From Malacoraja senta (lineage: Eukaryota): a stretch of DNA of 64,000 bases. Shown piece by piece: positions 1-64,000 of the stretch. Made by a program: the position numbers and the translations under genes. Every line of letters starts with the position of its first letter. Within the stretch, counting starts at the first letter, position 1. Below the pieces are notes generated by a model, which saw nothing but the letters and a program-made list of their open reading frames with translations, was not told the origin of the DNA and made no database searches. The stretch is taken from positions 5,828,001 to 5,892,000 of the forward strand of contig CM075988.1 in assembly GCA_038087875.1 (NCBI GenBank). Reading direction: 5' to 3'.

Positions 1-105
1 TCTTTGAGCAATGGAGGAAACAGGAAGGAGTTCATTCCCTCAAGGGTAGTAGCATATTTCTATTTACTGCATCTAGGCCCCACGATTTTATTAAGCTCAG
101 TTTTA

Positions 106-747
106 AGGGCCTGTCCCACTTGGGCCGTCACTTACGCGACAGGCCAGTAATGACGGTCACGTGACGGTCCCGCGAGTGTCGCACACATCATCATGCGTCC
201 GCACAGCCGTCTGGAGCGCGTGACGTCATTTGAAGATATAGACACAAAATGCAGGAATAATTCAGCGGGACCGGCAGCATCTCTGGAGAGAAGGAATGGA
301 TGATGTTTCGGGCCGAGACTCTTCTTCAGTCTGAAAGAAGGGTCTTGACCTGAAACGTCACCCATTGCTTCTCTCCAGAGATGCTGCCGGTCCCGCTGAG
401 TTACTCCTGCATTTTGTGTCTATCTTCAATTTTCTTGGCCCCGCTCTGGGAGTAGGAGTGGGGGCGGATCCGGATCCGCAACAGCCGTGAGCCCCAGGCC
501 GAGTTCGACGATCGTTTGCCTGCTTCTGCTGCTGTTGGAGGTGAGACGTGGCATCGCGCCAGGGTCTTGGGCCTGTCCCACTTTGGCCGACAGTTATGCG
601 ACGGTAGCGCGTGAAGATTTTGTGCAGGACGAAGTCCACACTCCTCCACACCACTCCACAGTCCTCCATGCGCCCGTCCCCGCGCTACTCACACGATAGC
701 AGGTCGCGTAAATGGCGCGCGAAAGACAGCCAAATGGGACAGGCCCT
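106..747. mobile_element. PIF/Harbinger-type MITE with nested palindromic repeat
   Basis: TIRs AGGGCCTGTCCCA / TGGGACAGGCCCT, TTA duplication at 103-105 and 748-750, CpG-rich interior. Confidence 0.75.
231..430. repeat. Palindromic Penelope-derived short element with back-to-back hammerhead-like cores
   Basis: About 100-bp arms in inverted orientation centred on cttcag-t-ctgaa; same family recurs throughout the window. Confidence 0.75.
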
Positions 748-2734
748 TTAGTCTCCCCTTGGCTTCTTTAATCTACTATAAAAGATATACCTAGTATACC
801 TAATCTTTCCACTTAACTAAATGTTAATCTTGTAAATTCATGTCTCCTTTTCTTGGAATTATTCAAGCAGTGATCAAACTGTTACGGAGTTCTAGCATAA
901 CTCCTATTCTATGCCTCGGCTAACAAAGGAATGCATTTCTAATGACATTTTAGCTTTGAGGATCTCTGCAGATACACTCCAAAGTCGACTGCATAGCTCC
1001 TGACCTCTCCACAAAATTGTAAAGATAGATGCTTTCTTCAGACGCCTCCCATAAAAACATTACATTTTCTGAGAATTGCCCAGGGTTAGCACTTTTGTTC
1101 AAAACTAGCTTTGTCCCCAACTTTCCCCACCTGCCTCCAAATTGTACTTAACTTACATTCTTACAGGTGCACATAATCAAGTGTCCCCAAGTGTCTTCTG
1201 TAAAATAAAGGTTACTATTTCCTCATAAGCCTTTAATTCTGCTTGAATGCCTTGGATGGTCCTATTCACTTGCTTTAACAAAGTAATGCAACATGTGGTT
1301 ATATAATATCTCTCTGCCGCACGTATTTTGTTAATAGTTAAATGTTGTAAGACAATGATCTGCAAGGGGAATTTGTCTGTCAGAGAAAAATATCTACAAT
1401 TTGCCTTGCACCTTATAACTGGGAGATAGAAGTAACTGAGGACTGAGTAATTGTATATTGAGTTTATTTAAAGTTTATTACATGGGCTTACGTTGCATGT
1501 ATTCTACAGTAGATATAGTAGGACAATTATGAAGCAACTAGGTGTTATTGACAGCTTTTATGGTCATTTCCTTTTGCAAAAAAAAAAAATGGGTAGCAAA
1601 AAGAAAAAAATGAATAGGTGGCAAATTTCCACAGGGAATAGGAGATAGAGTGGGCCATTCAGACGCAGGCCTGCTCCAGCATTAGTCAAGATCACGGCTG
1701 ATCTTCTACCTCAACACTAATGCCCATGACTGCTTGGAGACTGTAGGATTGTGCATAATACAATCAATTATGAGATTAGTAAAGGGAAAGAACATTATGG
1801 GATGTTTAGGGCTAGAAAAGGTTAATAGTACACTATATATCTGCCAAAGCATGATAGGACACTGTATTTAACGACTAGCTCATCTGTACTATATTGAATT
1901 TGCTGGGAAAGTTATGTGTTTATCATCAATCAAGTGCGTTTCACTTTTATGGAGGAGAAATGGAGTAGGGATGCAAAATCTAAAGTGCTTTAGGTACCAA
2001 ATGAAATGCGAATGTGGGGGCAGCTTCAAATTGACCTTGGAAAATCTTGGCAATTTGACTTCAAAATGTACCACGGAATGAAATTTTACTTTTCCTTTTG
2101 TTGTACTCCATGTTCATGGGTTGTTTAACTTTCCTTTTTCCTACGCAGAGGCTTTGTTGCTAACTCTGTGTGCCCCATTTCTAAATGTGCTATTTTCTGC
2201 ATTGATTGTATAATGTTGCCACATATTAAATTCACCGACTGACCTTCGCTGACAAAAATCACTCCAATCGTCTGCAGAGTTACCAATGAGGTATTAAACA
2301 AAACTTTGATAGTTTACCCAACTTTCCTGACCTTTGTAGCGAGCTTGTTTTTTAATCTGAACCAAAGAGCTAATAGCACATCCTGGATTAACCGAGTTAC
2401 AGTAACAAGCGATTTAATATGATCACAAGATTTTTGAACAATGATATGCTGACAGCCCAACAGCTGGGGTAGCAGCTGAGGTGCTACAATGAACTTCAAT
2501 GTCCAGGAGTGGGAGAGAGGAATTAATATTGTGGGTCTAAATACTAGAAGTAAATGTGCATCAATGTCTGACGAAAATAAATATTTGGATCAAACATCCC
2601 CAAAAACTCGAGGTTAACATTTTACATTTGAATAGCTATGGTCTTTGAGCCCATTGTTGCATTAAAACCTTATCCCAACAAGAGTTAATAATTAAAAAAA
2701 CAAAATGAATAGAAAATCAGTCTGCTCTTTCTTT

Positions 2735-2948
2735 AGACTTAGAACTTTAGAGATACAGCACGGAAACAGGCCCTTTGTCCCACCGATCAGCGATCACCCC
2801 GTACACTAGCCAGGGCACCTGGAGAAAGCTCATGCAGCCACAGGGAGAAAGTACAAACTCCATACAGACAGCATCTGTAGTCAGGATCGAACCCGAGTCT
2901 CTGGCGCATTAAGACAGCAACTCTTCCGCTGCGTCACTGTGCTGCCCC
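2735..2948 (-). mobile_element. tRNA-derived SINE copy (internally deleted)
   Basis: Reverse B box aggatcgaaccc and same tail. Confidence 0.75.
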
Positions 2949-4056
2949 AAAGACTGCTGACTTCAATAGGCTTTAAACAACTGCTTTAAGCCTATTAACT
3001 TTAGACTTAACCAACTAGCTTTAACTAACTGCTAACATGCTTGTGAATGGACAGCAAGAGTGAGAGCTGTCCAAATATGATAAAACAAACTTCAAATAAC
3101 TGATCTGCATGAGCAAGGGAGAAGGAGCATTAGCTGAATTTCTCATCTCAGGCTGAGCTTCCAGTACTTTGCCAACACTCTAGTGGAATTATCAAACGGA
3201 AAGGCTGAAAGCAGTCAGGGATTGCTCACTTGTTTCAAGTGAAAAGCAGCCATCCCTCAAGTACTTTGTTGACAATACATCGCCCAGTGCCAAACGCTAT
3301 TTATGCAGCATGATGTAAACGGTAAAAAAGGTGGGACCCAAGTGTTCCTGGGCTTACTATTTGTGGTAAGGATGTGGTAAGACGACCACAACTCGTATGG
3401 ATGCATGATATTTGTGTCTCAGATGTTAGTAGTATTTCCGTGGCTGTACCTCACAACAGTTGGGTGCTGAGTAAGACACCACATAAATTCTATAGGGAGC
3501 TGCAAAATCAAACTGGTTAGATATCTGCTGCATATAGGCTTAACAGGCTGGATGGAAGGAGGATGCTTCCCCTGACCGAGGAACCAAGGGACAAATTTCA
3601 GAATAAGGAGGAGGCTATTTAAGGAGTTTAAAGTAGATGGCAGGATGTGTTTTCATAAAAACACAGAAGATGGTGGCTGCCAGCTGTGGTGATGAGGACA
3701 GATATGAGAGTGGTGTTGAAGAGGCTTTTAGAAAGGCACATGGATATGGAGGGAATGGAGGGATATGCATCACGAGCAGACAGAGAGATTAGTTGAACCG
3801 TGCATCATGTTAGGCATAGACATTGTGGGACAAAGGGCCTGTTCCTGTGCTGTACTTCTACCTGGTCTATTTAAGACTACTAGATGAAATGTCTTCATGC
3901 AGAAGGTGATGAACCCTTGGAATTCTGTGGGGGCTCAGTCATTGCTGGAAAGTGGCACTGAAGTAGAAATTCAGGCATAAAGAATGACAAAGCAGGTTTG
4001 AAGGGCCAAATGGCCGACTCTTGCTGTAACTTATGCTCTTATTTATATGTTCTTAC

Positions 4057-4158
4057 CCACCACCTCTCCATGACACGGATACACGCCCATTGAGATGGCC
4101 TTCCTACGAAATGCATTCAGAAGGAGCCACGGATCGAACCAGCCTTCGTTTTCCAAAC
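4057..4158 (-). CDS. FOXRED1: FOXRED1 exon (102 nt)
   Basis: tag|GTTTGGAA...GTGG|gtaaga; contains ENEGWFDPW. Confidence 0.92.
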
Positions 4159-7100
4159 CTACACCACAGAGCACAAGAAGATGAGCAACGTGCAGCCAAG
4201 CTCAGATTAGTTTGCACATTCATTTCACTGCAGCGCCATTTCCATCTGTATTGCATTGGATAACAACCTAGACTCCAGCATCGCAAGAGCAGGATTTCAG
4301 CCCTAGTCCAGATGCAATTATAAAGTACAGATCCAAAACTAACTATTCCAAATGCACAACAGATGCACTTCAAACTGTGATTGAACAAAATCAGCATTGG
4401 GAATTGGGAGGCAAGTGTGTATTATTTCTTTCTTCTATCACTGGTGAGGAATGTGAAGAACCTCCCCGCTGCTTCTGGGATAATTTCCAACCTTAAAATC
4501 CACATGCCCAATAGTTTACCAATATGACAAACTGGTAGTAATGGATTTAAGATTTATCCAAGGTTGATGACATGCATGACAGCAAATTGTATAATGCCTT
4601 GAATTAAAAAAAAAAAAGTCAACCTTACTTTAAAATTCTCCAGTCTTCCTCCATTTTTCTCTAATTTCATTTTCTACAATTCTGAGCTATCTATCTCCTC
4701 ATCATTCCCAAATCGAAATCACCCTTGGGAGTCTTGCCTTCAGCTCTGACATGTTGTCATTTACTTATCTGCCTCTTTCATTAGGCATGTCTTACAGCCA
4801 AATGGTAAGGTTTGACCATGTCCCATAATGTATGTTTATGGGCTTTTGTGTCAAATTTGTTAATACCCCTGTGAAGATCCTCAGGCTGTTCGCCAACATT
4901 AAACCATTAAAATAAACTATTTATTGTGACATCTTGGCGTTTAACCCAGACCTCTCTGTTACGGTTCGACATTGATTCTCCTATCTGCCAGACACAGGTT
5001 TTGTTTTTCAGCAGACCCATCCTCATTCTTGGTTCTAAGACCACAGGTAAAATGTTCCCAGTCTCAACAGTAACATCATTCCAGAAATTCAATAGGTTGA
5101 CTACTGAACAGAATGGAAAAGCTATAGCTTTCAGTTCCTTCCATTAATCTTGGGGGATCCATTGCTGGGGTAGAATGGTTGGTGTTACATGCTGCATGTA
5201 GTTATTCTGGCACTTGAGTAGGGTTTGGTTATTTTAACTAAAGCTTAGTAAAATGCAATGATGTTTTACACACAAAGTTATAAACAGTCTTTAGACTTTA
5301 GAGATAGTGCGGAAACAGGCCCTTCGGCCCACTGAGTCCGTGCCGACTAGCGAACACGCTAGCACTATCCTACACACTAGGCACAATGAAAAAATGTTTC
5401 ACCAAAGCCAATTAACCTACAAATCTGTACGTCTCTGGAGTGTGGAAGGAAACCAGAGTACCCGGAGAAAACCACGTGGTCATAAGGAGAACATGCAAAC
5501 TCCGTATAGACAGTACCATAGTCAGAATTGAACCCGGGTCTCTGGAGCTCAAGGCAGCAACTCTACTGCTGCGCCAATGTGAAAAGTCATTTCTTAAAAA
5601 TAAATATAATTTTCATTAAATTGGTTACTCTCCATGGTGGACTCACCATATGAAGCTAAAGCTACACCTTCTGTGTTGATCCACGGGAATTTCCTCTGTA
5701 ACTGCTGTGGTGTTAAGAGGGTGACTGCTGCTCCCTCATCCCTGAAAGCAGTAAACGTTACATCAGCCCTATCTTCATATTTACCTCATCAGCTGATTCA
5801 TTTTCACTGAAATTGGAGACTCCCCCATAAATTTGAAGGTAATGCTGACATCTACATTGGGTGACAGTGGCACAACTGGTAAAGTTGCTGCCTCAGTGCC
5901 AGAGACCTCGTTTCTGTGTAAGGTTTGCACATTCTCTCTGTGACCATGTGGGTTTTCCTCTAGGTGCCCCGATTTCCTCCCACATCCCAAAGATTTGCGG
6001 GTTTGTAGGTTGATTGGCCTCTGTAAATTGCCCCAAGTGCGTAGGGATGAGAAAATGGGACAACAAAACTAGTGTGAATAGGTGATCGATGATAGGTGTG
6101 GAAACAGGCAGCACACACCCCACTCACCATAAATGGCAGTGCAGTGGAGTCTGTGAAAAGCACCAAGTTCCTGGGAGTACACATCACAGATGATCAGACA
6201 TGGTCCACCAACACCATCTCCCTAGTCAAGAAAGCACAGCAACGCCTCCACTTCCTTCGACGGATGAGGAGAGCCGACCTCCCCCCTTCTGCCCCTCACA
6301 ACTTTTTACAGGGGTGCCATTGAGAGCATTCTTACCAGCAGTCTCTCAGTCTGGTATGGCAGTTGCTCTGCTGCTGACCAGAAGGCCCTACAGAGAGTGG
6401 TGAGGACAGCGGAGAAGATCACTAGATCACCCCAACCAGCAATTCAAGACTTATACCCATCTCGCTGTCGCAAGAGAGCAACCAATATCATCAAAGACAC
6501 CACCCACCCAGCACACAAACTGTTCACCCTCCTACCATCCGGCAAGCGCTACCGCAGCATGCGGAGCAAAACCACAAGATTCAAAAATAGCTTTTTCCCT
6601 CAGGCCATCAGACTACTCAACACACTCAAGAAAATTCCATGAACATTACACAAAGACCAACTGACTGTCAAATTAACTTTAACCCAATGTCTGCAGTATG
6701 CTACTTGCACTTTTCTATATTGCACCTTTTATTAATGAATATTTTATATAATGTATATGTCCATTGTCTATTATTATTGGTATACTGTCTGTCTGTGTTA
6801 TAAATATTACTTGCACATTGGAGTATAGGGAAACGCAATTTCAATCCTCTGTGTAACTACTTGTTACATTATTTGAATTGACAATAAAGTTACTATTACT
6901 ATTACTATTTGGCAGGCAGAGGGGCCTGTTATCATGCTGCATCTCTAAATTAAACTCACCGCAATGAGGTCATATAAATATTATTAACAGTGGTAGTCTG
7001 AAGAAGGGTCAATAGACAATAGGTGCAGGAGTAGGCCATTCGACCCTTCGAGCCAACACAGCCATTCAATGTGATCATGGCTGATCATCCACATTCAGTA

Positions 7101-9098
7101 CCCCATTCCTGCCTTCTCCCCATATCCCCTGGCTCCACTATCTTTAAGAGCTCTATCTAACTCTCTCTTGAAAGCATCCAGAGAATCAGCCTCCACTTCC
7201 TTCTGAGGCAGGGAATTCCACAGATTCACAACTCTGGGTGAAAAGGTTTTTCCTCATCTCCGTTCTAAATGGCTACCCTTTATTCTTAAACCGTGGCCCC
7301 TGGTTTTGCACTCCCCCAACATCGAGAACATGTTTCCTGCCTCTAGCGTGTCCAACCCTGAATAATCTTATGTTTCAATAAGTTTCCCTCTCATCCTTTT
7401 AAATTCCAGTGTATAGAAGCCCAGTCTCTCCATTCTTTCAACATATGACAGTCCAGCCATCCCGGGAATTAACCTTGTGAATTTACGCTGCACTCCCTCA
7501 ATAGCAAGAACGTCCTTCCTCAAATTTGGAGACCAAAACTGCACACAATACTCCAGGTGTGGTCTTACCAGGGCCCAGTACAACTGCAGAAGGACCTCTT
7601 TGCTCCCATATTCAACTCCTCTTGTTATGAAGGTCAACATGCCATTAGCTTTCTTCACTGCTGTACCTACATGTTTACTTTCATTGACTGATGTACAAGG
7701 ACACCCAGATCTTGTTGTACTTCCCCCTTTTCCTAACTTGACACCATTCAGATAATAATCTTCCTTCCTGTTCTTGCCACCAAAGTGGATAACGTCACAT
7801 TTATCCACATAAACTGCATCTGCCATGCATCTTCCCACTCATCCAACCAGTCCAAGTCACCCAGCATCCTCCTCACTGTTCACCACTGCCACCCAGCTTT
7901 GTGTCATCTGCAAATTTGGTAATGTTACTTTTAATCCCTTCATCTAAATCATTAATGTATATTGTAAATAGCTGTGGTCCCAGCACAGAGCCTTGCGGTA
8001 CCCCACTAGTCACTGCACGCCATTCTGAAAGGGACCCGTTAATCCCTACTCTTTGTTTCCTGTCTGCCAACCAATTATATATCCATGTCAGTACCCTACC
8101 CCCCTATACCATGTGTTCTAATTTTGCCCACTACTCCCCTCTGGGGGACTTTATCAATGGCTTTCTGAAAGTCTAGGTACACTACATCCACTGCTCTCCC
8201 TTGTCCATTTTCCTAGTTACATCCTCAAGAAATTCCAGAAGATTAGTCGAGCATGATTTCCCCTTCATAAATCCATGCTGACTCGGACCGATCCTGTTAC
8301 TGCTATCCAAATGTGCGATACTTCATCTTTTATAATTGACGCCAGCATCTTTCCCACCACCGATGTCAGGCTAACTGGTCTATAATTCCCCGTTTTCTCT
8401 TTCCCTCCTTTCTTAAAAAGTGGGATAACATTAGCTACCCTCCAACCCACAGGAACTGATCCTGAGTCTATAGAACATTGGAAATGATCACCAACGCGTC
8501 CACAATTTCTAGAGCTACCTCCTTAAGTATACTGGGATGCAGACCATCAGGCCCTGGGGATTTATCAGCCTTCAGTCCCATCAGTCTACCCAACACCATT
8601 TCTTGCCTAATGTGAATTTCGGGTCCTAATCCGAAACGTCACCTATCCATGTCTCCCAGAAGATGGAGATCTGATCACCTTCCAACCAGCTGGACGGACT
8701 CATCTTGAGTGTTACCTTGTGTGGACACAAATTAGGCTTAAAGTTGAAGGTGTGGGAGATGCTCAGCAAATCAGACAGCATAAGTAGAGAGAGAAAAAAA
8801 ACAAAATTCATATTTTGAGTCAATTCCCTTCTATTAGAAGACTGCAAAACTCAGTTCTAATGCAAGCCCATCAACCCGAAACATTAACCGGAGGCAAAAT
8901 CCTTAAAGGTAACAGTTATTGCTTATTCCAACATTAGTGAAACCCTGGTCTGGCAGGATTTAGCTTTCAAATATCTCACCGCTGAATACGGTAATTTTCT
9001 GCCATAATATCACTCTGCTCCTTCCCAGCTAAGAGTAGATATCCCGATGGATTGAACTGAACATCCACGGGGTCCTCATTCACCACATTCAGATGTTC
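4057..9098 (-). CDS. FOXRED1: FAD-dependent oxidoreductase domain-containing protein 1 (complex I assembly factor), partial: 3 internal exons
   Basis: Minus-strand exons 9098-8980, 5741-5647 and 4158-4057 have AG/GT boundaries with compatible phases. They translate to [105 protein letters not shown], matching recalled vertebrate FOXRED1. The divergent position relative to SRPRA is as in human. Not in the ORF track. Confidence 0.92.
5290..5580 (-). mobile_element. tRNA-derived SINE copy
   Basis: Same family as 39102. Confidence 0.75.
5647..5741 (-). CDS. FOXRED1: FOXRED1 exon (95 nt)
   Basis: ttcag|GGATGAG...TATG|gtgagt; contains [16 protein letters not shown]. Confidence 0.92.
5862..6096 (+). 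mobile_element. tRNA-derived SINE copy (interrupted by LINE)
   Basis: Same family; 3' end at about 6910-6955. Confidence 0.65.
6100..6909 (+). mobile_element. Rex1/Babar-type LINE 3' fragment inserted in a SINE
   Basis: [53 protein letters not shown]; (TACTAT)n tail; SINE resumes at about 6910. Confidence 0.75.
7011..8620 (-). mobile_element. CR1 LINE, 5'-truncated
   Basis: [37 protein letters not shown]; short CTATTGT-type tail; GGGTC duplication at 7006-10 and 8621-25. Confidence 0.92.
8980..9098 (-). CDS. FOXRED1: FOXRED1 exon (119 nt)
   Basis: cag|GAACATCTG...CAGCG|gtgaga; contains [10 protein letters not shown]. Confidence 0.9.
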
Positions 9099-9344
9099 CT
9101 GTTGGGCAGACATAAAATGAGCTTGCCTCAATTAATTTGTTGCTTTCGATAACTGCCAAGAATATTACTAATTTACCACATAGTTTTCCCATAATAATGT
9201 CCCACTGAGTGTTCAGAGACTGCAACTTTAAGGTTAGATAAATACGTTACTATGCATGTACAATTTCTGGTAATTTTTTGTCAGCCAATTTAAGTTTTAA
9301 AGTATAGACTTTGATACTGTCTGCAACAATGTTAAAAGGAGAGA

Positions 9345-9544
9345 NNNNNNNNNNNNNNNNNNNNNNNNNNNNNNNNNNNNNNNNNNNNNNNNNNNNNNNN
9401 NNNNNNNNNNNNNNNNNNNNNNNNNNNNNNNNNNNNNNNNNNNNNNNNNNNNNNNNNNNNNNNNNNNNNNNNNNNNNNNNNNNNNNNNNNNNNNNNNNNN
9501 NNNNNNNNNNNNNNNNNNNNNNNNNNNNNNNNNNNNNNNNNNNN
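9345..9544. other. Assembly gap (200 N)
   Basis: Run of N in the sequence. Confidence 1.
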
Positions 9545-10084
9545 GTGCTTTGTGGGATTCTGATATTGTAATCTGATATATTGAGGATGCCCAATCTGAG
9601 ATGTATCTAATACTTGCCATGAAGATCCCATAAATAGGCTGTGTTAATTGTAAATATAGATGATTCATGGTAGTTCTGAAAAGTGGCGTAGTATTCTGAA
9701 TTTTATCCAATTTCTTCAAATTTAAATAAAATTTCCAGTTTGGAAACATTGATTAAAACTTCAAATTTTACCCATTTAATGATGGTCATGATTTGCTATC
9801 TTGTTTTCCAAATGAGATTTGTTCTACTTTCACTAATCTTGGTAGAAATAGGGAGTAGGTTGTTTGCCACCTTTTTCCTGCTCAATCTATCTTCACAAAA
9901 TAATCAAACGTGCAGATTGCATCTACAATAGACATGGACAATTGATTGATAATAAACTGCTTTATCTTAGAATATTGCATTCATTTTGTAATTACAGTGA
10001 TATATTTCCAGTCAGGGTGAAGTGTGATCGGAGAAAGAATTGTACAAATACAGTATGAACCAGTTTCTGTTCAGGGGGTCTTAT

Positions 10085-10635
10085 TGATGCAGTTTTTACA
10101 GGACTTTAGGCCACATTTGGAGTATTGCATGCAGTTCTGGTTGCCCCATTAAATAAATGATGTGAAAGCTTTGGGAAGTGTGCAGAGGAGGCCTGAATTA
10201 GGGGATGTTAGTTTCAGGGAGAGGTTGCACAGACTTGGATTGTTTTCTCATGAGTCACGGAGGTTGCGGGGTGACCTGATAGAAGTATATCAAATTGAGA
10301 GGAATAGGCAGAGTACACAGTCAGAGCCTTTCGCCCAGGATGGACAATTAAGTACCAGAGAGTATAGTTTTAATGTGAGCAGGGTGATGTTTAAAGGTGA
10401 TTTGTGGGTGGTTATTTGGAGGGTGGTGAGTGCCTGGAAAATGCTTTCGGGGGTAGTGGTTGAGGCAGATATGATAGTGACATTTTAGGGATTTTTGGAT
10501 AAGCATATGGATATGCAGGGAATAAGGAGATATGGATTCTGTGCGGGCAGTTAAGATTTGGTCTTGCCATCATGTTCGGCGCAGACATTGTGGGGTAAGG
10601 GCCTGTTCCTGTGCTGTATCATTGTATGTTCTACG
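10085..10635 (+). mobile_element. CR1 3' fragment
   Basis: RLRGDLIEVY; tail gggcctgttcctgtgctg. Confidence 0.75.
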
Positions 10636-12162
10636 GTATAGTGAGTGGTTGAGTGTAAAGGAACTGCAGATATTGAAATTGTGAGCAAAACACAGAGTGC
10701 TGGAGGAACTCAGCTGATCAGGCCACCTCGATGGAGAAAATGGACAGACGATGTTTTGGTGTTGGATTGGGTTCTTCAGACTGGAGAAGGCCCCAAACAT
10801 CGCCTGTCCATTTCCTCCATAGATGTTGCCTAGCCTGTTGAGTTCTGCCAGCACTTTTTTTCATCGTGTTCTAAGATATAGTGAGTGCTTCTTCCATTTT
10901 TTTACTTGCAGCAACAAGTCTTTGCTCAGATTGCCTGCAACTTGTTTTTCTTCAAGTACCTCAGAATTCTTGTCTTTAGGGGAATTTTGTTTTTATCCTG
11001 TTGTCTCCAAAGACCCGGTGGGGTATTGATGCTACAGGTGCAGAACCATTCCCTGGTGAAGCATGTTTTTGAAGTGGTTTTTTTCAGCTGTTGCTATTTT
11101 AATGATTTAGTTGAACTGCTGACATGATAGCATGAAGGAAGAACAAGCTTGCCTTTCATGTCATCAAGGCATCTTGCAGCAAGCGTACTAGCCAATTTAC
11201 ATGCAGCCATGTACCACACAAGCTTTGGTTTTGATGGTTGTAGTGGAAATTGAATTATTTAAAAGCTGATAAAATGTGTAGGAAGGAACTGCAGATGCTG
11301 GCTTATACTGAAGATAGATGCAAAATGCTGGAGTAATTCAGCAGGTAAAGCAGCATTTCTAAAAGAGAAAAATAGGTGATGTTTCTGCTAGTATGAGGAA
11401 GGGTTCTGACCTGAAACATCACCTATTCTTCATTTAAAGGCTGACTTTGTGAAAATGCAACAAACAGCGAGTTAATTAAATCAATAAGCAATGTTTACCC
11501 ATTTGATACAGAACATAACATTAGAATGTTATATTTGGGTGTTGACAAGATTTCTACTGTCACTAGGTTTCTATCCATAGCCATAGGCAGCGAGTAACAA
11601 TGAATTACTTTGCTGCAGGGATCACATCCAGCTGACAACCCTTGTTACATTTTCTAATAGGAAGCTGGCCATCAATTAGAAACAAGAGTTCTTATGTTTT
11701 ATATCAAATTACATTACACTTACTATTCAAAATATAAAACAAAAAAAATTACTGAGATGTAATTTTGATTTGGAAAAAATAACTTTCATGCATTCATTTG
11801 CATCTCAAGCTTGCAATTCACCTTCATACAATTTCCAAAATAGCATTTTGTAGTGGACTTAGTTTCCTAGGGTTGCCAGCTGAAGACAGTAATTGCTGAG
11901 GAGGTTTACATGGACAATTGCATTGGAAATTTGAAGATGGCTTTTATAATGGATAAAGTTCATGGGAATTAGTGCATCATATTTTAAGTACATTATCTGA
12001 CAGACAAGCAAATGGATTTGGAAATTAGTCATCACTAGCATTACTATTTGTGCACTATATTTCAAAGAAATTTCAAACATTCTCTGGGCATCCTTATGTT
12101 CTTGATTATCGTAAAAGTATAAATGTGTTTACGTTAAAAGATTGATTATTCCCCTTCTGCAG

Positions 12163-12246
12163 GAGAGAGGAGGAAACAACTCATTCACTCATGAAGCCCT
12201 CACTCTTAAATACAAGCTGGACAATGAGTTTGAATTGTTGTTTGTG
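12163..12246 (+). CDS. SRPRA: SRPRA exon 2
   Basis: [28 protein letters not shown]; cag|...|gtgagt. Confidence 0.93.
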
Positions 12247-15200
12247 GTGAGTATTTAGCAGATCAAATATAATTCATTAAATGTATTATTAAATTGGGTT
12301 CAAAGGTGGACATTCTGGGATATTTGTAGCTATTTTCACCAGGGACTTGTCTGAAGTTGTGTTTGATTTGGAGAAAATCTGCATACATAGAGAATCCATT
12401 GAAGTGCAGAAAGAAGTTGGCTCCATTGGAGTAAAATAGAATGTGTGTTTTAAACCCTAAAAATAGGCACTGGCTAGTCCAATTATCGAACGATGAAGGA
12501 TTATTATCTCGACTGAGGTTTCTCTGCTGCTGTCAATGTTGAATAAAAGTCCACCGAATGTGGAATTGTAGCAGAATGATCAGTATTCTTTATAAAGGTA
12601 GCTTCTAGTTTATTGAAACATCTCTGTTCTAATATTTGTGACAATGTGGGCTCCGCTGTATAATGCCAGACGATTTCCGTCACTGGAATCTGTGAAAGTA
12701 TTGAGTTTGTCATTTGGGAGCCGAGAGGCATAAGTGATAGAGATTGACATTTAAGATTACCAGATTGGAATTATCTCACTTTTTATAGGGCAGTCGGAAA
12801 CGGGAATGTAGATGGGAGGAGGAGGGTGGAGTTGCTCTGAAGGGTCAGACTTTCAAATAAACCGTAAGGCCTTGGGGAGTGTTGTAGAGCAAAATGACAA
12901 GGCGTGCAAGCACATTTGCTCCCTGAAAGTGGCATTCTCTGGGCATCCTTATGCTCTTGATTATCGTAAAAATATAAATGTGTTTAAGTTAAAGGATTGA
13001 TTATTCCCCTTCTGCAGGAGAGAGGAGGAAACTTGTGACTTCATATCAGGGTGGTGAAGGTGGCTTTTGGCACATCGCCCTTTATCAGTGAAGGGGGTTT
13101 AGTCTGGATGTTGGGATGTTATTGTGTAGTTGTACAAAACATTGGTGAGGGGGCACTTGGAGTGTTGTGTTCATTTTGGTCACCCTGCTTGGATAGATGC
13201 CATTAAACTGAAAAGAGTGCACATAAATTTACGAGGATTTTACCAGCACTCGAGGGACTGTGTTATGGGAAGAGGTCCGAGCAGATGAGGACTTTATTCT
13301 TTGGTGTCTGGAAGACTGGGTAATTTTATTAAGGCGTATAAAGTCACGAGCGGCGTAGATGGGGTGAATGCACATAGTATTTATCCCAGCATTGGGGGAT
13401 GAAGAACTAAAGGGTAAGGGTAAAGGTTTAAAAGGAACCCGAGAGGCAGCTTTTCACACCAGGTGGAATGTATATGGTGGGAACTGCCAGAGGAAGTGGT
13501 TGGGCAAGTATATTTATGTTTTCTTTCTGTCTGAAGAAGGGTCTCGACCCAAAACGTCGCCCATTCATTCCTTCTCTCCTTCTCTTCTGTCCAGCTGAGT
13601 TACTCCAGCATTTTGTGTCTACCTTATGTTTTTGTTTGTCTGACATGATGCAACTGTCTTTGAGTTTTGAGTGAAAGTATTTCATTTCATCCCAACGGGT
13701 TGGGCAGGCTAATAGAAGAGGCTGTTATTTGGGGGGTTTTCCTTGCACTGAGTAATGGCATGAAGTGCATGTGGTGTTCCAAATTGTTTGGAAATAGTGA
13801 AGAAGAGCCAGATTCCTTGGGTAGGTGGTGTGGGAAAACGTTTGAGGCACTTGCTATGCGGGAATGTTGATGGTTATAGTGAGGCTTAGTGAAAAGACGC
13901 ATTAACCCTTCCACACAGTGCAGCATCTCTACTCCATGCTGGATAAGACTTTGCATTGTATTGGCTGTCTGATTTAAATATGTGGTTATGCTCGCAACAC
14001 AAGTCATTGTAATTATCTGTGTAAATTAAGCTGCTGTCAAGAAGTAAATATTTGCATATAGTGTCATCAGGGAAAAGCCTGTTGGAAGAAGAGATGAAGG
14101 CATAAATCCACAACTGTTGGAATTCAGTAGTATAATAACTTATCAAAGAGCACATTAATATCAATACTTTCACTAGGCTTACTTGTTAGATTTAAAACAT
14201 GCGCGAGGCTATTGTATTCAGTGAATCAAATCTATGTAATGTTAATCCCGTCTATACTTTTTTGCTAATAGTTAAACTTTATGCCTGTTATTCTTGTTGC
14301 AGTATGTGTTGTTCCTACTTCTGCTAATGAGATGAATCTTAAATCTTAATGACTAAAGTAGTTCACAGATTTATAGATGTGTGATTATAAATGTCAGAAT
14401 AAGACAGTTCATTTAAGGCAATTTTCTTTTTATCCGACAGGTGGGCTACCAAAAAATCCTGACGTTAACTTATGTGGACAAGTTTATTGATGATATCCAC
14501 ATGTTATTTCGGGATAAATATAGAAACCAGTTACAGCACAGAGGAGTGCTGGGCCTCCTTAGTGGTTCCTTTGATTTTTTGGATGACTTCCAAGGTTTCC
14601 TGAAGTAAATGAATCAAACTATTTACCTTTTAGTAATTCCTTTTCTCCATGTAATGCCATTTATCACTTTCCAAAACAGCAGTTGACAGTTACAGTAATC
14701 GTACAAGAGAGCTGAAGTAAGGTTATGATAAGACATTGGTAAAGAGGATCATTATCTTGGAAACTTTCCAATCAGGTTTCAGGGCTCACCATAGCACAGA
14801 GTCTGCCTTGTTGAAGGTACACAATGACCTACTGCTCACCGTTGACTTCGGCGACTCTGCAATTCTTCTCCTTCTTGACCACAGCGCAGCATTTGATACT
14901 GTCGACCACACCATCCTAATTGACCGTCTCTGGTATGGGGTTGGTATTGATGGCACTACCCTGAGCTGGTTCATCTCCTACCTCAAAGGTGGGAGTTTCT
15001 CGACTGACATAGGCAACTCTTTCTCCTCCCCAGCTAATCTCTGCTGTGGGGTTCCACAAGGTTCCATCCTTGGCCCCATTCTCTTCTCCCTGTATATGCT
15101 CCCCTTAGGCCAAGTCATTGAAAGGCACGTCATTTCCTTCCATTGCTACGCAGACGATACACAACTCTATCTCCCCCTGAAGCCCCAAAACCAATCAAAT

Positions 15201-18200
15201 CTGTTTAACCTTACCCACTGCCTTGAGGATATAAAGTGTTGGATGGCCCAGAACTTCCTCCAACTAAACGAGAGTAAGTCTGAGGTCATCCTTCTCGGCC
15301 CCTCGGACTCAATCAAAATGATAACAGGCAGCCTTGGAAGCCTTACCCCACTACTCAAACCTCACATCAAAAACCTTGGCGTGATATTTGACTCAGCACT
15401 GAAATTTGACAAACAAGTCAATGACGTGGTAAAAGCTAGCTTCTTTCAGCTTCGGACGATAGCTAAAATAAAACAATTCCTCCAGTTTGATGACCTCGAA
15501 AAGATCATCCACATATTCATCTCCTCCCGCCTAGATTACTGCAACTCCCTTTACACTGGCATCAGCCAATCTTCCCTGTCCCGCCTGCAACTGGTCCAAA
15601 ACGCCGCAGCGGGACTCCTGACGGGCATCTGAAAAAGGGACCACATCACCCCGATCCTGGCCTCTCTCCACTGGCTCCCTGTGCGGTTCCGTATAAACTT
15701 CAAGATCCTCCTCCATGTCTACAAAGCCCTCAATGGGCTTGCCCTCACCTACATAAAAAGTCTTCTCACCCACCACTCCACCTCCAGGCCCCTCAGATCG
15801 GCCGACTTGGGGTTGCTGAATATCCCGCGGTCTAGGCATAAGCTCAGGGGCGACCGCGCCTTTGCGGTTGCAGCCCCTAGACTGTGGAGCAGCATCCCCT
15901 TTCCCATCAGAACTGCCCCCTCCATCGACTCTTTTAAGTCAAGACTAAAGACTTATATATACTCCCAAGCCTTTCCTGACGTCCTCTGAGTGAGGGCTAC
16001 ATGTATATATGTATGTAGTTTGTTTGTTTATATTATTCTTATAACAAATGTAAAGCACTTTGGCCAATGAGAGTTGTTTTTTAAATGTGCTATATAAATA
16101 AATGTGACTTGACTTGACTTGATTATGCTATATTGATTCCAGAGGGACATACAAATACGCAACTGAAGAATTCACCTTTCTGTAATAGGAGATAGAGTAG
16201 AGTATCAGCAGCCGATCGGTTTCATAGAGAAGAGATATTTTAAATGGAGATAAAGGAACTGCTGATATTGAAAATGTGAGCAAAACACAAAGTGCTGGAG
16301 GAACTCAGCTGATCAGGCCACCTCGATGGAGAAAATGGACAGAGGATGTTTCGGTGTTGGATTGGGTTCTTCAGACTGGAGAAGGCCCCAAACATCGCCT
16401 GTCCATTTCCTCCATAGATGTTGCCTAGCCTGTTGAGTTCTGCCAGCACTTTTTTTCATCAAAATCTCTTAGCCCTTCGGTTACAACGTTGAAAGCTAGG
16501 TTGAGGAGAGACTTATGGAAATTGAAGTGGAAGCTGGGGCTATGTTTCAAGATACTCTCTGGGTTCAAGCAGGCGGATTTATTGCTTAAAACCTTCTAGC
16601 CTTCGACTCATTTTTTAAACAAATGAGTGTTTAAGCAGATATCCATTTTTCTAATTGAACAAGCTAGGATGAATTATGGGGTTCTCTAACTTGTTTAAGA
16701 TTGAACGTTCAAAAATCATTTTTTCTTCTATCTATTTCTTAGACAGTGGATCTTTAATTTGAAAGATTTTGGGTACGATCTTCCTCTAACCTTCCTAAGA
16801 GAATGCAGTCTGTATGGATGAGATGGGGTACAAACTAACAAGAGATTGCTGGTTTGCCCCCACTTAACCCCTGCAGGTTGCAGGTTGGAATCAGTCAGAA
16901 TTTCCACTCCTGTTTGTTCTTCTAAATCTAATGCTGGAAAGCAAGTGTGCTAACCACAACAAAGGAAGTAACTCACCACCTTGCTTTCTATTGTGTCTCA
17001 TACAGAACACAGAACAATACACCGCAAAAATAGGCCCTTTGTCCCACAGTGTCTGTGCCGAACATGATGCCAATACCATCACTTATCTATCTACACATAA
17101 CACATATCCCTTCATTCCCTGCATATACATATGCCTGTCCTTGAGTCTTTTAAATACCACTAATGTATTTACTTCAACCACCACTCCCGGCAGCGTGTTC
17201 TAGGTACTCACGACCCTCTGTTTAAAAAAGAAAACTTGCTCCACGCATCTCCTTTAAACTTTGCATCCCCTCACCTTAAGCTAGTATATGATTTTTTTTT
17301 CATCCTGGGAAAAAGATTCTGGCTGTCTACCCTGGGGTACTGGGACCCCAGGAATGCTATCACATTCTAAAAGTCGGCCAAATTAAACACTAGAAATTTA
17401 ATGGCAGTTTTGCTTTTGATAATTCTGTTTAGCCTAATGTGTCCTTTTTTGCTGGTCTTTAGGGATGCTGAGGAACGGACCAGAGGAAAAGCACCATCTG
17501 TCATGAAAACATTTAAACAATCTGATAAATCAAGGAAAACTGTGAAATCTATGATAGAAATCCGAGGTGAAAAAGGGAAGGAGAACAAGAAAATCAAGAA
17601 AGAAGGTAAGTAATAGTTCATTGGCAGAGGCTCACAAGTTTGACATGGAAATGGCTGAAGTGCACTAATGGGAGGGGAAAGCATTTTTATAAAGTAACAG
17701 GGAGCTAGAAGCATAATCTACAAGTGTAACCCTGAATTTATAGTTGACCGTCTATCCCATTCTAATCTTTATTTCTTTATGCTTCTGCGTGGTTACATTC
17801 AAGCCTAATGTAAACTCAAAGAGCAACAGCTCATCTTGACATCTCTTGACAGGTTGACAACCCTTGAGACTTAACGATAAATCCAGCAAGTTCACATAAT
17901 CAGCCTTTCCAGCTTGCACCACAATTCACTAAATCTGTCGAAACTTCATCTGAAGCATGAACTCTGTTCTTCCTTCAGTTTCCAGCATCTACAGGGTTTT
18001 GCTTCTCCAGTTTGTATCTCAGTTCCAGCATTACTTTTTAATACTTCCCCGCTTCTGCCTAGGTTAATCTTTTCAGTGACATTTTCACCAGGCAAATCAT
18101 CTGTAATTACCATCCTCTTCTGGCTGACACCACCACTTGCTGTCTCTTGACCTCCCAACCTGTCATGGACATGCCCTTTTTTTTCAGCCTCGCCTTTTTC

Positions 18201-21200
18201 TTCAACTAATAACTTGTTTGATTTCTTATTGTTGAAAGAATAACTTTGTTTCTCTGCACAGATGCTGGCTGACCTGTTGAGTATTTTCAGCACCTTCTGT
18301 TATTTCAGATGTTCTGCACCTGCAGTGTTTTATTATTTTGTTCAGTGTCGGCTGATGGAAACCATTGTGTCTGCAGCTCTGAAACTTGATTTGGACACTG
18401 ATGCATTAAGAATGCGGGAAAGTTACCTGGAAACCTTATCCAGGGGATACCGACACGTCCAGAATTGGTCAAATTAAGAGGAATCGGACGGTGACTAAGA
18501 ATGAAGCAGGGTTGGGGATCTAGAAGGAAATGTTAGAGGTGCCTTCGCATTTGTTCAGCACTTATGCATTTCTTGGAGTCCGTGTAGACGAAGGATGAAA
18601 AAATTAACCATTGCCGGTGTTTCTTGTGCCAATCAAGTTGGGAAATGCATAGAAATGTAATAGAGGGGATCGTATAACTAGAGCGATGGATGCTTGTGAG
18701 TGCAACTCATAAAGGCTGTGTTGCTTGCCCACTGGCATGGTTAAGGACATATCTTCATATTTAGTTTTAGTTTTGCCCACCGAGACCGCATCGACCAACG
18801 ATCCCCGCACATTAACACTATCCTACACACACACATAATTTACACATACACCAAGCCAATTAACCTACACACCTTACTAAGACCGTACGTCATTGGAGTG
18901 GGAGGAAACCGAAGATCTCGGAAAAAAAACCATGCAGTCACGGGGAGAACGTACAAATTCCGTACAGACAGCGCCCGTAGTCAGGATCGAACCTGGGTCT
19001 CCGGCACTGCAAATGCTGTAAGGCAGCAACTCTACCGTTGAGCCACCATGGCTGCCCAATTTATTTGGCACGAGATAAATTAAGTAGGAGGAGAAAGGGG
19101 TAGTTGTTATGGTCTGCTGATTTGTACATGAAACTGGGGACCAAATAACAAAACAGAAAATCAGATGCAATTATCTCTGAATAACCACCTGAGCACCATG
19201 CAATTCAGCATTGAGTAAGATCAGTGTTGAATGTGACTGAAAAACAGGTGTGGGGAAAAATAAATTTTGTTCCATGGGACAAATTAAATATAAACAGGAT
19301 ATAAGCGGAAGTTGCTCTGTTGGGATGGGCTTCACTTGAATTGAGTTTGGACCAGTGTCCAAGTGAATCAAATAACTTGGCTATAAACTAAGTAATTATG
19401 GAAGGGTTCTAGCTTTAGGGACATTTAGACAGTTAAAGAGTACAGTGAAGTGTTCAAAGATAATTAGGGTCTGTAGGGACAAAGCATACACATATATGAC
19501 ATAGGACCAATTAGTTAGAGCAGGGAATTAAATGATTTTTTTTAAAGCAGAATATGGACAAACATTTGTAACAACATAGATGGATTACTGGCATGTGGAT
19601 ATAAAAGCCTATTCAATACCAGAACCCTTAATGGCTCCTGGAGTAATGTGCCCAAGATAAATTGCTGCATCAGAGTAAACATTTTCGACTTGATCTGGTA
19701 CATTGTCAGCTGAAATTCCTTGAGCTGCAGACACTTGCTGCTATGGATAATGGTTTCCATCAGCTGGCATGGAGTAAAATAATAAGTACAGAGTTGTGGT
19801 AGCAAAGTCACCAAGGTTAGGAAGCAATTTTTCCAGGATAATTGTAGAAGCAATAGCCAAAATTAAAGAGGAGGTGGCACTAATAAAGTTGAAGGGAGAA
19901 TGGATCATAGCTTAGCGCATCAAAAAGTAGAAGTGAAGATGTAGGCCGTAGAATGTATCAGGGGAAATTAGGAATACAGGTCTCGAGGTGAATACAATAA
20001 TCAGTGGAAACTTCACATTTTAGACTGCAAATCATATTAGCTTTAATGGTGTGAAGAACAGGTTTATGGATTGTAAGAGATGGTTATCTACATCAGTATG
20101 TTGAAGAACCCGTGAGGGAATATACTATTTTAGATCTGTTGTTGAATAAAGGGCTAATTATTAATACTGTTTTTAATGTACAGTGATAAAATGTATGCAA
20201 TTTTATGTAGAGATTGAAGTGGTTTATTTTAGCATAAAACTAGGATCTTTACTTTAAACAAAGCAAGCTACAAAGATATAGGTTATGATTTGGAATTGAG
20301 AAACAATATTAAAGTGGGACAAAAAACAATTAACATTTAAAGAACAGAAATCCACCAGGAAAATTCGTCCAACTGTCACTTTCTAAAGGTTATATATAAT
20401 ATTGGATAAAGAAAAGGGTTTATAATATTGCCAAAATGAGCAATATGCCTGATGTTTTGAAAAGTACAGGCAGAAGATTGAGAACCTGGTGCCAAGGCAA
20501 CAACCTTTCGCTCAATGTTATCAAGACAAAGAAGACACATACCCGGTATACATTGGTAGCGCTGAGGTAGAGATGGTTGAAAGCTTCAAGTTCCTCGGAG
20601 TAAATATCACCAGCAACTTGTCCTGGGCCAGCCATATAGAACCAATGGCTAAGAAGGCACACCAACGCCTTTACCTCCTCAGAAGGCTTAGGAAGTCCGA
20701 CATGTCCCCAATTACTCTCACCAACCTCTACAGATATGCCGTAGAAAGCATTTTATCGGGATGCATCCCAGCATAGTTTTGGAACAGCTACATCCAAGAC
20801 TGCAAGAAATTGCAGAGAATTGTGAACACAGCCTCTCTTCCATTGACTCCATCTATACTGCACGCTGCCTCAGCAAGGCTACCAACATAATCAAGGACAA
20901 GTCTCACCCCGGACATTCCTTTTTCTCCCCTCTACTATTAGGCTAGAGGTACAGAAGTTTGAAAACGCATACATCCAGATTCAGGCACAGTTTCTTCGCA
21001 GCTGTTATCAGGTGACTGAACAATCCGATCAACAATTAGTGAGCGGTTCTGACCTACCATCCTTGGATTTTCTTAAATTGGACTTACTGAACTTTATCTT
21101 GTACTAAACGATATTCCCTTTATCCTGTATCTGTACACTGTGGATGTCTTGATTGTAATCATGAATAGTCTTTCCACTGACTGGATAGCACACAACAAAA

Positions 21201-24200
21201 CACTTTTCACTGCACCTCTATACACATGACAATAAACTAAAATTTAAAGTAAACAAAAGGAAAAATAGCATGCAAGAGTAATCCAGTAAGGACGAGAAAA
21301 ATAGTCTGTAAAATGTATATTTGTAAAGAGGAATAGTTCCTTAAAGATTAGTTCATTTTCTGACCAGTGTCACTTTAGGAATTAAAATTTATCAACAGTG
21401 AATGTTAATTCAAGTCTGTGGTTGGGAGATTTTTACAGAAGCTTTTCCAAATTATTTTACACGCTCTTCTCTTTGCTTTCTTTTATATCTTTGTTCTTGC
21501 CTATAGTTTTTTTTTTCTAGTTCTGTCTTTTTCCCCCTCCTATCTAGCCCCTGTACCCGAGGCACCTCCAGCAGAAAAGAAACCTACCGTCCAGTTAAAG
21601 ACTCCCGTAACCATGACTGTAGGTGATGCTAACCAAAATGGTTTGACTCAGGAAGAAATCATCCAGAAGAATAGGGAGGAATTTTTCCGTAAAAAACTGG
21701 GAAAAGAGAAAAAAGAAAACAGGTGAGGACTTTCCTCCTGAGGCAACAATTAGCTGGTTGTGTTTTCTAGCTTTTGTCTTGATCTGTAATTTTAGCTGCT
21801 ATTCTTCCTCATACCAGAGAGGCCACTGTTGCTCTTGATCTTTTACATCAGCATTCTTTAAGGTGTTTTTTGCCACGTTTAATTGATGAATCCTCTTATT
21901 ATGTTTACGTGTAATATTTTCCATCTCTTTCATAATTCGACTACGAATACCACTGTGCCTTGATTGGTACATGTGATAATAAAAGACATTTGAAACCTTT
22001 AATTGAGAGCCAAAATCAGAGATTTGCACGTGGCCCAGTTAATTTATAAAAAGCTTATTGTGTTTCTGGTGACTTAATCCTAATGTTTACTGTACAAATT
22101 CAAATTCCATATTAATGTTCCCTCAGTTATAATTCACTTCAACATTTCAGTTTCAGTAGGTTTTTAGTTTTTCAGTGGGTGAGAGGAAGTGAAATTTAAT
22201 GCAGTAACATGTTTCTCATGGTGAATTGCAGCAGCAAGTCCCCCAAAACAAGTAAGCAGAAACTGCGCCGTGTCTGGCCTCTGGATTGTAATAATGCTAA
22301 CTCCAAAGAGCTGGATTACAGTGAAAAACTGTTCAATGGTCAGTCCAGTGCTGTCACCAACAATGGAGATGACACCAGTGTAGATGTGGTATGTTGCAAA
22401 CTTATTAACCTTTCTGCAAGTGTTTATTAACACTCTAATTAGAGCACATGCTTCAGTTTTGTTACATTTTCATTAGTCCTCAAATGGAAGTGGGAATGCT
22501 GTCTATGGTTATTTGGTATGCTTTCAAAAAAGAGCTATGTTGTCAAATTGATTATTAACACTAAGGTAGGCTGCCAAAATAAAAGATGAAATAGATCTGA
22601 AACAAAACAGTGCTGGAAATGATCAGGTACCATTTGTGATTAAGCTGAAACCGATTTGATGTTTCTGGTCAACAGAACTGTGAAATGTTCACTTTCTCCA
22701 ATACAAGGACAGATGCTGCCTCTGCATCCGCGTGGAACTCATTGATAACATCAGTTAAATATTTCTTCAATTCTTAATATATTGAAATATTGAGTAATTT
22801 AAATCAAGAATAAGTTGATGTGCTGCCCAACATTCCTCACTTCTCAAAAGTGAGTTAATTGCCATTTATTATCTTTGCTTCTTTGGAATCTTGTTTTGTA
22901 CAGTTTCTTTCATGGAGTGCCAGTGCAGGTCAAGGTAGCTTGTTGCAAATGGTGCTTTGATTCTTTCTGGAGATGTGACAAGGTGTGTTGATATAAGGCA
23001 TAATCTGTATTAACACTCCAGGCACACATTGGCAGAAATAGAAAAGTGTTTCGCCCAGATTCTATATCATCAGCGAGCTTTCATGTTAATTGGTGATCGT
23101 ATGTTGCAAGACTCAGCATATGGATTTCACAAATAGCTTTTCCCCAAACCATCCTAAAATCTTAGTGGTGAGGCGTAGCTGTTTGCAGTACCTTGATATT
23201 GAGTGGGGACAGTACAAGATCAACACAAAAACGCATGGGAAATAAAGCTTTCACAGGTGGCTAAGCATTATATTGACTGCCAAAAACTATTCGAATATTT
23301 CTCAATACATGACAATGATAATAAGCTTTCAAAATATTAAGCAGAAATTAAATCATTAACAGTCTATACAAACAATTAACATTTACATTAGCTTTCAACG
23401 TAAGAATTAAAATGTCATATGACATTTTATAATTATAACTGCATTGAACTGTTTTGTTTTACATCTTGTGCTTAATGATATAACTTTCCTAGTCCTATAG
23501 ATTATTATATGATAGTTTGATGAAACAGTTGAGAAAGTCAGACCGTGACATGAGAGTTAGGGCCAGTAAATAGATAGGCAATTCCAGGAGGAAAGGCAAG
23601 ATGTTCTTAGTTTATTCACAATAAACTAAATGTATTCACAAATTTAGCACTGATCATTTCTTGCAGAATTTTTATCGTGGGTCAATGGCAGGAGATTTGA
23701 AAACTGTTGATTATGAGAGTTGTGAGGATGAGGAAGAGGAGGAGGAGGAGGAGGAGGAGGTGGAGGAGGAGGAGGAAGAAGAAGAAGAAGAAGAAGAAGA
23801 AGAAGAGGATGAAGCAGTCGTACAAAAGATTTCTAACACCAGGTATATTGGTAGAGATCTTCAGATTTGCTGAGCATCAATGTTCCCATACAATGCTGAT
23901 AAACTATTCATAATACTATTAAAATGAAATTTTCTAATTTCCTTCTTGTTTTTACCACGTGTACAACATTTCGCATACAGCGTGAAGAAGGGTGGAATTG
24001 GTGGTATGTTTGGAATGCTGAGAGGTCTTGTTGGATCAAAAAATCTTTCCCCTCAGGTGATGGCCCCTGTGCTTGACAAGATGAAGGATCATTTAATTGG
24101 TGGGTAATGGGCATGTCCTTCAACACTAGACTCAGTTATTTTTATGTATGCACAATGAATTACATAATTGATTCAAGCTGCTCTCTTTGACTTGTACTTT

Positions 24201-27200
24201 CCTTTTCTCTTTTCTGCAGCTAAGAACGTTGCTGCAGAAATTGCTCTTCGACTATGTGAATCAGTGGCAAAAAAGTTGGAAGGAAAGGTGATGGGAACAT
24301 TCAGCAGTAAGTCGTATTTAGTTATAATATATCATGTCAGCCCATGTGACACCTTGTCATCTCACTTTAATTTATGATGGCAGTTTAAGAGATTAACTCT
24401 TCTAATTGTGTTCAGTTCATATATTTCATCACAGTTGTACTTGATCATTTAAATTAACCTTGCTTCACGTATAGAGCCTGGCTGGACACTTCATATTGGA
24501 GGATAATGTTGTAGGTGTTATACTCCAGCCCTGGGTGCCTTACAGATTTGTATGTGGATGAATAGTTGGATTTGGTCCATATTTTCCAGGTCTTGACGTA
24601 AATGTTATTGTCAAAGGACAGTATTGTACAGAAGGGTCGGTTGGTAGAAGACCGTTGCTTTGTAAAGGATGAGTACTCGGCGCATCTTGTATATGCTTCA
24701 ATGAAAACATTGTCAGTGGCTTAAAGTTAGCCAACGAGTGAATGCAAATGCAAGTGTCATCTCAATACTGAAGTTTGGATGAGCTTGTTCTTGAATCTAG
24801 TTGCAGCAAGGTAGATAGTTCCAAGATAGGTCTGAAGATTAGCAGACTTGCGAGTGAGGTACAGCATTGCAGTGAGAAAGGTTGGAAGCAAGTGTTGAGA
24901 CAGTGATGCGTGCTTGTGAACCACCAAATACCATTAAAATGTTTTTTTTTTAATGATTTTGGCGAAGGCTGAATTTTAATTTGAGTGCTTAATAAAGTTG
25001 ATGAAGTCAAAGTTTCAGTGAGACTGGAAAAAGGCCATTTAAAATGGCTGATGTTGCTACCTGCATTTCTTGGAATTTCTTGGCATGCAGTGAAGATGAC
25101 ATTGACTGTCCCTCTAGATGGATTAAATCCACATTGCAATTTCTGGAGCAACTCGTTGGCTGTTGGGAGGAAATGGTTGAGGAGATCCCTAGTGATAACC
25201 TAGTGACAGATAGCTGAAAGACCCCTCTAGTTACCAGAGTCAGGCCTGACTCTTTCCTAGAAGATGGTGTGATTGTGGCATCAGCGATCCCCTGTGACAA
25301 GGATGAAGAGGTTATGGATTGGTGACTTAAGCTCTCCACTGATGAATGTTAGAACTTCAGTGGGGATAGCCTCTGCTCCCAAGGTGCGCCATGTCCTTGA
25401 CAATAACATGTTGGAATCCGGCATACATGCTGATGTCTTCTTTTCTGTTTGTGTGTGTACATGGTATTCCTTGGTAAATATCAGGTACTCTACGAGTGCT
25501 GTGAGATGTCTTTCACTGGTGAAAGAAATGGGGTCATTTTCAGTTGGGGAAAACCCCCCTGAAATGCAGCTGGTGTGCATGGCATCTACAGTAGTTGTCA
25601 TTACAGCATTATTCTGAAGTAAGGAAGGGGAAACTATTTAGCCAGTGTTTCAATTGAAATAGCCTGTTTCCAAATACTAACTAACAAATGGATATAGTTT
25701 AGCCAAGTTGCCTCACTCTTCCCTCCATCCACCAAAAGATACAAGATTGGTCAACAACGTTTGTGTGGACTTGCTTGGGTAATCTGGCACCTTGGGCATG
25801 GTACTACAAGGTTGCTGTCAACTAGTACCTGGCACTTCAGAGTGGAAGGCTGGAGAAACCTCAAAGTTGTTTAAATGCTTGTCATTGATGTCGAACACCC
25901 TGCTAACTCGGCATTCTTCGTTGTACCCTTCAATAGCAGTGACATCCACAGTGAAGCAGGCCTTGCAAGATTCTCTGGTCCAGATCCTGCAGCCCAAGAG
26001 ACGTGTTGATATCTTGCGTGATGTTTTGGAAGCTCAGAAACACAAGCGGCCATTTGTCATTACTTTCTGCGGCGTGAATGGAGTTGGAAAGTCTACCAAC
26101 CTTGCCAAGGTCAGGCATAGATGAAATCTATTGAAGAGAAATCACTGTATGGTTCCACATTTGTCTCAAGCACCCTCACTTTCCCAATCCCCCACTGCGA
26201 CAAAACTCTTTAGCACAGGTATCTTTCTGCGATATGTTTGCATATCTGTTCCTCTCATTCCCACTTTCTAATGGGATGCATATGGTATAAATTGTTTTGG
26301 TGTTAATATTTTAAACCAGTATCTTGGTACTAAATCAATCATTGTGGAATTCATCATGATCATGCCTTTCAATCACCATTTATAGAATTCATGAAAGAGC
26401 ATTCTGTATTACATCAGAATTATTGCTCATTCTAATCCACTGTTGATACAAAGTTATTTTATATCACCAGCTATTTTTTTAATATAAAAGCACTTTGAAA
26501 TCTGGAAATACAAATGCTCAATTCTGGAAAGCTCCAGCAAAAGAGACCAGTCAGCAACTGAATGGGAACATTTTATCATTTGTGCCGTGTCCTTTGCTTC
26601 CTGCAGATCAGCTTCTGGCTGATGGAGAATGGATTTCGGGTTCTTATTGCTGCCTGCGACACGTTCCGAGCTGGAGCAGTGGAGCAGCTCAGAACTCACA
26701 CTCGCCGCCTGAATGCCCTGCACCCACCAGAGGAACACCATGGTCAAAGCATGGTCCAGCTCTTTGAGAAGGGATACGGGAAGGACGCTGCTAGCATCGC
26801 AATGGAGGCCGTTGCATTTTGTAATTTTTGGGGGGGAAAACATTGCTTTAGACCAGTTTTCAACTTTCCACGCTGTCTATACCTTCTCATACTTTGCCAA
26901 GCTATACTTATTTTATTAGTTATGCTGCTGGTCAATTTTTATCTCTATTGCAATGCAGGGGGGTGATTGTGCTATCATAGTTGCTAGTCGTTAGCAACAT
27001 CACTGAATTTGCTTTGCATTCTATTCCAATACTATTCTATTTTCTATATTTTAGTTAACGCTTTGTGTGGATTTTGCATGACCTGGTGCTTATAATTCTG
27101 AAGCTATTGGGGACTTGTGTTATCTACTATGACTCGGACTTAAAGAAATTTGGGTCTGCCTTTTGTTTATACATCTCTGGCCTATGTGTATATGGGAGTT

Positions 27201-30200
27201 TGGAATTAATATCGGTGTTGACAGAATTTTTATTATTCCTGTAATGTTTTGTTAGTATTTATTTACTGGACAATGAAGGGCATCTATGCAATACTTTTCT
27301 GAGATAAAAATTGGAATCCTTGGAGAAGGATATTCATTCAGATGCTCATTCAATTAAAGAACTTCACAAAACGTGTCTATAGTTAACTGGTGAATGCAAT
27401 TGGATGGATTACCCGAGCATTAGTAAGTTGAAGTATAGGCACTCAAACCTATACCTCCAGGTGCCAGTCCTCTTACAGCAGATCCAAGTTGTATGTTATG
27501 CCAATCTCATGCCTGTCCCTTTAGCCCCCCGGCCCAGCGGACAGTGCAGTCCAAACCCATGCACCAGTTGAACAAGCAGAATGTGTTAAACTAAAGTTCA
27601 AAGCTGAGTGTGTTAGTACATATACCGAAGCAAGGATTGACTTCTTATCTGAAGATTTGTGGGAATCATTTTCTCAAATCAAGTAATAGGCTAATGCCCA
27701 CAATAAGAATTTTTAATGTCAAATTTAAACAAAGATTAGCGCTTTATGATTCAGTTGGGCTTTATTTCTGAGCTATTTGGCTTGATCACTACCATTTAAT
27801 TTGATTTTTTTACAGGTGGAGATGTAATTTTAAAGTGTCCATTTCTTCCACAGCCCGAAATCAGAGCTTTGATGTGGTTTTAGTAGATACAGCAGGCCGT
27901 ATGCAGGATAACACCCCCTTAATGACTGCTCTTGCCAAACTCATTGCCATTAATATGCCAGATCTGGTACTATTTGTTGGTGAAGCATTGGTAGGGAATG
28001 AGGCAGTGGATCAGTTGGTGAGTATTGGTCACTGTTTATCACCCAAATCAGCTATTGCACTGGTTCTCTTTGCACAAAGCACCCCCTGTTTGACATATTC
28101 GTGGACTCCAGTTCACTGAGTACTGTTCAGTTATCGATATGTAATCAACCTTGAATTCCCTCCCCAACAGTACTGTCGAGTACCTTTAATCTGCAGTAAT
28201 CCAAGGCCACATGCTATCATTTTATGGGCAATATGCGATGGGCAATAAATCAACAACACTGAGATCTGTAAATGAATAAAGAAATCTTCACTCTTCTGAC
28301 AGACTTATTATCATATGGCTCTAAATATTCTCCATATTCTAGGTTTATAAGGGAAAGTTTAATTGTCATACCTTTTTTCTTTAAAAAAAAAACCATTTGA
28401 TAATGTGCAAAAATATCACCGAATTCTCTCTGTTACATTGACAACTGTATCAGTCCTACATCCTGCACCATTCATTGACTAACTCAAATTCACCTGGACC
28501 ATCTCGACACCTCCCTCCCCTTTCTTGATCTCATCGTCTCCTTCGCAGGAGACTGATGTCTATTACAAAGCTACTGACTCCCACAGCTATCTGGACTACA
28601 CTTTATCCTATCCTGCATTCTATCCCAATTCCTCAGTCTCCGTCACATCTGCCCCCAAGCTGAGGTGTTCCATACCATGACAGGCCGTCTGCAGGATATC
28701 ACTCCCTTAATGACTGCTCTTGCCAGATTGAGGCAACATGCAAATTGGAGGAATAGCACCTTATATGTCGCTTTGGCAGCTTACAACCCGTATGAACGTT
28801 GATTTATTTAATTTCTAGCAACCCCTGCATTCCCTCTCTCCCACCCTAGTCATCCTACTTGTTCCACTGTTTGCATCCTTGTATCCCTTTGTTATCATCT
28901 CTTCTCCAGCCAGCAATGGGCCATCACAGGGCCCACCCTTCCTTGGTTATCTGTTGCCGACCTTGATTTGTTCTGGCCTTTTCCTACCTCCAGTTCTCCC
29001 CCCTCTACTTTCAGTCTGAAGAAGGATTCCAAACTAAAACGTCACCCATCCTTTTTCTCCAGAGATGCTGCCTGACCTGCTGAGTTTCTCCAGCACTTTG
29101 TATTTATCATCTGATTTACTGAAATCCAACAATAAACCTGCATGGGCCAAAGCAATTGTCTGTCTGTTTGTAAATACTAACTCCACAATCTCTCCTCAGG
29201 TAAAATTTAACCAGGCTCTGGCTGACCATTCAATGGCTGAAAAGCCACGGCTGATTGATGGCATTGTGCTGACCAAATTTGATACAATTGATGATAAGGT
29301 AATGTTGCTGGGCATATGCGCAATGTTAAATATTAACTGTTTCCCTCTGCAGTTTGCTGAATATTTCTTGCATTTTCTGTATAATTTTATCTTCTACCTG
29401 ACTTTTGAACTCAGCAAAACAGCTGAAAGTAACAATGGAATATCACTCATACTTTTGCATAAGTACTTCAACCAAGGCCTCTAAGTGTAAACAGAAATTC
29501 TTTCACCAGTCATTTATGTTGCAGGTTGCTGTAAGCATAATTATCTTCAACTTTGATCTGGAGTGAACTTGTTGCTGTGCTACACTTTGAACAGTGTCTG
29601 CATTGCTGGGAACAAATACCAGAAAATAATGGCATTTCTTGGCTCTTAAATTAGATGGGTATATTGAGAGAAACAAGCAATTTCCTGTGTGTTTTTACAG
29701 GAAAATCTTCCCCACTTTTGTGCCATGACACTTTAAAAATTGAAATTGAGTCATGTATACATGTAATTTATATAGAGCCTTTCACACAGCTCATTACAAA
29801 ATGAATCGGCTTCTTTGGAAGCTTCGCCCCTGGTGCAATAAAACAGTTGGTTTAGAGGGAATTTAGTTTAGAGATACAGCGTGGAAACGGGTCCTTCAGC
29901 CCACCAAGTCTATGCTGGCAGCGATCACCCCATGCACTAGCACTACCTTACACATTAGGGAAAATGTATTATTTTACCAAAGCCAATTAACCTACAAAGT
30001 CGTGTGTCTTTGGAGTGTGCGAGGAAACTGGAGCACCCGTAGACAACCCATGTGGTCACAGGGAGAATGTATAAACTCCGTGCAGACAGCACCTGTAGTC
30101 AGGATCGAACCGGGTTCTCTGGTGTTATAAGGCAGCAACTCTAACTGACGTGGAGGTGGTTTGAATACCTTGTTTTTGTCTATGCATTACCAAATGTTTT

Positions 30201-30364
30201 TTGGTGCTCTACATTTTTTTCACTTTCTCCTGCAGGTTGGTGCTGCCATTTCTATGACCTACATCACTGGCCAACCAATAGTCTTTGTTGGAACAGGACA
30301 GACCTACAATGACCTGCGCAGCCTCAATGCCAAGGCTGTTGTCAGTGCCCTGATGAAGGCTTAA
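12163..30364 (+). CDS. SRPRA: Signal recognition particle receptor subunit alpha, exons 2-14 (exon 1 not visible)
   Basis: 13 phase-compatible GT-AG exons. Longin-domain N-terminus ([23 protein letters not shown]), SRP-GTPase motifs [21 protein letters not shown] and TKFD, and C-terminus VVSALMKA*. Confidence 0.97.
12860..13505 (+). mobile_element. Degenerate CR1 fragment
   Basis: gcacttggagtgttgtgttcattttggtcacc ([13 protein letters not shown]). Confidence 0.6.
14441..14604 (+). CDS. SRPRA: SRPRA exon 3
   Basis: [27 protein letters not shown]...; cag|...|gtaaat. Confidence 0.93.
14745..16122 (+). mobile_element. L2-clade LINE, 5'-truncated, young
   Basis: RT motifs [31 protein letters not shown] and C-terminal LHWLPV. 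One in-frame stop at 15630-32. (GACTT)n tail. Confidence 0.9.
17463..17605 (+). CDS. SRPRA: SRPRA exon 4
   Basis: [32 protein letters not shown]...; tag|...|gtaagt. Confidence 0.9.
17740..18330 (+). mobile_element. Older Penelope-like 3' remnant
   Basis: [13 protein letters not shown] segment followed by a gatgctggctgacctgttgagtattttcagca terminal motif. Confidence 0.45.
18756..19055 (-). mobile_element. tRNA-derived SINE copy
   Basis: Same family. Confidence 0.75.
20480..21245 (+). mobile_element. Rex1/Babar-type LINE 3' fragment
   Basis: [29 protein letters not shown]. Confidence 0.7.
21548..21722 (+). CDS. SRPRA: SRPRA exon 5
   Basis: ...[21 protein letters not shown]...; long polypyrimidine acceptor, donor gtgagg. 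Confidence 0.85.
22232..22388 (+). CDS. SRPRA: SRPRA exon 6 (tandem NAGNAG acceptor, start 22232 or 22235)
   Basis: KSPK...RVWPLD...KELDYS; donor gtatgt. Confidence 0.82.
23667..23842 (+). CDS. SRPRA: SRPRA exon 7 (poly-Glu)
   Basis: [19 protein letters not shown]+acidic run; cag|...|gtatat, phases fit the neighbouring exons. Confidence 0.85.
23981..24099 (+). CDS. SRPRA: SRPRA exon 8
   Basis: [19 protein letters not shown]...[10 protein letters not shown]. Confidence 0.93.
24220..24306 (+). CDS. SRPRA: SRPRA exon 9
   Basis: [28 protein letters not shown]. Confidence 0.94.
24470..25620 (-). mobile_element. Old RTE-clade LINE remnant
   Basis: [15 protein letters not shown] and GAEAIPTEV resemble RTE RT motifs. 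Confidence 0.55.
25937..26109 (+). CDS. SRPRA: SRPRA exon 10
   Basis: [13 protein letters not shown]...[15 protein letters not shown] (P-loop). Confidence 0.95.
26607..26820 (+). CDS. SRPRA: SRPRA exon 11
   Basis: [10 protein letters not shown]...[13 protein letters not shown]...MEAVAF. Confidence 0.94.
27854..28017 (+). CDS. SRPRA: SRPRA exon 12
   Basis: [19 protein letters not shown]...GNEAVDQL. Confidence 0.95.
28440..29110 (+). mobile_element. Penelope-like element remnant (RT thumb, GIY-YIG C-terminus, 3' terminal repeat)
   Basis: Degenerate frames read [31 protein letters not shown] and [15 protein letters not shown], followed by the hammerhead-bearing repeat at about 29016. Confidence 0.7.
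29200..29298 (+). CDS. SRPRA: SRPRA exon 13
   Basis: [33 protein letters not shown]. Confidence 0.95.
29862..30150 (-). mobile_element. tRNA-derived SINE copy
   Basis: Same family. Confidence 0.75.
30236..30364 (+). CDS. SRPRA: SRPRA exon 14 (terminal, with stop)
   Basis: [42 protein letters not shown]. Confidence 0.95.
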
Positions 30365-30645
30365 GTATCTGCTTTACAACACTCTTAGCGCACCCCAGTG
30401 CCACTAAATTCTCCAACGTCAGCCCATCACTGATTTTTCTGTGCATAATGGAGGATTATTGATTATGTTGTGTGGAATCACCTGTTGGCATTGCAACTTC
30501 TCCAGCATTGTTCAGTCTGCTGCATTTCCTTCCCGGTGTTTTTTTTAAATAAGTACGCAGAGGATGTCATCACATCACCAGTCAAGGAAAGAGAAAAACT
30601 GCTTTTCCTTTTTTTTTTTTTTTATAAGTCTTTAATTCTTAGTGC

Positions 30646-30710
30646 AATAAACTTGAGTATCGGCTGCCTGTGAATTACAGAGAAAATGTAAAGAGAATTT
30701 ATTAAATAAA
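30646..30710 (+). terminator. Candidate SRPRA polyadenylation signals
   Basis: AATAAA at 30646 and 30705, followed by GT-rich sequence (ttgttggctgtgg...ttgtgtt). Confidence 0.55.
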
Positions 30711-30783
30711 GCTGCTATCATTGTTGGCTGTGGTCATCTGTTGTGTTCAGTTGCAAGGTGTAAATGGAATGGCTGCTTTATAA

Positions 30784-30931
30784 AAATGTATTCAACATAC
30801 AGAAATAGGGTGCAGGAAAGTTTAAAAACAAAATTTTAGGCGCATAGACAATAGGAACCTTTTTTGTCTATGCGCCTAAAATTTTGTTTTTAAACTTTCC
30901 TGCACCCTATTTCTGTATGTTGAATACATTT
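30784..30931. repeat. Perfect 68-bp inverted repeat with 12-nt spacer
   Basis: 30784-30851 is the exact reverse complement of 30864-30931. Confidence 0.95.
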
Positions 30932-32945
30932 CTATAGTATAGACCACAGCTTTAAGGTGAGGGCAAGTTTTTTTTTAAAGAGGGTGATGAGTGCCTGGAA
31001 TATGCTGCTAGGGATGGCGGTGGAGGCAGCAGATACGATAGTGCAATATTAGAGACTTGGATAACATGGAAATGTGGGGAATGAAGAGATATGAATTATG
31101 TGCAAACAGATAGTTGGTCAACAGCATGTTCAGCCATATCACGTGCAGGCAATGAGATTAGTTTAACTTGGCATCATGGTTGGCACAGAGTGGGCCAAAG
31201 GGCCTGTTCCTGTGCTGTCCTGTTATATGTTCTAGAAATCACTGGCTGTGCAGCTCAGTAGAGCAACTAATTTATTGTTTGGCTTGGTGTTAATGCAATT
31301 GCAAGGAACTGCAGATGCTGGATAAAAAAAGGTGCTGAAATAACTCGGGTCAGGCTGCATCTCTGGAGGACACGGATGTGACATTGCAGGTCACAACCCT
31401 TGAGACTAGGGTCCTGATGTGAAATATCACCTATCTGTTCTCTAGAGATGATTTCTGATCTGCTGATTTACTCAAGCTCCAGCAGAAGAAAAGCAGAGCT
31501 TGGGTTAAGTTCAAATTGAATACCTGAGAAAGCATCCAAGAAGAATTTCATCAGCATTGTGAAAGAGCTGCCACTTAGAATAGCTTGACATTGTTGGATT
31601 TAAAGCTATTGGAATTCATTTATTCCAATAAAGTTTTAATCATGTATTCTTCCACATATGCTGTCCCCTATGGAATGCTCTTTTGGACCAGGCATGTCTT
31701 AAATTTCATGGTATGGATCTGGCTATATTGAGTTATAGAGCTAGAAACTGCATATGCTGGTTTGCACAAAAGGACACAACGTGGTGGAGTAACAATTATC
31801 AGTGATGTTTCAGGTCAGAAACCTTCAGACTCGAGCTAGTTTGGCTTCTGGTGATTTCATCAGCTAGCTTAAGCTGGTTAACTATTAGAACAACTAGAAA
31901 TCTCAGGTGCTTTAATAAAGTTTTTTTGCTGTTCAGTCCCAAGATCAGAGAATTCCAAGTCCCATAATTGCAGTCCCAAGATCAGATCAAGTCCCATAAC
32001 TACTTTCCTGAACTGGGTTAAAGCATTGCTGGAGTGTGTCCAGGCTTTGATCTTTGGCTCCTAAAACCAGGAATTTAGTTGTGTCTACCCATACCTTGTA
32101 CACCAACAGGAGCATGTCTGCTCTCCAGGGGACATATGGTAACATTTGGTGCATATATGCATTGTTTAGCTTGGTATCACATAGTACACAGACATAGTGA
32201 GTCTGTACTGTTTTATGTTCTGGAAATCAGAGCCCAATATTGGCAAAGCAAGCTTCATGCTATCTGTACTTTTTATTTGATAGAAATGTAATTTGAGTAC
32301 ACAAAATACCAACTATGCTTGTGCCTAGTAACTAGCAGAGGGTCCATAGCAGCAAGGTAAATCAAGAACACATTCCAAATTACTATAAATCATCTGCCAT
32401 AGGCAGAAGTTTCCATTAAAATTCAGGCCATGAACTCCAGGGAAATAGGAATGTGTCTAAATACATAGTACCCCAAATTTTTGCCTTTGATTTTTGTAAC
32501 TAATTATTTCCAGGTACCAATCTTCCCCAAAAGGATTTGCAGCAAGAAAATATTTCCTTGATTCAATATTAAGTTTCTTGCCAAGTTGTTCTGCAAAATA
32601 TCACAGTACTGTCATATCATTAAATGATTTTTAATAAAATATTCTGTACAGAAGTCACTTAACAGTAAAAATTGCTACACCAAAATGAACTAGAATTGCA
32701 AGTTATCACAGTTGGTAGAATTCATTGATGCTGTACATAACATCCAGCTCTCTGAGCAAAAATGAAATTCAAGTTGAAGTTTGATGTGGTGATCTTGGAG
32801 TGGATCAGTACAGTTCCAAGAAAACAACGTCCACTGTACATTTATGTCAGTTATGGTAACCAGTATTGGCCTCCTGGGTGGCTGTCAGTTACTGTGTATT
32901 CCTGCTGGGTTGTGCACCAACAATGTTAAAAAGGTAAGCAAACAC

Positions 32946-32989
32946 TCATCTCCCCAGTTTTATTTCATCTTCTGTTTCCATTCTCTGGT
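32946..32989 (-). CDS. FAM118B: Candidate FAM118B terminal exon B (DQRMETEDEIKLGR*)
   Basis: Strong polypyrimidine acceptor ctgtctttctctcttgcctag, phase 1 fits; no homology support. Confidence 0.3.
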
Positions 32990-33212
32990 CTAGGCAAGAG
33001 AGAAAGACAGTGAATAGTGCTTCCAACTGAATACAATCACTACCTACATTTACTTAGGGTGCTCGGAGCTGGTTCCTGTTTGCAGTATAGTGCCATGGTT
33101 TTCAATCCCATTCAATCCAGTATAGTGCCATGGTTTTCAATCCTATTCTGCTCTACACTTAAAACAAGGCCAGAAAATTAAGGAACAGCACCTCACGTGA
33201 CAGGGTGCAATA

Positions 33213-34820
33213 CAGTGGCTTGCAAAAGTATTCATACCCCTTGAACTTTTACACATTTTGTCACGTTACAACCACAAACGTAAATGTATTTTATTGGGAT
33301 TTTATGTGATAGACCAACACAAAGTGGCGCATAATTGTGAAGTGGAAGGAAAATGATACATGGTTTTCAAATTTTTTTTTTTAAATAAAAAAATGAAAAG
33401 TGTCGCGTGCAAAAGTATTCAGCCCCCTTTACTCTGATACCCCTAAATAAAATCCAGTGCAACCAATTGCCTTCAGAAGTCACCTAATTAGTAAATAGAG
33501 TCCACTTGTGTGTAATCTAATCTCAGTATAAATGCAGCTGTTCTGTGAAGGCCTCAGAGGTTTGTTAGAGAACATTAGTGAACAAACAGCATCATGAAGC
33601 CCAAGGAACACACCAGACAGGTCAGGGATAAAGTTGTGGAGAAGTTTAAAGCAGGGTTAGGTTATAAAAAAATATCCCAAGCTTTGAACATCTCACAGAG
33701 CACTGTTCAATCCATCATCCGAAAATGGAAAGAGTATGGCACAACTGCAAACCTACCAAGACATGGCCGTCCACCTAAACTGACAGGCCGGGCAAGGAGA
33801 GCATTGATCAGAGAAGCAGCCAAGAGGCCCATGGTAACTCTGGAGGAGCTGCAGAGATCCACAGCTCAGGTGGGAGAATCTGTCCACAGGACAACTATTA
33901 GTCATGCACTCCACAAATCGGGCCTTTATGGAAGAGTGGCAAGAAGAAAGCCATAAGAAGTCCTGTTTGCAGTTTGCCACAAGCCATGTGGGGGACACAG
34001 CAAACATGTGGAGGAAGGTGCTCTGGTCAGATGAGACCAAAATTGAAGTTTTTGGCCTAAATGCAAAACGCTATGTGTGGCGGAAACCTAACACTGCACA
34101 TCACCCTGAACACACCATCCCTACTGTGAAACATGGTGGTGGCAGCATCATGCTGTGGGGATGCTTTTCTTCAGCAGGGACAGGGAAGCTGGTCAGAGTT
34201 GATGGGAAGATGGATGGAGCCAAATACAGGGCAATCTTGGAAGAAAACCTGTTAGAGTCTGCAAAAGACTTGAGACTGGGGCGGAGGTTCACCTTCCAGC
34301 AGGACAACGACCCTAAACATACAGCCAGAGCTACAATGGAATGGTTTAGATCAAAGCATATTCATGTGTTAGAATGGCCCAGTCAAAGTCCAGACCTAAA
34401 TCCAATTGAGAATCTCTGGCAAGACTTGAAAATTGCTGTTCACAGACGCTCTCCATCCAATCTGACTGAGCTTGAGCTATTTTGCAAAGAAGAATGGGCA
34501 AAAATTTCAGTCTCTAGAGGTGCAAAGCTGGTAGAGTCATACCCCAAAAGACTTGCAGCTGTAATTGCAGCGAAAGGTGGTTCTACTCAGGGGGGCTGAA
34601 TTGACTCAAGGGGGCTGAATACTTTTGCACGTGACACTTCAGTTTTTTATTTGTAAAAAAATTTGAAAACCATGTATCATTTTCCTTCCACTTCACAATT
34701 ATGCACCACTTTGTGTTGGTCTATCACATAAAATCCCAATAAAATACATTTACGTTTGTGGTTGTAACGTGACAAAATGTGGAAAAGTTCAAGGGGTATG
34801 AAAACGTTTGCATGCCACTG
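33213..34820 (+). mobile_element. Tc1/mariner DD34E transposon, Passport-like, full length with frameshifted transposase
   Basis: TA duplications at 33211-12 and 34821-22. About 210-bp inverted terminal repeats (CAGTGG...) with inner repeats of the terminal motif. Transposase MKPKEH...GRVARRKP / WSDETK...QQDNDPKH...SPDLNPIE with 34 residues between the second D and E. Confidence 0.95.
33594..34599 (+). pseudogene. Tc1 transposase pseudogene (one frameshift near 33950, altered last codons)
   Basis: Two overlapping ORFs, 33594-33956 and 33904-34599. Confidence 0.9.
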
Positions 34821-35299
34821 TATATCCTTCTGAACATAATGAATTTTACAACTTTAAATAACTTGCTATTTGCATCAGAACTGACCAGTCCTGCTATAGG
34901 ATATTGATTCTCAGCAGCAAGCTTCATTTAAACTAGATTTGTAAAGAAATTGTGACACTGATCCCATCAAGCCTCAATTTTCTCCCAACCACATGCTGAT
35001 CTACAATCCTAAACCCACTCATCCAAAACCCATGTTTGTATCCTATCAGTCTACATCTGATCATCTTAATAAATAAAATTCAAGAGTTGTCCTAATGTAC
35101 AGATAGAATCTAAATTTACAGCAGCAGGACGCCATTCCATTGTGTCTGTGTTGATTATTAATGGAGAACATCAGTCTAATCCTGTCTCCCAGCACATGGT
35201 CCATGGCTCTGCACATCCATAGCCAAGTATTAACAATATCCTAGCAGAGTCCTAAACAGATGAGCCTGGATCAGTGCTTGGGATTAATGCAGCCATTGT

Positions 35300-35910
35300 G
35301 AAAATGTGGTTGCAAGTGGGACATAACAGGCAGCTCAATGTTCTAGGGTTTCGATGTTTCCGATGTGATAGTGAGGTGGTGGAGATGTTCTACTGATCAG
35401 TGAGACTGTCCAGGCAGGACTCAGAGAAGACATACTGGAGGGTTTTTCATGCAGGCAATTAGAGGGGCCTGGAAATGGCTTTGGTGAGCAGGATTATAGA
35501 ACATTTCAAGGCCTTTTATACCTATATTAAAGACATGAGGGTATTCAGGAAGAAGGTAGGACCGCTAAAAGCTAAGGGTGAATTGGTGCTTGGGGTCTAT
35601 GCATGAAGGTGAGGTACTAAATGAGTACTTTGTAGCTGATTTAACCAAGGAGAAAGACATAGCAAACAGTGAGATCAGTGTGGAGAATACTAATATGCAC
35701 GGTCAATTTGAGATTGAGGTGGTGGTGTTGGGGGCTCTTGAAGAGCATTAAGATGGATAAATCTTCAGGGCCTGATGTGATCTATCCCAGATTGTTGAGA
35801 GAGTCAAGAGAGGGGATAGCAAGAACCTTGACAAAGATCATAATGTCTTCTCTAGCCACAGGTAAGGATCAGAGGGCTGGAGTAGCTAATGATGTTCCTT
35901 TGTCGAAGGG
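35300..35910 (+). mobile_element. Degenerate CR1 internal fragment
   Basis: DKSSGPDVIYPRLLRE, ANDVPL. Confidence 0.6.
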
Positions 35911-36610
35911 TGTTTGGCACTGTGAGGCTGCTCTGCAAACAGTGCCACTGTGCTAGTCTAACCCCAGAGTCAAGATTGGTTGAGTTATTGTCATGTCAGA
36001 GGTCTTTCAATAACATTAAATAAAATGTGTTCACATTGTTTTCATTGTTATTGCACATTGTGATTATCACATTATTAAACAGGTTCAAATAAAAGATGAC
36101 TACACTTGCCTTGACTACTTGTTGTAAATGGACCATTCTTTAATGTAGTATCAATGTTAGGTGCTCCCCGAACTGAGAATGGGAAAAGGTGTATATTGAT
36201 AAAGCATAAAGACAATAATTTACACATGAAGTTCCCACCAAAAATTCATAACATATTCAGCAAGTAATTGGGTTAATTTTGTGAATTAAACTAGGCTCGA
36301 ATCAGATATGACAGGATCAGATGCAGAATTACAGGTATCTCCAAGCTTTCTCAATAAATATCTTAAATGAGCCGCCAGAAAAGGGCTGCATCCGACTTTT
36401 CACACCAGCTTGGTTTCCTGCACTACACCCAGGGTTTACATCAGCACTCTTACTCGTTGGGAATATTGAAAGGAATACAACACAGGACTAGACTCCAGCC
36501 ATTCTTTCAAAGAGGTAATAAACTTGTCCATGGCGCGCACAAAATTCTGACTGACATTACTCGCAGGCCAAGTTCTTGCTCTCAAAGACACTAGCCTTGG
36601 AGATTTAGTT

Positions 36611-36627
36611 TTATTGTATTCTGCAAC
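36611..36627 (-). CDS. FAM118B: Candidate FAM118B terminal exon A (GCRIQ*)
   Basis: ttttctaatgactaccag|GT TGC AGA ATA CAA TAA; phase 1 fits; resembles the recalled human GCST* ending. Confidence 0.4.
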
Positions 36628-38331
36628 CTGGTAGTCATTAGAAAAAGTTACAAATATTAAGTTGTTAAAGAAAGAGCACAGGGGCTTGGAGGCGCATTAG
36701 CATTGAAGGGTCCCAAACCAAAACAACATCACCCATCCACATTATCCAGAGATGCTGCCTGACTGACCGCTGAGTTACTGAGTCTGAAGAAGGGTCTCGA
36801 CCTCAAGCGACGCCCATTCCTTCTCTCCAGAGATGCTGCCTGTCCCGCTGAGTTACTCCAACATTTTGTGTCTATGCCGAGTTACTCCAGCACTTTGTGT
36901 CTATCTGTGGTATAAACCAGCATCTGGAGCTCCATTTTATTAGAGTCTTGTGGTTAGCTTGCAGGACCGTGATCCAGAGGTGGTGAACACTTAGACACAT
37001 AGAAAATAGGTGCAGGAGGAAGCCATTCGGCCCTTCGAGCCAGCACCGCCATTCATTGTGATCATGGCTGATCGTCCCCTATCAATAACCCGTGCCTGCC
37101 TTCTCCCAATATCCCTCGACTCCAATAGCCCCTAGAGCTCTATCTAACTCATCACTATCTATCTAACACTTGCCGTGTCTCTGGTTTGAATGCCATCATG
37201 GCAATTAGGAACTACATTCATGTAGCTGAAATGTTTAGAATTTAAATGTTAATCACATTAACTACCCATGAAACTATAAGATTGTCCTAAAAATCCATAT
37301 GATTTACTAATGTGTGCCAGGGAAGGAATTCTGCTGACTCAATTTGGCCTATGGCTTCCTCAGTGTACAGAAGCATGAACCATAAATTAAACCTTGCCAG
37401 AAACATTCCAACCATCTGGATGATTACATTAAAAAATACAGGCAAGAATCAAAGCTCGATTACCAGGCAGAAAACAGAATAGCAATAAATCAGCATTCTC
37501 AGATGCGGAGGCTGTAATATCTGGTGTTCCAGCGATTCATAATCTAGATTTGGATGAAGGGGCCGCACCCAACATATGTTAGCTTGTTAATGGTACCAAG
37601 CTGGATGGAAGAGTGGGTTGTGAGGGGGTTGCAGAGAGACTTTGCGGGGAAACAAACAGTTCAAACAAACATGCAAGGACATGGAAGATTCATTTGGAAA
37701 GCAGTTTTAAATGGCAAAGCTACAAAACAAATGCTTCTCAGCAAGACCTGTGATCCCTTCTATGCAATTCACTGAAAATTACAATTTTGCTAACAGCAAA
37801 CAATTACGGTATGTTGGCCTTTATAGCAAGAGGATTTATGTGCAAAACTCGAAGATATCTTACTGAAATTATAGAGCTTTGATACGATGTCACCTGGGCT
37901 AGTGTGTACAATGTTGGTGCTCTTATCTTAAGGAGAATGTAAGAGATAGAGGGAATACAATGAAGGCTCACCAAATTGATTTCCAAGATGGAGGAAAGAT
38001 TTTTTTTCTGCTATGAGATTGAGCAGACAGCGCCTATTCAAGTTTAGTGAACAGTGATCCTTGAAGACAAAATTCTTATGGGATTTAATACTGTAGATTC
38101 AGAGATGATGAGGTTTGATCAGACAAGCCTCAGATGAGAAACTTCTTTACCTAAACAGTGACAAATCTTTGTAATTCTCTGAGGGTCGTCAATGCTAGTT
38201 GTTGAATGTTTATCAAGATATGATATTTTGTTTATTAAGAAAATAAATGGAACACAGGAACGTGGAATTGAACTAAAAACAAGTCAGCCACAATCTTACC
38301 AAATGACACGGAGGGACAGATTATTTTGTTA

Positions 38332-47496
<9,165 letters not shown>

Positions 47497-48349
47497 CCAG
47501 CTTCTGCGATGAGAAACTCCAGTTAGGGAGCTGATGTTTCGCAATAAAGAATGACGATGTAGGGACAGGGGCTTAACTTCTTTGAAATTCAATAAATTTA
47601 AATTGTAGCAAATGGGTGCATTTTAAAACACACACTGAATGCTACAGCACTGCTTCTCCAATACCCGTTTGTTGATCCATCATAAAATATTTCCAATTGA
47701 CTTCTACATTTAACAGAAAACACACTTTGTTAGAAAAAGGAGTTGGCATAGAAGGTTGCCTAAAGTTCAAACCTCCTAAACTGTTGATGAAAATGGTTGG
47801 AAAGAAATCTGCTACACCATAATGGTAAATGTGTTTAAAATATAAACCAAAAATGTTTCAGTTAAGAATTTTGACAGAATTTTAAAACAGAAAAGCAACA
47901 TATTTTTAGTGAATGTATTAGGAGGATACTGAAGGTGATATTTTGGCAGTGATTTAACTCAGCACATCATTAACTATCTAGCGGGCACCCATCATGGCAA
48001 TAAAAAGTAGTCATCAGCAGAACATCTAGTGGTTTAGTAGTTCCCAATTAAAATTGTATTACAACCAATTTAGTCCACGTAATAAAAGTACATTCACAAA
48101 TTCATCAATCACTTTTATCAGATTCATGTTATGGAACAAGTGTTATAGCAGAACTATCTGTACTATAATATAGCAACAGCTGCCTGCAAAATTCAGTTCT
48201 GTTGAATTCTGAAGCAGAGGACACTGTACTACTATATTGTGTTCAGCATTATCAAATATTAATTCAAGAAGGGTCTCAACCCGACCCATTCCTTCTCTCC
48301 AGAGATGCTGCCTGTCCCACGGAGTTACTCCAGCTTTGTGTCTGTCCAG

Positions 48350-48635
48350 CAATAGAGCCTTACAGCGCCAGAGACACAGGTTCGATCCTGACTACAGGTG
48401 CTTGTCTGTACGCAATTTGTACGTTCTCACCGTGACCTGCGTCGGTTTTCTCAGAGATCTTCAGTTTCCACCGACACTCCAAAGATGTACAGGTTTGTAG
48501 ATTAATTGGCTTGGTATCAATGTAAATTGTCCCTAGTGTATGTAGGGTATTGTGAATGTGCGGGGATGGATGGTCGGCACGGATACGGTGGGCTGAAGGA
48601 CCTGTTCCCATGCTGTATCACTAAACTAAACTAAA
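48350..48635 (+). mobile_element. tRNA-derived SINE copy
   Basis: Same family. Confidence 0.75.
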
Positions 48636-50059
48636 GCTGTAAGCAATAAGATTTCCCAGACCAAGTAAAAAAAGTCACAACAAATTCGCTCATCTAACAA
48701 AATAAATGTGTTGAGTTTTCTCTATGGTGGGAGATAAACTTCCAATGTGTTACAGATAAGCAGAAGTATTATGAATTATGATTGCTGGGGGTGCATGTGA
48801 TAATTTTCTAGGAGTATTTTTGCACTGTGGACACAACAGATGAGTAAAATAAATCTCACACATCAAATAAAAGCAGCACGAACAACATCTACACTCTGGC
48901 ACCATATCAGGCAATCTGCAAACTGGGTTAAAAACTTGTGAACTTGTTATTTTTCAATCTACCTCCAAGATTAATGGTTCTTTTCTAAATTTACACTACC
49001 CATTGTACTTCCCACATATCCTCGTTTATTTTACGTGTACTTAGCCACTTAATTTGCAAGTGGTGAATGAATACAAATTCCTTTTTCACGTTACTGTGGC
49101 TTCATTGCACTTGTCCACTATACCCATAGGGTAGGAATAATTTCTGTATCTTTACAAGCTAGGCAATGCAACCATTAATATTATTACAAATGAACCAATA
49201 ATTTCCATTGTCGTGATTTTTTTAAACCTAAACCTAATCCTTAATATCAGAAAAACACAAGAGACTACAGATGCTGGAATCTTAAGCAAAAATGAAATCT
49301 GCATCTATGGCGGCAGATGGATGGATAATATTTTGGTTTGAGATCCTTCTTCAGACTAAGCATGCAAAGTCTGAAGGGTCCCAACCCCAAATGTTGCCTG
49401 TCCATCTCCCTCCACAGATGCTACCCGACCTGCTGAGTGTCTCCAACAGTTTGTTTTTTCTCAGGACCTGAAATCAGCATACGATAATTAGTTCAATAAT
49501 ACACTGCAGTTTAGGAAACTACCAGTGTATTTCAACATCAAAAATTGTTATTCTCTTTTCCTCGTAATACAGGAGATATTTTATTTTCAACAAGTGTATT
49601 CTTCCATTAGCCAATTTTTCACCAAACAAAGTGTCTACACTCACCTCCACGCCAACAATAATGGATTTAAATCCCAAACTGGGTGCTGCAGTCCAACATG
49701 CATCTTATTTACACTGTCAGGCTCTGATCCTCTCTCTTCCTCTTTGCTGAACCAGCTCAGGTCAGGAATCAAGCCCCCACCACTTCTCCAGATTTCTCTA
49801 CCCCCCCCCCCCCCAACCTACCACCATGTCTGAAACATTGTGTGGGTTTATTTTCTCCACAGACCCTGCCCAACCTGGTGAGTTCCTCCAGCACTGTGGT
49901 TTGCTCAAGATTCTAACATCTGCAATTGTTTATGTCTAGTTTGGGGTACGTGGCAGTGAGCCAAACGTTCTCCCCGTCTTCAGGGCAAAGCCATTTATTT
50001 CACTTCTTGTATTCAGTGCAACTCCAGACCTTTGTGGGTCCAGAACCTGGTGGGAACCA

Positions 50060-50720
50060 CATGTCGTCAACAACTCTTACAAACCTTTACAGATGCATCG
50101 TGAAAAAGCATACTCTCATGGTCCATCACAGCTTGGTTTGGTTAACAGTTCTGCCCAAGACCACAAGAAAATGCAAAGAGTTGTGGATGTAGTCCGGTCC
50201 ATCATTCAGACCAGACTCCCCCAACTATTGATTCCATCTACATTCCACACTGTCCCAAGAAAGTAGCCAACATAATCAAATACATTCTCCACACTGGCCA
50301 TTCATTCTTCTCACTCTCGTCAAACAGAAGCTTGAAATCGCATACTGCCAGTAAGCAGTAGACAAGACAATAGGTGCAGGAGTAGGCCATTCAGCCCTTC
50401 GAGCCAGCACCGCCATTCAATGTGATCATGGCTGATCATTAATCAATAAACAGCTTATTCCCATTATCAGACTTCTGGATGATCCCTCTACAACCTAAGT
50501 AGAGTCCCGATACTGTTATGCTATAATGCTGAGTACTACTTTTGATTTGCACTGGTAATTATTTTCTGTGGTTTGGTATCTTTCTCTTCACTCTACTTTT
50601 TGTACTTGTGTTTGGATTAATTGTATTCATGTGCAGTATTACCTGGTTTGATTTAAAAGCATTCAAACAAAAGCTTTTCACTGTATCTCAGTACACGTGA
50701 CAATAATAAACCTAAACCAG
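50060..50720 (+). mobile_element. Rex1/Babar-type LINE 3' remnant
   Basis: TLTNLYRC; 3' end cttttcactgtatctcagtacacgtgacaataa shared with 21200-21240. Confidence 0.55.
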
Positions 50721-50899
50721 AAAGTGGGAACATGCACCTCTTTCTTCCCTCAACGACAAATTCCACCCAGCCCCACCCCAATCTCATGGCCAACATCTCC
50801 CATGACTCACACACCCACATTTCCCTTCAGAACCCTGCAGGCCCCAGATGTCCCTCGCAGCTCGCCCCCTACAAACCCCTCACCCATCCTCATCATCCC

Positions 50900-51172
50900 T
50901 CCTATTCACACCTTCCATCCCCTCTCATCACTCACCCCCTTCTCTTCTTTCCCTCCCTCCTCTCTCCCCTCCCTTTGCCCCTCCCCTCTGCTGCACCCTT
51001 CCCCCATCCTCTTCACTCCCCTCCCTCTCCCCATCTTTCTCACCCCTCCCCATCTCTCTCCCTCTCCCCCTCCCCATCTCTCTCTCCCCCTCCCCTACCC
51101 CATCTCTCTCCTTCTCCCCATCTTTCTCTCCCCCTCCCCATCTTTCCATCTCTCCCTCTCACCTCCTTCTTG
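50900..51172. repeat. Polypyrimidine (CT-rich) low-complexity tract
   Basis: Almost purely C/T with repeated ccccatct(t/c)tct units. Confidence 0.85.
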
Positions 51173-51789
51173 TCCAGGCGCCGCGAGCGTGCGCAGTAGG
51201 CTGCATGGCGGCCGCGCAGGCTCAGAAAGACCAGAGAAGCGCAACCGTTCAACTCAAAACTCACGCTGTCAAACTCAAAGAGCCAACGAAATGTGTAGGA
51301 AGGAGCTGCAGATGCTGGTTTAAACCGAAGATAGACACAAAATGCTGGAGTAACTCAGCGGGGTCAAGCAGCTCTCTGGAGAGAAGGTATGGGTGACGTT
51401 TCGGGTCGACCCCAAGATTAGCAAATACACCCACCAAAAAAATGTTCTCCCCATCTGCAGTCGATGTAAATTACCCATTCAAATTTCTGAACACCTATGT
51501 TAACTAGAAACTATGTTAACACAATAGGATTGTCTGCATGAAGCCTGGGTTTCACAGCTGTCAGGTTCATCTGAGAAATTCACACTATTACCTGATCAAC
51601 TGATTAAAAATATAGCAATGGGGAAATTAAATAATATGGTGGATTATATTATTAGGTTACTGGTGTGGGGGCAGGCAATCCTGCAACTCTGGAAACCTGA
51701 AAAGGTGACCCACTTTTTGGAGCACTGAGATGGGGTCTCCAGATCTATTCATAGTCGGAGAGTGCTCATGTGGAAGGACTGCTCCAGGA

Positions 51790-52600
51790 GTATCATAAGG
51801 TCATAAGTGATAGCAGCAGAATTAGGCCATTCGGTCCATCAAGTCTACTCTGTAATTCAATCATGGCTGATCTATCTCTCCCTCCCAACCCCATTCTCCT
51901 GCCTTCTCCCCCTAACATAGAAACATAGAAAATTGGTGCAGGAGTAGGCCATTCGGCCCTTCGAACCAGCACTGCCATTCAATGTGATCATGGTTGATCA
52001 TCCACAATCAGTACCCCGATCCTGCCTTCCCCCCCATATCCCTTGATTCCGCTAGCTCTAAGAGCTCTATCTAACTCTCTTTTGAATGCATCCAGTGCCT
52101 TCCAAGGCAGAGAATTCCTCAAAGTCACAACTCTCTGGGTGAAAACGTTTTTCCTCATCTCAGTTCTAAATGGCCTACCCCTTATTCTTAAACTGTGGCC
52201 CCTGGTTCTGGACTCCCCCAATAACAGGAACATGTTTCCTGCATCTAGCTTGTCCAATCCCTTAATCATTTTATATGTTTCTATAAGATTCCCTCTCATC
52301 CTTCTAAATTCCAGTGAATACAAGCCCAGTCATTCCATTCTTTCATCGTATGACAGTCCCGCCATCCCGGGAATTAACCTTGTGAACCTACGCTGCACTT
52401 CCTCAATAGCAAGAATGTCCTTCCTCAAATTAGTACCCCTGACCACCCTCTGACTAAAGAAATTCCTCCTCCTCACCTCCTTTCTAAAAAAACATCCTTT
52501 AACTCTGAAGCTATGACCTCTAGTCCTAGACTCTCCCACTAGTGGAAACATCCTCGCCACATCCACTATATCCAAGCCTTTCACTAGTCTGTACGTTTGA
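51790..52600 (-). mobile_element. Stacked CR1 3' fragments
   Basis: RGNLIETYK, FTQRVV, several tails and a junction near 52432. Confidence 0.85.
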
Positions 52601-54342
52601 ATGTTTGCTGCAATTGCAGGTTAGATTTTATTAACTTGTACTTAAGGATACTCAAGTTCCAGTGGGAAGTAACAATATAAATACACCACTATTTATCAAA
52701 GCACTTCTGTTCTGTGCACAAAAATGGATGACATTACATATCTCCATATTATATTCCATATCTTTGCCCACCAAGCTTGTCTAGATTTCCTTGAAGCCTC
52801 TCCACATTCTCCATCTACTCATATTCCATCTAATTTTGTTTCATCACCAAACTTGAAATATGACATTAGGTGGAAACCAATTAACATAGATTATAAACCT
52901 CGAGACTGTTAGCCTCAAAGACCAGTTTGTTCCCACTGTTTCCTTTTTGACAGTTGATTGTCCCTCAACAATGGGACCATGAACAGACAGGGAATAGATG
53001 GTTACAGATCACTTGCAGTGTGGGAGTGGCTCGATTGACATCTTGGTTAACACGGACATAGTGGACCAAAGGGCCTGTTCTACGCGTTTCGAAACGATCA
53101 CCAAGAATGGCCCTGCGATGAGGAACTCCCATTACATGCATAGATTAGCACTGTCTTTTCACGGTACCGCAGTAAACATGACAATTAACTAAATAAACTA
53201 AACTACTTTGGAGGATTCAGAGGAGATTTAATAGAAACAAATAAAATGACAAATGTTTAGAGTGGACAGAGACAGATTTTCACTGGTGCATTGAGTCATT
53301 AACTGGAGATCACAGATATAAAACAAAGTGATTTCAGAATGAAGAAACAAAATTTCCCTTCACACATCCTACTTCCTGTAGGTGTGGTGGGAGGCAGGTT
53401 ACACTGTGGCTTTCAAGCAGGAAATAGATAACATATATAGTGGATACAAAAAGTTAAAAGACTACAGAAAAAGAGGCTCAGCTGCTGGATCAGAGAGGGA
53501 TGCCACCTGACCCACTGAGTTACTCCTGTATTTTGTGTCTTTCCTTGGTAAACCAGCACCGGCAGCTCCCTGTTTCCACCAACTAAAGAGTTACAGTGAC
53601 AGAGAGGCGACGTGGACACAGTGGGCCAAATAGCCTCATTTTGTGCAGCCACCATCCACAAACCGTGGGCTCCATTTGTTTGGTGGAGTTCACATCCAAT
53701 GGGACCGTGTGATTTCAGCCACAGTACCTTTCAGGGGTCTACAGTGGCCTCTTCAGACCGGGCAGAGGTGGGTGAAGCCACATCTCTGGGATTCACTGAC
53801 CACCAGCAACGGGACAGACTGAAGATAGACACAAAATGTTGGAGTAACTCAGCAGGACAGGCAGCATCTCTGGGGAGAAGGAATGGGTGACATTTCAGGT
53901 CAAGACCCTTCTTCAGATTGAGAGTCAGGGGAGAGGGAAATTAGAGATATGGAAGGGTACAAAGAGCATGTAAGGTGTGAAGAGGGCAGATGACAGCACC
54001 TCTGACAGGGCAGCACATCCTTAGAACAGCATGAAAGCATGTCCTGTTGAGTTCCACTGTCTGTATAACTCGTTATCACCTGTGCCACAGCCACCTTTCC
54101 ATGATTATCGGTGCTTTTGGCATATCTTCCATTCATTTGTGCAAAGGACCGTTTATACCTCCCGTTCCCCTGCCTCTCAGTCCGAGGAAGGGTCTCGACC
54201 CGAAACATCAGCCATCCCATGTTCTCTGGCGATGCTGCCTAACCCGCTGAGTTACTCCAGCACTTTGCGTCTGTCCCCAGTAAATGGAGTCGGTGTCAGA
54301 TATCACATTGGCCATCAATGAAGCCTCACCGTGTAACGTTAC

Positions 54343-54425
54343 CTGCGGGACGCTGAGGCCGGTGGTGGCCTGACCCGGCCCAGCCTGGCCCTTGTTGACG
54401 ACAGCCCCTGTTCCACCGTCCCCTC
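54343..54425 (-). other. FAM118B: Candidate non-coding first exon of FAM118B
   Basis: Minus-strand donor CAG|GTAACG at the edge of the CpG island; 5' end approximate. Confidence 0.45.
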
Positions 54426-54980
54426 CCCACCCACACAGCGCGCACCACTGGAAGCAGCGGCACCCCCACGTGCTCACTCACGGCCAATCAGCAGAGAGCC
54501 CGCCTTACCCGTCACCGATTGTCTGCAAGCTGATAGGCGGACGGGACTATCCGTCACACGGCAAGTCCCGCCTTCCCCTTTCTGATAGGCGGTTGGCGCC
54601 GCCAGCCATCTCCGGAGTCCCGCCTCCTACATCCTGATAGGTGGCGGGAACCGTCAGTCATCACGAACGTCCCGCCTTCTCCGTACCGACAGGCGGTTAG
54701 GGCTGTTCGTCATCCTGGGACTCCCACCCACTCGATTGCAATAGGCGGATGGAGCTGCCAGTCGCCCCGCCTTCACGATCCTGATAGGCGCTTAGGGCTG
54801 TCAGTAACCCCGGAAGTCCCGCCCATCGGATGGCGATTGGCAGTTGGGGCCGGCAGCGCAGCGGTGCCGGACGGGAGGGCACAATGGCGATGGTGACAGC
54901 GACGCGGGGCTGAGGTGAGGGAAGGACTCGGCCCCCGCCCCCCCCCCCCCCCTCCCGACCCGTCTCGACTTTCGGCGGCC

Positions 54981-55109
54981 ATGGAGTTGGAGGCCGAGGG
55001 CGCCGCCTGCGCGGGATGTGCGCTAACCTGGTGCCTGACGGCCGTGGTGTTTGGCGCCGCGCTGCTGGTGCCTTGGAGACTGGGTCTGGTGCACCGGCTC
55101 CGGTACCGG
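54981..55109 (+). CDS. ILVBL: ILVBL first coding exon
   Basis: Kozak gccATGG; MELEAEG...[12 protein letters not shown]|gtaagt, phase 0. Confidence 0.82.
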
Positions 55110-58100
55110 GTAAGTGGAAGGGGACGGCGGGGGACACACAGCTGGGATCCTGCCCCCGGGGCTCGGCCCCTGCCCTCAGGGTGGCGGACCGGGACGGACA
55201 CAAAGCGCTGGCGCTGCTCAGTGGGACAGGTGTCAGGGGTTATGGGGAGAAGGCAGGACAATGGGGTTAGGAGGGAGAGATAGATCAGCCATGATTGAGT
55301 GGCGGAGTAGACTTGATGGGCCGAATGGCCTTATCTCTGGAGGGAATTGCCAGGCGAAGTTTCTGGTAATTTTAGATACAGACAAAATGCTGGAGTAACT
55401 CAGTGGGACAGGCAGCGTTATAACAATAACTCATCCTACATTTCCGTATCAGCGTCTACTTTGATCTGTCGTTTTCACACCTATCCCAACCACCTATATC
55501 TCCCTCTCCCCTGACTTTCAGTCTGAAGAAGGGTCTCGATCCGAAACGTCACCCGTTCCTTCTCTCCAGAGATGTTGCCTGACCGGCTGAGTTACTCCAG
55601 CATTTTGTGCCTATCCATTCTTCAGACTGATGGAGTAGAGGGGAAGAAAGCTAGAAAGGAGATGAAAGGGGTGGGACAGAGCTTAACAAGTGGACACAAA
55701 TGCTGGAGTAACTCAGCGGGTCAGGCAACATGTTCAGAAGTGTCCCGATCCGAAATGTCATCCATTCCTTCTCTCCAGAGATGCTACCTGTCCTGCTGAG
55801 TTACTCCAGCATTTTGTATCTATCTTCGGTGTAAACCAGCATCTGTAGTTCCTTCCTACATCAGTGACAAGTGGATACGGGTGAGGGAGATTTGAACATG
55901 GTGGAAGAGATGGAGAGCAGCAGGAATCACAAAGGGGTGGCAGTGAGGGTCTGGCCGCTGCCCTGCCCTAGGACAGGGTGAAGTGGGTTGTGCTGCCCCT
56001 GAGTCCTGCCTCTGCCTTGTGGAGGTTTGCTGGCTCCTGTCCAAGGATGAGTGGGTGGACTGGGTCCTGTGCCCTTGAGCCAGGAATCAGAGAGGCCACA
56101 TTGGCCACAAAGTGCTAGAAGAAACTGGTGCATTCCTGAAATACCCTGGTGGTCAGGGAATGGGTATATTGAAGGCACAAGGAACTGCAGTGGCTGGAAT
56201 CTTGAACAAAACACATTGTGCTGGAAGAACTTAGCAGTTCAGGCAACATCTGTGGAGGGGAAGGACAGGCAGCATCATGTGTCAGGACCCTTCAGTCTGA
56301 AGAAGGTTTCCGACCGAAAACATCACCTGTCCATTCCCTTGACAGATGCTGCCTGACAGCTGAGTTCCTCTGACTTTTTATGTTATGGATATACTGAATC
56401 CTGTTCTGTGATTCATCAGGGAGATGGGGGAATCTGACTGATTTTGCGTTCATCAGGTTGGTGATCAAGGACATGGCAGTCCTGTGCATTTATGCATTCT
56501 GTTGTAAATGGAAAGTTAGTTAACTGTATGTTGAGAACTGAGGGTCTATTTTTGAGTCTTCTTCCCAACAACAATCAGGCTATTGACCACGACAAACACC
56601 TCCTAAACATCGAACTGTCTTAGTTGCACTAGGAACTTCATGCCTTTGGTTTGCTTTGCACCAATGTTATTTCTTTTAATTATTGAACTTTTTTACTTTT
56701 GTTTATTATGTTATCTATTGAATGCTGTGTTTACATACCTGTTGTGCTGGTGCAAGTAAGAATGTCATTGTTCTGTTTGGGTACATATGACAATTAAACA
56801 CCCTTGGCTCAAGGGACTGCAGATTTTGGAATCTGAAGAAGGGTCCCTTGCCCATTCCTTCCCCAGGATCTGCTGAGTTCCCCCAGCACTTTGTTTTGCT
56901 TGAGGCTCTGCTTTGTTTATTTAATATTTTCCTTTTGATTTTTTTCTTGGATAGGTGGAAAGTTCAAGCCCCAGACATGGTGGTGAGAGAGTTGCAGAGG
57001 TTTTGAAGGCTCATGGTGTGAAATACCTCTTTACTCTTGTTGGCGGACATATATCGCCTATTCTTGTGGCTTGTGAAAAGATTGGGATTCGTGTGGTCGA
57101 CACCCGACATGAGGCCACTGCTGTGTTTGCTGCTGATTCTGTGGCCAGACTGTCAGGTAGTTCTTCAAGATAAATGTGACTTGACTAACCTTAGCTTGCC
57201 CTTACAACCTTTTCATTAACTTCCTTTCCAAAGTCAAGATTGGTTGTACAAAAAGATAAAAATGTAAATATGCATTTGATCTTTATCGTAAACCACACTC
57301 CATTTTCCTTTTACAACCATTTCACTGTACAAAGGTACGTGTTCCCTCAAGAATGCAACATTAGCTGATGTAAAAGATTTTCTTTTGATCTACCCTATAT
57401 CCTCACGGTAGACTTAGACAAACTGATTAGGCACTTTTAATTGTGCTGTTGCAAGTAAGAATTTAATTGTTTTACCTTGGACATATGACAATAAAACACT
57501 CTTGACTCTATTTACATGGGTTTGTGGAAGTTTGGAACTTCTCCCCCAGGTTTGTTGAAATTACTCAAGAAGGCTAGGGTTTAGAAATGGGGAAGTACAG
57601 GTGCAATTGTACCGCGTGTTGTTGAGGCCACAACTGAAGTACGCTGCACAGTTTTGCCCCTTCTGCAAGAAAGGATATGCTGGCATTGCAATTCCGGGGA
57701 TGAGACATGCTATTGCAGGCAGCTAAAATAGTTGGATCCTTATTCTTTAGCGCTTTGAAAAATGTGGGATGATTTTACTTAGCATAAGATCCCAAGTGGG
57801 AGAGTTTCGAACGATGGGACATAATTACAAGATAAGAGGATTGTTATTTAGCACTGAGGTGCATAGGGATTTTTTCTTGCTAAAAAGTTGATTAATCTCT
57901 GAAATTCTCTCTCCTGGAGTGGAAATTAGATAATTGAAAGTATTGAAAGAGGAGATAGACCAATTTTTGAAAGATCAGGGAATAAAAGGCTATTGGAAGT
58001 GAAATGTAAATTAAAATGGTGGTTGTCAGATGATATGAAGATGCAAATGGATGTGTGATCAAAAATAAGTTTTCAAGCAGTCTGATTCAGTCACGGACAA

Positions 58101-60311
58101 TTGCCAGGAGGTTTTATGGAGTCCGTGTTAAGGAACAATGTTTGTGAATGAGATCGAACACATTAGCTTTGATCTGCCCAATTCATTTGTGAGGAGGAAA
58201 TGTCTGCCTACATCGCATCAGGCAAGCAGAGATAATGGAACTAATGGAGAGTTCATGTGAATTGGAGGTAAAATGAGGCTGAGTGTCGTCAGGGCACGTG
58301 AACACTATCAGTGTTTTCAGTCAATGGAATTGAAGAATAACATATTGTTGGGAGATAGGGAGATATACTGGTGACAGCAGAGAGTGTGAAGGAACAAAAG
58401 TTATTGCTGTGCATTCTTTAATATATATAGGACAAAACAAATGTCCTCCCAGCCAACCAGATTATGGGTAGAGAGAGAAGGCCGGTGTGATAAACTGTGT
58501 CAAAGACTGCAGGCAGGTTAAGAAAGACATGAGGGATAGATTATCTTTTCCCAATCACACAGGATGTTATTAGTGTAGGATGCAACTTTTCAAACGTTCG
58601 CAGTTCACCAAAGGATTAAAGAATAGTGTGGTTTCTTGGTTCACAGACAAATGAGTGACAATAACTATCACATTATAATCATATTAAACAGATGACGTAG
58701 CAGATGTGATGATTCTCTCATGTAAAGATTGGTCAGTCAAAAATTAACAACAAAGTGTCTCGCTGTCATCTGAAGCCAAGAGTGATCTTTCTGGTCTTCA
58801 TCATTCCCAGCTGGTCAAAGTGTTAACACAGAGTGTGGCGTGCAGCATCCACCTTGGAGATCTCCCTCACCTGCCTGCCTGTTGTTGTCTTTCATGACCG
58901 TAAATATTGTGTTGCATTGACAGATGATCCCTATTGATAACTATACTAAGTGAACCAATCACTCTTAAATCCCAATCAACTCCTCTCTGATTAGGTCATG
59001 TAGTTGTGATGCTTCCTTACCTCTGATGTTATTTGATTCATCCCTGTTAGATCATTTTTACTAGTCCTGTCTTTCCCTCAACCCCATTCTCCTGCCTTCT
59101 CCCCATGACCCCTGACACCCGTACTATTCAAGAATCTATCTATCTGCTGCCGTAAAAATATACATTGACGTCCTCCACAGCCTTCTGGGGCAATGGATTC
59201 CACAGATTCACCCATGAAGGCTGAAGTAAGGAATCAAACCTGAAGCCTCGACTCTGTTTCTCTTTCCATAGACGCTGCTGGCCTGGTGTGTGTTCCCAGC
59301 ATTTTCTGCTTTTGTTTGGTGCCACTGACTGATGGTTTACTGATCTATTGCCTCATTTAATGTATTCAGTTTAATAGTTTGAGTGTTCTGCATCATGTGA
59401 TATGGCCCTTAATAAAGAGGAAGTGCAGCCAAACACTAATACACAACATACTGTTTTACAATCTTAAACTTGTTTTATGACATAATTTCTGCTTAATATT
59501 GCAGAAAGTCCTTTAGTTTACTGTATTGTTTCCCACATGCCATATTCTCCACCTGCTTTTCAAATATAATTGCATTTCTTATAACCTGAAACTATTCCTC
59601 AGTGAATAAATACATTGATTGATCATCCAACTCATTCAAGAAATAAAAGAGAAAAGGATAATGAATGAGAGGTAAAGATTCTTTGTAAGCCCCAACCTCT
59701 GTTAATTTTCCAGTTTCACAATCAGATTTGTATGGCTGTATGGCGACCAATTGGTACATGTGACAAATAAATGTATCTTGTATCTTGAAGACCTATAGAA
59801 TTTGTTCACAGCAGTGTAATTGACAGTAACTGCTGTATACCTTTTAACATGGATCACTAGCTCTGTCAGCTGTGTAAATCTTCTGTACATCTTCTGCTCT
59901 ATATTTGTCCTTTGTTTTGCTCTTAATAAACTGGGGCAGTTCAACTGTTTGCATTTTATACAACAGAGCTGGCAATCCTGTCTGACTGAAAAATAATTGG
60001 GTAGCATGCTAATCACTCCCTTGGCAGGAACTGTGAACAGAACAAACACAAGTGCCCACATTCACGGGTGATGAGGTTCATATCGATGCTTCTAGGAGTT
60101 TGCTGCTACATGTGCTGTTGCAGAGCTAACGATTGAATATGTCCATTGAAAAAACTCTCTCTCACTCTCTTGCTCTGTTGCAGGTTGCATTGGTGTTGCT
60201 GCTGTAACCGCAGGTCCTGGGTTAACAAACACTGTGACTGCAATTAAAAACGCCCAGATGGCAGAAACACCAGTGCTGTTGATTGGGGGTGCAGCCGCAA
60301 CTCTCCTACAG
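54981..60311 (+). CDS. ILVBL: Acetolactate synthase-like protein / 2-hydroxyacyl-CoA lyase 2, first three coding exons (continues beyond window)
   Basis: N-terminal hydrophobic anchor then TPP-enzyme N-domain: [37 protein letters not shown]. Confidence 0.93.
55523..55550 (+). ncRNA. Minimal type I hammerhead ribozyme motif (Penelope-associated)
   Basis: CTGAAGA-A-GGGTC-TC-GATCC-GAAAC-GTC, core intact with one G-U pair in helix II. Confidence 0.55.
56955..57156 (+). CDS. ILVBL: ILVBL exon
   Basis: [17 protein letters not shown]...ADSVARLS. Confidence 0.94.
60184..60311 (+). CDS. ILVBL: ILVBL exon
   Basis: [42 protein letters not shown]. Confidence 0.94.
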
Positions 60312-60614
60312 GTGAACAGGAATTTTAAGTGTCTACCTGTGACAAGCAATGCAGCATCAGGTGTCTGTTACTGTTTCAAGAATGGGGCTTTAAAGGGAAC
60401 TGGCACAAATAGATGGCAATTATTTCAATAATTATTGAATGGGTCACTGTCTGTGCAACTTTTCATTTGGTTTGCATTATTTGTAAGCTGTTTATAGTCA
60501 GTTTTTTGAATACGAACAATTTTGTAAGAATACTTTATAGAAAATTCCTTGGAAATTTTGGAAAGGGTGTTGTCAATGTTTATTAGGCAACATTTTATTG
60601 TTTTTTATACTTCA

Positions 60615-61837
60615 CTAGACCAAGTGCAGACCCGTTGGGTCTGCTCCCTCAACGCAAGATTCCACCACTCACCCATTCCCCCGACGCAAGCCATTCCCCC
60701 AACGCAATAATGCACCACTCGCGCATAGCCCCCAACTGCTCATTTCTCCTCATCCCCCAGCACTCCCTCCTCCTCTTCACCCTCCCTCTTCAATTCCCAG
60801 AGAGGGAGGTGTGGTAGAGAGGGAGGGGGCAGAAAGGAAGGGGGGGTAGAGGGTAGAGATGGAGGGGGGAGGGGGTAGAGAGGGAGAGGAGGGGTGTAGG
60901 GAGGGAGGCGGTTAGAGTGGGAGAGGGGCAGACAGGGAGGGGGGTAGGGAGAGGGAGGGGGTAGTGTGGGGAGGGAGGGTAGAGAGGGAGGGGGGTTGAA
61001 AGGGTGGGAGTGAGGGTAGAGAGGGAGTGAGCGAGAGAGGGAGTGTAGACGTGGCAACTACCTGCCCTACTGCCTCCTCTCCCTCAATCCCCCCACTCCC
61101 TCACCTCCCCAGGATCTTCCCCTCTCCACCCCACTACCCACCCCATCTCCCTCCTCATTTCCCTCATCCTCCTCCCCTCACGCCCATTCCCTGCCCCAGC
61201 ACCTACCCAGGTCGTAGAGCAGCGCCAAGGTCTGGAACCCGGCCTGGTTCTCGTACTCGGCTCGGCCTTGTTGTCAACTCCAGCCGTCAGCCCGGCCGCC
61301 ACCTGGGCTTCAGTCCAGGCCACGACTTTATCTCCAGGCTCGTCCCTGACCCCGGACCCTGGCTCATCCTTGGTTCCAGCGGCAGCTTCTTTCTCGGCCC
61401 CATCCCAAGCCCCGGGCTCGGCGCTCACTCCAGCTCCAGCATCAGGCTTGGCTCCAGCCCAGGCCCAGTCCCCGGGCTCGGCCCGCGACACCACCCTCCC
61501 CACCAGGTGGCGGGCGCCACTCCTCGTTCACCGCGAGGGCTGGAGTGGCCCTCCCTCCCGTAGTGTCCCGTCCTGCCTTGCGAGTACATTGTGACGTCAC
61601 TCGGATTTTAATTTCAAAATGGGTGAGTTTTTGGGGCTGTTTTAAAAATTTAACGGATTAATAACCGGAAATATAGGTGGGAATGCAACAGGAGGATGTT
61701 TATCGCCACAACGGGAACAATTTGAGTAGGATGTATGAAAATGGGAAGGCTGTGGCCTAGCGCTTGGCAGAAGATGGGAAAACCAGATTGACACATCGTG
61801 GGCACAAACAAGACGAAGACTTTTAGTTATATAGAGA
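60615..61837 (-). mobile_element. Non-autonomous Helitron
   Basis: On the minus strand it begins A|TCTCTATATAACTAAAA and ends CTAG|T, with an 8-bp hairpin GCAGACCC-3nt-GGGTCTGC (60626-60644) just before the end; no TSD. Confidence 0.75.
60798..61045. repeat. G/A-rich tract (G-quadruplex/H-DNA prone) inside the Helitron
   Basis: Many GGG+ runs with gggtagag units. Confidence 0.8.
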
Positions 61838-62339
61838 TACCAGATTTGTATCGCTTTATTTGCCTTTAAAAACATCTTTGAAAAATCAATCTACTTTTAA
61901 TAAATGTTTGATGATAATACAGGTACCACAGTGCATTGAAATTCTGTAGAAGTTTAGACTCTTGCCCAATTACTTCCCAAAAAAGACAAGTTTCAATTTA
62001 ACCTGTGAGCTGCACAAGCTTACTAGATATTGGGCAATTGCCTGTGACCTTTGCTGTTGCATATCAGGAAAGTATTTGGCAAGATTTCCATGATTGTATG
62101 TTTTTAACACTACAGTTTGGATTACTTAGTGTTTTTAATGTCATAAAATACTTAAGCGTTTCACAAAGTTTTGTTAAACAAAATCTGATTCTGCTACTTA
62201 ATATATATATATAGTACAACAGCGGATTAAAGAAAGATTTTAAGAAATCATGAAAGAGGAGAGGTCAAGATGTTTACTAAGGGATTTTTAGAATTTTGGA
62301 TCTAGGTAGCAGAAGGCATGGCAATCAAAATTAAGAGTT

Positions 62340-62740
62340 TAGAAGGATGATGGAGGATCTTATTGAAACCTGTCAAATAACAAAAGGCCTAGATAGCGTG
62401 GATGTGAGGAGGATGTTTCCAATCGTGGGTGAGCCTAGAATCAGAGAGTGCAGCTTCAGAATAAAAGGATGTACCTTTGGAATAGAGATGAGGAGAAATG
62501 TCTTTAGCCAGAGCGTGTGAAATTCTGTGGAATTCATTGCCACCGTAGGCAGTGGAGGCCAAGTCATTGGGTATTTTTACAGTGGAGATTGATACATTCT
62601 TGATTAGTAATGGTGTCAAAGGTTTCAGGGAAAAGGCAGGAGAATGGGGTTAAATGGGGGAAAAAAATAGATCGTCCATCATCAAATGGCAGAGCCGACT
62701 CGATGGGCAGATTAGCCCAATTCTGCTCCTATATCTAACG
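62340..62740 (+). mobile_element. CR1 3' fragment
   Basis: gatcttattgaaacc...ctgtggaattcattgcc...3' UTR. Confidence 0.7.
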
Positions 62741-63651
62741 AACATCAATAAAGGTAACTGAATGTGAGCACAGACGTGGAGAGGTGTAGAGACACTGGAG
62801 GGTTAGTGAAGATTACAGAGGTAAAGAGTGGTGACTTTGTTGGAATACAAGGTTGACATTTTTAAATTGACACCCTTTGAAACTATTTGAGACAGGCATC
62901 ATGGAGGTGATGTGTGAAGGGAATTTTGAGTTGCCAGTGTGGATTTGGGAATTGAGGGTGTATTACACAAAGAGTGGAAAGTGGTCCACATGCTTGCATT
63001 TACCTTCATCTCACATTTTGCATTCACAAAGGTCTTCCAGCATAGAGAAAAGTTAAATATTGTTGTTTCAATGTTGAGCTGTGAGAATTTGTGCTTCTGT
63101 GACATTCTAGTGCGCTGACTGTGCTCTTGATATAAATAAATGATTATCAGATTTCAATGGCTAAGGTGGGGCTACATTAGTACTAGATACTTAAATGGTT
63201 TATTCCAAAGAAACAAGCTGTTTTCATGTATAACCTTTAACAAAATAACATTTCATCAAAAAGTGAAAAATGCATTCCAAGACTTGTTAGATGGAGTAAC
63301 CAAAGTTTGAGATGAGCTTTCAGAAAAATGTTTTAGAACAGGGAGAAGGAGTAAGAGGTTGTGGGAGCTTAGGAGAGAAATGCTAAAGCCTGATGCCTAG
63401 GCAACTGAAAATTGTAAGTGGAAGTTAGTGCAGTATAGAAAATGTGGTTAATGGTTGATGCAGAGGAAATTATAGATGGGAGGGTTAAGGTTATATAAAT
63501 ACAAGGAGAAATTTCAGGTTATGAGGCACTTGGCGTTAATCTTGCTCTGTTCTAATGGCAAAGGTACGTGAGGGTAACCTCTTGGTTTTTGATGAGTTGT
63601 GGGATGAGAAGTTTCCATGGGATCATTGGATAATTGTCTGGAAGTCCAAAA

Positions 63652-64000
63652 GTCATAGTGATACAGTTTGGAAACAGGCCCTTCGGCCCAACTTGCCCAG
63701 ACCGGCCAACATGTCCCACTTACCTGCGCTTGGTCCATATCCCTCCAAACCTGTCCTATCCATGTACCTGTCTAACTGTTTCTTAAACGTTGGGATAGTC
63801 CCAGCCTCAACTACCTCATCTGGCAGCTTGTTCCACACACCCACCACCCTCTGTATGAAAAAGTTACCCCTCAGATTCCTATTAAATCTTTTCCCCTTCA
63901 CCTTGAACCTATGTCCTCTGGTCCTCAATTCCCCTACTCTGGGCAAGAGACTCTGTGCATCGACCCAATCTATTCCTCTCATGATTTTGTACACCTCTAT
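63652..64000 (-). mobile_element. CR1 3' fragment (runs off window)
   Basis: YKIMRGID..RTRGHRFKV..FFIQRVVGVWNKLP. Confidence 0.85.

Follow-up and report, generated by a model that had tools for sequence, protein, structure and literature searches.

A skate genomic window dense in small Penelope end pieces, each with a mostly broken self-cutting RNA motif

The window, that is, the whole stretch of 64,000 nt of Malacoraja senta contig CM075988.1 that was analyzed, contains four genes that carry copies of a short repeat in their introns, as the first-pass annotation had described. SRPRA and an ILVBL-type gene were identified by Pfam and FAM118B by a PDB match. The fourth, presumably FOXRED1, was named by gene order; its Pfam DAO match reached an E value of only 0.15, and neither PDB nor Pfam confirmed the identity. 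A second-round profile search (E<0.05) located 45 repeat segments, corresponding to ~30 insertions and totaling 4,369 nt or 6.8% of this 64-kb window (Table 1); the reversed window, used as the control of the profile, gave a best E value of 3.9. All 17 of the 17 positions listed in the annotation correspond to the motif or a decayed form of it, and the flank that it reported beside the motif is real. Its list undercounts the family, and it does not mention the pairing of copies head to head, the tail, or the 5' end pile-up. The repeat is laid out as a minimal hammerhead, a flank of ~65 nt, and an optional tail of ~35 to 40 nt, with a unit length of 95 to 135 nt. This cartilaginous-fish window is dense in such small Penelope end pieces, most of them with a broken ribozyme; the kind of element is already known, and it is unusual mainly in its density and in the start points of the pieces. 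The literature search, as distinct from Repbase and Dfam, where the family may be present, returned no paper on this elasmobranch repeat, and the main text of two skate genome papers does not mention it under Penelope or SINE.

Table 1. Repeat copies and Penelope-related features in the window
Feature	Position	Strand	Remarks
Head-to-head pair	234..432	both	cores 329- and 331+, joined at TTCAG-T-CTGAA palindrome; both ribozymes defective; FOXRED1 intron (presumed)
Split copy	6995..8660	+	halves 6998-7010 and 8621-8660 around insertion with LINE-like ORFs; one interrupted copy, GGGTC at each side of break
Old decayed copy	8750..8832	-	profile E 0.03
Head-to-head pair	10650..10868	both	24-nt target duplication, 3 mismatches; cores dead
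Head-to-head pair	11270..11430	both	13-nt target duplication, 1 mismatch; minus arm with tail
Solo copy	13523..13633	+	G12A; exact 9-nt target duplication; SRPRA intron
Head-to-head pair	16249..16466	both	97.6% identical to 10650 pair; flanks unrelated; without duplication
Old copy, flank only	18247..18334	+	profile
Penelope-like RT thumb remnant, frameshifted	28428..28680	+	tblastn E 6e-11
Probable final codons of endonuclease domain	28736..28816	+	weak, E 4.3; position-consistent
3' UTR (~200 nt) and pLTR end	28817..29120	+	hammerhead at 29016, G12A; SRPRA intron
Old head-to-head pair	31301..31477	both	downstream of SRPRA
Decayed copy with tail	31738..31831	-	profile
Three pieces in head-to-tail run	36705..36938	+	without competent core
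Head-to-head pair joined in helix II	40981..41198	both	10-nt duplication, 1 mismatch; FAM118B intron
Intact-core copy, C3 at 43586	43471..43589	-	FAM118B intron, sense; helix I 4 bp; copy start at -3 from abutting 6-nt duplication
Copy with start inside helix II	43881..43995	+	profile
Intact-core copy, C3 at 45400	45254..45403	-	helix I 3 bp; tail present; sense in FAM118B intron
Head-to-tail dimer (46767, 46802)	46764..46941	+	8-nt duplication; both ribozymes defective
Copy with GAAA/GUC-spanning deletion	48266..48347	+	
Old head-to-head pair, palindromic spacer	49257..49465	both	
Old partial copy	49829..49945	+	profile
Young copy, start in helix II, full tail	51271..51411	-	profile
Flank and tail copy	53497..53587	+	profile
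Two divergent copies (53916-, 54182+)	53811..54286	both	Penelope 3' UTR included (50-65 nt or more)
Intact sense copy, C3 at 55523	55333..55690	both	helix I 2 bp; ~90 nt of 3' UTR; ILVBL intron 1; inverted arm at 55370-55418; apparently nested in older minus-strand copy
Head-to-head pair with tail	55693..55872	both	12-nt duplication, 1 mismatch
Old head-to-head pair joined at palindrome	56174..56370	both	
Decayed pair	56796..56895	both	profile
Old divergent copy	59218..59320	+	profile; beyond the range of the first-pass annotation

The minimal type I hammerhead proposed for the motif is confirmed by the consensus, which has the CUGANGA / GAAA / UH core, and by three fully intact copies. Only these three, at 43586(-), 45400(-), and 55523(+), combine the full core with a 4-bp helix II and the ACGT palindrome; in 53916(-) the palindrome has a wobble. 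The predicted helix III is, as first described, palindromic, loopless, and of the dimer type (ACGT in the consensus, with CG retained in 12 of 34 copies), and the extra A after A9 is present in 27/27 copies. G10.1 is equally constant (27/27), and position 11.1 is C or T in 31 of 33 copies. For helix II, 4 bp capped by a 4-nt loop is a better drawing than the 5 bp and 2 nt given before, since a 5-bp helix closed by 2 nt is unable to fold. Native helix I has 2 bp, with at most 3 bp in 12 of 13 copies, and the window copies as a set do not have the helix I of 4 to 5 bp seen in the min-HHRs of Penelope-like elements (PLEs); at least 4 bp are found in 77/123 relatives. Judged from its sequence, the putative ribozyme has the min-HHR layout but in a reduced form. 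The early observation that many cores are dead also stands: the 331 copy has an extra A inserted in CUGANGA, those at 46767 and 49371 lack one GAA from it, and G12A is found in 13531, 29016, and 56297. In the three intact copies, the predicted pairing probability of the hammerhead helices does not exceed 0.03, and the predicted folding of whole units is no better than that of shuffles (z of -0.6 to 1.2, 4/4). The hammerhead family is absent among the 36 Rfam matches of the window at E<=5, and the core pattern had 0 matches in viral contigs.

Penelope origin, also put forward in the first-pass annotation, is supported by an RT thumb remnant located 340 to 590 nt upstream of the repeat on the same strand, at 1 of the ~30 insertions, for which the named top matches come from sharks. 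This remnant had been described as RT/GIY-YIG; the RT thumb holds, while of the endonuclease only a C-terminal piece can be proposed, the GIY-YIG motif proper having been deleted. The CX2-5CxxC linker is likewise deleted in the window copy; it is present in 79/80 long relatives and in P0011, which also has the GIY-YIG endonuclease, as do P0018 and P0032. Among 121 metagenome loci, 29 have the same core 76 to 580 nt past the endonuclease end. The family flank was matched by none of the 121 (three weak matches fell in the core region or upstream), 0 of 164 candidate metagenome relatives of P0011 were confirmed, and no full-length element was found in the window. By sequence identity to the end that follows the RT remnant, the repeat is identified as the predicted terminal (pLTR) end of a Penelope-like element of Neptune, or possibly Nematis, type.

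The ends of the copies follow a clear pattern. Just upstream of the core, at -10 to 0, lie 19 of the 45 5' ends, and this pile-up coincides with an initiator-like palindrome. Another 15/45 fall within the ribozyme, and 5 of 45 copies extend into the Penelope 3' UTR, one of them reaching the ORF remnant, so the series of 5' ends is continuous; around the cut site (+21 to +35), we found 0/45. Ordinary random 5' truncation does not account for the pile-up: the -25 to -6 block is retained in 73/91 relatives of other animals versus 3/24 copies here by score (5 by eye). The 3' ends form two clusters, near +85 to +102 and +121 to +134, and in each of the four runs the highest-ranking loose end is that of the tail (55860), with AT-rich sequence beyond it. 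The window has at least nine head-to-head pairs, four with target-site duplications. Target duplications scoring at least 8 were seen in 6/20 units versus 3/296 random boundaries, and a duplication near the ends is absent in 13/20 units.

We consider it highly probable that the family is the pLTR end of an elasmobranch Neptune-type PLE, produced by internal RT start on an uncleaved template, with inverted arms and neutral decay after insertion. The RT/endonuclease of the element would nick AT-rich DNA, and reverse transcription would start ~92 or ~132 nt past the first core base of the hammerhead, yielding tailless and tailed copies, respectively. The uncleaved RNA would be copied straight through the ribozyme, with the usual stop at or inside it, and an inverted second arm would often be added, joined at the palindrome; given such stops and second arms, most inserts would consist of one or two pLTR ends only. 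Selection on the source elements would maintain the hammerhead, while inserted copies would decay neutrally, very probably with no cutting of host RNA. Features of this mechanism are described in PMC11167929, PMC8557442, PMC3846280, and PMC4209133, and it is from the published work on anole and rotifer elements that we infer internal initiation, an uncleaved template, and palindrome-driven joining.

Compared with Neptune-clade EN+ PLEs (PMC8557442, PMC3846280), the family shares a probable RT-then-endonuclease order, heavy 5' truncation, short target duplications, an inverted 5' copy with a junction palindrome, an optional tail of 30 to 40 nt often on one arm, and, through its relatives, the linker motif. 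Here, in contrast, nearly all inserts have only pLTR ends, and the ribozyme core and the junction palindrome overlap. Anolis Poseidon PAc (PMC11167929) belongs to a different clade and likewise has two 3' end clusters, some 60 to 105 nt past the cut site, AT-rich targets, and inserts from uncleaved RNA; an ORF start in helix II is not among the features seen in the window. According to Cervera and De la Pena 2014 (PMC4209133), min-HHRs of metazoan PLE pLTRs have the same core, extra base 9/10.1, G10.1-C11.1, palindromic 15.2-16.2, and pLTR position, and mostly occur as single, dispersed, truncated elements; they differ in helix I (2 bp here, 4 to 5 bp in Schistosoma families) and helix II (4 bp here, 7 to 8 there). 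Neither shark nor skate was found as a term in the searchable supplements of that paper. On two of the copies lie ~200,000 contigs per run, with three organisms represented. Copy number is apparently far above the 4,000 to 9,000 given there for coelacanth and Xenopus, which are counts of descriptor-passing motifs. The depth drop upstream of the core (~250-fold, X2) was set aside as evidence because the copy in the region of 55333..55690 shows divergence at 55501 and because copy number cannot be read from summed contig depth.

Ordinary in kind, the family matters as a very abundant elasmobranch repeat, possibly among the largest genomic collections of hammerhead motifs. It also offers a natural data set on the Penelope mechanism, which is still poorly known, as maps of the 5' and 3' ends at its many junctions could directly test internal initiation, whether uncleaved RNA serves as template, and how the inverted pLTR arose.

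As for the 5' pile-up, a stop at the palindrome or at a hairpin comes somewhat short of an even chance. We propose only tentatively that it marks a transcription start, with TCAGTC before the core supplying it (A at -3 as +1); RT starting in the 5' pLTR of each autonomous mRNA would then copy only 95 to 135 nt to the cap, and the short copies would not be random truncations. If this is true, internal RT start and copying to the cap would let an autonomous element mass-produce a SINE-like, hammerhead-bearing repeat without a separate master, tens of thousands to ~1 million inserts per genome would record where transcription begins and where RT starts at its two sites, and annealing of two such cDNAs through the terminal palindrome would account for the head-to-head pairs. 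A separate short master is an improbable cause of the pile-up, and a splice acceptor (pyrimidine tract and CAG/T, like the intron end of D. virilis) a very improbable one, disfavored because copies starting there have no common upstream exon and because the loose ends before 55520 agree poorly (0.32) and are AT-rich.

That one or more masters are the source of most copies seems to us quite unlikely. These would be linear, SINE-like, non-autonomous, and pLTR-derived, with their own 5' end at about -3, and would be mobilized in trans by the Penelope enzyme. The sharpness of the pile-up and the very high copy number agree with such masters, as does the twin pair 10650/16249, a ribozyme-dead unit copied whole, although gene conversion or local copying also accounts for this pair. 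Against them stand the continuity of the 5' ends, through the ribozyme and into the 3' UTR, and the failure to find any tRNA gene in the window.

The first-pass annotation had called the family retrozyme-like; we regard the non-LTR retrozyme reading, in which transcribed tandem units self-cleave as dimers, circularize, and reinsert, as very improbable. Such elements are described in PMC7229834 and in bioRxiv 2026.07.22.740005, the latter also in one chondrichthyan, and they share with our family the short non-coding form, the type I hammerhead, and pLTR kinship. The window has two same-strand tandems, and contigs with head-to-tail joints, from the tail end to -5/-3/-2/+1, number up to 27 for each joint in a run (X21 being probably a DNA run). 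These joints, however, vary in junction position and are a tiny share of the contigs in each DNA run, and neither window tandem has an intact ribozyme (0/2 with a complete hammerhead in consecutive units). The ribozyme is minimal rather than canonical, with 2 bp in helix I versus ~6 bp in the canonical type I hammerhead, and the unit is shorter than the 150 to 450 bp of PMC7229834. None of the 21 Tandem Repeats Finder rows in the window is an array of the pLTR unit. In this window the retrozyme reading fails because intact tandem arrays are absent, native helix I is so short, and no copy begins at the cleavage site.

Decay after insertion bears on the claim that the repeat places meaningful self-cleavage sites in introns. 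Core positions are better conserved than the flank (96% versus 81%), and the outcome that the annotation named as refuting its reading, a core no better conserved than the flank, is not seen; with gaps counted and subfamily columns dropped, the values are 91% versus 85% (p=0.003), and these counts exclude the twin pair 16249-16466. Selection on the masters explains this excess, though it does not prove such selection. G12 decays as a neutral CpG would: it is mutated in 12/35 copies, compared with 8/30 for the G of the loop CpG (p=0.59), and the C11.1/G12 dinucleotide of 35 copies is CG in 11, TG in 10, CA in 7, TA in 1, and other in 6. Nor are sense copies depleted in introns, with 15 sense versus 16 antisense among 31 window segments, a count of little power that omits 10 segments outside the gene spans used and four at 10650-11430, where the gene is unclear beside the gap 9345-9544. 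The claim thus finds no support, and from G12 decay and orientation, cleavage of host RNA by inserted copies is unlikely, as is any relevance to host gene regulation.

The least probable reading, to which we give very little credence, is that most copies are dead but a handful of intact ones, in sense orientation, cleave host pre-mRNA. All three intact copies are in sense orientation in introns, and the best candidates, 45400 and 43586, lie 1,814 nt apart as a possible cis dimer flanking one FAM118B coding exon (~44206-44459). Both have the ACGT palindrome and a full core, and their helices I are the longest two in the window (3 and 4 bp, respectively); at 43586 the core is intact although the flank has only 66% similarity to the consensus. 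Yet the core is buried in other helices in predicted folds, minimal hammerheads show no activity as monomers and weak activity as dimers (PMC4209133), the anole hammerhead requires the protein of the element (PMC11167929), and 8/9 frog dimers showed no cleavage in a bioRxiv preprint. By a rough estimate, finding about one intact copy per 20 old ones does not go beyond chance.

The window contains dispersed, very short ends of Penelope-like elements (PLEs) with reduced minimal hammerheads, which are decaying in place; Penelope-end repeats are already a known kind. A second profile search recovered 45 segments (4,369 nt, 6.8% of the window), representing about 30 insertions by our count, with a best E value of 3.9 in the reversed window used as control. 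Motif inspection bore out all 17 hammerhead sites listed in the first-pass annotation. With positions numbered from core base C3 (position 0), the unit starts about 3 nt before the core, followed by a 28-nt hammerhead, a flank of about 65 nt and an optional tail, and the 3' ends form two clusters, near +85 to +102 and +121 to +134. At 55333-55690, the unit named 55523 after its C3 position apparently sits as a nested insertion inside an older copy on the minus strand, interrupting its hammerhead.

For three organisms, 190,695, 220,802 and 207,717 contigs respectively matched a 751-nt stretch with at least 85% likeness. Summed contig depth gives no copy number, and the ratio of peak depth to unique-flank depth sets very rough bounds, from 15,000-36,000 up to 0.5-1.1 million. 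In organisms B and H, contigs read from flanking DNA into copies 55523 and 55736, so both inserts are older than species whose flanks differ by about 5%. The words Penelope and SINE are absent from the accessible portions of PMC10115646 and PMC9605692.

The repeat is the end of a Penelope element. A frameshifted RT thumb (28428-28680; E, 6e-11) is followed on the same strand by an endonuclease C-terminal piece (a weak match; E, 4.3), a 3' UTR of 200 nt and, last, the 29016 hammerhead. A similar 3' UTR (at least 26 nt) is present on four further copies. Relatives contain RT and GIY-YIG domains, and the CX2-5CxxC linker, a feature of Neptune and Nematis according to the accessible part of PMC8557442, is present in 79 of 80 long ones. 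The named top relatives of the remnant are shark and ray sequences, which makes an elasmobranch, perhaps a skate, the very probable host of this vertebrate DNA. By pattern scan, the same core was found at at least 121 metagenome loci; among those listed, 36 have a PLE match and 29 place the core 76-580 nt past the endonuclease end. Helix I covaries, reaching at least 4 bp in 77 of the 123 metagenome matches listed versus 17 with shuffled partners. The core is thus a genuine ribozyme motif that has been under selection in this clade. Separately, 28681-28725, which spans the internal deletion of the remnant between RT thumb and endonuclease end, is a 45-nt copy (91% identical) of the adjacent SRPRA exon (27893-27937), suggesting either that the template switched to the host transcript or that the insertion was templated during repair.

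Three copies, 43586(-), 45400(-) and 55523(+), retain the complete core together with helix II and the palindrome. Native helix I is 2 bp, being longer only at 43586 (4 bp) and 45400 (3 bp). For none of the three does the predicted pairing of the hammerhead's helices exceed 0.03, and the purine-rich core tends in folding prediction to pair with the pyrimidine-rich flank. In the accessible parts of the sources, monomeric minimal hammerheads are inactive and dimers weak (PMC4209133), with one of nine frog dimers active (bioRxiv 2026.07.22.740005). In keeping with the earlier hammerhead reading, the core is better conserved than the flank (257/268 at non-CpG core positions versus 1732/2126), and remains so when gaps are included in the counts and subfamily columns are removed (257/282 versus 1363/1610; P = 0.003), an excess that we infer reflects selection on successive source elements. 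This conservation, together with the sense orientation of all three intact copies, counts against neutral decay of the copies. At G12, which lies within a CpG, the tolerated change TG (n = 10) and the lethal change CA (n = 7) are about equal (P = 0.63), and the mutation rate resembles that of the loop CpG (12/35 versus 8/30; P = 0.59). Segments in host introns show no sense-strand depletion (15 sense versus 16 antisense, a comparison of low power). One GAA of the core is lost in four copies (31828, 46767, 49371 and 56295), a recurrent slippage that destroys the ribozyme. The two best ribozyme copies, 43586(-) and 45400(-), are both sense and lie 1,814 nt apart on either side of one FAM118B coding exon, and are the best candidate pair for a cis dimer.

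At least nine pairs are arranged head-to-head with 3' ends pointing outward, several joined at a TTCAG-T-CTGAA palindrome overlapping the core and others within helix II. They resemble the Penelope elements of PMC3846280 and PMC8557442, for which the accessible text describes pLTRs in inverted arrangement, palindromes where they join, a tail at one of the ends and duplications of 8-10 bp. Of the 20 units tested here, six, including four pairs, are flanked by target duplications of 8-24 nt versus 3/296 random boundaries, and 13 have none. In 4/4 runs the highest-ranked loose end is that of the tail, with AT-rich sequence past it, like the AT-rich targets of an anole element in which RT starts internally at two sites, giving its two 3' ends, and uses uncleaved RNA as template (PMC11167929, accessible part). 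No 5' end among the 45 segments lies near the cleavage site (+21 to +35). Among the metagenome contigs listed, three (L021, L024 and L067; ~1490-1600) likewise show head-to-head pairs of this core, with an upstream palindrome at the junction. Twin pairs at 10656-10865 and 16251-16460 are 97.6% identical, both ribozyme-dead and with unrelated flanks, the first alone having a target duplication. They could have arisen by gene conversion, by copying within the locality or by remobilization of a dead unit.

The 5' ends pile up just before the core. Among the 45 segments, 19 start at -10 to 0 and 5 at positions upstream of that, whereas 15 start within the ribozyme itself and 6 past +35. In the 13 listed copies that reach C3 without 3' UTR or palindromic join, the native upstream match is exactly 3 nt in seven and 2 nt in four, one of which (13531) may start at -8. 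Among the six loose-end rows listed per run, the top low-agreement 5' loose end falls exactly at -3 in run X2 (446 contigs); in runs X3 and X17 the corresponding end is at -5, partly mixed with 3' UTR variants. Upstream sequence is kept in 73/91 relatives from other animals versus 3/24 window copies by score (5 by eye), sets that differ in age and ascertainment. TCAGTC before the core agrees with the consensus for initiators if A-3 is taken as +1, and such matches occur 1.7 times per kb per strand. Transcription from A-3 plus internal RT initiation would produce exactly the observed unit, but we consider this origin rather doubtful, as the same bases belong to the pair-junction palindrome and the Drosophila virilis start lies instead about 120 nt before helix I, separated by a 46-nt exon and a 75-nt intron (PMC2377424 and PMC4209133, accessible parts). 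The retrozyme-like nature proposed in the first-pass annotation is not upheld by the evidence so far. In retrozymes, every unit of the tandem contains a complete hammerhead, mostly of canonical type (PMC7229834, accessible part), whereas both same-strand tandems in the window (36705 and 46764) lack any intact unit, the head-to-tail joints that do occur in sequencing runs are spread over four different junctions among those listed (at most 27 contigs each), and a cis dimer is impossible for head-to-head pairs.

Genes and a second dispersed repeat family in the window
Feature	Position	Strand	Basis
FOXRED1 (presumed name)	to at least 9098	minus	exon mapping
SRPRA	~12.2-30.4 kb	plus	domain and exon mapping
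FAM118B	~38.5 kb to ATG exon near 47.5 kb; probable first exon 51.2 kb	minus	exon mapping
ILVBL-type gene	from 54.98 kb	plus	
Second SINE-like family copies	5290-5581, 18775-19060, 29862-30145, 39106-39415, 43592-43849, 48357-48633		

The first exons of FOXRED1 and SRPRA were not found on either side of a 200-N gap at 9345-9544 and probably lie within it. The SRPRA exon start at 12078-12177 (100 nt) recurs 855 nt downstream, at 12933-13032, possibly as a local templated insertion. The six copies of the second family, SINE-like by description, are about 270-300 nt long and 69-77% alike. Directly past the SRPRA poly(A) region, 30779-30936 is a near-perfect inverted repeat (~120-160 nt), probably a MITE. 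A transposon of Tc1/Sleeping Beauty type occupies 33210-34823; its transposase is frameshifted, and its 220-nt inverted repeats are 94% identical. Last, the CpG island that precedes the ILVBL-type gene contains an imperfect repeat with a period of about 100 nt (54530-54856).
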